A stretch of DNA of 64,000 bases from NCBI GenBank assembly GCA_973895155.1, contig OZ316898.1:14910330-14974329 (forward strand). The letters run 5' to 3'. Both the position numbers and the translations under genes were made by a program. Below the pieces are notes generated by a model. It did not search any database, was not told the DNA's origin, and was given only the letters and a program-made list of their open reading frames with translations. Of the stretch, positions 1 through 64,000 are shown one piece after another. Each line of letters begins with the position of its first letter. The stretch's first letter is position 1. The stretch comes from Marsupella aquatica (lineage: Eukaryota; Plantae; Marchantiophyta).

Positions 1-1463
1 GAACTTAAAGTTAAGTTTTGTGGTGGGAGCCCAAAATGGCTCCAAACTTTTTTTCTGCGCATAGGTTTTCTCCACATATGCTTTCTCCACATAAGTATAG
101 AGGCACACAAATATACTTTAGTCACAATATATTCATTCTAATTTCTAACACTCTTTAGTTTGTATGGAGTACTCAAGATCAAGACAAATTGGAGTACACA
201 GACTATATTGTATTCAACACAAATGAAAGTACATTAAATGTTCCCCCCTCAATGTACATGTGTACTTGATTCTCTCACCATTTAATGTCTTTGTCTTTTA
301 GTTATCAGAATTTTTTAATGCTTTTATATATCTCCCTTTGGGACCAAAGTCACCTTGAAAAGGTACGACTCTTAAAAGGGTTCCTTTTTGTTTTTGGGTG
401 AAATTGGTCACCTCGAAAAGAGTTTTAAAGGGGCTTTTTTTTTATAGAAAAAACGATGAGTAAGGAGCATGCCCTATGGTTGATCTCATTATTTTATTTT
501 CTTTGAGAATTAAAACAGATAGAGAATCAAGGGTATTTTAAAGAATGGGAAAATAAAAAAGACAAAAAGAGACATTTTTATTTTTTGGCCCGGATGGAGG
601 ATTACTTTAAGGGGAGAAATAATAAGGGTTTAAAGAATTTTTTCTTTAATTGCTGAGAGGTTTAAGGGTATTTAAGGGAGAGATTTTCAAAATGGTCTTT
701 GTTTATATTTTTTTCTTGCTAGAGGGGGCAGACACTAGTTGAGTGTATCGAACAAGCTAACCCCTATTCTATCTTAGAAGTGGGGAGCGATGGATGGTTT
801 AAGGGTCTTTTAAGGGGAGGAACAATAAAGACAAAGAATGGAGAGATTTCAGGTTTTATAAATCTTTCCTTTTTCTTGCAAGAGGGGAGTCAACATCAAA
901 ACAAAAAATGTGTTTTTATTCCTTTTGTGGACTTCTCACTCATTTTTCAACATAGATATAGATTTTTATTTGAGTAATTCTAGAAGAATGGGTGGGTGTG
1001 CTTTTAATTAGGTTAGGTATGATATTAATTAGTCATTAATGAATTTAGGTATGACATTAATTAGGAACTTAGAGATGATTAGCATAAAAAGGAGAGTCTC
1101 TCAGTTCATTCTTCTCATTCTCTTCTCTTCTCCTCTCATTGCTTATTCTTTTGCCTTTTTTGGCCAAAGTGACCTCATAGGCATTTGCTGGGGCAAGGGG
1201 CGCCATAAGCGTTGCTTGCAACCTACCATTTGCCTAGGTGGTCGTGGAGGGACGCGCTCGATCATTAGGGTCGTTCATAGGTAGTTTTCTATCGTATTCT
1301 CTTGGACTAGTGTGAGTTTGCTCTAGCCGGTGGTAGCAATGACCTAGTCATTTGCTACAGACCTGCCTATGACTTAATCTAGTACATTTGGCGGGACATT
1401 TGGATGCAACTCTTTTTTGTTGGAGATATACTTTGGCTTTGTGTTGTCATCGATGGAGTGTTC

Positions 1464-1602
1464 TCGATGCATACAATGCTTGTTGCTTGAGAAGTATTTT
1501 GCCTACGAGCGTGTTCATCCTTTAGATGCTGGTCGATGCATACAATGCTTGTTGCTTGAGAAATATTTTGCCGACGAGCGTGTTCATCCTTCAGATGCTG
1601 GT
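1464..1602. repeat. 69-bp tandem duplication
   Basis: TCGATGCATACAATGCTTGTTGCTTGAGAA... starts at 1464 and at 1533. Confidence 0.9.
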
Positions 1603-4600
1603 TTGTATATACATCAACGAAAGGTTGATGATGAGAGGAGAAAAAGATTAAATTCTTTATGATTTATTTCAGATTAGGTGGTGGACGATTTAGGGTTAAT
1701 TTAGGTTAGTCTTTTAGATACATTTAGGTTTTGATACATTTTTTTCTCTTATCAAATAAAAATTACATGTATGAATTCTATTTCAAACTTATATTATTTT
1801 GAGGTATCATATTATAATGAATAATCTTTTCCTTGTATTTATTAATTTTTCTCAAATTTAAATGCAACCCCAACTTATCATGTTTTTGTACTATTGCAAG
1901 TCAAATTTGGGTCAAAGCATTTCAGGACCCGAGTTTTGAACCTGAGACCTCCCCCTCACGAGAGTGATCACTATACTAATGAAACATTCATGTATTGGTG
2001 ACAATAACTAATCAGTCACAAATTATAAAGAGTAGTTCAGCTTTTGTGACCAAACCCCTTTGGTCACGGGCATTTTGTATAGAGGATTAATTTGATGTAA
2101 ATTCTTGCTGCATTGCCAACTATGAAACTTGGTCTCGACGAATTTAGCGTAAACAATATGTGACGATAGCGAAGTGAGTGACTGGATGCAACTTCAGAGA
2201 CGATTCCAAAAAATAAAAAACTTCCACAGCTAGCGATGCTCCTGTGCTCATTAGGGTGCACAGTATATTCGCATTTCATGATACTTGCAAGAATGCATAA
2301 ATTGACCACAATTGACTGGGTGAACATTGAGCATAGGATTCAGCTCTTCCTTTGAAATTGGGAGATGCTGCACTCGAAAGGTCGCGGGAGCTCTCCCGAT
2401 TTCACGGTAGTACTGAATCTTGCATACATCACTGTGCGTAAGCCCCCTCCATACTGTAGATTGAGATCAAATGCTACATTCAATTTTTTCTGGACTTGGC
2501 GGCGGACTTGGCGGGAGTTGTCGAGTGCAGCACTCCCGATTTCAGTATTTCACGGTAGCGCTGAGTGTTGCATACATCACTGTACGTGAGCCGCCTCTCT
2601 ACTATAGTTAGAGATCGAGCCCCCTACACGTACAATTATTGATGTGAAGTTTGTAGGTTTGAAATATGCCTGGTCTAAAAGATTGTCCTGCTTATAATTA
2701 CACATCAAAATGTGGTTGCATTCATTGATTGAAAGAAAAAAACTAATATTATCACTATATGCATGCAAGGGTGTCATATGTAATATATGTCATATTTTGA
2801 TGTACAATTACACAAAAGATTGTTGTGCTAGCTCACGCAAGTGTTCATGACAAGTGTGACTCATGAGAGCGTGCTCCATGATTGACATCCGCAAACAAAT
2901 AGGAGCCCATCATCCAAGCCAAGTTGCGGGCTTGCTTTCTTCTGGTTGACTTCATCCAGGTGGAGATGCATTGCTATTGCTAAATAAAGGACAACAGTCA
3001 GTCCCAATCTTTGCAAATTACCGTGAACTCGAAATAGAAACCTAGTCATAATCACTCATCGACTGGGTGGGTGTTTGGCAGTGAGCTGGTGACTCAGTGA
3101 CTGTATTATTAGCATCATCCCGCGTAACGCGCATACTGTACTGACGTATTACAGGTTGCGAATCGTACGCGTTTATCAAAGCTGAGGTTTAACTGATCAT
3201 TATTGAGGGCAACTGAGAGCATTTTGCTGTGCCAAAGAGCGACGGCATACTCAACGATCCAAGATAGGATCAACGCCCTTGACCGCAATCAGTGAGGGTA
3301 ACACTAACATTGTTTCGTCAGGTTTTAAATTTGGTCATCTTGTTTGGAACCATATTCTTAGAGTTCTCCACACCTTCGTTGGGGATGCTCACCAAACAAT
3401 AGAAGTATAAGTTTATGGCATTGAGATAACGGCGTGTTTCCAATAATCCAGAACGCCACTACAAAGCCCCCAAACTTACCTTCATTCCTCAAACAGTATG
3501 TTTGTGTACCCGCGAATGTGCTATTTACACTTGGACGTGTTACTTTGCCATTGATGAGAATGAAGGTCTGAACAGCAGGCTGGTTTGGCAACAGTCTAAA
3601 ACTGGCTGTTAACACTTTGGAATTAAAAGCTGACCTCTAATGATTTAGATATACAGGTTACCATTGGGAGTACGATTGCCAAAGTTTCTCTCCATCCTGG
3701 TTCATGTGGAGGTTTAGTTTGTGAAAGATAGTACTGATGAGATGCTCTTAGTATGAACTGTTCAGGTCCAGTCTTCTTGGCAGTTGTTGGTGTTTAGCCC
3801 AATTGGCCAGAGGATTGGGCCCTGTGACCAGAAGGGAGGTATTTTGTTGATCAACCCCAAAAATGAAACTTGTTCCTTGATCGACCCCCTGAGGTCTATC
3901 AACGGTCCAGATTTGAGATCGAAAGGTCCATCAACGGCCCAAATTGGGGAAAAGTATAGAGGGGGCTGATTAAGCAAACTTTTTCCAGAAGGGGGTCTAC
4001 TAAGCATATCTCTCACTAGAAGGCCTCTGGTTCAATTCCAATGGTGTGGGAAGATAGCCGAGAGTAGGGGAAGGGCTAGAAATGGCTCGAGTATGTCTGC
4101 CCACCAAAATTAGGGGCACCCTACCTAAGAGTGACTCCTCAAAGCTTGTTTAGTTGGCTTCTTTCACAGTTCTAATGTTTCCATTCATTGATAGTGTAGT
4201 TTTGAGTTTTAGTTTGAGAACATTGGAGGCAACTTTTAAGTCAGAATCCTGCTCAGCGACAAATTCTCCGAGAGGTGCCGTGATCACAACACAGATTCCG
4301 CAGGAGATTCCATTACAGTGTTGTAATGTTGCACAAAATATATTTTAACTATCACCTTGTGATCACTTTAGAATATTGTTTGTTGAATATCAGCATGGAG
4401 TGGGGTTTCCCATACAACGTCCTCTGATTGTAATCACTATGTGAAAGGAGGGCATCTGTAAAAGGAGATACAAAAATGGGACTAAGGATGGAGAACAAGC
4501 AGGAGAACAAGAGAGAACTGGAACCAGTCATTTTGCTCAGGTTTTGAAGAAATAGTGCAAATTATAGCAAAATTTTGCCGAGAAATTTTGATGTACCAAG

Positions 4601-4902
4601 TGAGAAGGAAAATCTGCCTGTCTTCTCAATCATCTCATGCCAATGTACAATTTTGGATCTTGCTGATGGACCCTTTAGACCACTTCAGAATTTGGGTAAG
4701 AAAATTCGCAAAATTAGTGTTGCATCATTCATAAAGTACTCTGGGAGGAAGAATTTTGCAAATATTCATAGCCAAGACCGGAATGGCAAGGTTGGATTCT
4801 AAGATAGAACGAGGCTCACAGAGTCATGGTTGTGTGGTAGTTCACTTGAGTAGAGGCTCATAGATATTGGGTTCAAATGTTGTGACTGACTGTTCTCTAT
4901 GT

Positions 4903-5020
4903 GATTTCACAGATTTACTCTTAAAAGAAGGAGGGCAAAAAAAGAGAGGACCCATTTGTTTTATTTCACAGATTTACTCTTAAAAGAAGGAGCGCAAAAA
5001 AGGAGAGGACCCATTTGTTG
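4903..5020. repeat. ~60-bp tandem duplication
   Basis: ATTTCACAGATTTACTCTTAAAAGAAGGAG...GAGAGGACCCATTTGTT occurs twice head-to-tail. Confidence 0.85.
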
Positions 5021-5223
5021 TCTCTAGTTTATGCTGCAACTTTGAATTCAATAAATGCACGGGCTCCTTCATCCTTGAAAAGATAAAAAATTCTTTCTAT
5101 AAGTCACAGGAATCGAATTGAATGCTGTTCGTTGTGCAGGCAGTCGCTGCGGTAGCCAGCCGATGCAGGTTAGCTGTGTGTAGAATACATTTAAATACGT
5201 CAAACGCGCCACTAGTAGCACTC

Positions 5224-5296
5224 AGCAGGCCATGTCCTAGTGGTAGATGGGTGAGAGTGAGGTGAGAGAGGGTGTGAGTTCGAATCTCGCCTGCCC
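5224..5296 (+). pseudogene. tRNA-derived sequence (tRNA pseudogene or SINE head)
   Basis: GCAGGC...GCCTGC acceptor-like stem, A-box-like TAGTGGTAG and T-arm GTGAG-TTCGAAT-CTCGC with a B box. No credible anticodon arm. Confidence 0.5.
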
Positions 5297-5371
5297 TGTT
5301 TTCCCTTTCAACACAGATCCCCCCAAAAGTGGGGTACAGAGGTCTCTAGTGATATTAGTAATTTTTTTATT

Positions 5372-5915
5372 CCACCCCAGAGTTAATACATATACTCCTC
5401 ATTAAGTGGGGTTCACTAGCACCTAGTGACACTTAGAATTTTTTCATTCAACGAGAGGAACCAACTGGAACCAACCACCCCAGAGTTAATACATATACTC
5501 CTCATTAAGTGGGGTTCACTAGCACCTAGTGACACTTAGGGCCGTCTTGCATGTACAAGGTCTTTTGATTTCCGGCCCTGAAATGAACCCGTGGCCTTTT
5601 TTTAATCAAGCGACAGTTCGGCAGTCTTGACACCATCTTTGGTGGAGTTGCAAGGGCAAGGGCCGGAAAATTTCCGGCCCTTGAGGTCCCCAACCTTCAA
5701 ATCATAATAAAACAAAATGGTAGACATAACACCTAGTCTTCGACCCAGACTTCTGGACGTTTTTCCCGTGTATCTGCTCCCCACTCCTGGTAGATTTGGT
5801 TTGCACTTTTTCCCGACATTTGTGGGCTGGTAAGGGCCGCTTTTTTGAGGACTCTTGCACATGCAAGACAGCCCTTAGAATTTTTTCATTCAACGAGAGG
5901 AACCAACCGAACCAA
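5372..5915. repeat. ~103-bp tandem duplication whose second copy is split by a MITE
   Basis: CCACCCCAGAGTTAATACATATACTCC... at ~5372 and ~5475. Copy 1 keeps the empty site GACAC-TTA-GAATTTT. Confidence 0.9.
5539..5874. mobile_element. Tourist-like MITE (PIF/Harbinger, non-autonomous), 336 bp
   Basis: 21-bp TIRs GGGCCGTCTTGCATGTACAAG / CTTGCACATGCAAGACAGCCC (2 mismatches). TTA TSD at 5536-5538 and 5875-5877. Empty site present in the adjacent duplicate. Confidence 0.92.
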
Positions 5916-7987
5916 CCGGCTCTAGCAGTTTTGGTCAATGTTCACTAAATTACAAGACAAGTTAATTACAAAACACGTGATTGGTAGAAGTGAATAGATA
6001 ATTACAGAGCCTATATAAGTTGGGGTGACAAGTTTAGCCTTTTGTGGTCAAATAGTCCGGTCAACGACTTGTAGTAGCTTTTTGGTGAATGTACATAAAA
6101 AGGCAGCAGCATTTGGTGTGCCCTGCCAAGTGGCACATGTTCACGCAAGAGGCAGATTTGCAGATTTTCCATATCGGGATAAATTCAAGTGCTCTTTTAT
6201 ATGAATCATGAATGAGTGTTGTTGGGGCCGGTCAAGGGGACCAATGCATGAAAAACACATCTACAGTAGCCTTTTCTTGAATGGAGATACTTAGTGGACG
6301 TCGTGACAATAGTTAGTGGACCAAAAGACAATGCATGGACACAATCTTTCATATCCTCGCTGACTAGTGTACTTTGGGGTCCTGTCCATATAGCCATGTG
6401 CTTGAGAGGGGCTCTATATGCAGTCTAGATATCACCGTAGTTGGTCTTGTTTTTTTGTTTTTGTTTTCTTGTGTGGTAACGGCAAAGGGTAATTATGCAA
6501 CGCAAGAAGTATTAGGGTCGTAATAGAGCATGCAAGCCCGGCAGCTCCCCGGCCTTCCAACTTGGTTGAACATACTGTGACAATCATATTCAAACTACAA
6601 AAGAAGGGGTTTACAGTCGCGTTGGAGTATGCAAGCAACTCAAACACCATAGCGCCCGGACTTTGCAGCTTGTTTAATAAAGATTTGCCAATTGCATGAA
6701 AAATACAAGGAAAAGATTATGGCAGCATTGGAGCATGCAAGTGCCAGAGCACCTTACCTCTCTGCCTTTGTGCATAAAATGTGAATATTGTATACAAATT
6801 ACAAAGGGTGCATAAATGGGCCCACCCTTTATGTAATCCATTGGGAATCAGTTTTGTTTCTCAGTGTGTTAATTTTCATTTCATTGAAGTTTTCTTATGC
6901 TGCTTGCTTCCTGCCTGGCTTCCAGTTTCTGCTCGTGTTCCTTCTGAAGATAGCTGTGGCTACAATTGCAGATGTTCTTAAAACAACTTGTGTAAAGACA
7001 CAAAATGGTACCTTTGTTGAGCCTGGAGGTCCACTGGGAGAGAAATTGAAATATAATATTAATCCATGGGGAGTAAATTTTTGTCAGGAGAGAGAAACAT
7101 TTTTTGCCTTCTGGGATCCTGTCTCCAGATTTCTTTTGTCATTGGCATTAAATAATTTAGTCAAATGACACGTCGTTCCAGTGACGTTTACTTGGTACCA
7201 TAATATTCTCCATTTCTTTCAATTTTCCTTTTCTCCTTTGATTTTTCATGCTCACCACAAATCCCCTCCCTCAGCCTGTTGTCAGCTCTGGCGGGCCAGG
7301 GGTGACTTGTGATCAACTGGTCTTGAGATCAATCCCGGTCTATACTCCTACAATGGGTTCTGCTCCAGTCTGTCTTTGGCAGGTTCAATAGGGGGTCTCA
7401 AATATCGGGTCGCGGTGCTTTTACGGACGTCCGCAATAGGTTCGGCCGGACGCGGGTGAAAAATGTGCGGCAGTCCTTGTTGCTAGGCCGCACAGTCATT
7501 CCGAGGGATTGCACCATTTCCCGAGCACGGACGCTCTGTCCTAATGGTCATTCCCGACGTCGCACTTAGTCTGGAATGCGCCTGAACACACTATCGTCAG
7601 CGCCTTCAGCAGCCATCGCTCTTGAGCTGAGAACAATGCCATTTGCGTAGAGGAGCTGCCACTCCCATATTGCGAACGATTTTGACTGTCTGAGCCAAGC
7701 GGAGCTCCCGGTGGAGCTGCCACTGCCATTGCGGACGCTTCGATTGTCTTGGCCAAGCAGAGCCATCGGAACTGTCACTGCCATTGCGAATGCTTCGACT
7801 ATCTTGGCCTAGGGAAGCCATTGCGGAATCAGAGGGTTGTTGTCGGCAACGTCAGCTTCAGGTTGCGCCTCAACTCCATTTGTTGGTGAGTTCTGGTTGC
7901 TGCTTATGACCTGTTCAAATATCTGTTCTGTTCGAATCCTTACTTTGTTAATTGGCATGAACTGAACTTGCGTCATCACAATTAGGG

Positions 7988-8619
7988 ATGGGAGAGTGGA
8001 CTAGGCTTTCTGAGGTTGAGGATAGTAGGCAGAAAGGCAAAACAACATCTTTCCGGCCAGCAGTAGTGTGGATAGGGAATTTCGTAGCTCCTAATCCTTA
8101 CCCGCGAAAGTTTGTATACCAAGCATGTGCTCACAAACTCGACAATGGGCTGATCTGTTCCAAATCTCTTGAATTTGGACCTTGTACCACACATGACGAG
8201 GATCCCGTACTGAAATTCAGATTTAAACTCATTTTGTTTGATGCCATTCATGGAGGCACACCTCCTCTCCATGCGAACTTGTGGAATGCTGCTGGCGAGC
8301 TCCTTGGATGCAATGCTCTGGAATTTAGTACATGTATCGAGGCTGAACAAATTGAGTACTTGACAAGCTTGATGGAAACCACTCCAAGAGCAAAAGTTTG
8401 AACTGTGCCATAGTCCAGCATTTGCAATTGTTGGATGTCCCGGTCATCCAACTGCCACTATCAATCCGTGGCTACAAGACTCCTGAATCCACATCTTCTT
8501 CTTACCACACGCCAGCCAAGTCAGGATCAAAAAATGGAGCAAAATCAGCCAGTTCCAAAAAATTGTTGAAGGATTTGTGCCAGGCTATACTAAGTGCAGG
8601 TTTAAACGATGAGGACTAG
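7988..8619 (+). pseudogene. RPA70 C-terminal-like OB-fold/Zn-ribbon protein carried by the Harbinger
   Basis: FVYQAC-x9-CSK-x6-CTTH-x8-RFKLILFD...LWNAAGELLGCNALEF resembles the RPA1 DBD-C pattern (YxAC..C.K..C..C...R.L.l.D....F...AE.LLG..A.EL). Probably has an upstream exon at ~7540-7890; stop or frameshift near 8400. Confidence 0.6.
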
Positions 8620-8826
8620 GTAGGCAGACCATCTCTGAAGTAGTTTACTAGTCTCAATGCAACTTGCTTCCGATCTGCTGGAATTACCAGAATCGTATTG
8701 TTGTTCAATTATCTGATTTTGTACCTCCATTGTGAATTGAAAGCCTCTTGGGCACTTCCACTTTGTGCACTGTTCATTTGAATGAGTGACATATTATGAA
8801 TTATGTGATGATCTCTTGCAGATAGA

Positions 8827-10310
8827 ATGCCCAAGGTTTTGAATGGGCAGCAATGCCTAAAATGGGTTCGTGAGCATTTGTATGTGAGTATTATGATGGA
8901 GTCCTCTAGTGATGGCTATGGCTTGAGTGGATCATCAGGATCTTCCTCTGTCAGCAGTGGTATCATGTCCCCAGATTCTGATAATGACATGGACCCAACT
9001 TCTGATTCAGAGGATGGAAGAACAGGAGACCCGTGTGATGTCCATGGTAAACCAGGCGAGTGGTTAGGTTTGTACACGCTCCTAGATAGTGAGAGGTATT
9101 ATGAGAAACGTTCCAAAACCCCACGGGCTAAGGAGTTTGTAGATACATTTTTCAGAAATATCCTGCCCCAAAGTGAATTTAGGCAAATTTGTCGAATGGA
9201 CAAGGATGCATTTTTTGTTCTTCTTCAGTTGATAGAATTGCATCCTGTGTTTCAAAATGATTCTTTTCATGAACCGGCCCCTGTCTCATTGCAATTAGCC
9301 ACCTGTTTAGACAGGTTGGGCCATACAGGGAATGGTGTTTGTTTGAAACGAACCTTGCTTCTATGGGGTACAAGTGTGGGATCTTGTGTCAATTACACCT
9401 CAAGATGTGTTTACTACCGCCCTTGAATCTGCCCTTGGGGACTACTTGAAATGGCCAGACAGGGCAGAGCGTGTCCAAATTTCAAATGAGTTTGCCAAGA
9501 AAGGGTTCCAGGGTTGTGTTGGCCTGATTGATGGAACTACATGTCCATTGACACAGAGACCCAAGAATCATGGGGAGTGTTATTTTCGACCGGAAATCAC
9601 GTTATTCAATCAATGCACAAATTGTTTGTGACCATAAAAGGAAGATCACTTTCCTTAATGTCGGTGAGTTTCCTGTGAACTCCATTTATGTTGATTTCTT
9701 CCTTTTTTGTACAACTGTTGTCAGTGGCTAATGTTCTCAGACTTTGTGTGCCTCAGGAAACCCATGATCATGTTCTGACCTGACTTGCCTCAAGAGGTGC
9801 TTATTGTGGGACAAAATTCATGGAAACTCTGCTTTTGACCTCGGACAGTATCTGCTTGGGGACAGTGGGTATGTCAATGCACCACACATGGTCGCAACTT
9901 ACAAGAATACATTTGGACACAAGGAAAAAGAGGATTTTAACACCTGTATTGCCAAGACCAGGTATGTCAATGAACACTGTATAGGAGTGATGAAATCACG
10001 GTGGTTCTCTTTAAGAGAAATCAAAACTCAACTTAATGAGAAAAAAGACTTTGTATGGATGTGCTATGGATGTGCAAATGGATCCGGGCATGTGCTCTGT
10101 TGCACAACTATGTGTTGGCCCAAAATGATATTTGGACAGATGAGGACATGATGGACTGCCCCCCAGGACCACCTGAGGAGGATGATAGAGGAGTCGACTA
10201 TAGGGGTGGTGACATGGCCCGTAATAGGTGTGCTAGAGCAGCTGGCAGATCCTTGCAGCAAGGAGTTATGGCTTGAGCTATCTCTTTCAATCGGCAACCA
10301 GGGGGTGTCT
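8827..10310 (+). pseudogene. Harbinger DDE transposase (DDE_Tnp_4/HARBI1-like), frameshifted, intron ~9664-9756
   Basis: Motifs FRQICRMDKDAF, GCVGLIDGT, YLLGDSGY, RYVNEHCIGVMKSRW and ACALLHNY spread over ORFs 8827-9426, 9374-9631, 9804-10151 and 10055-10276. Confidence 0.9.
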
Positions 10311-10888
10311 TTGGGAACTATGATTCATAATTGATGGAGTCATCGGGTACTTAGCATGCTTCTGCTGCGTCGACTACTGCATTTTTTTTGTTTACGAGCA
10401 CAATGTAGATGCAAATAGGAGGGTAGTTGTTTAAAGTACAGTACGTAGTAGGTACATTCAGTTTCCAATGTATACAAACCTCACTTAATTGAAAAACTCT
10501 TTGAGAGCTCAATCTGTATGGAAGTTTTTTCAGTCTGTGGAGTGATACTGAATGTTAACACACCTCACTTGATGCATAGCAAATGAGAATAGAGAACATA
10601 CAAAGACGTAGAGTCGACAAATAGACACTTGTAGAGATCTTGTCCATCGAACAAACAATCTTGTTCCAACAAAAGTAAAAATAAGTGTGCACATCAAGTA
10701 CACTACCAAAATTTATAAGTGTTTAACAAAACCAAAATTTATATGTTCTCATACAAATTCTGAAGCAATCGCTCCATTCTAGAATATCGCCCCTAAATCC
10801 TAATCCCCCTGGCTTGCTATAAAGCACTACACTGAGTCTGGCATAGAAGGGCCTGAATCCATGGGTATTGTTGTTTGAACCATCTTCA

Positions 10889-12406
10889 TCAGTCATTCAA
10901 TGTCCCCCTTGATTTCCCAGTCCTGCATAATTCTATCATGATCTGTCCACGCATAGTCAACTGAGCCAACATGAACTGATGCTGCTGGTCCATCTTCAGG
11001 CGCTTCTCAGCTTGAGAGGCATTGAAATGTTCAATCCTTATTTTGTGAACTCTGTCCAATTTATCCTTCTTAGCAGCATCAAAGTCTTGTTGTACGTCTG
11101 TCGTCTGTCTTCTATTTCGTCTTTCTTCCATTGATTCTTGATTCCAATCATCTCCTTCCTAAAAATTGCCTTATCCTTTTTATGCTCAGCATACATGGCT
11201 GCTAAGCTCCCTTTCGACGTTGCTGAATGATCGGACTTCTTTTTTGCTGGCTGTGCTTTGTCATTCACCCTTGATGTAGAATTTGATTGCCCTGGTGCCT
11301 ACCCTTGAGTTCCTGTCTGATTAGGCCGAGATGCTGGCACGTTTATGGGAGGGGTCCGAGTTGCTCTGACTTCTTCAGTCCCTGTAGCGCAAGGTTCTCC
11401 TTGTGTTGCCTCTGGAGATTGTGCTTGTGCTTCACCAGCTCCAGGGTGAATTGACTCCTCCTCTACTTCTGGTAGAGAGTCTACATGCAGACAACAAATC
11501 ATGGTTGCATACATTCAGTTCATGCAAAATGCTACATACAAAAATTGCTAGCATTATTTGAGCACAGGGTCTCCATCAAACTAAGGCTTGAGTACAAAAC
11601 AAGGAAACCTGGTTACGTCTCACTGTCAAATATCGATCTTACCTGCCATCAGCCAGGTTGGCGATGTTGGCTCTTCCTCAAAATCTGCCCCTTCATTTTC
11701 GCTGTCTTCAGCTGGATCCTCCACCTGATCTGGGGATTCTGTGATTCCGCATCCTGGAAAACCATGGCTGGCAATGCTAGGAGGCTGGATGTTAGCACGT
11801 TCACCACAAATTGCATGCATGCAATCAAACAAGGGGCACATCTTGTCTAATTTATGCTCAATAGTGATCCCACATCTCCTCCTCAGATAAACCCCCTCCT
11901 GTCGAATTTTTTAGCATCAAAGTCTTCTTGTACATATCTTGGTATCGACCAAATCGCTTAGCTAGATTAGCACCATCCATCTTGGGGAACCCGTAGTCAG
12001 CCAGCACGGCAGCCATGGAAGTGAAGACAGATTTTTTCGACTGATACTGGTTACCTTGCCTCGTTTGTCGACCTGCCCCAAAGATGGCATTATAGTTATC
12101 CTGAACCTCCAAGTAATCGATAATCAAAGCGTAATCTTTCCGTGTCAGCTTTGTGCCTGAAACCTGGCTACCCGAGCCTACACCTCGTGCTCTGCCCTGG
12201 GTTGCTGCCATAGCTGGATGTGCAGGTGCCTGCAACGCACGATTCCCCTGTGATGTTAAGTCCTGTTGGGAGTCCTGTAGGGATGCAGGCTGAATCACGC
12301 GTGGTGGGACGAATCCTCGTCCTCCAATGCCAGACCTGGAGCCCTGCTCACAGAACATTGCCCTCACATCACTTGAAGTCTCTGCAAGAATGTGCTCCGT
12401 CTCCAT
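10889..12406 (-). pseudogene. Harbinger Myb/SANT-like DNA-binding partner protein (fragmented)
   Basis: Helical N-terminal region (IIDYLEVQDNYNAIFG...RFGRYQDMYKKT...STGGGL), then MCPLFDCMHAICGER, an acidic linker and a C-terminal coiled coil. Convergent with the transposase inside the TIRs. Confidence 0.75.
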
Positions 12407-13108
12407 AATGTTGCAGTGCGCCTTGCACTGAAATCATCAGGTTTGTGAGGCAAAAACTTGGCGCGATGGCACGATGGCTCGACGTTCAAATTTGAAGTGA
12501 GTGTAGAGTAGTGTGTGCACATAGACAGGAACATCACGCGGGGCGTTTCAGAATCAAGGTCATGCTGTGTCTAGACCGCAACACTTTGTCATGGGCCGTT
12601 TCAAAACTCAGTGGGCAACGATAACCTAAACCCGTCAAAGGGAGCCGCGGCACAAGTTTCGGGCACTAAGTCAGTCCCGCGGAATGAAGACCCAGCCCTA
12701 TATTTGAGACCCCCTAATGTATATGGTGCCCCTTAGGAGGGCATTACAAGAAAAACCGGGCCCCAGCCACACTTTACCCTAATGATATTGAGCAATCAGT
12801 TTCAGCCTAAATCTAGGCTTCCAGCCCGAGACAAAGAGAGGGCCCGGGCTGTTGGGAATGCAATAAATACAAACCAAGAGACCTGGCAGTAGAAACTTAC
12901 CTTGCCTGGTGGTTTACATTTTGAATAAGATATTGTACCTGTTAGAGGGCATTGTGAGATATAATGCCCTAAAAAATAAGGACGCTATTCTCATAATGCC
13001 TGTACCTAGGACTTTAATGTACTTAAAAACGTGAATGATTTTTTGGTAACAGACAAAGAAAAAGTGAATCTGTGAAGTAGAAAATCCAAGTGAAAGGGCC
13101 TGCAATTG

Positions 13109-13111
<3 letters not shown>

Positions 13112-13156
<45 letters not shown>
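13112..13156. repeat. (AT)n microsatellite
   Basis: About 22 AT dinucleotides. Confidence 0.98.
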
Positions 13157-13159
<3 letters not shown>

Positions 13160-13997
13160 TGTGAGCTTTGATACAATTTATTATGTTGCAAGGTAACACT
13201 GTATTTGGGTTTTATCTTTCCTACATTATGGTGCTTCACATAATTCACTCCTCCAAAGAAGGGAGACTGTATGGGAAATCAATGCCGCCAAAAATACAAA
13301 GAGAAAATCACAAAAGTCTTTGGTGTAACAAAAGACACTGCACACGTTGATACTCATCAAGACCCACCAATTGCCATGTAGACTTAGGCAAACCTGAGCT
13401 GAAAGGACTGCCATCTCAAGGGACAGCCATCTACAGGCAAGAACACCCAGTCACACTATACTAACTGCTGAGATGAAATGTCTAGAAAAGGAAAGTGTCT
13501 ATCCGCTGTTCTTGAAAAGCCCCTCTGCACATGTGCACTTGTGGGAGTTATAAGAACTAGCCTGATTATACATTCCTTGAAAGTAAATAAAGAGTACCAG
13601 GGAAGACAAAAACAATACCTAGCATAAAAAAGGATTCACCCTTATTTCCTGTTCATAGTTGCCCCATCCCTAGTTGCCCTACCCCTCTTTTTGGTTTGCA
13701 CCCTCCATTCTCTCACTTAACGGTCTCGATGTTAGATGCGTCCCCTGTAGACCATGGCACCTTATTAGTTAGAACATAAAAAGTATCTAAAACATATAAA
13801 GTAGAGTGCAAGCTTCAATAATATATATTTAGTTACCATATTCAGAAAAATATTGTTTCCCACCCTACAGACAAAACTTACACATACTAGAGAAACGACA
13901 AACAAGCTCAACGGTCACTGTAGATCGAACCAAAATGATAGATTCACAATAATTAACGTCAAGACTAATTCAGACCTCTACGCCTCTGCCTGCGTTG

Positions 13998-14268
13998 TGT
14001 ACGCTGACTAGTTCGACTCCAACCCCAGAGCTTGCTTCGCAGTGAAAAGTAGGAAGGCATGAACAGTAGTCCCTTCTAATCTCTCATATATATGCATCAA
14101 TCTCACAGTGAAGTCTTGCCCGACGCACACTTTCCAGGAGCCTCAGTGTTGTATATTATCCATTTTCTCTTGCTAGTTATTGTTTGACTGTTTCCCCAGT
14201 GTTTTGTACGCTAACTAGTTCGACTCCAACCCCAGAGCTTGCTTCGCAGTGAAAAGTGTAGAAGGCAT
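13998..14268. repeat. ~60-bp direct repeat pair upstream of the BAHD gene
   Basis: TGTACGCT(G/A)ACTAGTTCGACTCCAACCCCAGAGCTTGCTTCGCAGTGAAAAGT at ~13998 and ~14206. Confidence 0.85.
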
Positions 14269-14512
14269 AGAGTGACAGACCCACGATTCCCACATACTCA
14301 TCTACAATCCAACCATCGAGGACTTTCTCGAGATTTTCTGGATCGGAGTCACTGAGAAAAGCTTTCATGCGATTTCATCCAGAAATATCGCAGTGAGAAA
14401 ATATTTCATTCGATTTTGTCGAGGAAACGATCCGACCTCGCCCGGGTTTAGAGCGCAGGATTCACGGTGAACAGACATCTTCAACGGTTAGGAGATACAG
14501 GATTATTCAAGC

Positions 14513-16417
14513 ATGGGGATTGTTTCTCTTCTGGAAGCGGAGTACTGCGGCACCAAGCAGGCACCGAAGTCGCCGACCGTCTTCGAGGAGCTTGAATCCG
14601 GAATGGGGGATGTAACGCTGAACGAATCCGCAGAAATAGACGCCAATGCTTCGGACCAGCAGTGCAAATCCAATTCGATGCTTGAGAGCGGGACTAGCCC
14701 CAAGACCGCATTTAAACGGTCTTGGTCGTTTACTGCGCCGCCGGATGAGAGGAAGGTAAAACTGGTAGACTTGAAGAAGCCTAGTTTCAATCTCAGGGTC
14801 GACGTGAACCGAGCTCTAGGGAGGTCGTGGTCATTCACGAAAACAACTCGAAGCCCGCTACCACAGCTGGATTCTCCGGCTAAGGATTTTTTTTCTCTTG
14901 AAGGAGAACCTGAAGAGACAGCGCAGAAAGTGGAAGAGATTCTACACAGTCCGTTAATGCCATCCATCAGCGAAGACGAAGACGCAAGTGAGGAATCCGA
15001 GCCTGTACGCGAGGACGTACAAGAAGTTCTGGAGAAGAAGCCGCTACCCAAGGCGAAGGCCCTCGCTAGAACGCTTGTGAAGCCATCGGTGTCCATCGAG
15101 GAACACTGGCTGACTCTTAGCCATCTAGACCGTGTCGTCAACCCCACATTCAGTAGCGTCATCCACTACTATGAGAATGTGATCAACGAGTCACAACCGT
15201 TCGTAGACATTACAAGCTTCCTTAAGGAGACACTGGCGAAGACGCTAGTGGACTTCTACCCTCTTGCCGGCCGACTCAAACTCCGGGAAGACGGCAAGGT
15301 AGATTTGCACTGCAACAACGAAGGTGTAGTGTGGATCGAGGCAACAGTGGCCGCTGACCTCAAGGATGTAGGAGGGGCGCAAGCAAATCATTTGCTGTCA
15401 GGGTTCGATGTTGCTAAACTTGGCCCTGGACCGCTCTACATCCCCGACCAGATCACTCCCATGCCGGTGCTAATCATCCAAGTCACAAAGTTCACTTGTG
15501 GCGCCATAGCTATTGCCACGAGCTGGCACCACACAATCGCGGATGGTTTCAGTGGCACTCACTTCTTGCGATCATGGTCCGAGGTTGCTCTTGGACAGCC
15601 CATCTCTCTCAAGCCTCAACATAATCGTTGTGTCTTGAAAGCTCGTGATCCCCCCAATCCGACTCTAGTGAATGGGTACAGTAGCGAGAGCTTGGACGAA
15701 ATATGTGGGGAAGGAGCAAAGGTGAGAACCGATGAGCCAGCGACCTTACAGAAGTTTGACCTCAGTAAAGAAAAGGTCGCCGAGCTGAAGCAACAGGCAA
15801 ATTTGCAGCCACCTCCGTTCACTCCACGTCCATTTACGTCCGCTGAATCTATCTCGGGTCACTTGTGGAAGCAAATGACCAAAGCGAGGGCTGCAGCGAA
15901 TTCTTATGGCGCAGAACAGGCGAAAGATCAGACGACCAAGTTCTTCATGTTCGTGGATGGGAGAAAGAGGCTCCGCCTCCAGCCAGGTTATTTTGGCAAT
16001 GTAGTGTGCAGCGCGTGCGCAGTAGCTAAGGAAGCTGATATCCTCAATAACCCACTGCACTACACAGCTAGTTTGATCAGAATTGCGACTAGGAATATCA
16101 CCGAGGAATACTTTAGATCGCTCATCGACTGGGTGGAGCTTCAAGGAATGGCCAGCTCCAAGTCCGAGCACGTCAATTCGCTGGGCCACGATGTTGCAGC
16201 CACTTTTTGGACATTCTTTCCTTTGTATGATATTGAATTCGGATGGGGCAGGCCGAAGTTTGCAGCCAGAAACTCTCCCCCTCGCGCACTCATTGACGGA
16301 ATCGCCATGATGCCCAATGCGGAGGGCAAAGGGATGGTAGCGCTTCTCAATCTGCACTCCGATCGCATGTCGAAGCTCCAGAGGCAGATCTCTTTCGCGA
16401 CAGTATTTCAAACATAA
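14513..16417 (+). CDS. BAHD-family acyltransferase with ~190-aa N-terminal extension
   Basis: Intact 634-aa ORF with FYPLAGRL, LIIQVTKFTCG, catalytic HxxxD (HTIAD), GYFGN and a DFGWG variant (EFGWG). Confidence 0.95.
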   Translation: MGIVSLLEAEYCGTKQAPKSPTVFEELESGMGDVTLNESAEIDANASDQQCKSNSMLESGTSPKTAFKRSWSFTAPPDERKVKLVDLKKPSFNLRVDVNRALGRSWSFTKTTRSPLPQLDSPAKDFFSLEGEPEETAQKVEEILHSPLMPSISEDEDASEESEPVREDVQEVLEKKPLPKAKALARTLVKPSVSIEEHWLTLSHLDRVVNPTFSSVIHYYENVINESQPFVDITSFLKETLAKTLVDFYPLAGRLKLREDGKVDLHCNNEGVVWIEATVAADLKDVGGAQANHLLSGFDVAKLGPGPLYIPDQITPMPVLIIQVTKFTCGAIAIATSWHHTIADGFSGTHFLRSWSEVALGQPISLKPQHNRCVLKARDPPNPTLVNGYSSESLDEICGEGAKVRTDEPATLQKFDLSKEKVAELKQQANLQPPPFTPRPFTSAESISGHLWKQMTKARAAANSYGAEQAKDQTTKFFMFVDGRKRLRLQPGYFGNVVCSACAVAKEADILNNPLHYTASLIRIATRNITEEYFRSLIDWVELQGMASSKSEHVNSLGHDVAATFWTFFPLYDIEFGWGRPKFAARNSPPRALIDGIAMMPNAEGKGMVALLNLHSDRMSKLQRQISFATVFQT

Positions 16418-17719
16418 TATTTTGAACAAATGGCTGAGTTTGTATTCTTCATCCAACCTAGCTCGTCCCCGAAGCACTCGTTCACATGAATAACTAAACC
16501 TCGCTTTCATATTCTCACGTGCTACTCGACACGAAGATGCTCAAGGTAGTTCTTTAAACTTCTTGTGATTTTTCGCCGGGCAGTCGGCCGGCCTCAGTTG
16601 CGTCCCCTGCTGCACCTGCAATTGGTAGGAACGTATGATCCAAAGTTTGCGCACAGCGGGAGATGATTTACTGACTCACACCTGGCCTCCTAGACGAGGG
16701 AGAAGCCCTTAACTGGGAATCCAGCAATCTCAGTACACTCTTTTGCGGCAGCGACCATCTTCGGCATTATTTTATAGTTTGAGGTGGAGTTTGTAGCGTG
16801 GTCATTGCGGGGAACGTTTGGATCTCCAATCCGGGAAAAGGTAGACTTAAGCCATCCAGTATGTCGCAACGAATGTCTGCTCTCAGGTACAGAAGCGTAA
16901 AAACATCCCATCTACCGAAGCTCAAAACGGTAGCGTCGAGCTGGTTCGTAGAAGTACTTGAGGCGCACCGAAAATAATTTGAGACATTGTACAGGATGAC
17001 CATCAACATTTAAATTAGTCTTGTAGAGATTTTTTCGGGGACTGAGGAATTGTAAATGTGCCACAAATAATCAGTACAAACCATGCCCGGCCTGTACATA
17101 TTGTACAAACGCATACACAGCCTCATTCAAGGCATGTCTCAACTTTCATCTCGGACTCGTGTACAGTGGATTGCATTCCCAGCATCCGCATCCGTAGATT
17201 GTTGGCTGAACTTTAGTACTGGAAGTGGAGGCCCGCAATTGGCCCCAGAACGTGTTGTAGCAAGGTATTGTGCAAATCAGTCTATTGTGCCGCATAATTT
17301 TGGTCACGCGCCTGGCATGAAATGGCTTCTGACTGTGAACACATGTGGGTACGTGAGCAACTTCGCATCCTAGCCGATGCTAGTAGATCACACAATCATT
17401 ACCATGTTCAGACTAAATCGATTGCTTCTTTCCGGGTAGCAGGTCTGTGTACGCGGACTGTTCCTCACACAATGTCACCTTCATTGGCATCTGAGCGACC
17501 ACTTTGTGAGAATTGAACTATTGCCAAGAGTTTTACAAATTCACGAGCGCCTGCTTCACGGAAGTGGCTATTTCGTTCGAACATAAATTAATCGGTGGAA
17601 CAGGGATGTGCACCTTCAGAATTTGTGGCATCAAGTCCCTAGATGTGTGTTTCGAGTACGCGAATATTGTTCATGTAGAGATTTTGCTCCTGCCGTTTTC
17701 CTTTTTTATAAACAACAAT

Positions 17720-18480
17720 TTCAAAACAAGAAGTACCCCTCCGGTGTGCTTAGGCAGAAAAAGTCACAAAGGGCCCAAGACTTTTCGGAAAGTCACCCTC
17801 ACACATGCCCCAATTACTGGGAACTTTACAATAAGAGTGGCCCTCCTCAAACAATCGTAAGTGCACAATACTTTTGGTAAAGCAACCCTCACACTTGCCT
17901 GGGACTTCTTACAGGAAGAAGTGGCTACAGGAAGAAGTGGCTCCAGGTCACTTTGGTGAGAAAAAGTCACAAGTGCCCCAAATTCTTTTAAGGCCACCTA
18001 CTGGGTGGAGATCTCAAACAAGAACTGGCTCTCCAGTTTGCTTTGACAGAAAAAGTCACAAGTGCCCCTGACTTATTGTAAAACCGGCCTCACTCGCCTA
18101 TCTTGAGTGGCTTTTCTGAACAAAAAGTGCCCCATCAGTTTACTTTGCTGAAAAAAACTCACAGGTGCCCCCTACTTTCGTAAAGTCACCTTCACTCATA
18201 GCTGGGAACTTGGGAACAAGAAGTGGCCGTCTAGTCGCCTCTGGTGAAAAAAAGTCACGAGTGCCCCAGACTTCTTGTACAGTCACGCTCCCACTTGTCC
18301 CGTGAATCTCTGGGGACTTCATACCCAACTTTCTCACAAGTGCCCCCTACTTCTAGGAAGTCATCTTCACACTTGTCCGTAAATGGCCGAGGACTTCATA
18401 ACAAGAAGTCTGCCTGCAATTTGCTTTCGTGAAAAAAAATCACAAGTGCATCGGACCACTTGTATAGCCAAACTCACTTA
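17720..18480. repeat. Degenerate tandem repeat with AAAAAGTCACAAGTGCCCC core
   Basis: About 7-8 copies of the core with semi-conserved ACAAGAAGTGGC and TCACACTTG segments between them. Confidence 0.75.
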
Positions 18481-19769
18481 ATTGACCGCCACATTTCAAT
18501 TTGGCTGCCGTCGCCAGACTTCGAATCATTAGGAAAATCACTTCTTGGTCTCAAGGAGTCGAGGACCGATCGGGCAACGCAAAAACCACGAGCTACCGAC
18601 TTTTTCAGTGTTTTTGGAAGACATCTTCACATCCTGAACAGGGCCAGGTTACGACAATCTATCGTCGAATATCACCGATGGAAACATTTAGGGTGTACTG
18701 AACCCTTTAGGCTTCACGTGATCTGACAATCTTCAATTTTGAGACGAATGAAAGAATTGTCTACTGTATATCTTGCCCCTTAATCCTTGTCAACTGCCAT
18801 CATGCCGATTCGCAATGTCCTCTTTATGGAATTTGAACAACTGAGCCTGCAAGTAAAGGCTTTTTCAATAATGATGCTTGTCCTTTATTTCAGTTCAGCA
18901 GTACTCAGACTACTCATACCAATATGATCGATAAAATCGTATCAAAATGGATCTCCGGTTCATGTTCGGAATCTCGTGTGCCAGAATGCCACGGTTGCCC
19001 TTTGCTGTGGTTGGTCAGGGCAGCCACTTTGTTGCATCAGCCCATGTTCTTGAGAATTCTGCACTGTTAGGTTGATGCAGACACACAGTGGCCACCGTGA
19101 AGAGGTTTGCTTGGTTCGTCTGTGCTAAGGGGAAACTGGCCCTCCAGATTCCTATCTAATCCAATCATGACTATCAGATCTCCCCTGATTTACATTGCGG
19201 CTAGTGAATCTGTGGTGGAGTAGAATAGTGGCCAATAAATCTGATGAAGGCGGAATTTAGCTAATTTTCGCCACCACACATTGTACAAGGTGTGCACCTC
19301 CCACGAAAGTAGAGTAGTACACTACAGTATACCATCAAGCATTCAAGCTGGTCAAGTAGGTTTAGTTAGCCACTAGAAATCCTTCCTCCCCTTGGCCCCA
19401 CAGGATTCGCCGCAACTTCAAGCTCCTACAAGATGCCTATTTATCCTTGGTGGTATAGGCTGCTTTGTATTTATAACAGTTGACTTCCAAGACAAAACAA
19501 GCTACAATTTTTCAAATGACAGAGAAACACTTTTATTTCAAAAGCAGGGTGAAAAACCTCAAGACAAACAACTTGACCCTCTCCCAAATTTTCCACCTGT
19601 AAATTAGATGCCCTTTATCTAGAACAACAAGGCGTGACGAGCTAAGATCGAATTATTTGCCGGGGGCAGAAAGAATTATTTCATTGGGAGTAGTGTATAG
19701 TCCAAGAAACACTGTATGTGATTGATATCTACGTACTACGTAGTCTATCTTTATACAGGAATGCCAGGC

Positions 19770-20290
19770 TTTGGAACAGAGTAGACTTTGAAATCCAAAG
19801 GTGAAACCCTTGATTGTATACAGTGAACGAGGAACTGTCTGTCAACTGTTTGTCTCTTTGCAATTTGCAAAAGGCAAAGAGTCAAAAGATTGCAAACAGT
19901 AAACGAGGAAATGTTGGGCTCTGTGCAAAGGCCAAAGAGTCAAAGGTTATTGTGCGCTTTACATGTGTGACACCAGAACTCCAGAAGAATGCTCTGACAG
20001 TCTGACGACTTTGGAACAAAACAAGACTTTGAAACCCAACGGTGAAATTGTTGATTATAAACAGGAAACGAGGAACTGTTGGCCTCTTTGCATGCTAAGA
20101 GGTAAGAGTCCAAGACTATCGTGAGCTTTGCAGAAACAAGGACAATAGTAGACACCAGAAGTCCAGAAGACTGCTTCGACGACTTTCGGACAAAACAAGA
20201 CTTTGAAACCCAACGGAGAACCCTCGATTGTAAACAGAAAACGAGCAAAATTGGCCTTTCGCGAAGAACAAAGAGTCAAAGATTATTGTC
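19770..20290. repeat. Degenerate ~170-240-bp tandem repeat, 3 copies
   Basis: ACAAAACAAGACTTTGAAACCCAACGG...AACGAG...AGAGTC recurs at ~19776, ~20017 and ~20190. Confidence 0.75.
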
Positions 20291-21327
20291 TGCTTGTAGA
20301 CTGTAGACGCACGAGGATGCTCCATAGTCCATTCTCACCAAACGAAAGCTCGACTGACATGGGGACATGGACGACCTCTCTAACAGCAGTGTATATCATT
20401 TGGTATGACCCACCCAAAGGTCAGGGCAGGACTGAAAATGCACGCCGCTGACTCAGGAGGGTGTCTCAACGCTGACAATTTGATGGACCAACTATAAGGA
20501 CACAAAAAATTATGGCCCACTTCTAGTAGATTCATAGCTTTTTGCCATTGATTTTATGCCATTACCATTAGTCACTCCAAGACTGGTGAAAGAAAAAACA
20601 AAAAAAAATCTTATATAGCCTTGTGAAAGAGTGATGGCCATTTCTTTATGGCTAGCGTGCTTTGAGACCAGACTCCCTAGTAAATAATTAAATAAAAAAT
20701 AATTTTATTTATATAGTATCAACTATAAGCTAGAGTTGGGGTCTAGGCTTTTAGAATGAAAATTCTAATAATTCCATGATCCATGGGAAACCTCATGAGT
20801 ATGATATATGTCCAATATAAAATGAGTATGATTTCTATTTATATTAAAAAAGGATGAGTATGATATATGTCCAATATAAAATGAGTATGATTTCTATTTA
20901 TATTAAAAAAGGAGTTGTATGGTCCCACCTGTGCATAGAAGGAAGGAGTGATGTGCATAAAAACGAGTGGTATGTTATATATGCTTATTAGAATCATGAC
21001 ATTCATGATAATTTTTTTTATCATTTCATCAACCTTCAGAAAATGAGAATAAGAAGTATATTTTGGTGACATTTTTATTGTACTCAGGACTATTCACCTT
21101 CAAAGAAAGAACCCCAATTTAAGGAATACTGAAGTATTAGATTAATTTCAATTTTATCTAAATATTATTAGTTAATGAATGATCAACCTCTTTAACATTT
21201 GGTGGGATAGTCAAAAATTTTAAATGTTTTGTTGCAAGATCTTTATAACAATGCATCACTAAATGACATCAAGTACCTCTTGATCCATGCACAAATTCTT
21301 AATTAAACTGTCATTCATTGTTTCAAT

Positions 21328-21905
21328 TGTCTATTTAATCATTATAGGGTTGAATACAAAAAAGATTGACACACACGAGGGTGCGTGACCTACAATCATA
21401 GTAAGTACCACCCTTTAATTAGTTAGTTTCTTTACAACAATTAATAGGATTGTTGTATATTACAATGTCTACTGGGCATTCATTTGAATGTCAATAATAT
21501 CATGCCTTAACATCACCAAACTAAGGCACCACTAACTAATATTATATCTTAAATAAACTAACTAACTAACTAACTTGTCTATTTAATTACTATAGGGTTG
21601 AATACAAAAAAGATTGACACGCACCAGGGTGCGTGACCTACAATCATAGTATCACCCTTTAATTAGTTAGTTTCTATTGCTTTGACTCAATCAGGCATGG
21701 AACCATATAAAATCAGAAATCATTGAAAGTTGAGTTCACTTGAAGGTGTAACTATAATTATTATTTATTAATAGGATTGTTGTATATTACAATGTCTACT
21801 CGACATTCATTTGAATGTCAATAATATCATGCCTTAATATCACCAAACTAAGGCCCCACTAACTAATATTATATCTTAAATAAACTAACCAACTAACTAA
21901 CTTAG
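21328..21905. repeat. ~245-bp direct repeat pair (second copy has an insertion), each with one motif-A palindrome
   Basis: TGTCTATTTAAT...TATAGGGTTGAATACAAAAAAGATTGAC at ~21328 and ~21576. Motifs at 21371-21386 and 21619-21634. Confidence 0.85.
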
Positions 21906-21997
21906 ACAATAAGACTTGTCTAAACTTGAGTTCTCTGGCTACTACTATTCTGAGTTGCCTTTTAAACTATATGCTAAACTACATGCTTCATTACTGT

Positions 21998-24900
21998 CTA
22001 GGATTTGTCACTTGCTATGCATGTCAAGAGATAGTCTCTTGCCTTGGCAGCAACATTCTTTGGAATTCCTACCAGCCCTGTCACTGGTCCTTTGCGTACT
22101 TTGAAACACCACAAGGCAGAGGAAACATCTATTGTCTCAGCTTCCTTGTATATTGGAGCTAGATCACGTTCCCATTTCTTATCCCAAGAATCTGCCCACC
22201 GCTCTCTTGGCTGCCAGTCTGATTGACCACGTTGCTTCTTTGCCATAAATGGTCTAAACCACTCAACGCCACATACATGAGTAAGAAGGTTTTTGTTCAT
22301 TCACTGGTCCTCTACCATATCTGTAACAACTAACCCCATATGGACGGGATAAACATCCAGGTCTGAGTCGTCCGGCCGTACCAACACATAACAGCCCTTC
22401 ACAACATCAACCCTAGGGTTAAAACTCTCAGGAGGTTTATCTTTTGCTGGTCCCACATAATCCACTGTTGCCTCCAACTCACATGCCACATTTCGATATT
22501 CTGGTGGAACGTGCTCTCTCCATATTGATAAAGGCCAAAACCCGTATTCCAAGTTGTGTGCACCTTCAGGTTCATATTGCACCTGCTCACCCTGTAGAGT
22601 ATCTATAATGTCATTCCAATAATTGATGAGAGTTGTCCAACGTCGCTTTGGTTCTTCCTCTTTTGTTCGCTTTAGAATAAACTCAAAGAATGACACATGC
22701 TTCTTCAACCCTATCAGCACTTCAGGAAGCATTTTCAACTCCATCATTGGTAGCCGTTTGGGCACCCCAATTGGGATGTGAGGACTTTTGTCATCTTTCC
22801 ATGACCACATTTCAATACCTTCCTTGGGTAACCATCCCTGATCAGTTGATTTCATTTTGTATTGGAAGCATGGCATACTATCATGACGAACATAGAACCT
22901 AAACAGCCTGGGTTTTAAATGCCCCACCAATGCCTCAGGGCCCTTCAACATGAATGGAGCTAAGTAGTTTTTGAAATCTAGGACCTCCTGTAGAAAATGT
23001 GGGGCTGCATTGGGTGTCCTTGCTCTCATGAACAAGGACATTAACTCAGGCAATGAGTATGTAGGGTTATGCATCATTCACTCTGAAAAATGCCCGAACA
23101 TACCGTCAACGTCCTCATGAGTATGCCCAACCACCATAAAACCAAGATGAACCTCTTCAAACACCTCCCTTGCCGTCAACAATGACAAATAAGCCATCAT
23201 GTATTTGTTCTTGTTGTCTGAGGCACAATTATCCAGTTGTAGCTTCAATACTCGTGGAAGGGGCCTGAACTTTGGTGCCTCAGGTGCTGCATCACAATGT
23301 AACAATCTCAGAATACTTTTAAATAAAACCCTAGTCAGACCCTAAACCCCAATTTAGGGTTTAGGGTTTAAACCCTATTAATGAAACCTTGGCTAGGAGG
23401 AGCAACAACTACACAAAGTAGAGTGTCAGTGTTGTGAGCTTATATATTATTAAATAATAATAAATTAAAGGATTGTGAGTAAAGTACCTAGGCTTGAGAT
23501 GTAGGCAATGTCATCCTCAAATGCTCTAAGGACACTTGCCTCCAAGATATCTTTTCTCCCAAAAAGGAGGTCTTTAAAAAGACTTGTCGAGTCTGGCCCC
23601 TCCACAAGTGATTTGATCATTGGATTTGGGTTTTCCAACATCCTTAGTATTGAATCAATTGACCCAATAGTGATGTTGACATCACCTGGCCACACTCCAA
23701 CATGATATTGGGCTATGGCCTTGGGACCATGACCATGAGTAAGGATACCAGTGACAGTAATTGGGAACTTTTGGGCACCATCCACATGCTTAGGATTGAA
23801 GGGCATTCTTGGGAGAGTTGTCTTTGAATGATCCATCTTATCATGAATAAGGCATAACATTTCCTTTGGACGATGGATGGACTCATATCTCCAGGTATGA
23901 TAGCACATTCTTTGCTGTGTGTGGTCTTGGTGATGTTCCTCCTTGTCACGCCTTAGGCCCTCTAACTCTTCCTTAGCTCCTGTAAGGTTTGCTTTCCGTT
24001 GAAGCAACTCACTACAAGTTGTACACTTTGAAAAGTTGTTGCCCTTTTTGTGACGCAAGAACTCCCTGAAATACATCTGATGTAGATGACTCAAGGTGGG
24101 TTGGGAAATTGGAGGAAGACCAGCCTCTTTGTTGACAACATTAACCCTATTTCTAATATTCTCCCAAGTAGGATTTGTTGGCAATTCCCTCAAAATCATC
24201 TTTGTATTATCTGCCATGGTTCTCAACTTGGCTGGATGATGATCAGCTGCCTCCTCAATAATCTCTTTCATTGACATGAACGCTTGAGATAATTTCTCGG
24301 ACATATGCCTTTTTCCAGCATTACCATGGGTACCTATGTTCATTCCAGCCATCACAGTCTTCTTCAAGGCATAAAATTGAGTCTTTCCTCTTGAATGAAT
24401 GATTCTCCATGCCTCCAAGCACAATACTTTGCCCTCCACTGCTAGAATCCTTTCTCCAGTACCCAAGTGTATTGTATTTTTAATAGCCTTGATTTCCTCC
24501 TCCTTGCGCTCCGCAAAAGATTTTGACCACCACTTTTGCCTAATTGCCATAGCCAAGTTGCGGTCCAAATATTGGCAACAATGTTCACTACAACAGTCCT
24601 TAGTGTTTATCAACAACACATCTTGACATGCCAAAGATGTGTCTCTTCTAGATGTCTGGGAAGATGAACTCTTTCTTTTCCTACTTTTATGGACGTAGGA
24701 CCGCTTGCCACTTGTTGGAGATGTGTTCCCTCCCACAGCTTGCCTGATGTTGTGGAAAGACAACAAGTTGTGCCATCCTTGGCAAAGAGTTGGTCCATCG
24801 ACCAAGATTTTAAGCAATCTCTATGCTTCAGATGATCTATGGTAGCTCCCTCGACAAAATTGTTGATCAGAATTCCCACATGTGTATTCCCAAGGGTGAC

Positions 24901-25377
24901 ATCCCCAAGCTTCACTATAGGATCTAGAACATGTATAGTTGCCACTGCAAAAATCAACTTGTTCTCATCCACCACCTTTATAGGCATGCCCATCCACAAG
25001 GCCTTTGGTAAAACTACTTCCACACCAGACCGACTCTCATTATGGTTGTTCCCATCAGAATTTTGATTGACTGGATCTTGATCATCACCAACAGTGCCAA
25101 ACACATCCTCCGATTCCATGGGAGATAAAAAAAGCTGATTCCTTTCCCATACAAGGTAACCCCCAATCATGTCCTTCAAAAGTTCGCCATCTTCGCAGAG
25201 AATGGTCTCATCAAAAACTTCCTCCAATAGAAGAAGAACTTTGTCCACCCCAAGAGGAACATTGTGACAAACCCTGGAAGGATCAAGACTTATCACGCGA
25301 CCTTTTCCAACCTGTTTCTCACGTATGCCTATTATAACTTGTCCGCCTTCCCTGATCCAGACTGTCGATGTCACCAT
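21998..25377 (-). pseudogene. Sola-like (DUF7869-type) DDD transposase with two N-terminal En/Spm Tnp1-like beta domains and a C-terminal SH3/Tudor-like region
   Basis: FSKCTTC, LIHDKMDHSKT, LQLDNCASDNKNK and FMVVGHTHEDVDGMFG. N-terminal GKGRV...CHNVPLG...LVW pattern occurs twice. Intron ~23310-23490; internal stops and a frameshift. Confidence 0.75.
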
Positions 25378-25419
25378 AATAATTATGATCCTGCACATCA
25401 GAGAATATCACTGTAAGCG

Positions 25420-26130
25420 TACAGTCCTGTCACGTCCGTCAACTTCACTGCACTACATTGTCCTGTCACGTTGGTCAACAAGCAGAATGTAGTCAATGCA
25501 TTGCACTGCACGCGACTGGTCGCGTGACCCTAGAGGTACCACACATACCGGCAACAGACTATGCATGGTCCGTTAGTCATTTCAAGTGAATGAGAATGAC
25601 CACAATCGATTACGATCAATCATTTCACATCCACTTAGAACAAATGAGTGGACAGTACCAGTTTACCAATGAGTGGACACTGGACAATCAGTAACTATTG
25701 AGGAAGTATGTAATGCTAATAAGCGCCAGTAAAACATCCGTTAACTGCATTGTCTTGTCACGACCGTCAATAAGTAAGCAGAATGTAGTCAATGCACTGC
25801 CCTGCACGCGACTAGTCGTGTGACCTTAGTCAGAGGGTGTAGGGATAATAGGGTCTACGACGTAGAAGCTAGAAGCCTAGGCCCAAACTCTAGCTCGTAC
25901 TTGGTACTTCATAAGTAAGATACAATTGCGCGTGAGACAGGAAGATAAATTACGGATCTGAAGGCATCACACATACCGGTAACAGATTATGCATGGTCCG
26001 TCAGTCATTTCAAGTGAATGAGAACGACTACAATTGATTACGAACAATCATTTCAACTCCACTCAGAAAAAATGAGTGGACAGTACCAGTTTACCAATGA
26101 GTGGACACCGGACAGTCAGTAATTACTGAC
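25420..26130. repeat. Duplicated blocks in the divergent promoter region of element A
   Basis: CACACATACCGG...GAGTGGACA at ~25541 and ~25968. GCAGAATGTAGTCAATGCA...CACGCGACT at ~25482 and ~25778, each with motif A. Confidence 0.8.
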
Positions 26131-26443
26131 CCTCATAAGAAATCTTAGTACTTCACTAGCAATCAGTATTCCTGGGGCGGTCGCCAAACGTGAAATTAAA
26201 GCCATAATTAGAGGACAACTGAACTTCCTGCCAATTCTAATACGCGCCAGTCAAACGCACACTCTCTTCTAGAAACCACTATCTACAATGACTAGTGGAG
26301 ACTAAATAGTATAAAGCATTGAGATGATCCTTACTGCTCATTCCCTCACGCATTCCACTTTTTGGCTACTGGATAATCTATTCGCACATCAGCTCTCTCA
26401 TTTCCAATTCTTAGTCTCGGTCCGCATCTCTTGTTTGAAGGGC

Positions 26444-26963
26444 GATGACTACTCCGCTGAGCTCAAAGAATGAGGGTGTTCCGATGGACGATTTTGAAGG
26501 TTCGACGTATCAAATTTGTGGTACTCCTTACAGAATGTGTTAGCGATGTAATATAATATTTACGGTGACTAAATCTGGTCAAATGTTTTGTGAGAGACGA
26601 CATTGTTCGCCACATTTGTCGATGGAAGATCAGATGGAGAGCAATCTGACAGAGATGACTACAAAGATGGCATCAGGGGAGAAGTTAAAGGGCAAAGCCC
26701 TCGTCGAATCCGTTTCGGGGGGGAAGAAGTTGAAGGCCAAAGCATGCGTCGAATCCATTTCGGGGGAAGCAACAGCAGACGCTAAGATTGTCAAGAAGGA
26801 GGCCAAGAAAATGGACGCACCAAAGAAAAGGCAATTAGAGATGAACGAAGATTCTGATTTATATTACAGAAAGAGCAAGCCAAGAAAATCTATGGACGTT
26901 AGGACTTGGGCCTCGGGGGTTTCACTTCCACAAAAATGGCACATCATGTGCGACGAAGGATAG
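26444..26963 (+). CDS. Small Lys/Glu-rich hypothetical protein, probably two exons
   Basis: ORF 26565-26963 with an internal KLK(G/A)KA.VES.SG repeat. Upstream ATG exon and TATA-like AGTATAAA at ~26308. Confidence 0.35.
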
Positions 26964-27535
26964 GGTCATTTTATTGGTTTGAAGGGAAGACTTAAGAATT
27001 TTTGTAGATGAACAATAGGGTCTTTTAAATTCAATTTTGAGACTTATAAGAACATTAGGGTCTTTCTAACCAAAATTTTGGAATATTTCAAGAATATTCC
27101 AACTTTATAGGGGTTGAAAAATAATATTTTTTCTTACATTTTAGGGGGTCTGAGGCCTAAAAACGTCGCAGGGGATGGGGAGGCATCCATATAGTGAGAC
27201 CCCCGAGACTTGGGCAAAGGAAGAATTCCTGGATTCAAGGGAATCCACACCAGACATCGATGAGTGGATGCCTTCATCTTGGAATGACTGACTCGATCGA
27301 AGTCTACAATATTTTGAGTAGTCAAAGATTAGAACTATAGATTCAAGAGTAGTTCAAGTTAGAACTTGTTATAGATACTGTGTAGCTTAATTTTGTCCCG
27401 TGGAAAATAGTGTTCAAAAGACCAGGTCAGTTAAATTCCTGGATAGTGCTAGTGGATATGGATTCCACATCCGAAGTCCTTCGGGATCGATGTAACCATT
27501 TTTGCAATCAAGGAAAAATCATCCACGAGATTCCT

Positions 27536-29700
27536 CTGACCTCTAAAACATTAACGCGACCGGGCGCGTGATGAAACGAAGACGTTGGTTTTAAAATAGA
27601 TTTCTGGCCAATTCGCTAGGCTGTCAACTACAATAAACAATATCAAAAGACCTGAGATAAATTGGTTCACGCGACTGTGCGCGAGATGAACTACATGTGT
27701 AACCGAAAAAATAGGTCATCCAACTAACAAGTTGAGATCAGTCAGATCTGAGAAATAAAGTGCGATTATGTTTAAGAGTGCAAAGCTTTTGCTGACCTCT
27801 AAAACATTAACGCGACCGGGCGCGTGATGATACAAAGACTTTGGTTTCAGAATAGATTGCTGGCCAATTCGCTAGGCTGTCGACTACAATAAACAATATC
27901 AAAAGACCTGAGATAAATTGGTTCACGCGACTGTGCGCATGACGAACTACATGTGTAACCAAAAAAACTGGTCATCCTACTAACAAGTTGAGATAAGGCA
28001 GATCTGAGAAATAAAGGGCGATTACGTCTAAGAGTGCAGAGCTTTCGCTGACCTCTAAAACATTAACGCTGTGACACCTGAATTTTTCGCAAAATCAATG
28101 GAAGATGTAAATAAGATGCAAAGTTCACGAATTAATTGCATTTTGGTACCCAAATGCCCAACTTTACCTTGCTGACAATACTTATGAAGGATGCTTCAAA
28201 GAGGTGTCCCATGGAGACCAAACTTATGTATTTCAAAGATAGATTTTTGTTACCCATATACCCTAGTTATTTAGTGATCTTTTTCTACCTTAGTTTAGTA
28301 CTCAATTTTTATTACCTTTTTTTTCTAAGTTTTGAAAAGGCATGACTTTTCATTTCCCCTTTTTATGCTCCACTTAGACCTATAAGATTATTGTTTTCCT
28401 TTGTGTTTTTCAGTGAAGCTTGTATTCAGTATTGCAAACTTTTGCAAGTTTCCCTCCTTCCTTTGTAATCATTGCTTTCGAGAATGATTTATGAATGAAG
28501 TAAAACACTTCCTTTGTGATGTAATGAATTTATTTCAAAAGATTCCTGTTGGTGCCTGAGTTTTCATTACAGATTTCCAAGATCAGATGAATTCAAATTA
28601 GGATTACTTGTGGGTCAAGGATCGCTAGGAATTCAATGATAAATGTGGATAAAAAGGAGCAAGATTCTGATTTCAGAATAGTTAGTACCGTTACCCATAC
28701 TTTGGCATACCCACTAGTGATAGATCGGAGTTGCGTATCGCCGAAGTTCTATCCATGTTGACGGCATTTTAGTGAGTATCATTGTATCGGTCACCAGAAA
28801 GCTACTTTGGTGTTGGTGAGCAATTATCCTTTCTGTTTATATTTTCATGGTGATGGAGAAGAGCAATTGAGGCAAGATTTGTTGCAATCTTGTTAACACA
28901 ATAAGACCAGAATCCTTTTTGAAGGAGTAGCAGTGGAGATTCAATCCATTGGACCTTGGTTCTAAAAGCTTTTCCATAATCCATGACTTGGGAATTAATC
29001 TTTTTTGTTCATTTTGTTAGTTTATCCATTTGTTTCTCTTTTGTCTGAAGATTTGGTTGAGTGATACTCTTAAGTCTTCAAAACAATTACAATCATTCAA
29101 TTCATTCTTATTTTGTTCTTAAAGGGATCGAAACCTTGGTCTTTAAGTGAAAAGTGTCACTTTTGATTCTTCTTGCTATACCACAAACGCGACCGGGCGC
29201 GTGATGAAACAAAGACCTCGATTTTAAAATAGATTGCTGGCCAATTTGCTAGGTTGTCGACTACAATAAACAATATAAAAAAACACGAGATAAATTGGTT
29301 CACGCGACTATGCGCGTGATGAACTACATGTGTAACCAAAAAATTAGGTCATCCTACTAACAAGTTGAGATCAGGCAGATCTGAGAAATAAAGGGCTATT
29401 ACGTCTAAGAGTGCAGAGCTTTTGCTGACCTCTAAAATATTAACGCGACCAGGCGCGTGATGATACGAAGACTTTGGTTTTAGAATAGATTTATGGCCAA
29501 TTTGCTAGGCTGTCGACTACAATAAACTATATCAAAAGACCTAAGATAAATTGGTTCACGCGACTATGCGTGTGATGAACTACATGTGTAACCGAAAAAT
29601 CAGGTCATCCTACTAACAAGTTGAGATCAGTCTGATCTGAGAAATGGACCTCGATTACGTTTCATTTCGCTAGGCCGTTGACTACAATAAACAATAGCAA
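27536..29700. repeat. 256-bp tandem array, ~4 copies, two motif-A palindromes per unit, interrupted by a solo LTR
   Basis: Unit start CTGACCTCTAAAA at 27536, 27792, 28048 and 29425 (= 28048 + 256 + 1116 + 5). Confidence 0.93.
28070..29185. mobile_element. Solo LTR, 1116 bp
   Basis: TGTG...CACA termini and 5-bp TSD AACGC (28065-28069, 29186-29190). Removing it restores the 256-bp period exactly. Confidence 0.92.
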
Positions 29701-29899
29701 AACGTACGGACAACTATACTTGAACGCCATACAATTTTAGACTAGAGAATTCATTCAGATCCTCTACTAGTACTTTTGATACATTACTTCTGTATTGGAC
29801 TTGAAACACGGATTGATCAAAATCGGAGTGAGAAATTGGACCATAACTTCATTGACTCAATTCATGCATTGAATGCGTGATTTAAGGCAACTACTCTCC

Positions 29900-31830
29900 T
29901 CATTTATTGCGGAATTAATGCTGATTGATACTTACAAGTTATTCAGTTGCGTGTGGTCTCAACGATGTTGGCGGCAACCCTTTGATGTTGGCGGCAACCC
30001 TCCTCCCAGCCAAGCCTCTTCCTTCCAGCGTAGCCTCCTCCTCATCCCAGCCAACTAAGCCTCCTCCTTCAAACTCCAATTTCCTTGAGTATCATGACCG
30101 AATCCCACCACCAGAGAATGACAACTTGTTGATCGTATCGAGATCAAAATCCTTGACCAGACAGTGATTTCAGAATAGCCGCTCTTTGTTGGTCCGCTAG
30201 AATGCTTTGATGAATGAGGCAGACTATGGAGGTTCTAAATCTTTGTCATCTCGCTTTGTCGCAACTCTCTCCCGCTTGATCGGATGTGCCCTCCCCAAGA
30301 AGGTGATACAACAAGAACTACGCCAGCGTTGCTTGAATGAGCTCCGCCTCCGACTGGAATAGTCAAATGATCCAATCTGCTCCACCTCAAATGTGCCTTG
30401 GATCAGCCTCCGCTGAGAGCCCAGCTAGTATCCTGGTCAAGAGAAACTGAAAATGAAGAATGATCCGTGAGCAATGAGATCAATCTATTGACTCCATGAA
30501 GGATGTGTTCATCTGGACTCGATTTTGATTTTGAAAATTGGTTGAGTCTCCAGTCGTGAGAATCATTGTACAGGATTGATTTTGAGTATCGGTTCTCCCC
30601 GACCGTGAGAATCGTTTTACGTTGTTTAGAGTTTGGGTTTGAATTGGCAAGATAGAGAGTGGAGTACGGATCCGGATCCGACGGTCTCCACTACCAAAAT
30701 GGAATGATTTTGAAGTTCGCCTCCACTACGTGATGGAACGATCGTGAGAAAGTTGTCGTTTGTTCACATTTTGGATTTGAATTGGCAGATATAGTGAAGA
30801 TACGGATCCGGATCCGGGGGTCCCCACTAACAATCGTTCGCAGTTGCATAATTACCGGTTTAAATTTCAAATTGGTGATCAAATAGAAATCTCCTTTAGT
30901 ACGGCAAATCAAAAGGAATTCGGTAATCTTTTTTTCATGATTGCCTAGTTTGTTGAGTCGATGGTGGAGTGTACGGAGATCATCTAGAACCTTCCTATCG
31001 CTAGGCTGTTATTAGGGTTATGCTAAAACGATACCCTAATTAGTCCTTCCTTAGTGTCGGTGCCCACGGTCTCAAGTTCACTGTTCATTGTTGTTGTTTC
31101 TCGCTCCCTAGACTTTCGTGCGCCTGCTCTCGTTGCTCTCGCTCTCGCTCCTGCCCTGGATTTCATTTTTGTTGTTGCAGCTCATTCGTTGTGGTCAGAT
31201 GCTTGTCGGCGCGTTGCAGCTCTTAGTAGTTATCGATCGTTTCGACCAGGAGCTCGTTGGCGCATTGCAGCTCGCATTTACAGCTCGTATTCACTTTTAG
31301 TTTGCTCGAAGGGATTCTTAGGAGCTCGTTGGGTTTGTTGCAGCTAGTTTTTTGGGAGTGCTTGTATCAGCTCGTGTCAGCCAATTTTAAGCTCATATCA
31401 GCTCGATCAACGTGTTTCAGCAGCTCGGACTACTTTTTGGCAGCTTGTTTCAACTCCTTTCATTCATCATTCAGGTTTGTTTCAGCTCTTTCAATCTTCA
31501 GGTTTAGTGCGCTTTTATTCATGCTCAGTTTGTCTATCGACAACTTTGATTGTACTTCTGGAAGAGTCTTTTTAACTCGACATAATGAGTTCCTTAGCTT
31601 AAGCACATGTTATTCAATTGGCAGCAGCGAAGCTCTATGTATAGAAGTATAGAAGTTGTGTTGTTGTTGCTTAGCATATTAATATCTTCAATCTTATATT
31701 TACTTTCTGGAATGCTGCAGCAAGGTCTTCAAGTGCTTGGACGTCAATCTCTCAGACGATTACATCAATTTTTTAGAATTCAGGTGCAATTTCTATATTT
31801 TCTGCTGGTGTTGATTGTTGTTTGCTAAAA
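29900..31830 (-). pseudogene. Decayed coiled-coil-rich coding sequence
   Basis: Minus strand shows E/Q/L/K-rich repeated segments (GAGCTGCAA-type) broken by many stops. No family recognised. Confidence 0.3.
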
Positions 31831-32269
31831 TTTCTCTTGATTGTTAAGTTGAGTTTTCATAATGCAATTTTTTTGTAAACTCAAATATGTCTGAATCATA
31901 CAAACTCACTAATTAAAATACAACCTGAATCGTCTTAAGTAAGTCATTACAAACCTGCACGCTGTGAATTTATCATATAAACTCTCATGTTATGTGAATC
32001 TCATTACACTGAATCCTTTAATTGACGAATACAACCAGTAGACTGCTAAATTGAATCATCTTAGCTGAATCATTCTCTAAACTGAATTCCTTGCAATATG
32101 AAAACTTCTGATATATAATAGTTTCACAATGACAAAGCTCAAACATCTGAATTATTGTATAGTTCATGAATGAATACAAATGAATGAAATCATGCTTACT
32201 CGGATTTCCTTGTCCGTACGGGTCAATAATCACAGTTGTATCACTGTATTATCCTAGTGTCCAAAAGTT

Positions 32270-33215
32270 GTTTGAGCTGTTGACGCGACCAGTCGTGTGA
32301 AAATATTGTGAGGTTCCATTTAGGATCAGTTGACGCGACCAGTCACGTCTGAGGTAGCTCTCTCATTGACTGGTTCTGTTAGAGGAGGTAAGGTTCCTTT
32401 TAGGACCAGTTGACGCGACCAGTCGCATGTGAGAAGGAAACATGATAGATTTACTGAGCGTGTACCATATCCAAATCTCCACAAGAAAGGTTCAATGGAT
32501 ATAGTTGTTTAGGTTCAGTTGACGTGACCAGTCGCATCTGAGGTAGCTCTCTCATTGACTGGTTCTGTTAGAGGAGGTAATGTTCTTTTTAGGACCAGTT
32601 GATGCGACCAGTCGCGTGTGAGAAAGAAACAGGATAGATTATTGAGCGCGTACCATATCCAAATCTCCACAACAAAGGTTCAGTGGATATAGTTGTTTAG
32701 GTTCAGTTGACACGACTAGTCGCATGTGAGGTAGATCTCTCATTGACTGGTTTTGTTAGAGGAGATAACGTTCCATTTAGGATCAGTTGACGCGACCAGT
32801 CGCGTCTAAGGTAGCTCTCTCATTGACTGGTTCTGTTAGAGGAGGTAAGGTTCCATTTGGGATCAGTTGACGCGACCAGTCGCGTGTGAGAAGGAAACAG
32901 GATAGATTATTGAGCGCGTACCATATCCAAATCTCCACAAGGAAGGTTCAGTGGATATAGTTGTTTATGTTCAGTTGACGTGACCAGTCGCGTCTGACAT
33001 AGATCTCTCATTGACTAGTTCTGTTAGAGAAGGTAACGTTCCATTTAGGATCAGTTGATGCGACCAGTCGCGTGTGAGGTAGCTCTCTCATTGACTGGTT
33101 TTGTTAGAGGACGAAGCAACATTTATGATTTGTCACGTTGTGACCCGAAAAAATCACAGTCTCTCAAAGAATTGTTTATATATTCTGATTTGTAGACGCG
33201 ACCAGTCGCATGGAA
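32270..33215. repeat. Composite array of ~80-bp and ~108-bp subunits with ~11 copies of GACGCGACCAGTCGCGT
   Basis: Motif at about 32282, 32331, 32411, 32520, 32600, 32708, 32788, 32868, 32976, 33056 and 33195. Confidence 0.92.
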
Positions 33216-33358
33216 ATCATCCCTGGGATATATCATTTGGCTGAAAAGAGTCATCGGCGAACCTGGTCTGGAGAGCTTCAGATCTATGCCCAATATTTGA
33301 CGTTTTGGACAGAAGCCAAGATGGTCTACTGGCGGGATATTCTGTATTTGTTGAAACA

Positions 33359-33805
33359 CTACTACCTGGACTTCCAGATTTCATTGTCGCGGAATTGATA
33401 TGACCTTGGATCAAGGAGTCGTTGAATTCCTCGGCTAATGCAGGAAATTTCTCAATAAAGGAATTAGATGAGTTTGTAGGACTATCTTCGGTGTGTCGCA
33501 GATGGCGCCACCTTGTTGGGAATACCTATCTTCTGGGTGTAATCAAGTTGAGTTTATTAGATTTGGCTTTCCTAGGAAATCCTACTAAATCGATCAAAAT
33601 GAGTCTCTCTCATCGACAGTTCAAAGTTTCTTCCAGAAATACCCAAGAATTAAATTCATGGGGTCAATGTCTAGAGATCTTAGGGAACTCTTCACGAAGA
33701 CTTACGATGCTCTTCACCCTCTTGAAAAATGGAAATTTACAGTTAGATGCCACGAAGTTGGATACCTTGAGGGTGACATCTACGCTTTTAAGGAATGCTA
33801 GTTAA
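33359..33805 (+). pseudogene. Split F-box-like protein A1
   Basis: LLPGLPDFIVAELI*PWI (TGG>TGA) followed by LSSVCRRWRHLV. Confidence 0.6.
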
Positions 33806-33866
33806 CTTACGCGACCAGGCGCGTCGTATGTCTTTTAACAATGTTTTGTGATATGATAAAAGCAGG

Positions 33867-34433
33867 ATGAGCCAACTTTTGAATGAGGCTCGAGATTTCC
33901 TTTCATCTCATGAAAGGAAACAGAAAACAATATGGGATATGGTGGATGAAACCTCCTCTAGTCTCATTGGAGGAATACCAGATGTTTTGGTCATTTCAAA
34001 CATTTGGCCAATACTCTACAAACACTTTATTTCAATTGAAGGATTGCATCGATATCGACACCCCGATAACGATTTGGTTATCGATAGGGTCCGAGACCTT
34101 ATTTGGCTTGGAGCTTGTAGCAAGAAGTGGAACTTTTTAGTTACAAATACAAGGTTATGGGCTATCCTCAAACGAGCAAACCGGATTATCGATGACGCAA
34201 ATGAAGCACTTTACGACATACCCAAAACTGACGAGTTGGAGTTTGACTCAGTCTGTCGAGTTATTCGAGAGGATATTTCTATGTTTCCAGAAATATCTGT
34301 TCTTGGGACTACTACTTCTGACAAAATTGCATTGTTTACGAACAAATATAACTATTTAGATGAGGAAGAACGAGATGTTCTAATTGAAAGGTTTGGTAGA
34401 TTTTCTCAGAATCTAGGTGGTCCCAGTTCTTAA
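33867..34433 (+). CDS. Split F-box-like protein A2
   Basis: LIGGIPDVLVISNIWPIL ... LGACSKKWNFLVTNTRLW; open ORF. Confidence 0.65.
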   Translation: MSQLLNEARDFLSSHERKQKTIWDMVDETSSSLIGGIPDVLVISNIWPILYKHFISIEGLHRYRHPDNDLVIDRVRDLIWLGACSKKWNFLVTNTRLWAILKRANRIIDDANEALYDIPKTDELEFDSVCRVIREDISMFPEISVLGTTTSDKIALFTNKYNYLDEEERDVLIERFGRFSQNLGGPSS

Positions 34434-34467
34434 TGGATAGGTTCTTGTTCTTAATCTTTTCCATATT

Positions 34468-34998
34468 ATGTTGCAGTCCTTTGACATGAATCAAAAATCT
34501 CATCATCAAATGATGATGGAGCGCATTGCACATGCAAAGGTTATGAACCAAAACATGATATGGAGTCAAGCTGAAGACCTGATACCCGGTCTTCCGGACG
34601 ATATTGTCGAGAAATATATTTGGGCATTAGTCAAAGAGTTTTTCCATTGTCTTATGAATTTGTTGGATAATGCAATTAAAAATCGGGTCATGGACTTGAT
34701 CGCCATTCGAATAGTCAATAAGAAGTGGTGCCACATAGTTACTTATAGTAGTACTTGGGCGACGATCACCTTGGTAGCTTACGACTTCACTGATAGACCA
34801 GGATATGAATCGCTTCGAAGGAATTTGACTTCACGGAGTGTAGCATTCAGATTTACAGAATCCATCAGAACTCTCCCGCCGCTGGACATTCTGGGTGGAT
34901 TTGAAGGATCTGAACTTGACACGTTTAGGAACCTTTGGTTTTGGTTAGATGAAGATGAGCGAGAGGATTGGGTCAGGATAAACGTTCCTAAAATGTAA
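34468..34998 (+). CDS. Split F-box-like protein A3
   Basis: LIPGLPDDIVEKYIW ... IRIVNKKWCHIVTYSSTW; open ORF. Confidence 0.7.
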   Translation: MLQSFDMNQKSHHQMMMERIAHAKVMNQNMIWSQAEDLIPGLPDDIVEKYIWALVKEFFHCLMNLLDNAIKNRVMDLIAIRIVNKKWCHIVTYSSTWATITLVAYDFTDRPGYESLRRNLTSRSVAFRFTESIRTLPPLDILGGFEGSELDTFRNLWFWLDEDEREDWVRINVPKM

Positions 34999-35073
34999 TT
35001 TGGCACGACGCGACCATGCGCGTGTTAGTATTTTATAATAAACGTTTAACTTTCAATATTTGTCTATTTCATA

Positions 35074-37628
35074 ATGGATCCTACCAGAACTTCAAAGCGG
35101 AAAAGAGACTCATCTAAAGCTGCTTCTCGTAAGAAAGCCAAGACAAAAATGACTCCTGCGGAGACATCCATACTTGCATATCGAGGAAAGTCAATCACAG
35201 AGAGAACAATGGAGACAAAGAGTATCCATCTCTTTGATTCGACTGAGATATCCGATTTTGGAATAGTCGTTCGCAATGGGGCTGTCCGTCTTGAGGTGGC
35301 AAAAAATGATAAAGCTACAGTTTTGGAGAGATCACAAATTCTTGGGTGTTTCTTTGAGAAGAACATGAAAGTTAAAGAGTGTACAGAGAGATTGGTTCTG
35401 CTAGTCAGCGACGACCAGTAGGAGGACAAAATAAGCATTTGTTTGGATCGAACGCAATATGTAACCTTCAATCAGCCCAGAATCAATGATCTTCTAGGTG
35501 CAAGGCACGCCTTGGAAAAGGTTACTAGTGTGGGATATCCTTCCAATCCTGAGGGATCAACGGGAGATTTGATTTGTCAATACATTATTGACGTACTTGA
35601 GTTCCAGAGAGTTCCTTTCAACCAGGGATTTTGCTTGGGAAAGGCCCCCCCAATGACCAAGGTTGAAGTATACTCGACGGAGAATCTTCCGAAAGTAATT
35701 ACCTCAGCGAATGTCAGGGCTCTGTTCGATTCTTTCCTCAAAGAATATAGTGCTGTGAATATATTTAACAGCAAGTCATTTTTTGTTGAGACATCACATT
35801 GTCATCTTGCACCGGACCACATCAAGTGCCAAGAGTGGAATCAAGATTACACAGATAGGCTAAAGAATTCACTCCTCTCTCATTCGGCTATAAAGTTTGA
35901 AAAGCGATGCTGCTTTTTAGTCCCTATGAAGTGGGTTCAGTCGAAGGCCGACAGAGATCTCGACTACAATGGGACGCCCTATGATTTGGCGCCAACGGAG
36001 GAGGACATTATGACCAGTCATTTTTGGATACTCACAGACCAGCACACAATAATGGCGTACAAATTGCTGAAAGAGGATGACAAAGTCAGCCAAGTTGTAC
36101 GAGACGCATGCGGTACTATAGAAGCTGTAATGTTTTGGGCAACGCTCAACAACGACAATAATGTTCATTTGATGGGACTATCGAAGGCTCTGAACCACTG
36201 TCATCAAACATCAATGGAAGAAGGACAATTTCTCACCATTGTATGACAGTGTCGTAATATCTGGAACTCATTTGGGCGGCCTGGATCACATTATCGTCAT
36301 CCAAATTGGAAGGTATATAAATAACCCTCTTCGATCACATTATCGTTTAAAATTTTGTCACGCAAACGGTCGCGTCAATCTTAGAACTTTTCTCACGCGA
36401 ACGGTCGCGTCAATCTTAGAATTGTCATGTTTCCATTGTTTTTCAGGTATTTATGAGAGCTACGAGTTTTGTTTGCCCATGGGCTCAAATGGGGAAGAAC
36501 AAAATGATGAAATTTGGAGAATTGGCTCCGTTTCTCTTTACAATGGAGGACAAAACATTCAAGAAGTGGATGGAGGTCTACAAACTATCAAGGACAGGAG
36601 AGCTTGTAATTTACAACGGAATTTTACAGAGGGACGCCGTCAAAATTGTGGATAATCCGTGTGCTTATCATCTTCTGAAGAAGACGTTCCGTTCTTGTCA
36701 AGGGTGCTCGGACTCGGTTCTTCGAAAGGTAGCGGAATATATGTTGAGCGGAAGACTATCTATACTCAAAAACTGAAGCATCAAAGTGAAATCTAGGAAG
36801 GCGAGGAAGTCCTCTGAGGCTCCGGTGTTGTCAACGACCAGCATGAGTTTGGAGCAATTTTGTATAAAGAAGAAGACGAAAGTTGAGTTTGAGATTTTAT
36901 TATTGAGTAAACTCAACGGGGATACATCCACCCGAACGGAGCTGAAAAGTCTGACAGATTCAGCGCGGAAATAGCGGGTTAAAGGAATGATTGATCGCTT
37001 TAAGCTCGACAAGATGGTGCTGAAGCAGTTGAGAGTTGCGCTGAGTGGTTATCTGAAGAAGTGCTTAAATGTAAATATTAGTAATGATAATTTATTGAAA
37101 GAGATCGACCCAATATTCTACAGGTTGGTGGAAGGAATACAGAAATCAGTTGATAGTCAAGGAAACCAACTAGTGCGGCCGGTCGGTGAGAGGCTGAAAT
37201 TGCGATCCCTGCAGGATATACAAAATGCTGGGTTTGCAGACTGTATCATACGTGCAGACAAGAACCTTGCGAGCTTGATTTATTTTGATTCCTCATCAAT
37301 GGGAGATTTGCGTCCGCCAAATTTCTCATTCTATGAGGGGTTATTTCGTGCTACTAGCGAGATAGGGGCAAAACCACACCATGTGGTTATTATTGTAGCC
37401 TCTCCCGTTGAGTCTTATTTAATCAAACGGGAATTAGGGAAGTACACACACTATGTTGTTGTCGATAGCCATTATATTCAGAAGCGGCCGAAGGAGAAGA
37501 AGCTTATTGTAACCTACACTTTTCACAACTTGGCCTTCAGCACAATGGACGATCCACAAGCCCTCGAGTTCCAATTGGTCTCCAAATATCGGATTGAGAA
37601 GATAGCCAATTTTGAAGGAGATAAGTAA
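35074..37628 (+). pseudogene. Cargo gene A, 5-prime part: ParB-like domain plus N-half of a degenerate N6/N4-MTase fold
   Basis: ParB-like VETSHCHLAPD...YTDRLKNSLL...FLVP...FWILTDQHTIMAYKLL. MTase-like FADCII...ASLIYFDSS (DPPY position) followed by FYEGLFRATSEIGAKPHHVVII. Interrupted at the TIR of element B. Confidence 0.55.
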
Positions 37629-38447
37629 CATCATCAGTTATCAGTGACTGATAACTGATATCAGTCACTGATATCAGTGAAGGGTCCATAGTGAGGGGAT
37701 GTGGGCGAGGTCTCTGACATTGGCAAGGATATGTCGGCGTACTCGCCAACATCATAAAATCATTCAAGCGGACCCAATATGTCCTTTCCGTACACATTAA
37801 TGCGACCAAATTAGAATGTCAGCGAGACCGCCGACTTGATCTTTACTATAATTGTTTTGGAAACTTCATACATTGTCTCTCCTTGGTGGGTTAGGCGCTA
37901 CGCTTGGCTGTTTTGTGTTGGGAAAAGATCTCTGCGAGGGTCGCCAACTTCACAAAGCTGCGTGCTCAAAACAAAGTTGTCTGCTCAAAACCGCAAAATG
38001 TGTCAGAGACCCTCGCCGAGTGTTGCATGGCATTGGCGATCTGACGTACGCTAGCATATCTCGGAGAAGGCCACCAAGATCTGGCCGAGTATCATCTCAG
38101 AGACCCTCACCGAGTTTTGCATGTCGGTGAGGTGGTCGACATTGGCGATCTGACGTACATCCAGCGATTTGACGTACCCCAGTATATCTCGGAGAAGGCC
38201 GCCGAGATCTGACCAAGATTCATCTCAGAGACCCAAGTTGAGTTCTGCATGTCGGCGAGGTAGCCGACATTGAAAAAACACCGTGCCAAACATGTTTATC
38301 GTGCAAATGTCAAGTAATTTATTAATCACAAACTCGTACAAAATTTGTCCATGTTACAAAATCTGAACCAAAACTACCAGGGGTGAGGATAAATTCTTCT
38401 AAACTAAACCTAAACCAACAATGGCGACCGACCTAAACCCTAAATGA

Positions 38448-39175
38448 TCAAATGTCATCACTATGAAGCCCGTACCCACTATCGGGATTGTTGCTCTCCC
38501 AACTCGCTACATCGTCACACCACAACAATGTGTGTAGCCTGTTCTCCACCCATAGCTTGACCCTTCCAAGCTCATCCTCGTCAAAGAAACTGTCATACAG
38601 ATCCCTCTCATATCTCTCTGTCCTCCAAACATAATATGCCACCCAAGACTTCAATGATATAGGTGACATCATCGCAAGGGCATCAATAGGAGGAATTTGA
38701 CGCAAGAGGACTCGAAACGTGGACGCGGTTGAGTGTCGAGTCCAATGTCGATTTTTAGATATGTTTTCAACAATGTCCAGCAGCACTTTTATGGCTGCCC
38801 ATCCCTTCGAGTGAGTCATTAGGAATCTCCATTTCCTACTAACTCTTGACAATACACGCATGTTGTTGATTGCGTTGAATGTAGCATTATCATCTCTGCC
38901 ATGAGCATTTGCACATTCAAATCTGTTTCAAAGTAGAGGCCAAATGTGTCCCTCCGTCAGATCATCCGGGAGGCCGGGGATGAGACTCTGCTTTCGGGCT
39001 TCCTGACTGCGCAATGGACAACGCATAGGCTCCCCCCAGAACTCCTGGGAGAACTCCATATTGACAACTTATCGGAAAGAGCTATCAATTTCAGCTCAGT
39101 AACGATCGTCCTGAACTTCTCAAGCCGTGCAGCGCACTTCTCATGATAACACCTCTGCGCATTGGAGCCTTCCAT
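38448..39175 (-). pseudogene. Split F-box-like protein B1
   Basis: SLIPGLPDDLTEGHIWPLL* ... LSRVSRKWRFLMTHSKGW; one stop and one frameshift. Confidence 0.65.
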
Positions 39176-39777
39176 GTTGAACAAGAGAATAGTGTCAAGT
39201 GGAGACCTCCATGATAAGGCAACCAAAGAGTGAATAGTGATATGGATGATTGACCTCACAAATTTTGCCCAAAACTTATGGTTTTATTGCTAGGAGTAGA
39301 TTAACTAAAAAAACATTGTCTAAATATTATGGGACTGTTCGATATATTACGGGGTCTCCTATCTGTTATCCATCTCAGAGAGGGTCTCTGAGATTTTGCG
39401 GATTGTGCCCGCCAATTTGTCAACACAATATAGAGACTTATCTCAGAGACTCTGACCGCTTCACGAGGACAAAAGTGATGGTAAACGACCTCTCCAAGAC
39501 ACATCTCAGAGACTCTCGCCAACATGAGAAGGACAATTGTGTACTGCTATGTATGTTGAAGAGGTCACTAACATAACGAGAACACCGCACTGAGATTCCG
39601 CTCAAAAAATTTAAACTTTTACTATTCAAATTTTTTTGTACAAAATTGTTCTAATTGGTCTATTACACAAAATTGGTCTAATTGTTCTAATTGGTCTATT
39701 ACACTAATGCAGGCTGATATTTGACATGGCATTCAATGTGGGCAAACAACTTTCACATTGGTGCTCAGTCAATGCCG

Positions 39778-40440
39778 CTAAAAATTGTCACGATTAACAG
39801 GAACACCATTATCAAGTCTTTCTTGAACCTGTTCAATATACCAGTTATCAACACGAGCCCTTTTCCAAGACTCTACTTGCGCTTGCTCAAGACCATATAC
39901 GGAGAGGTAGCAGTCCACTTCCTCTGAAGCACATAACAACCAAGAATCGATCCTTTCATTTAAGATACTATCAGACAACCGACTCCAAACATCGATCGGT
40001 GGGAACGCTCTCACTGAATCTCGAAAGAACAAAGGGGTCACTGTAGGCCATCTTACGCGACAAAATGCTATAGCTGTAGTCATTGCAGCCCATAGTATGG
40101 AGTTTGTTATCAAATGTCTCCATTTCCTGTTGATATGAGCAACTGATCGCACCGTCAGGAAGAGAGTCTTCACTGGATGATGACCATCCCGAACTGGATC
40201 CAAAACTGCAACACCTTCGAGCATTGACCGAATCGGGGGCCAGATGTGCAACTCCACAACCTTATCAGGCAACCCTGGAATCAAGTTACTCACTGGAGGG
40301 TGACATCGTAGGGGATAACGAGGATTCCAAATGCAAGCACGGTCTTGTTCCTTACTAGCCAGAAGCGTCCGCAATTCCAATCTAAGCTTTTGTTGTGTCC
40401 TATCAATCAAAAGCTCACGTTCGCCTGCGCTGCGATCCAT
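39778..40440 (-). CDS. Split F-box-like protein B2
   Basis: LIPGLPDKVVELHIWPPI ... VAHINRKWRHLITNSILW. Probable start is MDRSAG at 40440. Confidence 0.7.
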   Translation of the reverse strand: MDRSAGERELLIDRTQQKLRLELRTLLASKEQDRACIWNPRYPLRCHPPVSNLIPGLPDKVVELHIWPPIRSMLEGVAVLDPVRDGHHPVKTLFLTVRSVAHINRKWRHLITNSILWAAMTTAIAFCRVRWPTVTPLFFRDSVRAFPPIDVWSRLSDSILNERIDSWLLCASEEVDCYLSVYGLEQAQVESWKRARVDNWYIEQVQERLDNGVPVNRDNF

Positions 40441-40589
40441 AGTAAGTTTGTAACAAAAAAACATGCCTAATCTGAGAGCGGGCCGATGGTCTACCCTCCT
40501 ATTGTGACCCTTTCCATAGCAAACCCTAAACACTAAACTGACAAGGACAACGGATACATAATATCGGTCACATAAAATGGTCATTTATC

Positions 40590-41700
40590 CTAAACCCTAA
40601 ACCCTAAACCCTAGGCCCAAAACAAGTGACCCTATTTGGCTGTTTGGTAAATGTCGGCGAGGGTCTCTAAAATACAATGTCGGCGAGGATCTCCAAGATA
40701 CAATAAGGAAGGAAACCTGTTCATGTCGGTGGAGGTCGCCCAGATCAGACAATACCGGCATTTGATACAAGTTTGTCGACCTCAAAGTCAAGATTGGTTG
40801 GTCATTTTTCCTAAACCCTAAACCCTAGGCCCAACATAGGTGACCCTATTCAGCTGTTTGGTAAATGTCGGCGAGGGTCTCCGAAATACAATGTCGGCGA
40901 GGGTCTCTGAAATATCAGCGAGGGTCTCAGTAATACAATGTCTGCGAGGGTCTCCGAGATACAATGAGGAAGGAAACCTGTTCATGTTGGCGGAGGTCGC
41001 CGAGATCAAACAATACCGACATTTGATACAAGTTTGTCGACCTCAAAGTCAAGATTGGTTGGTCATTTTTCCTAAACCCTAAACCCTAGGCCCAACACAG
41101 GTAACCCTATTCAGCTGTTTGGTAAATGTCGATGAGGGTCTCCAAAATACAATGTCGGCAAGGGTCTCCGAAATACCCTGTCAGCGAGGGTCTCAGTAAT
41201 ACAATGTCGGTGAGGGTCTCCGAAATACCCTGTTAACAAGGGTCTCAGTAATACAATATTGGTGAGGGTCTCCGAGATACAATGAGGAAGGAAACCTGTT
41301 CATGTTGGCGGAGGTCGCCGAGATCAGACAATACCGGCATTTGATACAAGGTTACCGACCTCAGAGTCAAAATTGGTTGGTTAACACATTCATCCATTCA
41401 TAGGAACCGTTGATACATAATATCGGTCACATAAAACCACGTCTTTTTTCCTGAACCCTAAACCCTAGTCCCAAAATAGGTAACCCTATTCGGCTATTTG
41501 GTAAATGTCGGCGAGGGTCTCCAAAATACAATGTCGGCGATGGTCTCCGAGATACAATGAGGAAGGATACAATGAGGAAGGAAACCCTATTCGGCTATTT
41601 GGTAAATGTCGGCGAGGGTCTCCGAGATACAATGTCGGCGATGGTCTCCGAAATACAATGTCGGCGGAGGTCGCCGAGATCAGACAATACCCGCATTTGA
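40590..41700. repeat. Higher-order array: AAACCCTAGGCCCA blocks plus 23-bp TACAATGTCGGCGAGGGTCTCCGAAA subrepeats
   Basis: About 4 higher-order units of variable length, each with several motif-B copies. Confidence 0.88.
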
Positions 41701-44700
41701 TACAAGGTTGCTGACCTCAGTTAGAGTCAAGATTGGTTGGTTAACACATTGATCCATGTCGATATTCCTTTTGAAGATGTTTGCAAAGCACCAGTACAAG
41801 TGCTTGCACGGGAAGTAGGCTCTTCCCATAGACTCCCTGTACATGAAATCCTTGCAGGAGCAACTTGGGAAGACACAGATCTGTACGCAATGTATTGAAG
41901 TTTGGCCCCTGCAAGTGTTGTTCACCATGAGCCTCACGCCTGTAGCATTCCCTGTTTTGATTCTCCTCATTGATGTGCACACAATTGCCTCGGTCTTAGA
42001 ATTACGGATACGTGTGGCAGCATACTTGGAGGTGTCTGACCTCCTTCGCCTTGCCTGGCCATTGCGTCGAGTACCACGCTCATTAGGCATTGTAGGATCT
42101 ATCCGCTCTGGGTATGTGTTCAAATCCATTATGATGTCGCCAGCACTCACCAATTCATTCATAACATCTTCACCAAAAATGACGTCCACTCCATTGTTGT
42201 GCAAGAACAGGACCTCTTCTTCTGTAAGATTAGTTCCACGAGAGACAGGAAACTTTGAAGGCAGTGGTGGTAAAACACCGGTAATAAATGGCAAAGATGA
42301 TTTTGTGCAACACTGGTTGTTTGGGCAAAACCAATACGGATATGGAACACCTAGTTCATTAAATTTACTCCCAGCCAGCCAACAGATACCGACAACGCCT
42401 AATCCGCTTACTTTTAGTCCTGCCTCTCTGATAAATTGAGCACATACTCCCCGTTCCTTGCCTTTGAATGCACCTCGACAACCGGGACTCTTACCAATCG
42501 TTGAGATGCGAGCCAAAAAGAACATGCCTGGAACCAAATCACTTTCCTGAACACGTCTTCTCACGGGCTCCGGACGTGGGGTTGACCTCGTCCTTCGGGG
42601 TTCCACAATGACAACATCTGGTTCGCCCGAGCCATGAGAGCCATCGGATGACAGATCCACAACTTCAGCATCCTGGCTTTTCAAGTTTGCATCCCTATTT
42701 GCAATCCCCCTGAACTTCCTCTTCTTTGGTCTGGTTACCAAAACAATGTCAGGCCGGTGGGAATCTTCTACTACAACATGATGGCCAGCAGCGGCCTTCC
42801 CGCGTTTCATCGGAACCTTTTCTACATCTCCGCTAAGTGGGTCCGCGGATGAGAACTCACGCAAGTGTGGTTGAGTTACAGCGGTGTTCAATTTTGGAAA
42901 GAAAGATTCTACATTCCCAACGGCAGTAGCATCTCAAAGTCGAAGTTCAAACAAGCTCGGTCCCCGTCCTTTCCTCCCACTAAGTTTGTAGTTCTTCAAA
43001 GCTCCATTCTGGCTCAACGCGCGAGATGCATCCAGGGTACAAGATTGTACTAACCCAACCTTTGTACTAGATGAGGATTTACGCATAGATGCGTGTACCG
43101 ACTCTGCCCCACTGTGGTTAGGCATGAGTGCTGCCTTTTCTCTGTCCATCTCCTGCAATATTGTTCCAGAAAACATATCAATTTTGGTCATTTGTTATGT
43201 TCTAGGCAACAGACAAAATAGGTGTATCAGAGCGTATCTCGGAGAGCTTCGCCGAGATTCGACGTGTTGACGGATATCATGCATAGGGAGGGAAAGTGTT
43301 AAGACACTTACGAGTCTCAAAAAGTTTCCCCATTGAGAAAACCGAACAATCCACCAAGACATCCACGTGGTGAGCTCCTTTGCTTTTCCTGGTAGCGCAT
43401 TGCCCTCATTCCACCACGTTTTCAGCTTCTCAAAAACTCGATAGGCAAGAACTATATTACCGGCGTGCCGAAGTGAATCCAACAATTCTTTATGCTCGAA
43501 TCTCTTACTTGGGACAATGTGCTTCTGCATTCTCTGTACTGATTGGGCCCAGTGAAATGCATCACACCTCTCTCTATGGGAATTTACCTTTCCATCCCAA
43601 AATTCATTGCGGATCGCATTCCACCCAGCAGCAGCATTATCAGCCATAAATCCACAAAACTGCACATTCTTCAGCCCATGTTCTTCACATACCCTCCTCA
43701 TGACCTTCCATGCAGTTTGCAATGACTTGCTGTCTTATGAAACTAGCTCACAGACAAAGATGGTGCATAAGCCTCGATAGAAATGGTCATATACGTGTGC
43801 AGACATAGTGCACCATCTATTGTCAAGTATGCGGTGCATGACATCAGACATCACCCAAGAATGCTCAAGATCCCCTCCTGGCTGCATTCTTCGAACAAGG
43901 TCCACTCCTGACCCGGGACCTTTTGTACTCATTTTAAAAATGTGCGGCCGCTCATTTGTTCCCACGTTCTGGGCTGGGAACAAAACACTTTGGATAAAAG
44001 GAAATTCAGTCTGCTTCCGCATCTCTAGTATCATGCTTACATCAGACGACACATGAGAGTATCTCTTGATGCTCCTGATCATCGAGCGGAAAACAGATTC
44101 GTCGCCCAGAATGGCCAACATTTCATCAAGGTCGTTTGCCTCCTCAGTGGTGACCATCTCAGCCACTGGGTCCTCAAAAATATCTTTAAGTTTTTGTACT
44201 GCTTCGACCTTGATCACAGACGGCCGTGCAGTAGGACTCCTCTTCAGTTCCTCCTCCACGAGATTACGCACAAGTGATCTTTGATCTTTGTTGTGCGTGA
44301 ACATTGCGGGATTGGTGTGATTTCCAACATGCATGGCAACACGAGACTTGTGACAGTAATTAAGGTCGTCCTTGGTTGGAGTGATGTAGTACATCTCACT
44401 TGGGCATCCAGCTATACACCTAGGAGGCCTCCTGCATAAGCTACAAATTACACTTGATGGGGGAACGTCGCATCCAACAGGGAAAGGCAGCTCATTTGTG
44501 CCTGCTCGATCTCGGGTCCACTTTGCAGAATTGTGCTCTTTGCGCTCTTCAAAATTCTCACAATCCCTATGCATACAACGCAGAGAACCCAAACACTTCA
44601 CAGTTTGGATCTTGTAAGAGTGACTGTTGTTGTTTAGCTTTGGGCCGATATTTGCTCCTGTCTCAATCAACCTGCTCCACATGTAACAATCATTCTTTCG

Positions 44701-45994
44701 CTCCATGCCCAAAAAGAAACACCCCTTCGAGTATGGACCTGTAAAAGGTGGCAACTCAAAAACATGGTCTCCATCATACACTTCTGGTAATCGTTGAACT
44801 CTCTCCGGCAATTTTGTGCTCAAAATCTTACGAGCAGCTTGTACACATCGAGAGGTCCTTTTCCCGTGTAGCATGGCATGAACAACACTGACAAGGAACT
44901 CATCCTTCCATACTGAATTGCCTTCTCAAAGACCCTCTCTGAGAAGGAATGCCTTTGATCGAGGTGTCTCCTTTGGTGGAGTATAAGCAGCTCCTCGATC
45001 CTCCCAAAATTGGGATGATGTAGACTCGGGTGTATTCGTCCGAGAAGGTTCACCATCTTGAAGACCCCCTCTAAGATTGAATGCACTTGATCGAGATTTC
45101 TCTTTCACTGGTGTATCACCATCTCCAAGATCCTCCCACATTTGGAATGAATTGGACCCAGGTGTACTTGTCCGAGGAGGTTCACCATCTCGAAGACCCC
45201 CTCTGAGATTAAATGCACTTGATCGAGGTTTCTCTTTCACTGGTGTATCACCATCTCCAAGATCCTCCCACATTTGGAATGAATTGGACCCAGGTGTACT
45301 TGTCCAAGGAGGTTCACCATCTCGAAGACCCCCTCTGAGATTGAATGCACTTGATCGACGTTTCTCCTTCACTGGTGTATCCACATCTCCAACATCTTCC
45401 CACATATGGAATGAATTTGACCGAGGTGTACTCAATCGAGAAGGTTCACCATGTCGAAAACCCCCTCTGAGATTGATTGCGCTGGGTCGAGGTGTCTCCT
45501 TCACTGGCTCATCTGCCTCTCCAACATCCTGCCACACTGGCGACGAATTTGAGTGGGGTCTACCAACTCGGTGAATGTCCTCCCAAAATTGGGACGATTT
45601 CTGACACGGTGTATTGTTCCATAATTCACTCGGTTCATCAATCTATGGGGAGTGTGCAAAATCTCCAAGACCTTCACTAACATTGCATGAACTTGCTTTC
45701 TTTTTGCAGATAGTATAGGACACGCCACATTTCAGATACCACTCTCGCTCATCTCCATCGCCTTTGGATTCAGCAGAAGTGGACAGCCCATCTTCTCTCG
45801 TAAATCATGAAATCCCCTACCTTCAAACCAAATCGGCTTGCTACTTCATGCTCCTTAGTGACTCGAACACTGTCTCCCTCAATCTGACGAAAAACAACAA
45901 CATCCCCGGTTACTGATCGGATTATCACAAGAGAAGCCATGTGTCCCAAATCCACACTGGGAATGTTAGTCCCCAGGCCTTCGGCTTTATACAT
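41680..45994 (-). pseudogene. MULE-family DDE transposase with GCM/WRKY-like Zn domain and C-terminal SWIM finger
   Basis: CLGSLRC...C...C..C...HVGNH; WVMSDVMH, FMADNAAAGWNAI, RCDAFHW, NHSGAESVH; SWIM CSCKDF...CKH. Intron 43202-43311; several stops. Confidence 0.82.
44930..45540 (-). repeat. 120-bp coding minisatellite (~5 x 40 aa) in the transposase N-terminus
   Basis: SSAFNLRGGLRDGEPPRTSTPGSNSFQMWEDLGDGDTPVKEKPR repeated. Confidence 0.9.
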
Positions 45995-46408
45995 CAGACG
46001 TTAAAGTCTTGGTACCACTTTATGCCAATAATACCGCACTTTCAGGCTTAGAACTTGGGCGGTACATTAGACGTTAAAGTACCCGTACTTTATGCCAAGA
46101 ATACCGTTCCGGACAACGTGCGTACCATATAACGATTGTAGAATCTGGAGCGTACATATAACAATTGTACCACAAAGAAGGTACCTATTTGCTAGCGGCC
46201 GCCAAGAAGGTATAGATTCTACACATGTACAAGGTACATATTTGCCAGCAGCCACCAAGAAGGTACATGCAAACTCTGGGGATGTAGTATATTCTCCAAG
46301 ATTCCATCTGACCTTGCCTAAAACATTTCTTCTTCTTCCGTCGTGTGGCTTATAATCCCCTCTGCAAATATGCCTGACTTGAAGGATGAATAAATAGCCT
46401 TCCGACTT

Positions 46409-48630
46409 CCTACTCGGCGAGGGTCTCTGACATGCGGTCGCGCTATCTGGCGAGCCTCTTTGTGGTGGATTAGGGACTTCCTCGGTCGTTGAGTGTCATT
46501 TACTTTTCATCCCAAGTCATTCTCGGCGGGGGTCTCCGAGATTCTGAGATGGATTCTCATAGACTTTTATCTAGAATCCTACTCAGCGAGGGTGTCTAAC
46601 ATGCGGTCGCGCTATCTAGCGAGCCTCTTTGTGGTGGATTAGGGACTTCCTCGATCGTTGAGTGTCATTTACTTTTCATCCCAAGTCATTCTCGGCGGGG
46701 GTCTCCGAGATTCTGAGATGGATTCTCATAGACTTTTATCTAGAATCCTACTCGGCGAGGGTCTCTGACATGCGGTCGCGCTATCTGGTGAGCCTCTCTG
46801 TGGTGGATTAGGGACTTCCTTGGTCGGTGAGTGTCATTTACTTTTCATCCCAAGTCATTCTCGGCGGGGGTCTTCGAGATTCTAAGATGGATTCTCATAG
46901 ACTTTTACCTAGAATCCTACTCGGCGAGGGTGTCTGACATGCGGTCGCGCTATCTGGCGAGCCTCTTTGTGGTGGATTAGGAACTTCCTTGGTCGCTGAG
47001 TGTCATTTACTTTTCATCCTAAGTCATTCTCGGCGGGGGTCTCTGAGATTCTAAGATGGATTCTCATAGACTTTTACCTAGAATCCTACTTGGCGAGGGT
47101 CTCTGACATGCGGTCGCGCTATCTGGCGAGCCTCTCTGTGGTGGATTAGGGACTTCCTCGGTCGCTGAGTGTCATTTACTTTTCATCCCAAGTCATTCTC
47201 GGCGGGGGTCTCCCAGATTTTGAGATGGATTCTCATAGACTTTTACCTAGAATCCTACTCGGCGAGGGTCTCTGACATGCGGTCGCGCTATCTGGCGAGC
47301 CTCTTTGTGGTGGATTAGGGACTTCCTTGGTCGTTGAGTGTCATTTACTTTTCATCCCAAGTCATTCTCGGCGGGGGTCTTCGAGATTCTGAGATGGATT
47401 CTCATAGACTTTTATCTAGAATCCTACTCGGCGAGGGTCTCTGACATGCGGTCGCACTATCTGGCGAGCCTCTCTGTGGTGGATTAGGGACTTCCTTGGT
47501 CGCTGAGTGTCATTTACTTTTCATCCCAAGTCATTCTCGGCGGGGGTCTTCGAGATTCTAAGATGGATTCTCATAGACTTTTACCTAGAATCCTACTCGG
47601 CGAGGGTGTCTGACATGCGGTCGCGCTATCTGGCAAGCCTCTTTGTGGTGGATTAGGAACTTTCTTGGTCGTTGAGTGTCATTTACTTTTCATCCCAAGT
47701 CATTCTCGGCGGGGGTCTCTGAGATTCTAAGATGGATTCTCATAGACTTTTACCTAGAATCCTACTTGGCGAGGGTCTCTGACATGCGGTCGCGCTATCT
47801 GGCGAGCCTCTTTGTGGTGGATTAGGGACTTCCTCGGTCGCTGAGTGTCATTTACTTTTCATCCCAAGTCATTCTCGGCGGGGGTCTCCCAGATTCTGAG
47901 ATGGATTCTCATAGACTTTTACCTAGAATCCTACTCGGCGAGGGTCTCTGACATGCGGTCGCGCTATCTGGCGAGCCTCTTTGTGGTGGATTAGGGACTT
48001 CCTCGGTCGCTGAGTGTCATTTACTTTTCATCCCAAGTCATTCTCGGCGGGGGTCTCTGAGATTCTAAGATGGATTCTCATAGACTTTTACCTAGAATCC
48101 TACTCGACAAGGGTCTCTGACATGCGGTCGTGCTATCTGGCGAGCCTCTCTATGGTGGATTAGGGACTTCCTCAGTCGCTGAGTGTCATTTACTTTTCAT
48201 CCCAAGTCATTCTTGGTGGGGGTCTCCGAGATTCTAAGATGGATTCTCATAGACTTTTACCTAGAATCCTACTTGGCGAGGGTCTCTGACATGCAGTCGC
48301 GCTATCTGGCGAGCCTCTCTGTGGTGGATTAGGGACTTCCTCGGTCGCTGAGTGTCATTTACTTTTCATCCCAAGTCATTCTCGGCGGGGGTCTCCGAGA
48401 TTCTGAGATGGATTCTCATAGACTTTTACCTAGAATCCTACTCGGCGAGGGTCTCTGACATGCGGTCGCGCTATCTGGCGAGCCTCTCTGTGGTGGATTA
48501 GGGACTTCCTCGGTCGCTGAGTGTCATTTACTTTTCATCCCAAGTCATTCTCGGCGGGGGTCTCCCAGATTCTGAGATGGATTCTCATAGACTTTTACCT
48601 AGAATCCTACTCGGCGAGGGTCTTTGACAT
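46409..48630. repeat. 169-bp tandem satellite, 13 copies, at least two motif-B sites per unit
   Basis: CCTACTCGGCGAGGG at 46409, 46578, 46747, 46916 ... 48606 (13 x 169). Confidence 0.97.
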
Positions 48631-48839
48631 TTAGTTTCCACCCTAAATTATTCTCGGTGGGGGTCTCTGAGATGGACTCGGGTCATTTGGGCAACAATAT
48701 TTGTACTCGGCGAGCCTCTCTGAGATGGTAGATTTGTACGGACACGCGATCCATACAAAATTACATTGTAAAAACATTGAAAAGTACTGTACGGTCAGTT
48801 TTTGCATGCACTTTTTTGTTCATCCTTGTATTTTGGCTA

Positions 48840-49845
48840 GGGTCTGACATCGAATGTGGGATAGAACCAATTTGGGTCCTTCATTTGAAACGGAATACCC
48901 TTAATTTCATCTCGGAGAGGGTCTCTGAGAGACACAGTGTATGTTGTAGCTAACCCTTTGAAACTGTTAACAGGGTCAACAAGTGGTGGCATCTGGCCAA
49001 AGTACGCCGACGACTCCATCTCAGAGAGGGTCACCGAGAGGCTGGGTCTCATTTGGCGACCTTTCTGAGCCAATATGCGATCTGGGAGAACTGCTCTCTA
49101 GCCACTTGGGGCACACGACTCCATCTCAGAGAGGGTCTCCGAGCGATTGGGTTGCAATCTCGCTTCCCTTTCCACCCAAGACGCGATTGACAATTTTTGC
49201 CGTTAGGCCGTTTGGGCCACACCACTCCATCTCAGAGAGGGTCTCTGACATTGGATGTTGGATAGAACCATTTTGGGTCCTTCCTTTGAAACGGAATACC
49301 CTTAATTTCATCTCGGAGAGGGTCTCTGAGAGACACAGTGTATGTTGTAGCTAACCCTTTGAAACTGCTAACAGGGTCCACAAGTGGTGTCATCTGGCCA
49401 AAGTACGCCCACGACTCCATCTCAGAGAGGGTCTTCGAGAGGCTGGGTCTCATTTGGCGACCTTTCTGACCCAATATGCGATCTGGGAGAACTGCTCTCT
49501 GGCCACTTGGGGCACACGGCTCCATCTCAGAGAGGGTCTCCGAGCGATTGGGTTGCAATCTCGCTTCCCTTTCCACCCAAGACGCGATTGACAATTTTTG
49601 CCGTCAGGCCGTTTGGGCCACACCACTCCATCTCAGAGAGGGTCTCTGACATCGGATGTTGGATAGAACCAATTTGGGTCCTTCCTTTGAAACGGAATAC
49701 CCTTAATTTCATCTCGGAGAGGGTCTCTGAGAGACACAGTGTATGTTGTAGCTAACCCTTTGAAACTGTTAACAGGGTCCACAAGTGGTGTCATCTGGCC
49801 AAAGTACGCCCACAACTCCATCTCAGAGAGGGTCTCCGAGAGGCT
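48840..49845. repeat. 401-bp tandem repeat, 2.5 copies, ~4 motif-B sites per unit
   Basis: ATAGAACC at 48861, 49262 and 49663. CTCCATCTCAGAGAGGGTCTCCGAG recurs inside each unit. Confidence 0.95.
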
Positions 49846-49929
49846 AGCAACCTTTTTGACCCAAGAAGCGTACTTTTCTACCGTGAAGTTCGCTAGAGTG
49901 TTGGACTTTTTTCTACTTCTCATATTTTA

Positions 49930-49965
49930 CCCTAAACCGTAAACCGTAAACCCTAAACCCTAAAC
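49930..49965. promoter_or_regulatory. Telo-box-like (CCCTAAA)n tract upstream of cargo gene B
   Basis: CCTAAACCGTAAACCGTAAACCCTAAACCCTAAA. Confidence 0.45.
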
Positions 49966-50915
49966 ATAATTGGCCACCTTTATTAAGTCTCCTCCAACAA
50001 ACCCTCCTTGATCTTGTTGACTTGTGCTCTTCCATTTCCTCTTTGAGCTGACGCACCGAGATGTTGACACATCTCAGTAGGCCTCGGAATGAAATGACAG
50101 CAAGGATCTCCTACATTCGGACTCATTTGAGTTGTAGGCCGAAGTCCCTAATTGTACCCTAAATGTATCCTAAACTCTCTCGTACTAGTGGTGGTCAGTA
50201 CTCGCGTTAGCATTGTGTACTTTCTTGTTTGGGCCATTAACATGTACGTATCGAAATATAGTTAGGATCTCCCGTATCTATTGCGTACTTTAGTGTTGTG
50301 CAATACGTGCAGTACGTTATTCCTTGAAGTGGATGTCGTTCCTTCCTCGTCACTCTTCCACGGTGTGACACCTTAGGTTTGGCGCTCGTCTTTATCACTA
50401 ATCCTCGGACCTTCTCACTCTGCCTCACTCTTTTGCGTCCCTTACTCGTTCGCGCTCTAATTCGCGCTCTTCCTCAATCTTCGCATATTGGTCTGTGCAA
50501 TCTCTCACTTCTCCGCGCTCACATCCGCGTTGTTCCTGCTCTTCTTCAGTCGTCCCACTCACGGTAAACTCTCCTGTGCAACCCTGTTATCATGTCTACT
50601 AGATTGCGTTGGTGTTTTGAGGCAGTGAGCGTGTGGTAGCTTCTCCGTGAGCGTTTAGGCAACATTTTCTTGTGCGCATTTGCGACAGTGATTTTTAGTG
50701 AACGTTGGTGATTCTCTCAGGTTTTTCTCTTGGCTCCCCCTTTTTCTTGATATGTAAAATCCATTTGTAGATGAATCAAATGTGTGAGAGGCTGGACCCC
50801 ATGTATCCTTGAAAACTGGCTCTCTCGGCGGGGCTCGTTGAGATCTTGTCAGGTTTATAGGTCGAGCTATTGCCAAGTAATAACTCTTTCATTTCTCATG
50901 TAATCTAAGGTCAAA

Positions 50916-53900
50916 ATGCCAAAGAGGAAAGACTCGACTGGAGCTGGACCTGCCGACAGCCAAATTAACTTCTCAGGGGAGTAAGAAACCACGATCCAAG
51001 TCTCCTTTGCCAGTCACATCTCGATTGACGCGCTCACAGGGTGGTCCACTTATGGAGTCAATCGACTCTAGGAGGAAGTTTGAGCCAAAGCAGATATCAT
51101 TTGAGCCTATTGGAGCGGCGGAATTGGCTGATATTGCTGAGAAGGGAGCCTGGGAGTCTATCATCTCCAAGTATGAGACAAAGTTTAGTAAGGATCTGCC
51201 CCGGATCCCCTTGTGCCGTCTCATGCCAATGGAGGCAGTGAGGAATCTTCAGGATGAGTCGGTTGCAAAATTAAAAAAAGGATTCAAAGAGAGCAGCTAT
51301 GTTGTGAAGCTCAGCGAGTTCCACATTACTGAGTTCAATGAAATTGGAGAAACGCAGACAGTGACAGACTTCAAGCCATTTTGGGACCCTCTATGGACTC
51401 AGCTCAATGAACAGTTTGAGCAAGAGTGCGATGCATCAGAGGAGTTCAAAGTCCTTAAGGACAAGATGTTTTGGGTTTTTGATGGAAACCACAGATACAC
51501 AGCCTGGTCCGCAGTTGCTTCTGAGTATCCGGATCAATTGCAATACCATCCGTGCGTCAGATTCTCTCTTTTGAATGCTGGGAAGGACGGATTCAAGAAG
51601 GTTGAGCAAGCAATGCACGCTCTCAACTCGTAAGTACTCTCATTCGCGTCTTTTTGCAAAATGTGATTACCCGTTTGTGTAAACCTTGTGTGCCATCTTG
51701 GAGAGCCTCTCTGAAATTGCCGCTATGAGTACTGTTTGTCATTTTCAGGATAAGTGCAACTGTCGTGAAGATGTCCTGGTTTAATGACGCTGATCGGGTT
51801 GCAAAGCTATTGAACACTCCATTGGAGGAGTACAGTTCGCTCATGTCAAAGGAGACAATGGAGGCTTTCATGAAGGCCCAAAATCGAGGACATGGGAAGA
51901 CTTGGTACTCGAAGAATATGAAAAAAGAAGCCGCTGTGTACATCATGTCTTGGTCAAACATTGAAGCGGGACGAATCAATATCTCCAAGGAGATGGCACA
52001 AGACGCAGCTCGTGGGCACCCGTGGAGTGTGAAGAGAACTGAGGAGGAGACGGAGGCAATGATTATTGTTGCATGCAAGGCCTGGGACAACAAGTTCCCC
52101 AAGCTTGCGGCCTACGTGAATCCGGCCAATGGAGACCAGTTCATGCCGGTATGTTGGCAGCTGTATCACAAGTTGTCAAAGGACGCCAAGCAGGGTGTGA
52201 TGAATGTACAGGTTGGCTTGGACAGGGTCCGCTTGTTTGCTGGGGCTTGGGTAACTGCAGAGTGCAGAGTAAAGCTATTGAAAGCTCATTTTGGAACGGA
52301 GGAGGAGAAGAGTATGTATCACCATCCATGTAGCAATGGTGATGCTGCAATTAGATCCTGGTTAGCGGTCTGGTCAATGTGGTGTTACATTGACCACGTT
52401 GGTTGTGTGATTTTGACCGATTTTGCTGCAAAGGCCTACCAAAGACAGGTGTACCGTGAGTTTTCCGGGACAGAGGAGGAATTTGCAGAGCTATACAGAA
52501 GGCTTTATCGAGCTTATGTGCAAGAGAAATCACTGAAACTAGGCGGGGAAATTTGGATTGACGGAAAGGCCACGGTCTTGTTAAAAGAATTGTGGAAAAA
52601 GCGAACAAAGAGGTGCGTGACAAGATTTCTAATCAATCAGGAGAACATGAATGCATCCGTATTGAAAGAGCTGCCATGGGCACTCACATCTTGGATGGAG
52701 CCGAAAGGGAGCCTTAGCATGTATCCATGTGATGGCCAAATTCCTAATGGCATAGTAGTCTGCGATTGGGAACGTCAAAACTGCCCATGGTATATGGAAT
52801 ACCGTGACTGGAATACTTTTATCGATGACGTTGAGAAGGAGTGTGCAATGAAGCTGAAGGACCAACAGGAGCCTACAAATTACTACGATATATCCAAGCT
52901 ACGACAATTGACGGACTCTATGCCCCAGGCAATAGCGTTGGAGGCCATAATCCCAATGGACCCAGCCTATGATGGGAAAAAGGCCCGAAAGGAAGGAGAC
53001 GAGAAGAAGGTCGACAAGGAACAATCCGCCGAGGCCAGTCAGTCAGATTCTATAAGCACTCCAACAAAGACCCCATCAGGTATTACTCAATTCCTTTCAA
53101 ATCAGGTGGTGGCTTGCATTGGAAAAAACCTTGGCTGGGTTGGCGAGGCTCGCCGAGATTAAGTGTCTGGTCCAGTCCAGATGTCGGCGAGGCTCTCCGA
53201 GATTAAGTGTCTGGTCCAGTCTAGATGTCGGCGAGGCTCGCCGAGATGAAGTATTAGTTGAGTAATAAGTTGCTTGCATATAATGAACCCGATCTTGGCG
53301 AGGCTCGCCGAGATGCAGTTGCCATCATGAAGCTCATCAATTTGCATCCTATGCAGGTCATGCAGAGATCCAAATGGAACCTGATTCTATCAAGAGCAAG
53401 GGTGTAGAGCCGGCTACAAAGGCAGCAGTTGAGGACGGTCCAGGGGTTTCGTAGGGTCCAGGGCACAAGGATAAACAACCAATAGTTGAGTTGGATCCAG
53501 ACGAGGCTCCACTGCAAGAATTTGACTTGCCTCCGCATGAGGCTCCTGAAGTACAAGATGAATTGGCTGACGAGCAGCAAGGTGAGGATGATGTGGGTGA
53601 GCAAGAGGAAGAGGAGCGAGAGGAAGAGGACAAAGGACAATCCAGAGACGAAGGGCGCTTGTCTGATATCTCTCCTGTGCCTTACCGGCCACCATTACTG
53701 TCACGGCAAAAGGAAAAGGCCTTAAAAAGAAAGCAAACTAGGCGACCCAGAGCTCCCAAAGGGAGCCCAAGCAAAGCACATGACGAGGAATTTCCTCCTC
53801 TTCCTTCCCCCACTGAGTCGCCTCCCCCGCCCGGCACTAGAGAGGTTCCGCCCACAACCATCCAACCTGACCCCACATTGGAAAATGAGGAGGATGAAGA

Positions 53901-56900
53901 GGCCCTTGGAGAAGAGGATAATACAGAGCTGGAAGGAGTAAGGCGTCCTTATGCCAATACCATGTCTTCCCAGAGCAGACATATGTATTTTAGGTGGTCT
54001 CCAAATCTATTTACAACTTTTTTTGATGCGGCTAAAGAAGGTACCGAACCCCCTGTAGTTAGTAAATTGATCTCATGGTGCAGAAAGCTATTGCGGGAAG
54101 GTTTGCGTCAAAATGCCTGGAGAAAAGGGGGAAGCGAGTGAAGACTGGTGCAGATTTAATTCTGATACATATGGGAACAGACACGCGTATGGTCGAGGGT
54201 AAGTCCACCCCGTTGTGGAATTCATTCCGGGAGGATGACTTGAACCGGGTTCAGGAGTTTGCTCGAGATGTCCTTGATTCCGAAGGACTGTTTGCCATCG
54301 TGCACAGTGGTTCGCTTCGGCACTCAACTTGCATTTATGATGCATTAGTTTACGAGAATACCAACTGGGGGTTGAAAGAAAGCTTCTTTATCTGGAATGA
54401 CACACCCACCTACGATGGTAGGACTGGGAAGCGAGTAAGTCCCATCAATTACCTACTTCTTCATTTATTTTTTATTCCAATGACTTACTATCCTAAACTG
54501 AGGAAGTCTGACCTCTGAATATGTTTGGCCGATCCAAAGCGAATATCTCAAGCTAGACCTGTGGGGGTTTCAATCTGCTGTGGAGATATGCCCAAAGAAT
54601 GATGTGGCACCAATTAGTGCAGAGCTCGATATGAAGAGTAGGAATGGGCTAACGAACTATACATCCAAGAAGAATCAGGTTAACGATCCTTTTGCGGGCA
54701 CATTGTCGCCAGCAACGCTCCAATGTATCATCTAATATACAACACACCCTGGGGCAACTATCCTCACTTTCAACGCACAGTTTGGGGCAATATTCAAGGC
54801 GGGTGAAAATTGCGGGCGGATGGTGTTTGGGACTGAATCCTATCCTCACTTCGGAACTTGTGCGTAAGACCAACTGGCACAACTGGTTGGAGTGATCTCC
54901 CCGGAGGAGGAAGAGGTGGTCCGTTCAAAAGCCAATCCAGAAAAGCGCAAGAAGAAAAAGCCGGCAATACTCCCAACAACATGTAAGTTTTCTAGCGTTT
55001 GACGTTGTTCATTTCATATTTGCTTGCTCGTTGCAATGGTTGACAATAGAGGGATACAAGTCAGCGGCCTCGCCGATATGTATGCATGTCGGCTGACCTC
55101 GCTGACATTCATAGTGTCTGGCCTCCTCTACAAGCGAGGGCAAGTCCTAACTTGAGATGCATGTTGGCGGACCTTGCCAAGATTCATTCCTCTACATGCA
55201 ACTCAGGAAGAGTCATCTTGGCGGGCCTCTCCAAGATCCGTCTAAGGAAGAGTGATCTCGGCTGGCCTCTCCAAGATCCATCTCAGGAAGAGTTCATCTC
55301 GGCTGGCCTCTCTGAGATCCGTCTCAGGAATAGTCATCTCGACTGGCCTCTCCGAGATCCGTCTCAGGAAGAGTGATCTTGGCTGGCCTATCCAAGATCC
55401 GTCGCAGGAAGAGTCAATCTCGGCTGGCCTCTCTGAGATCCGTCTCAGGAATAGTCATCTCGGCTGGCCTCTCCAAGATCCGTCTTAGGAAGAGTCAATC
55501 TCGGCTGGCCTCTCTGAGATCCGTCTCAGGAATAGTCATCTCGGCTGGCCTCTCTGAGATCCGTCTCAAGAATAGTCATCTCGGCTGGCCTCTCCGAGAT
55601 CCGTCTCAGGAAGAGTGATCTTGGCTGGCCTATCCAAGATCCGTCTCAGGAAGAGTCAATCTCGGCTGGCCTCTCTGAGATCCGTCTCAGGAATAGTCAT
55701 CTCGGCTGGCCTCTCCGAGATCCGTCTCAGGAAGAGTGATCTTGGCTGGCCTCTCCAAGATCCGTCTTAGGAAGAGTCAATCTCGGCTGGCCTCTTTGAG
55801 ATCCGTCTCAGGAAGAGTCAATCTCGGCTGGCCTCTCTGAGATCCGTGTACTGAAGAGTCATCTCGGCTGGCCTCTCCGAGATCCATCTCAGGAATAGTC
55901 ATCTCGGCTAGCCTCTCCGAGATGCGTCTCAGGAAGTCATCTCGGCTGGCGTCTCCAAGATCTGTCTCAAGAATAGTCAATCTCGGCTGGCCTCTCTGAG
56001 ATCCGTCTCAGGAATAGTCATCTCGGCTGGCCTCTACGAGATCCGTCTTAGGAAGAGTGATCTCGGCTGGCCTCTCCGAGATCCGTCGATCCATGTCGAC
56101 TACCTTCCCCGACAGATGCCTTCTTGTTTACGTCTATTTTGGGCGCAATACATTATTTGATTGGATTTAAGTATAACTTAGTAGCAGTTCCCGACAGGAC
56201 TACCGAGTCAGCTATAGCGGAATGGGACAGCCAGGACAGACGGCTTGTCAAGCTCGCATGGGAGGAAGCTTCGGCATATTTCTTGCCGGAGAAGTTAACC
56301 CTTTCGTGCTACGCTGCTGATACCTATCATGAAGAAATAGTGCCTCGCTGTGTACAAGAGAGAAAAAGGAAAACTCTCAAATTTGTCAATGATAGGGCAA
56401 AAGAAGCTCAATCGGATGAGAGTAGCTCGGTAGGAAGTGACAGTCTCCAAACTCACCATGTAAGTATAAGATTATCAAGCTCCAGTTCCGAAGAGTAATG
56501 TTTGAATGAATTTACCTTCATTGCAGCTCAGGAGAGACCTGAGCAACCAGTGAATGAGGGGCTGACTCCCCGGGCAGGAGTGAAAGAGGTGGGGCTTGCA
56601 AACAAAGGAGTGCCCGCACAACAGCAACCATCCAAATTTTTGGCGATAGTGAAGAAGGCATTGGACCCCAAGGCGGACCAAAAAGAGGTCATAGTGACAA
56701 TCGAGGATGTGCACTTGACGAGGGCACATTTAAAATGCTTGAGGCCAAAAAAATGGATCACTTGCGACGTCATCAATGCTTACATTGCTTTACTGGAACG
56801 AAGAGCACAAACCCTTCATAAACCCAAGGCCATGTTATTGCCAACACATTTTTACCAAGTGATGACAACTCCAGAATATAACTTCAACGCAGCGTTGGCA

Positions 56901-57305
56901 TATTGGCGGGGCATTCAAATGTGGGAGCACGAGTACGTTTTAATCCCCGTCTACCGGCCAAAACATTGGGTACTAGTTGTGGTTGATACTACCTTGCGGC
57001 AACTGCATTTACTTGATCCGCTTGTGCCCGAAGCACAGGATGGCACATAAGTGTTCAAAGTAGCTCAGTTTCTTTCGGACCTCTCCATCTTGCGGGGTCG
57101 TACCTTGTTATGTCCATTAGAATGGCCACGCATTTACCGAGATAACATTCCAGGTCAAGGGGATGATTACAATTGTGGTGTATATGTCATTATCTACATG
57201 GAGCGTATTTCTGGAGGCGGCGTACTGAACTTTGACCCTGCACTTATAGACATCATGCGGCAAAAGATTGTTGTGGACCTTGTCTGCCAGACAATTACCC
57301 TGTAG
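50916..57305 (+). pseudogene. Cargo gene B: ParB-like domain, helical region, acidic linker, degenerate N6/N4-MTase fold, Ulp1 SUMO protease (about 6 exons)
   Basis: ParB: IPLCRLMP...VAKLKKGF...FWVFDGNHRYTAW. MTase: ADLILIHM, then FARDVLDSEGLFAI, then SPATLQCII*YTTHPGATILTFNAQFGAIFKAGENCGRMVFGTE (54541-54982 frame). Ulp1: WITCDVINAY, HWVL, LDPL, QGDDYNCG. Predicted GT-AG introns 51630-51748, 53080-53356, ~54435-54539, 54983-56115, ~56460-56531. Confidence 0.72.
55200..56088. repeat. 40-41-bp tandem minisatellite (~22 copies) of motif B, inside an intron of gene B
   Basis: Unit ATCTCGGCTGGCCTCTCCGAGATCCGTCTCAGGAAGAGTC(A). Confidence 0.95.
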
Positions 57306-57725
57306 AGAGGATGGAAGATGGAGACGCAGCCTAGTGGAATTTAGTTCAGAAAATTGAGATAGACAACATCGTTGTAAAGTACAAAGTTTAATAAAAAGTG
57401 TGTCATCCAAACGTTCTTAATGTGGCTCCTATTTGATATGCTATTTTGTACACGTTGCTGGGTATGTTTTCATCTTGGCGAGCTCAGCCGAGATGGAACA
57501 ACACTCCAAGGATATCTCAGAGAGGGCGCCAAGATGGTTAAAAAGGGCACCAAGATGGTCAGAGAGGCAGCCGACATTACTAATTGTCCGAACCAAAACA
57601 ATGTCGGAGTGGACTCCGACATAGGGTTTGACTGTGGGTGTGAATTAAGTCCATGTCGGCGGCGTCGCTGAGTTTCGGGCATAGACTGATATCAGTGACT
57701 GATGAAAGTCACTGATAACTGATGA

Positions 57726-60400
57726 AGTTGTGTACCTCATTTTGAAGAGAGCGACGAGTACACGACACCTTCCCCAGAAAAGATACTTCCATTCTTTGAA
57801 AGTATTGTTAGTCAATTCGTCCAATGTGGGGAATGGGCTATATGCTTTGGCCAGGGAACAAACTTGATTCAATGCTTAATGGTAAGTTTTGAGATTTATA
57901 TTTTGGGGTTTCAATTTTAAGATTATTTAGATTTTTATATTCTCAATTAATATTGTGAACTAATTTCGGCTTTTTTTACAGGATGCTGGATCCAATGTAA
58001 AATATTCCTGCCCTATGGCAACGCATAGGGAGTTGTCTTGTTTCTTGCAACACACCATGGCGACAATTGATACAACGCTGTCATTGATTGACCTAGTACG
58101 GGCTAGTATAGAAAAATGTATAGATAAATTAATGAAGTACCGTCCATCCGTAACTGCTCTCAGGGCTGATGTTTTGGATGTCCTCCACGAACAACATATC
58201 CCTGATAATATTTGTAATCAATTATTGCAAGAGTATGCCCTCTCTAAAGATTCCGATCGATTGTACATTCGACCAACGGAGTACCCTCGTGGGCCAATCC
58301 AAGGTAGGTTACTTTTGAACCATCTTACTTTTTCTTGCATCACGCGAACATGCACGTGGACATTCTTAACATTTCTTTTCACGCGAATATGCGCGTGAGT
58401 CATTCTTATCTAATGATCTGATTTTATTCAGATCAAGTTGATTGCGGCTTCAATGTTGAGGATGCAGGGAGCAATGGTGATGCGGATGGTGAGGGGGAAG
58501 GTGACAAGGAAGGTGACGCGGATGGGGATGTCAATGACCAAGATCCAGAGTGGATGACCGATACGCAGAATGACGTCAGAGATTTCGACAATAGCAAGGA
58601 AGAGAGTGACGGAGAGGAGATGAAGGACGCTGAGGATGCTGAGGACGCTGATGAAGAGGACGAGGAGATGGAGGGTTCTGAGGACGCTGAGGACTCTGAT
58701 GAAGAGGCCACACAGGAGCCTTGACATGAGGTGGACCGAGAGGAGGCGGCCCGGCAGGAGGAGGCCAGAGAGGAGGAGGCCCGGCAGGAGGAGGCCTGGC
58801 AGGAGGCGGCCCGGTAGGAGGAGGCCCAACAAGAGGCGGCCCGGCAAGAGGAGCTTCAAAAGAAGGAGGCGACCCGGCAGGAGGAGGCCCGACAAGAGGC
58901 GGCCCGGCAAGAGGAGCTTCAAAAGAAGAAGGCGACCCGGCAGGAGGAGGCCCGACAAGAGGCGGCCCGGCAGGAGGCGGCCCGGCAAGAGGAGGCGGCC
59001 CGGCAGGAGGCGGCTCGACAAGAGGCGTCTTGACAAGAGGCGGCCCGGCAAGAGGAGCTTCAAAAGAAGGAGGCTAAGAAGAAAAAGGCAGCAACTAGAA
59101 AAGAAATTGCCGCGAAGAAGAAGGAAAAAACCAACGCTGAGGAAGCCCAGGCGGAGAAAGCCGAGGCTGAGAAAGCGGAGGCGGAGAAAGTGGAGGCTGA
59201 GAAAGCGGAGGCGGAGAAAGCCCAGGCTGAGAACGCGGAGGCAGAGAAAGCCCATGCTGAGAAAGCCTAGACTGAGAAAGCGGAGGCTGAGAAAGCCGAG
59301 GCTGAGAAAGCCGAGGCTGAGAAAGCCCAGGCTGAGAAAGCAGAGGCTGAGAAAGCGGAGGCGGAGAAAGCCCAGGCTGAGAAAGCCCAAGCTGAGAAAG
59401 CAGAGGCTGAGAAAGCGGAGGCGGAGAAAGCCCAGGCTGAGAAAGCCCAGACTGAGAAAGCGGAGGCTGCGAGAGTCCTTTTAGTGACAGAGGCAAATAG
59501 GGCCAAGGCGGAGAGTGTGGCGGCTGAGAGGCCGCTGGCCGAGAGGATGGCGGATGAGATCGAACAGACCGCAAGACCGGAGAGGGTGGAGGTGGAGAAG
59601 TTGGAGGCGGAAAAGGTCCATTCCACAAGACTGGAGAGAGAAGAAGCCGCAAGACTGGAGAGGGTGGAGGCGGAGAAGGTGGAGGGAGCGAGGAAGGAAG
59701 CCGAGAGGGCCAAGGATCTTCCGCTTATTCCTGAGGCACAATGTCTACCAAAAATAAAGCTGAATTTGAAGAAGCCTTCTTCACCCTCAGTTGCAGTTAA
59801 GAAGAAAATATTAGACTATTTTCTTCGCCCGGAGTTTGAATTTAACGATCCACCCTTAAGTACGGTCTCATTGGATGATTAGAATAAATATTCACTGGAG
59901 CAGCTCCGAGTCCAAGCCGTCCTTGCTTTGCAATATTGGAAGGGTCTTTTGATTACCAAGGAGAAGACTGCCACTGCATCCAGAATGGAGACAATCATCA
60001 ATAATATCCGCTTTTCCGAGAATCGAGTGCAAGACCTAGGAACGTCTTTGGCACCAGACTCGGCTCAAGTCGTTAAGAGACTAACAACTGACTTGACGCG
60101 ACCGGGTTCGTGGTCTCAACCCCGATATACTGCAGAGGTTACTCACGCAGAAATTGTGGCACCGGATATTTTGGAATCGGATTCCCAGATTGTGGAATAT
60201 TTAAATCAAATGCCACAACCATTCAAAGGTCTTCCCGCCTCATCGCTCCAACCTTCGCAAACTGGTCTGGTGGAGCGATCACTGCGGTCTTGAGGAGGGC
60301 TGAAGGATGTTGTTGCGAAGGAGGCACCCAAGAGATTAGCTACGAAAAGGCCGGATCCACCCAATCCAAAGGTCATTCGCAAGCTATAAGCTTAAAGTTT
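57726..60400 (+). pseudogene. Cargo gene A, continuation: C-half of MTase-like fold, acidic tract, EAARQE/EKAEA charged helical repeats
   Basis: PEKILPFFESIVSQFVQCGEWAICFGQGTNLIQCLM, intron, DAGSNV, in frame with ORF 58015. It lies in the same genomic frame as ORF 36987-37628. Confidence 0.55.
58735..59470 (+). repeat. 15-bp coding microsatellites (GAGGCGGCCCGGCAG and GAGGCTGAGAAAGCC)
   Basis: Encode (EAARQ/E)n then (EAEKA)n in the frame that continues into ORF 59484. Confidence 0.9.
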
Positions 60401-60521
60401 CTATTATAGCCGTCATTATTTTATTATTGATTTGTTATTGTTTCTGTTTTCTGAGGTAGAACCCTTAGGCTACAACCTCAGTACGTTATTTGAAGGCATA
60501 CTGAAATCTCTATTTTTTGCA

Positions 60522-61311
60522 GTTTTTTGAAAATTTGGCTAGTCGAATAGATCAATGCCTTGATCCTTCTAAGGATATGGAAGAGCTATTGACCAAGTTC
60601 TTACAACACTCGATCAAGAGGAAACATATGATGTGTTTGAGACCGCGCGAGTTGCTCACCGATGATATAATTAACGCTTATTTGAGTTTTCTCAAACTGA
60701 TTCTCGATAGAGTTGGAAAGTCAGACCTTGTCAAATTCTTCCAAACACACCATTTTGAGCTTCTCTCCATGGATCCTACCATTTTAGATGAGGAGAGAGC
60801 AGCTTGGACAAAGGAGTTTCCGCTAAAAAACAGTGAATACGACAAACTGGTCTTTCCAGTACACAATGCTGTGAAAGAACATTGGTCGTTGGTAGTTGTG
60901 TATCCAAAGGAGAAACGGCTCGAGTACCTAGATTCTCTACTTCATAATCGACAAAATCTTGGGGTGCTAGATATTGTTGGGAAGTATTATGTCGACGAAA
61001 TTGGCTGGAGAACTGGTGTCAACTTGGATCTCTCAGGTTGGGAACGGATATATCGGAATGATATTCCTCACCAGAGTGACGGCCACAGTTGTGGTGTGTT
61101 TATCTTGAGATACGCCAAGTGCTTGTGTCAAGGAAACGAAATTAATTTTGCCACGGATCAAATTGAGAAATTTCGTAGGGAGATAGTCTTGTCGTTATTT
61201 GACATGGACTTCCGCAAGCCGACGTCCGCAAATAACCTAGTTATCAGGATCCGTGCTGCTATGATTGACATTTCCGGCAGAATTCCAGCACTGAACGACC
61301 GTCTTGTACAG
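60522..61311 (+). CDS. Ulp1/C48 SUMO protease domain of element A (probably an exon of gene A)
   Basis: LLTDDIINAY, EHWSLVVV, YLDSL, HQSDGHSCG: catalytic H, D, Q, C intact. Flanked by splice sites. Confidence 0.88.
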
Positions 61312-61571
61312 GTAATACACTTCATTTCAGTGTCTCTCTTTGTAGTCACGCAACCGTTCGCGTTATAAACTTATTTTCATTTCTTAATGTTTTACAGAAG
61401 CCTATCCCGAAACCCCCTGATCGAGTATCGAAGGCACCAATCCGGAAGTCCGGTGATCGTCTGGAGGCGGGAAACAAACAGACCGTTCTAGTACGTTCTC
61501 CAAAACCTGCGGCACAAAAATCACAGATACAGATGACGCCTAATCCATCGACAAAGAAATCACCGGTTTAG

Positions 61572-62302
61572 AAGAGACTTGTAATTTTTGATCTGAATCG
61601 GGTACTTATCTGGTCAGAGAAGATCAGCCCTGGGATGTCCATTCGGTCAAGGGTGTGAGACAAATGCACAAGGTTATCTATCCAAGGCCTGATTTAATGG
61701 AATTTCTTGAGAAGGTGGCAGATCTATACGACATTGCGATCTGGTCGTGCATGTTCAAACGGAATATTCTATCTTGTGTAAGGCTGATACTTCGACCCGA
61801 AGTTTTGAAACGTATTAAATTTATATGGGGACAAGAATCAACTCAACCTATTGGGAAGAATAATAATGACATCCCCTTATTTGTCAAATGTCTCTCCGAC
61901 ATTGCCGCCGATATTAAAGATTACAATATCGAGAATGTCATTCTTATCGATGATGCTGCATATAAGACGAGCCTTAATAACTTCTATTCATCGCTGTATC
62001 CCGGTGCATATTCTGGGCTCAATGATGACCTATTTTTTAGAAAGAAACTATATCCATATCTATGCGACATGTCAATTGACAAGTTGACATTCCGCGAGCT
62101 CCTTAGTGGATATGGGATTCCAACGTTCTCTCAAGAAAATCTTGAGAGAGATTATATTGATAAGACAAATCTTTGGAGGAGAAATGTGATCATTCGTAAT
62201 CAGGGGAATACAGACCATTTAGAAAAGTTTAACGAATATATGAAATACTTATTTGCCGAAAAAGACCGTGCTATAGAAGCCCGGGATAAGTCCAATAAGT
62301 AA
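61572..62302 (+). pseudogene. FCP1/NIF (CTD small phosphatase-like) domain 1
   Basis: KRLVIFDLNRVL, PRPDLMEFL...YDIAIWS, FIWGQ, KCL, NVILIDD; frameshift near 61650. Confidence 0.8.
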
Positions 62303-62433
62303 ACATTTATTGTTTATTATCAATTATTATTTATAAATTGATTGAAATTGAACTTTATATTTTGGGAGTGACGCACCCGGTCGCGTGGTTGTTTGCAATT
62401 GCATAATATGAGAATCGAATTGTTCATTTACAG

Positions 62434-63141
62434 GTGTCTAAGTGGAGCAGGTCGCATTAACTTCTAATTTTAGGACTAGAAAACTTCCTGTGCTCTATTT
62501 CAAAATATACTCCTCAGCTCAAGTCGACACCCGGAATTTGTATCGGATCTCTATGTGTCGTTTCGAGGCCGCGTCTTCATGATCTTATAAAATTCTGTTA
62601 TGATCATTTTGATGTGATGGTCTGGTCTATTCTCGACAATAAACTGGTTTATCAGATACTTTCAAAAGTGTTGTCGAGCACCGACCTGTCGCAGCTAATA
62701 TATGTGTTCACGCGGGATCATTGCTGGAATCTTGGTTATGTGAAGAAAAATTATAAGACTGTTGTCTTTAAATCTATCGAGAGACTACGTGATATGTTTC
62801 AAGATTATCAACCAGAGAATATAATCCAGATTGATGCCTGTCCTTCCCATACATGCCAGACAGTTGTATGCGGATTATTGTTCGCTAAGTCGTTTCAAGG
62901 ATCGTTGGATGATGTCTTTTTGAGGGATGACCTCATTCCATATTTACGAAAGCTATCAGATTCAAGGCTTTGTCTTGCGTTCGCTAACAAGTTCGATTAT
63001 CCCATCTGGTCGATTAGAAATCTACATCAAGATTGGGATCTGAACGAGGATATATGGGAGCATCTGTACGTGCAGAGACATGCGGATCCAGTTCTTATCA
63101 AGCACTTCAACAGACGTCACTTATCAATGGCCAGAGTGTAG
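62434..63141 (+). pseudogene. FCP1/NIF-like domain 2 (catalytic motif degenerate)
   Basis: LLILGLEN, RPRLHDLIKFC...FDVMVWS, ENIIQID, DDVFL...LIPYL. Confidence 0.7.
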
Positions 63142-63239
63142 AGGATGTTGTCTCTGTAATATGTGATGCGACCATTCACGTGACTACATCCATACGGGCT
63201 CATGCATCTTCTTGTGTTTCTCTACAGGAGATTCATTGC

Positions 63240-63924
63240 AGCAGAGAAAATGGGCTCATAGTTTTAGACGTGGAGCATCTACTCTGTTACACTGCACCGC
63301 ATTCCCGACTGATGGCGGTCTCAACTAGAATTTGGATTGGGAATATATACGTTTTTCCAAGGCCTCATCTTCACGAATTCTTGAGATTCTGTTTTGAGAA
63401 TTTTGATGTAGGGATCTGGTCCTCTCTTGGGAAGAACCTTTTAGATCAGATTTTAGCATCTATTTTTACTGCGATGGAAATGGCCTCATTTAAGTATATT
63501 TGGGATCAGTCTCATTGTTACTTATGCGATAGGGTGACATCAAATAAGCGGATATTTTTGAAGTGTTTTGAGAAGGTTGGAATTTATACGAAGGCGTATC
63601 TGCAGCAAAATATAATGCTTATCGAATCCGATGCATTTCATGTTTGTTTAGATCCTGTTGTTGGATCATTATTTCCGCCCAAATATTTTGGGTCGGTCGA
63701 CGACAGTTTCTTGATTAACTTGCTGATTCCGTATCTTAATTAGCAAGCTAGAAAAATCTTGTGAGCCGCTTGTCATTGCCAATGGAAGAGATTATCCTGA
63801 TTGGTCAGTTAAATCTATTTTTAGAGATTATGATTATAATCATACTCTATGGGAAGACCCTGTGATTCAGAGGCATGGAGATAGATCATATCTAGTAGAG
63901 CAATTTAACAGACGCCCAATATAG
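63240..63924 (+). pseudogene. FCP1/NIF-like domain 3 (catalytic motif degenerate)
   Basis: LIVLDVEHLL, PRPHLHEFLRFCFENFDVGIWSS, YIWDQSHC, NIMLIE; stop at 63741-63743. Confidence 0.75.
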
Positions 63925-64000
63925 GATGCTTCCGAAATAATAGTTGGCATGAGTTCAGATTAATTTGTATTGTCGTTCTAGAAACGATTTGTAAACTCCT

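Follow-up and report, generated by a model that had tools for sequence, protein, structure and literature searches.

Plasmid ParB, SopB and KorB bind parS, sopC and OB sites as dimers, and sopC of the F plasmid consists of twelve 43-bp units with one palindrome each. In Arabidopsis, VANDAL MULEs encode VANC anti-silencing proteins and carry short target motifs, which are amplified in tandem within the non-coding DNA of the transposon and have diversified per element; Ulp1-like genes also occur in plant MULEs (KAONASHI type). Giant Plavaka, Mutator and Zisupton transposons of red algae carry the accessory genes PAG3 and PAG2. The ParB-like PAG3 adjoins tandem inverted-repeat arrays, and self-binding and self-modification have already been proposed for this module by authors who also drew the VANDAL/VANC analogy (Petroll et al. 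2025, bioRxiv 10.1101/2025.02.11.637652). In Ectocarpus, the accessory gene of the 21.5 kb DNA transposon Sola1-1_Ec32, which combines ParB-like and DNA methylase regions, is encoded on the other strand from the transposase (Dinatale et al. 2025, PMC12477816); the same paper cites green algal cases from Iyer, Abhiman and Aravind 2011. The module idea itself is therefore not new, since publications on giant transposons of red, brown and green algae already contain it. The first-pass annotation of the DNA studied here had put the architecture forward as a candidate new system, which is too strong, since ParB-like and methylase or oxygenase accessory genes next to tandem inverted repeats have already been described in algae, together with the self-binding hypothesis (bioRxiv 10.1101/2025.02.11.637652; PMC12477816).

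The window, a stretch of 64,000 nucleotides of the Marsupella aquatica genome with two nested transposons (elements A and B), resembles the PAG3/PAG2 system in its ParB-like gene, separate or linked N6_N4 methylase and adjacent inverted-repeat arrays, as well as in the movement of the module between transposon superfamilies; this likeness is one of described architecture. PAG3 combines ParB with a 2OG oxygenase and PAG2 a methylase with SET in separate genes, whereas element B has ParB, methylase-like and Ulp1 regions in one apparent gene, a degenerate methylase motif IV and a land plant instead of a red alga as host. Sola1-1_Ec32 likewise has its accessory gene opposite the transposase and a ParB-like region followed by a methylase, but no Ulp1 or NIF is reported for it, palindrome arrays are unmentioned and its methylase is predicted to be active (PMC12477816).

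Element B is a Mutator-type DNA transposon of 20,121 bp (37618..57738), delimited by its pair of terminal inverted repeats, by reading of the ends and by alignment of the target site duplication (TSD) and repeats. The repeats are imperfect (about 55-60 nt; 37618-37678 and 57685-57738), the termini begin with GAGATAA and GAGGTAC, and the perfect 9-bp TSD ATTTTGAAG flanks the element (left copy 37609..37617, right copy 57739-57747). The insertion site is an exon of gene A, a gene of the larger element A, and excision of B with one TSD copy in silico restored the gene A frame, stop-free. This bears out the nesting proposed at first pass. The transposase ORF pieces of B are on the minus strand (41683-42933, 42937-43194, 43198-43734 and 43738-44925, within 41680..45537), with a 132-bp coding repeat upstream (44926-45537, minus strand). 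No MULE match was found for them in Pfam. The C-terminal end carries a SWIM-like CxC...CxH motif, and the ORFs are 36-49% identical to ORFs adjoining the ParB-like gene in three loci of the liverwort Riccia (L004, L006 and L007), the transposase of L007 giving a SWIM match in Pfam at E 0.02.

The transposase genes of the two elements differ, as the transposase-like ORFs of A (22301..25398, minus strand) gave only sub-threshold DUF7869 matches in Pfam (E 2.6e-4 and 2.3e-3). Element A had been described as Sola-like with a start at 21371, and neither point was confirmed; membership in Sola1 could not be demonstrated, and the right end lies beyond the 64-kb window. Five small paralogous F-box-like ORFs form one family common to both elements, three in A (33422..34998, plus strand) and two in B (38448-38861 and 39778-40584, minus strand). 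The family thus stands, while its F-box identity is below the Pfam threshold (E 0.015-0.05); the two B ORFs gave no Pfam match at E <= 0.1 and are so labelled because of their paralogy to those of A. The predicted CTD-phosphatase-like genes were recovered in the downstream part of A as three ORFs of NIF (FCP/CTD-phosphatase-like) type (61655..63740, plus strand; Pfam NIF E 2.8e-8 and 1.1e-13), in which DxDxT is degenerate wherever readable.

Exon 1 of gene B (51007..51630, plus strand) contains invariant PxxPLCxL and DGNHR motifs and belongs to a ParB-like family of 429 representative proteins. By sequence this N domain had no match in the PDB, and its weak matches converged on DGQHR, DndB, DUF1015 and one ParB PHROG. 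An AlphaFold2 model of exon 1 reached a pLDDT of 91.8, and the best 42 Foldseek matches listed were all of the ParB/Srx fold (probability up to 1.0), among them ParB, Noc, sulfiredoxin, SbnI, KorB, PadC and SerK, at marginal E-values of 0.04 and above. The modelled structure hence partly confirms the ParB assignment as a predicted ParB/Srx fold. Exon 2 (51753..53159, plus strand), joined to exon 1 in the gene models of relatives, encodes a conserved middle domain of ~450 aa with no Pfam or PDB match, and Pfam and PDB searches detected no HTH or other DNA-binding domain in the gene B protein. Methylase-like blocks follow (54066..54864, plus strand), with homology to blocks of L004, L006 and the metagenomic locus L001. 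Their N part (54066-54515) has HMGT at the place expected for motif IV, while in their C part (54649-54864) motif I is degenerate and the frame is interrupted by a stop (54733-54735). Relatives of gene B matched PF01555 at E 4e-5 and 1e-5, and the family profile matched beta-class N6 methylases of the PDB at E 0.004-0.2. The Ulp1 (C48) domain (56502..57302, plus strand; Peptidase_C48, E 2e-8) has kept its H, D, Q and C but contains an in-frame stop (57048-57050). Of the ParB-methylase-Ulp1 order read at first pass, both ends were recovered in gene B, and the methylase is partly confirmed, mainly via relatives, for the C-terminal motif I region only. With its in-frame stops, the copy of gene B in the window is a pseudogene.

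Gene A fits this order less well. Its 5′ part before the insertion (35074..37616, plus strand) is collinear with the related locus L005 and runs from an N-terminal block through a ParB-like block (35443-36243) and an intron-like gap (36244-36419) to a middle or methylase-like block (36420-37616). In hhalign, 117 columns of the N domain aligned with the ParB profile of the B type (P 0.012), and the ParB-like block matched Pfam ParBc_2 at E 0.085, which weakly suggests a ParB-like domain; a methylase fold was not supported. The 3′ part after B (57748..61365, plus strand; in frame across 57748-57917, then 57964-58395) contains repeats rich in E/K/A/R (about 58428-59900) and a Ulp1 domain (60517-61365), which likewise retains H, D, Q and C and matches Peptidase_C48 at E 1.1e-20. 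In BLASTP, the A and B proteins were alike only within Ulp1. This copy is also a pseudogene, with in-frame stops at 35419-21, 36774-76 and 36972-74.

A pattern scan placed each palindrome in its own element. Motif B matched 34 times, where chance would give 0.11, and always within B (37931-56079); motif A matched 24 times, where chance would give 0.00, and always outside B (25510-36410, plus 61348 and 62371); the left flank (1-25509) contained neither. The partition claimed earlier is thus exact at the B boundary. Amplification of one palindrome in several arrays was equally upheld, as the units that carry it are otherwise unrelated and differ in length in both elements (26, 40, 44, 128, 169 and 401 bp in B; 35, 80/188/268 and 256 bp in A). 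In B, arrays of the 26-bp unit with higher-order periods of 52, 78, 101 and 261 bp lie at 40649..41680, and the stretch that separates the divergent transposase and ParB-like genes (46408..49845) holds arrays with units of 169 bp (x 13.2) and 401 bp (x 2.5). A 44 bp x 2.5 array (53142..53252), in which the search pattern has its sole perfect match (53228-53244), lies between gene B coding blocks, and a derived 40 bp x 22 array (55202..56087) between the methylase-like and Ulp1 blocks. In A, single sites at 25510 and 25806 (within 25510..33211) are accompanied by arrays of 256-bp units (27536-28069 and 29186-29660) and of 80/188/268-bp units (32319-33111). A further site at 35008 is ~50 bp upstream of the gene A ATG (35074), and the intron-like gap contains two copies.

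The same ParB-like gene is found in Riccia L004, L006 and L007 and in L001, each with its own different palindrome arrays directly upstream (in L001 at 82-1583, before the gene at 2147). L005, the only A-type relative with DNA, has a palindrome similar to motif A (3314) upstream of the gene, and this palindrome and that at 35008 are conserved within otherwise unalignable upstream DNA. L005 has one good site and no arrays, and wherever a B-type locus includes a transposase, this too co-varies with the motif. Both points, together with the ambiguous case of L008, count against self-recognition. The effector end varies (Ulp1, NIF, which is fused to the ParB-like domain in the fern relative P0084, or no effector) while the N-terminal module stays constant, which speaks for self-recognition. 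The Riccia relatives have no Ulp1 domain, so that deSUMOylation is no integral part of the module.

These comparisons support a transposon-borne ParB-like gene paired with element-specific palindromes. We tentatively favour a self-recognition module like the one put forward for giant transposons of algae, a reading that is quite possible rather than probable. The same layout in two elements with different transposase genes speaks for it; the marginal Foldseek E-values, the unsupported methylase of A and the in-frame stops of both genes speak against it. On the strand opposite the transposase, each element would encode a large accessory protein that starts with a ParB/Srx-fold N domain and continues with a conserved middle region, to which the B type adds a putative domain of beta-class DNA-methylase type whose catalytic motif is degenerate. 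The last part would be an effector, predicted to be a Ulp1 SUMO protease in the window and NIF phosphatase-like in the fern. Its presumed target would be one dyad-symmetric site of 15-23 bp, in many copies in the upstream region, inter-exon spacers and subterminal DNA. The protein may bind its own palindromes as a dimer and so concentrate on its own element, where the effector would act locally on chromatin or the transcription machinery. The most likely outcome would be that the genes of the element are kept expressed (anti-silencing), the alternative being KorB-like autoregulation. Binding, recognition by a dimer, any spreading and the chromatin effect are inferred. Of the anti-silencing reading offered at first pass, the pairing of gene and palindrome thus stands and the claim of novelty was too strong.

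The analogy with ParB-parS, SopB-sopC, KorB-OB and Noc-NBS is that their N-domain fold matches that of gene B exon 1, and that palindromic targets (13-16 bp) adjoin parB and lie in promoters, as in the window; the 43-bp units of sopC resemble the 40- and 44-bp arrays of B. The window module differs in having no ParA partner and no recognisable HTH, in DGNHR replacing the GERR box, and in being eukaryotic and nuclear with fused effectors. Moreover, the N-terminal domain of bacterial ParB binds nucleotide and does not read parS, which counts against self-recognition. VANDAL elements resemble B as Mutator-type transposons with an accessory protein, amplified motifs and Ulp1-like genes. However, their motifs are short asymmetric words, whereas those of the window are palindromic and its recognition module is ParB-like; Pfam and other general library searches of the window proteins gave no match to a VANC-type family.

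En/Spm-CACTA and Ac have subterminal repeats that are bound by transposase, and the palindromes might likewise be the sites at which each transposase assembles its transposition complex, the ParB-like protein being otherwise employed. We consider this unlikely, though a serious alternative. Subterminal motifs do occur: B has copies at 37931-38190 near one end and a repeat arm near the other (57472-57522), and L004 has copies 430-2800 bp inward of its left end and 900-1750 bp inward of its right end. B, L004, L006 and L007 all contain a transposase that diverges together with the motif, and the biggest arrays lie in the upstream region common to both genes. However, most copies are internal, between accessory-gene exons, and A and B have the same array layout despite their different transposase genes. 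In A, L005 and L001 the sites adjoin the ParB-like gene with no transposase next to it, and the red algal arrays adjoin PAG3 across transposon superfamilies (bioRxiv 10.1101/2025.02.11.637652).

The motifs are CpG-rich and their decay is typical of methylated DNA (15/28 motif A mismatches are CpG transitions). Both elements in the window are dead, and giant transposons often gather tandem repeats. All this would suit internal satellites or hairpin-prone repeats arising by slippage or foldback insertions, either with no dedicated binder or as sequences that the host silences through small RNAs or CpG methylation. Such an origin is improbable: one palindrome lies inside several arrays of unrelated units and recurs singly at conserved promoter positions, lineages differ in palindrome but agree in its placement, and in L007 (CCGGCGG...CCGCCGG versus CCAGCGG...CCGCTGG) the arms changed in step with dyad symmetry kept. 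Least probable is a ParB/Srx-fold enzyme (nuclease, NTPase or kinase-like) of transposition or DNA processing with incidental palindromes, for although nucleases, sulfiredoxin and serine kinases share this fold, sulfiredoxin and kinase-type members are among the Foldseek matches, DGNHR resembles the DGQHR/DndB type and Pfam and PDB searches found no DNA-reading domain, palindromes lie upstream of the ParB-like gene in A, B, L001, L004, L005, L006 and L007 and the fusion partners are effectors of chromatin or transcription type, not DNA-processing domains.

Against the algal precedents, what this locus adds to a self-recognition module of that kind is its occurrence in a land plant, its Ulp1 and NIF effector domains and its degenerate methylase.

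Element B was first recognised by a pair of inverted repeats spaced 20 kb apart, and reading of its ends, together with comparison with the ends of a related element in the liverwort Riccia, placed its termini at 37618 and 57738. It is flanked by a perfect 9-bp target duplication, ATTTTGAAG, and its terminal inverted repeats (TIRs) of about 55-60 nt start with GAGATAA and GAGGTAC, in agreement with the 9-11 bp target duplication and long TIRs of Mutator elements. A 4-bp duplication at the element ends was also considered and rejected, because the Riccia element puts the true termini 7 bp further out. When element B and one duplicate were removed with a local script, the frame of gene A joined across the insertion without a stop. 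The DNA of L005, an A-type relative on a 9.4-kb contig, is continuous across the matching point. This identifies element B as Mutator-type and places it within an exon of gene A. On the minus strand (41680-44925), its transposase ORFs share 36-49% identity with ORFs found at the corresponding position of three Riccia loci. Pfam gave no match to the MULE DDE domain for them; a SWIM match (E 0.02) was obtained in the Riccia locus L007, and a CxC...CxH pattern can be read at the C-terminal end of the element B transposase.

Element A carries only a tentative label of Sola-like, from the first reading. Its transposase ORFs gave only DUF7869 matches in Pfam, all below threshold, and a literature search on DUF7869 returned nothing. 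The right end of this element falls outside the window. Its proposed left end at 21371 is covered by a tandem duplication (about 248 bp; 21330-21660), which makes the left boundary uncertain. The left flank contains the only clear host gene in the window, an intact single-exon BAHD acyltransferase gene (14513-16414, plus strand; Pfam Transferase E 3.6e-83). Together with the telomere-type repeats and the relatives of the transposon genes described below, this gene gives the window the appearance of DNA from a land plant.

Each element has its own palindrome. Motif A, ACGCGAC-NN-GTCGCGT, occurs in 24 copies in the window at up to two mismatches, compared to 0.00 expected; all lie within 25510-36410, except those at 61348 and 62371. 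Motif B, TCGGCGAG-N-CTCGCCGA, occurs in 34 copies at up to three mismatches (0.11 expected), all between 37931 and 56079. The boundary of element B separates the two sets exactly, and neither motif has a copy in the left flank. The observation stands, well beyond what chance would give. It bears out the first reading, in which motif A was confined to the outside and motif B to the inside of element B, as does the amplification of the palindromes in several arrays, the repeat units of which are otherwise unrelated to one another. Single sites precede each gene: one motif A at 35008, ahead of the gene A ATG (35074), and one motif B at 50825, ahead of gene B. Among the mismatches of motif A, 15 of 28 are CpG transitions. 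An intronic location had also been proposed. A 176-bp gap in gene A holds two motif A copies and, since it is missing from L005, is probably an intron. The sites are not strictly non-coding, since a motif B copy (43239-43255) falls within a transposase ORF and a motif A copy (61348-61363) at the very end of the gene A Ulp1 ORF.

Other repeats were seen in element B. Upstream of the transposase ORF, a 132-bp tandem repeat (x4.6; 44924-45536), open on the minus strand, encodes repeated units of the WEDxGDxDTPVKEK type, and its DNA includes a degenerate motif-B-like palindrome, ATCTCGAAGACCCCCTCTGAGAT. Telomere-type repeats are found at 40589-40613 (CCTAAAC x3.6), adjoining the start of an F-box-like ORF, and at 49929-49965 (ACCCTAA x5.3), roughly 1 kb ahead of the ParB-like gene B. 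These plant telomere-type repeats may be telobox-like promoter elements.

Relatives of the genes were found in the liverwort Riccia sorocarpa (GCA_046195345.1) and the fern Adiantum capillus-veneris (GCA_014529385.2). The Riccia genes have no Ulp1 and the fern protein ends in NIF. The Riccia locus L004 is a 14.9-kb element with TIRs related to those of element B and an overlapping duplication that contains TTGATCCGG. It has a minus-strand transposase, followed by an array of 95-bp units and then the ParB-like gene. The units carry the palindrome CCGGCGGA-N-TCCGCCGG, which has 34 sites across the element interior, one of them within the accessory-gene ORF. Directly after the right end of this Riccia MULE, LTR-retrotransposon gag and RT sequences (Retrotrans_gag, RVT_1) were seen at 16021-20093 of the locus. 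In two further Riccia loci, the upstream palindromes are TTCCGGCGAG-N-CTCGCCGGAA (L006) and TGCCGGCGG-NNN-CCGCCGGCA (L007), the latter with a second variant in which the two arms have changed in step. The L007 variants read CCGGCGG/CCGCCGG at 8430-9080 and CCAGCGG/CCGCTGG at 18877-19607, differing by CpG-type changes on both arms with dyad symmetry kept; the second variant is also present downstream in L006 (14334-15121). The palindrome of the metagenome locus L001 is markedly different (TTGTTAACGG-NN-CCGTTAGCAA, 14 copies). In L005 a single A-like palindrome precedes the gene, in a conserved block surrounded by unalignable DNA. A metagenome scan yielded two short loci only, which were uninformative.

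Window elements A and B and the loci L001, L004, L005, L006 and L007 all have palindromes upstream of the ParB-like gene. A serious rival to binding by the ParB-like protein is that the transposase binds the palindromes. In L004 the array lies between the two genes. In window element A, L005 and L001 no transposase is adjacent. A further locus, L008, was checked as a transposase-less case; it had 6 upstream sites compared to 1.2 expected, which was not significant, and the locus is ambiguous. Putative binding by the ParB-like protein, coupled to anti-silencing, is a plausible mechanism, for which these relatives provide comparative support.

The ParB-like domain is best seen in gene B. Each exon was taken separately in the searches of databases, families and folds; blocks were joined only locally, for the frame check across element B and as X-joined blocks for hhalign, which gave nothing significant. 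Exon 1 of gene B (51007-51630) belongs to a family with an invariant DGNHR, for which 15 close homologues and, at E <= 1e-3, 429 representative clusters were collected. An AlphaFold2 model from a 16-sequence alignment was unusable (pLDDT 48.5); when rerun with 96 sequences, the model reached a pLDDT of 91.8 and a pTM of 0.85. In a Foldseek search of the PDB with this model, ranks 1-42 were all ParB/Srx-fold proteins, among them ParB, Noc, sulfiredoxin, SbnI, KorB and PadC, with E values of about 0.04-2 and probabilities up to 1.0. P65, P68, L69, C70 and L72 of PRIPLCRL are, like DGNHR, invariant in 16 family members, and both the G-x-x-R box (GERR, DGxHR or GCHR) after a beta strand and the N-terminal I/L-P-L-x-x-L box are present. 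As judged from the structural model, the ParB/Srx alpha-beta fold holds for the N-terminal domain of gene B. No family member passed the Pfam ParB models, and no profile match to the curated ParBc clan was significant. Sub-threshold profile matches were to DUF1015 (0.0056), DndB (0.066), DGQHR (0.096) and, for the A type, ParBc_2 (0.085). PHROGs and NCBIfam gave weak matches only, the ParB-like domain profile matched nothing among PDB sequences, and in a Pfam search of ten long family members NIF was found in the fern protein alone.

For gene A, which is collinear with L005, the ParB-like assignment is suggestive and not proof. When its N domain was aligned to the B-type ParB profile, 117 columns were covered with both boxes in order (P 0.012), and the box reads DGQHT in L005, GGQHT in the A-type protein P0172 and TDQHT in the window. 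The same profile did not recover the gene A ORF with hmmsearch, and the A-type domain profile had no match among PDB sequences. A-type homologue searches returned three proteins in all. The claim of a ParB-like domain in both genes stands for gene B by fold and is suggestive for gene A, with Pfam matches below threshold.

Exon 2 of gene B, from 51753, is joined to exon 1 in the gene models of relatives and encodes a domain of about 450 aa without a match in Pfam or PDB sequences, HTH domains included. In canonical ParB, a CTP-hydrolysing clamp that slides away from its parS loading site, an HTH DNA-binding domain follows the N domain and a dimerisation domain forms the C-terminus. The methylase-like blocks that follow in gene B, 54066-54515 and 54649-54864, have homologous counterparts in L001, L004 and L006. 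The C-terminal block of L001 and L006 matched PF01555 with E values of 4.1e-5 (24.1 bits) and 1e-5 (26.0 bits), slightly short of the 26.7-bit cut-off, and its profile matched the beta-class adenine methylases M1.HpyAVI (0.004), CcrM (0.029) and MboIIA (0.21) in the PDB. The region of the AdoMet-binding motif I is present at the C-terminal end in B-type relatives; the window copy is homologous, more degenerate and interrupted by a stop. Motif IV, (D/N/S)PP(Y/F/W), is absent, and the aligned position reads HMGT in the window, DLPT and DMPS followed by G in Riccia, and SLPN in L001. A "dead methylase" is a fair reading of these B-type sequences, although the N half of the domain had no Pfam or PDB match and has no independent support. 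The reading did not extend to gene A, where a methylase-like block is not supported: the hhalign match (E 0.18) was confined to a 26-column motif, the B-type N and C profiles did not recover the blocks of gene A or L005, Pfam gave no match, and the putative motif I differs between gene A and L005.

An Ulp1 domain was confirmed in both genes, with the catalytic residues H, D, Q and C present in gene A (E 1.1e-20, 74.8 bits) and gene B (56502-57302; 34.8 bits). BLASTP and segment-wise BLAST between the two genes detected similarity in Ulp1 alone. Both window copies are damaged. Gene B has in-frame stops at 54733 and 57048-57050, and gene A at 35419, 36774 and 36972 in addition to the insertion; the region from the ParB-like domain to Ulp1 in L005 is nearly one ORF. 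Between the middle part of gene A and its Ulp1, tandem repeats of 15 and 60 bp (58428-59900) encode an E/K/A/R-rich low-complexity stretch, with several reading frames open on either strand, and L005 has a comparable E/K-rich stretch.

Three NIF-like ORFs (61655-63740) lie downstream of the gene A Ulp1. Where readable, the NIF motif DxDxT is degenerate, DVEHL in the window and DVNGV in the fern protein P0084 (NIF residues 955-1129), which carries NIF fused to a ParB-like domain. Like the methylase, these phosphatase-like domains may be inactive. Elements A and B also have five paralogous small ORFs in common (33422-34998, plus strand; 38448-40584, minus strand) with the conserved blocks LIPGLPD..V...IW, a 25-35 aa insert, RKWRHL(V/I)TNS..WA and FR.S.R..PPID. 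They had been described as split-F-box genes; the second block alone is covered by the F-box match, which stays below threshold.

Comparable systems have been published in algae. Petroll et al. (bioRxiv 10.1101/2025.02.11.637652) described giant Plavaka, Mutator and Zisupton elements in red algae, with PAG2 combining an N6_N4 methylase with a SET domain and PAG3 a ParB-like domain with a 2OG oxygenase. In Ectocarpus, Dinatale et al. (PMC12477816) found a 21.5-kb Sola1 element whose ParB-like plus methylase gene runs opposite to its transposase, and they cited green algal cases. As published, the algal type of module represented by PAG3 and Sola1-1_Ec32 resembles the one here in the giant DNA transposon, the gene opposite the transposase, the ParB-like N-terminus and the adjoining tandem inverted-repeat arrays, which are described for PAG3. 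The system is a variant of a published kind and not a new category. A limited literature search, which does not prove absence, found no land-plant case, and nothing relevant on ParB with bryophytes or Marchantia.

We tentatively propose, while regarding it as rather unlikely in its entirety, that at least two kinds of DNA transposon in land plants come with a portable anti-silencing module that targets palindromes and delivers effectors. The module would consist of a ParB/Srx domain, a middle domain that putatively reads DNA and a beta-class methylase without catalytic activity, and it would load on parS-like palindromes that are specific to each element and amplified along it. Exchangeable effectors (Ulp1 deSUMOylase, FCP/NIF phosphatase-like) would be brought to the element's own chromatin and counter silencing. 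Protein and site would diversify together and so keep elements that are nested or share a genome from cross-talk.

The nested pair offers a natural specificity test, with related modules at one locus and non-overlapping palindrome sets. The effector ends are exchangeable: Ulp1 and NIF here, and in algae SET and 2OG oxygenase. They point towards SUMO, the tail of RNA polymerase II and marks on histones or DNA as the levers that transposons use to escape silencing by the host. The ParB-like family, large as its 429 clusters make it, has no Pfam model. Were the ParB-like protein to bind the palindromes of its own element, transposons would have evolved, independently and for a second time, a way to the function of VANDAL/VANC in Arabidopsis, by means of a prokaryotic-type module that is found in red, brown and green algae as well as in liverworts and ferns.

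Follow-up and report, generated by a model that had tools for sequence, protein, structure and literature searches.

The transposon and its genes

The window analysed here is the whole stretch of 64,000 nucleotides from Marsupella aquatica. It holds a Mutator-like DNA transposon of 20,121 bp, which carries gene B, a presumed transposase gene and two further reading frames (Table 1). The imperfect terminal inverted repeats of this element, ~55-60 bp in length, are those of a MULE, and the 9-bp duplication of its target site lies within the 8-11 bp described for MULEs (PMC6446971). Contigs linking the left flank straight to 57739, which represent the empty site, are present in all four public runs. 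The mobile setting proposed for gene B in a first-pass annotation of the sequence is supported by the inverted ends, the duplication and the empty-site contigs.

The reading frames of gene A contain, by eye, what we take to be a D..D..CxxH (DDE) pattern and a C-terminal SWIM finger. The SWIM match is scored by Pfam at E 0.12, and gene A gave no Pfam MULE match and no Pfam or NCBIfam transposase match. The flanking-element ORFs that resemble the two cargo ORFs score the Pfam F-box at E 0.016-0.052. An interrupted gene of this flanking element was considered as a second ParB-methylase, an idea that profile comparison did not support (probabilities <1%).

Table 1. Features of the transposon and of gene B, in window positions.
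Feature	Positions	Strand	Remarks
Mutator-like DNA transposon with gene B	37618..57738		20,121 bp; inverted ends start GAG and end CTC; identical 9-bp flanks
Left target-site duplication	37609..37617	+	ATTTTGAAG
Right target-site duplication	57739..57747	+	ATTTTGAAG
Left terminal inverted repeat	37618..37678	+	holds ATCAGT(G/C)ACTGAT, another palindrome (13 bp), twice
Right terminal inverted repeat	57685..57738	-	
128-bp repeat	38036..38272		3 palindrome sites
Two F-box-like cargo ORFs	38448..40584	-	resemble flanking-element ORFs 33852-34998, best E 1.7e-12
26-bp-unit array	40649..41700		15 palindrome sites
Gene A, presumed transposase	41680..45642	-	ORFs in one frame, interrupted by in-frame stops
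169-bp and 401-bp arrays, interval between genes A and B	46408..49845		20 palindrome sites at <=2 mismatches
Gene B exon 1	50916..51629	+	ATG; 4-base insertion near 50963; ParB/Srx domain (predicted); DGNHR 51481-51495
Gene B exon 2	51749..53079	+	conserved, mainly helical; splice sites and phase fit; candidate DNA-recognition part
Intron 2 palindrome sites	53142..53314		44-bp repeat and solo site
Gene B exon 3	53357..54434	+	acidic linker (TAG 53452); frameshift (one base missing) near 54126; methylase N-half; ADLILIHMGT 54150-54179, HMGT at motif IV place
Gene B exon 4	54538..54982	+	methylase C-half; TFNAQFG at motif I place; TAA 54733, 54865; TTHPGATILTFNAQFG 54739-54786; GRMVFGTE 54814-54837; acceptor inferred
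Intron 4 array	55202..56087		22 units of ~40 bp, 22 palindrome sites
Gene B exon 5	56188..56459	+	three in-phase acceptors, ending 56181, 56184, 56187
Gene B exon 6	56532..57305	+	Ulp1/C48 SUMO protease; His-Asp-Gln-Cys kept; TAA 57048

Gene B, a decayed copy of a plant gene family

Gene B is a real gene, and the present copy is dead: it has suffered two frameshifts, four stops and probably the loss of one splice acceptor. All the motifs quoted in the first-pass annotation were located (Table 1). Both TAA stops of the methylase had been ascribed to a change of CAA to TAA. This origin fits the stop at 54865, which reads CAA in other copies, but it is ruled out for 54733, where the base in other copies is G or A and none of the four runs contains a T. 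An intron at 54126-54140 was likewise ruled out, the break being a frameshift across which the N-half of the methylase is continuous with exon 3. The acceptor joining the methylase halves most likely sits at 54535-54537, a triplet that is CAA in the window but TAG in a diverged copy; placed there, it gives a gap-free alignment with the Riccia proteins over the junction. Across the four public runs, which sample related copies, all or most of the depth lacks each of the two frameshifts and the two methylase stops; the exception is one run in which just ~1/4 of it lacks the first frameshift.

Homologues of exon 1 were found by HMMER; a word-based protein search returned nothing among 299 candidates. 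The protein P0153 of Riccia sorocarpa matches exons 1-2 (E 7.5e-68; 27% identity to exon 2 over 461 columns) and the N-half of the methylase (1.3e-9). Together with the methylase profile match described below, this sets the quoted motifs apart from chance. A ParB domain and a methylase occur together in 11 of 208 proteins, from one liverwort and two fern species, and sequence comparison shows the gene B family to include Riccia and Adiantum proteins. In a quick-mode, unrooted tree of 148 ParB domains, from which no direction is claimed, the window and five unnamed proteins form a group (97) nested in a set of 49 rows, 13 of them from Riccia (98). No related locus was confirmed among 109 pattern matches in viral contigs or 85 in metagenome contigs. 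Exon 1 matched no phage protein, and the phage matches to the Riccia methylase were weak (E 0.01 or worse for the 20 listed out of 106 records). These viral-contig and phage searches brought no close phage relative to light.

The Ulp1 exon

Exon 6 is matched by Pfam Peptidase_C48 (E 6.7e-15) and by SENP2 (E 1.8e-20), with the His-Asp-Cys triad and the oxyanion Gln aligned. Its fusion to gene B, proposed in the first-pass annotation, is likely. The 72-nt intron between exons 5 and 6 is canonical and in phase 0 (CAT/GTAAGT...CAG/GAG), and diverged copies keep the exon 5 donor, with its phase unchanged. Furthermore, the protease has no start of its own: there is no in-frame ATG ahead of the domain and no in-frame Met in exon 5, and the first Met, residue 101 of exon 6, falls within the protease domain.

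The fusion must nevertheless be weighed against a second architecture, in which the gene, like its Riccia counterparts, stops with exon 5, while splicing to the Ulp1 exon takes place from a different upstream exon or is rare. Unspliced, exon 5 reads to a stop at 56496-56498 and can terminate the protein; its end, VSIRLSSSSSEE-stop, aligns with Riccia ends such as VNLSSDEE-stop. The likeness of exon 5 to the Riccia C-terminal tails reaches a score attained by 6 of 2000 shuffles, and a profile of these tails places exon 5 at the top of 1259 frames, though at no better than E 1.1. In addition, no Ulp1 was detected in the Riccia and Adiantum homologues, whether by Pfam (0/28) or by pattern (0/208). 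Set against the canonical intron and the position of the first Met, an Ulp1 outside the protein appears somewhat unlikely. This alternative concerns architecture and is compatible with every reading of function considered below. The tail of the short form presumably resembles a SUMO-interaction motif.

A palindrome confined to the element

The chief pointer to function comes from the element ends and the palindrome arrays, neither of which appears in the first-pass annotation. The 23-bp palindrome ATSTCGG-N9-CCGASAT, allowing up to 2 mismatches, occurs 74 times in the element and is absent from the other 43.9 kb of the window, against an expectation of 0.17. These 74 sites have a spacer of 9; each of the other twelve lengths between 3 and 15 yields 0-8 sites. 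They are distributed in seven arrays with differing flanks and 9 solo positions, none of them in the exons of gene B. Among the mismatches within half-sites, 53 of 96 are T or A at a CG, a pattern of methyl-cytosine decay. The flanking element, for its part, carries a different motif, with 31 sites in the window and none within the 20,121-bp element. The co-occurrence of gene and motif is seen in one element.

On these grounds it is tentatively proposed, at somewhat less than an even chance, that gene B is a decayed accessory gene whose intact protein would recognise the candidate palindromes of its own element and would prevent silencing. By analogy, the best reading would be a self-recognition protein of the VANC/Kaonashi kind, built from ParB and a pseudo-methylase.

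The palindromes could also be bound by the gene A transposase, gene B being a helper or a cargo gene with another target. Transposases can themselves activate cognate copies, and the Mutator transposase is described as doing so sequence-specifically (10.64898/2026.08.24.746577). Three sites lie within the 132-bp coding repeat of gene A itself and some are <400 bp from the element ends. However, the 13-bp palindrome of these ends differs from the internal one and does not recur elsewhere in the window, and most of the internal sites lie 3-10 kb away from them, clustered around and inside gene B. Recognition by the transposase is considered unlikely.

The methylase domain

The fold of the methylase region was approached through its Riccia relatives. 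When the window methylase, with X written at its breaks, is compared with a profile built from 10 Riccia domains, the match covers 205 residues (E 1.5e-20), and the methylase region aligns end to end with the Riccia family. The Riccia family model in turn matches beta-class N6/N4 methylases, CcrM among them (E 1.6e-11). The structural model of Riccia P0154 is of low confidence (pLDDT 56); its structural matches include BceJIV (Z 16.2, rmsd 3.9, 188 aligned) and N4CMT (Z 14.1). In P0154 motif IV precedes motif I, and this order is extended to the window by the profile and by an alignment with a phage methylase. The beta-class order and fold claimed in the first-pass annotation are supported by these comparisons, and a beta-class fold is predicted for gene B. 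A PDB sequence search with the methylase profile gave 9 rows, of which 7 belong to methylases of the beta class, none of them better than E 0.044. An Atlas search with the N-half gave no match at 0.9 or above; Riccia residues 165-700 led to an unnamed plant cluster (0.84) and to fungal DUF3723 (0.82), as leads only.

The same annotation held that both key motifs are replaced. This is true of the lineage of the window: at HMGT the catalytic Asp has become His and both prolines are gone, and TFNAQFG stands in place of the FxGxG loop. Neither motif shows a variant at a share of 30% or more among the related copies, in any of the four runs. The degenerate motifs are thus older than the decay, since frame-intact related copies carry them, and their loss belongs to the element family, as the observed copies support, rather than to this dead copy. 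The replacement is not family-wide, since D-x-P is kept at motif IV in 27 of 30 Riccia members and the exact motif I sequence DFAGGWG in 15 of 28, with an acidic residue after the glycine loop; a plausible SAM-binding motif is kept in Riccia. Homologues with DPPY or SPPY, named beforehand as the result that would speak against a pseudo-enzyme, were not encountered: the canonical (D/N/S)PP(Y/F/W) occurs in 0 of 32, which read DLP(S/T) (16), DMP(S/T) (11), DLSS/DMSS (3), DVPF (1) and DFPI (1).

These observations bear on the view that the methylase retains enzymatic activity through a non-canonical active site and places 6mA or 4mC marks on the element after ParB-guided loading. The Riccia motifs, the retention of the entire beta-class fold, and the DLPY found at the aligned motif IV place of a phage methylase annotated as such all speak for it. 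Against it, the aromatic fourth residue of motif IV is missing in 31 of the 32 homologues, and the lineage of the window has lost both motifs without a common variant. Such activity is quite unlikely.

The predicted ParB/Srx domain and the helical exon

An exon 1 model (window 51067-51627) reached pLDDT 90.9. Searched against 48,161 chains, it returned 11 rows with Z of at least 2, all of the ParB/Srx superfamily, with a best Z of just 7.0 (KorB, rmsd 2.5, 89 aligned), and the top Foldseek rows were Srx, Noc and ParB (E 0.047-0.07). The predicted ParB/Srx fold agrees with the domain named in the first-pass annotation, whose DGNHR is indeed intact and provides the G-x-x-R phosphate-binding signature. 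Of the 150 matches listed, 78 have DGNHR and 17 have EGNHR. Over 94 aligned rows the box-like residues are well conserved (R59 in 81, G140 in 88, N141 in 93, H142 in 89, R143 in 81). The double arginine of GxRR, the motif of ParB-type CTP clamps (PMC10770331), is absent, its first Arg being replaced by His in 89 of these 94 rows. ParB/Srx domains are also described in ATP-using enzymes (PMC10770331), and the structural matches of exon 1 include ATP-using sulfiredoxin and SerK. A Pfam search of the window's own ORFs recovered neither ParB nor methylase, and a PDB sequence search with the ParB profile gave 2 rows, both unrelated. In ParB-type clamps a helix-turn-helix lies behind the nucleotide domain; for exon 2, searches of Pfam, NCBIfam and PHROG gave no match other than one PHROG of unknown function (E 0.18). 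The homodimer prediction for the ParB-helical part of Riccia scored 0.00, with an uncertain fold.

A ParB fold with conserved box-like residues, together with palindrome sites across the whole element, would also suit a mechanical part in transposition, in which the gene B protein coats or clamps the element, brings its two ends together or fastens excised copies to chromosomes, in the manner of ParB on plasmids. Accessory genes with ParB domains are described as recurrent in giant eukaryotic transposons (10.1101/2025.02.11.637652). Nevertheless, no ParA-like gene was found among the window ORFs scanned, and Ulp1 and the F-box-like cargo suggest protein modification or chromatin over partition; such a role is very unlikely. 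That gene B is neutral captured cargo, its arrays being by-products of slippage, would suit the death of this copy and is highly improbable, given the frame-intact related copies, the coding indels (3, 6 and 6 bases, all multiples of three, among those listed in diverged copies), the association of ParB and methylase in a liverwort and two ferns, and the single fixed-spacer palindrome common to seven unrelated arrays. In one diverged contig, 16 differences among those listed fall at third (8), first (5) and second (3) codon positions, too few to weigh.

Proposed function and comparison with known systems

In the preferred reading, that of an anti-silencing protein recognising its own element, the ParB domain and the helical region that follows it would together bring a dimer onto ATSTCGG-N9-CCGASAT. 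The methylase fold, which in the lineage of the window presumably no longer methylates, may act as a dimer or DNA-contact module; the base-flipping reader of the first-pass annotation would be conjectural. A longer splice form would add Ulp1, by which SUMO could be stripped from nearby silencing proteins, and the shorter form would end in the SUMO-interaction-like tail.

A close parallel is VANC/Kaonashi of the Arabidopsis VANDAL elements, which is likewise an accessory gene of Mutator-like elements, and in Kaonashi Ulp1 is on the same gene, as is likely for gene B (PMC5735166, PMC13317346). VANC is described as binding motifs in tandem arrays (PMC5735166), and in both cases a short motif is amplified in such arrays in non-coding parts of its own element. 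Kaonashi and KIU are given as VANC genes bearing Ulp1 in the review PMC13317346, on which the statements about Kaonashi rest, the terms KIU and Ulp1 being absent from the accessible text of PMC10398659. However, VANC sites are non-palindromic, with 8-9 bases, on elements described as non-TIR, whereas the palindrome of the gene B element measures 23 bp and the ends of this element are inverted repeats; by the descriptions available, the domain content of VANC also differs from ParB/Srx plus methylase.

A second parallel comes from the giant transposons of red algae (10.1101/2025.02.11.637652, as far as its accessible text goes). PAG3, a ParB protein with a 2OG oxygenase, adjoins inverted-repeat arrays, with self-binding proposed, and PAG2 is an N6-methylase with SET; both are Plavaka accessory genes, of giant Plavaka and Mutator elements. 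Like gene B, they bring a ParB-like domain and an amino-methylase to DNA transposons of 17-20 kb. By description these domains lie on separate genes with SET and oxygenase, whereas gene B, from land-plant hosts, unites them in a single gene that has lost the methylase motifs and has an Ulp1 exon downstream. No oxygenase or SET match was obtained in the gene B ORFs or in 28 homologues. In the Starship paper the word ParB does not occur.

VirB, ParB, KorB and Noc share the ParB/Srx fold predicted for gene B, and VirB of Shigella is described as a ParB-type protein that counters silencing (PMC10770331). Clamps of this type load at palindromic sites, and the gene B element offers candidate ones; gene B differs in its GNHR for GxRR, its long domain insertion and its introns as a eukaryotic gene. 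On the methylase side, CcrM, M.BceJIV, M.RsrI, M.PvuII, bdelloid N4CMT and Marchantia DN4MT1 have the fold and motif order of the Riccia model, but they carry DPPY or SPPY, and the plant transposon family has neither. The 4mC enzymes of bdelloids and Marchantia had been cited as a parallel for co-option. They hold as analogues, any kinship being conjectural: their SPPY is intact, and N4CMT and DN4MT1 are host genes, whereas gene B is transposon-borne. The inactive methylase domains of DIRS1 retrotransposons are, like that of gene B, transposon-borne amino-methylases with damaged catalytic residues, but belong to group 2 (PCIF1-like) of PMC4738411. The same source describes ParB-linked phage methylase loci (ParB-terminase) as donors to eukaryotes, and names no land-plant ParB-methylase in its accessible text.

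A wider conjecture, distinctly unlikely to hold in full, is that giant transposons of land plants carry a eukaryotic ParB-type clamp. This clamp would load in a nucleotide-dependent manner at parS-like palindromes, each element family having its own, and would spread like VirB over a 20-kb element while the SUMO protease lifts silencing. The same family would then constitute a mobile reservoir of beta-class methylase folds, some of which, of the Riccia type, may bind SAM.

Gene B is a candidate assembled from parts with known bacterial biochemistry, namely a ParB/Srx nucleotide switch, a beta-class methylase dimer and a SUMO protease. Since the biochemistry of these parts is known and the candidate site is specified at single-base resolution, loading, spreading and anti-silencing are directly testable. 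The range of giant transposons bearing ParB and methylase genes is extended beyond red algae to include liverworts and ferns. An account is also provided for a family whose members are named 'hypothetical' or 'trimethylguanosine synthase' in the databases.

Gene B: structure and decay

The six-exon model of gene B uses five GT donors and four AG acceptors, the remaining acceptor being CAA, and spans 1,536 codons plus the stop with two indels counted, or 1,291 if it ends in exon 5. The window copy is dead: it carries four surplus bases near 50963, is one base short near 54126 and is interrupted by stops at 53452 (TAG) and at 54733, 54865 and 57048 (TAA). Related copies were read from the contigs of four public runs (X1-X4) of unrecorded type, which behave as DNA since introns and flanks are covered. 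There, the 4-base insertion is absent from the whole depth of X1, from most of that of X3 and X4 and from about a quarter of that of X2; the extra base at 54126 is present at all depth in the four runs. The first-pass annotation explained two TAA stops as likely CAA>TAA changes; this holds for 54865 (C in >90% of depth elsewhere) but not for 54733 (G or A at all depth). Neither 53452 nor 57048 figures in the 40 listed rows, out of 1217, for related copies. The CAA at 54535-54537 is TAG in one diverged copy, an exon 4 begun at 54538 gives a gap-free junction alignment to Riccia proteins, and the Riccia gene model P0155 terminates just past the corresponding point, a hint that Riccia and gene B have this intron in common.

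Features located in the window
Feature	Coordinates	Strand	Remark
Gene B exon 1	50916-51629	+	
Gene B exon 2	51749-53079	+	
Gene B exon 3	53357-54434	+	
Gene B exon 4	54538-54982	+	
Gene B exon 5	56188-56459	+	
Gene B exon 6	56532-57305	+	
Gene A	41680-45642	-	presumed transposase
Second, flanking element (approximate extent)	22304-37617 and 57748-64000		
DUF7869 ORF, flanking element	22304-24820		Pfam E 1.9e-42, read with X
Interrupted gene, flanking element	35050-37617, resumes 57748		split by inner element
Ulp1 of flanking element	60505-61368		
Three NIF-phosphatase ORFs, flanking element	61592-63743		
DDE_Tnp_4 ORF and opposite-strand ORF	8812-12433		E 5.5e-11; probably Harbinger-type remnant
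BAHD-type transferase, intact host gene	14492-16417		Pfam E 3.7e-83

Predicted domains of the gene B protein

The proposed ParB/Srx domain with its DGNHR signature is supported by modelling. The exon 1 model, built on the window's own sequence with an alignment of 94 sequences, reaches pLDDT 90.9, and in a wide structural search of 48,161 chains all 11 chains with Z of at least 2 belong to the ParB/Srx superfamily (presumably so for Atu1540, SspE and BrxU), KorB ranking first (Z 7.0, rmsd 2.5, 89 aligned). Foldseek returned sulfiredoxin, Noc, ParB, KorB, SbnI, PadC and SerK, each weakly (E at least 0.047). The predicted ParB/Srx fold is well supported because these matches agree, no single score being strong. 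Exon 1, used as query against 1.84 billion representatives, matches 221 proteins at E<=0.001; among the 150 matches listed, 78 carry DGNHR and 17 EGNHR. The domain is not a standard ParB, since GNHR replaces the GxRR signature and the fold also occurs in ATP-using enzymes (PMC10770331, accessible part). Exon 2, which is also conserved, is 27% identical to Riccia across 461 columns and matches no Pfam or NCBIfam family.

The assignment of the next domain to the beta-type methylases is likewise strengthened. A Riccia profile matches the window domain from motif IV to past motif I (E 1.5e-20), and the Riccia members themselves match phage methylase families and, short of the curated cut-off, Pfam N6_N4_Mtase (E 1e-5 to 5e-5). 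The model of the Riccia protein P0154, of low overall confidence (pLDDT 56), resembles CcrM (E 1.6e-11) and gives Z 14-16 with M.BceJIV, CcrM, MboIIA, RsrI, PvuII, HpyAVI and N4CMT. The Riccia proteins P0151, P0153, P0154 and others bear the source name 'Trimethylguanosine synthase'; the modelled fold points to beta-class DNA methylases instead.

In the phage methylase alignment, motif IV reads DLPY in phage, DLPT in Riccia and HMGT in the window, and motif I DNCMGSG, DFAGGWG and TFNAQFG, respectively. A pattern census covered 208 proteins, a set skewed to Riccia because a Riccia protein seeded the searches. Motif IV was found in 32 of them (30 Riccia, 2 Adiantum); the suggested check for a canonical form gave 0/32, with an aromatic fourth residue in one. 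Motif I was found in 28, as DFAGGWG in 15. Within the window family, no variant with a share of at least 30% is listed at either motif in the four runs, and neighbouring lesions are corrected there; the motifs were therefore lost with the frame still intact. The proposal of a pseudo-enzyme through motif replacement is thus likely to describe the window lineage, in which HMGT and TFNAQFG lack a common variant, but does not extend to Riccia motif I, and the Riccia-type domain may still bind SAM. Of the 208 proteins, 11 (8 Riccia, 3 Adiantum) combine the signature of ParB with a methylase motif, so that the fusion must be old.

The claimed fusion to Ulp1 stands in part. Exon 6 aligns with SENP2 (E 1.8e-20), the catalytic residues His, Asp, Gln and Cys included. 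No in-frame Met exists in exon 5 and the first one of exon 6 lies within the protease domain, so that Ulp1 requires an upstream exon. Exon 5 is likely part of gene B, for three reasons: diverged copies have the exon 4 donor in unchanged phase (loose ends at 54962), exon 5 begins with three in-phase acceptors, and it resembles Riccia C-terminal tails (score reached by 6/2000 shuffles; profile E 1.1). Against a fixed fusion, unspliced exon 5 ends in VSIRLSSSSSEE, much as Riccia proteins end in VNLSSDEE, and Ulp1 is absent from the homologues of gene B (28 by Pfam, 208 by pattern). On balance, a form with Ulp1 quite probably exists. The Adiantum capillus-veneris gene model P0060 combines the ParB domain and the methylase C-half with NIF phosphatase in place of Ulp1. 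The C-terminal partner may vary across the family; P0060 could also be a merged model. Ends of the V-x-L-S-S-D/E-E type occur in the short form (56460-56498) and in 10 of 11 aligned Riccia tails; we take them to resemble a SUMO-interaction motif, and both splice forms would therefore be SUMO-related.

The element and its palindrome arrays

Inverted repeats about 20 kb apart delimit an element of 20,121 bp (37618-57738) that starts with GAG, ends with CTC and has the identical 9-mer ATTTTGAAG on both sides. In all four public runs (two studies), contigs fuse the left flank straight to 57739, revealing the empty site. The 9-bp duplication fits a Mutator-like element, for which 8-11 bp are described (PMC6446971, accessible part). 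The insertion falls in a gene that belongs to another element, distinct from this one. Since the sole library match of gene A is a weak SWIM (E 0.12), its presumed role as transposase is read from the element ends together with sequence motifs.

The interrupted gene (35422-36246, 36975-37617, 57750-57878) has a weak ParBc_2 match (E 0.09) and one stretch methylase-like by eye; kinship with gene B is not supported, profile comparison with the gene B family not being significant (probabilities under 1%). The flanking element includes F-box-like ORFs. These cargo ORFs (33404-34998) are homologous to those of the inner element (38448-40584; best E 1.7e-12) and the two Ulp1 domains are 29% identical, which indicates two different elements with a common cargo set.

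The palindrome ATSTCGG-N9-CCGASAT occurs in the window at 12 exact sites, 40 with up to one and 74 with up to two mismatches, all within the element; at up to three, 93 lie within and 3 outside. A first-order model predicts 0.17 against the 74 observed. Enrichment is confined to the 9-base spacer, with 74 sites against 0-8 for other spacers. Apart from nine solo sites, they are grouped in seven arrays that differ in unit length and in flanks; the gene B exons contain no site. As the motif was picked post hoc from the arrays and copies within an array are not independent, its weight comes from recurrence over unrelated arrays at fixed spacing. The element ends bear another palindrome. Yet another, ACGCGA-N4-TCGCGT, belongs to the flanking element and is counted 31 times in the window but never within the inner element. 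An in-frame 132-bp repeat inside the presumed transposase ORF (44924-45536) contains three palindrome sites. Short plant-telomere-like (CCTAAAC)n tracts at 40589, 40810, 41071, 41454, 49949 and 23353 lie beside arrays.

Possible function and relation to known systems

Several precedents, each taken from the accessible part of its source, bear on the role of gene B. In VANDAL elements a short motif has multiplied into tandem arrays, to which VANC binds and thereby strips methylation (PMC5735166), and some VANC genes carry Ulp1 (PMC13317346); gene B and its arrays mirror this arrangement. In red-algal giant transposons a ParB-domain gene adjoins inverted-repeat arrays, as here, but the N6-methylase is a separate gene there, whereas the two are fused here (10.1101/2025.02.11.637652; its supplements may list further hosts). 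VirB, a ParB-type protein, loads at a site, slides and counters silencing (PMC10770331), and beta-class methylases are dimeric (PMC10406627), which would suit a palindromic site. For these reasons self-recognition of the element with anti-silencing is tentatively preferred, at somewhat less than even confidence: the gene B protein would recognise the palindromes and counter silencing in a VANC/Kaonashi-like manner. That the transposase binds the palindromes instead, for which the accessible part of 10.64898/2026.08.24.746577 provides the ground, is unlikely. An active, non-canonical methylase is improbable, a mechanical role of the protein slightly more so, and neutral cargo very improbable. 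Under the preferred anti-silencing reading, gene B is not filed with VANC, ParB clamps or active methylases.

The window is plant-like in character, as seen in the intact BAHD-type gene and in the homologues of gene B: half of the 30 looked up carry a species name, all liverwort or fern (Riccia sorocarpa 9, Adiantum capillus-veneris 3, A. nelumboides 3). No description of a land-plant ParB-methylase family was found in the literature searched, a scope outside which lie most subscription journals and Repbase. The accessible part of Iyer et al. treats inactive transposon methylases and ParB-linked donors and names no land-plant case there (PMC4738411). Marchantia DN4MT1, compared by motif with no kinship claimed, carries TSPPY as opposed to HMGT (10.1101/2021.02.12.428880, accessible part). 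Self-targeting accessory proteins of transposons are known; gene B would add to them a new combination of domains, together with a candidate site that is defined. Language-model look-alikes of residues 165-700 of the Riccia protein P0153 include fungal DUF3723 clusters (0.82). Starship elements carry DUF3723 as conserved cargo, and this likeness is a lead towards recurrent ParB-like domains in giant eukaryotic elements.
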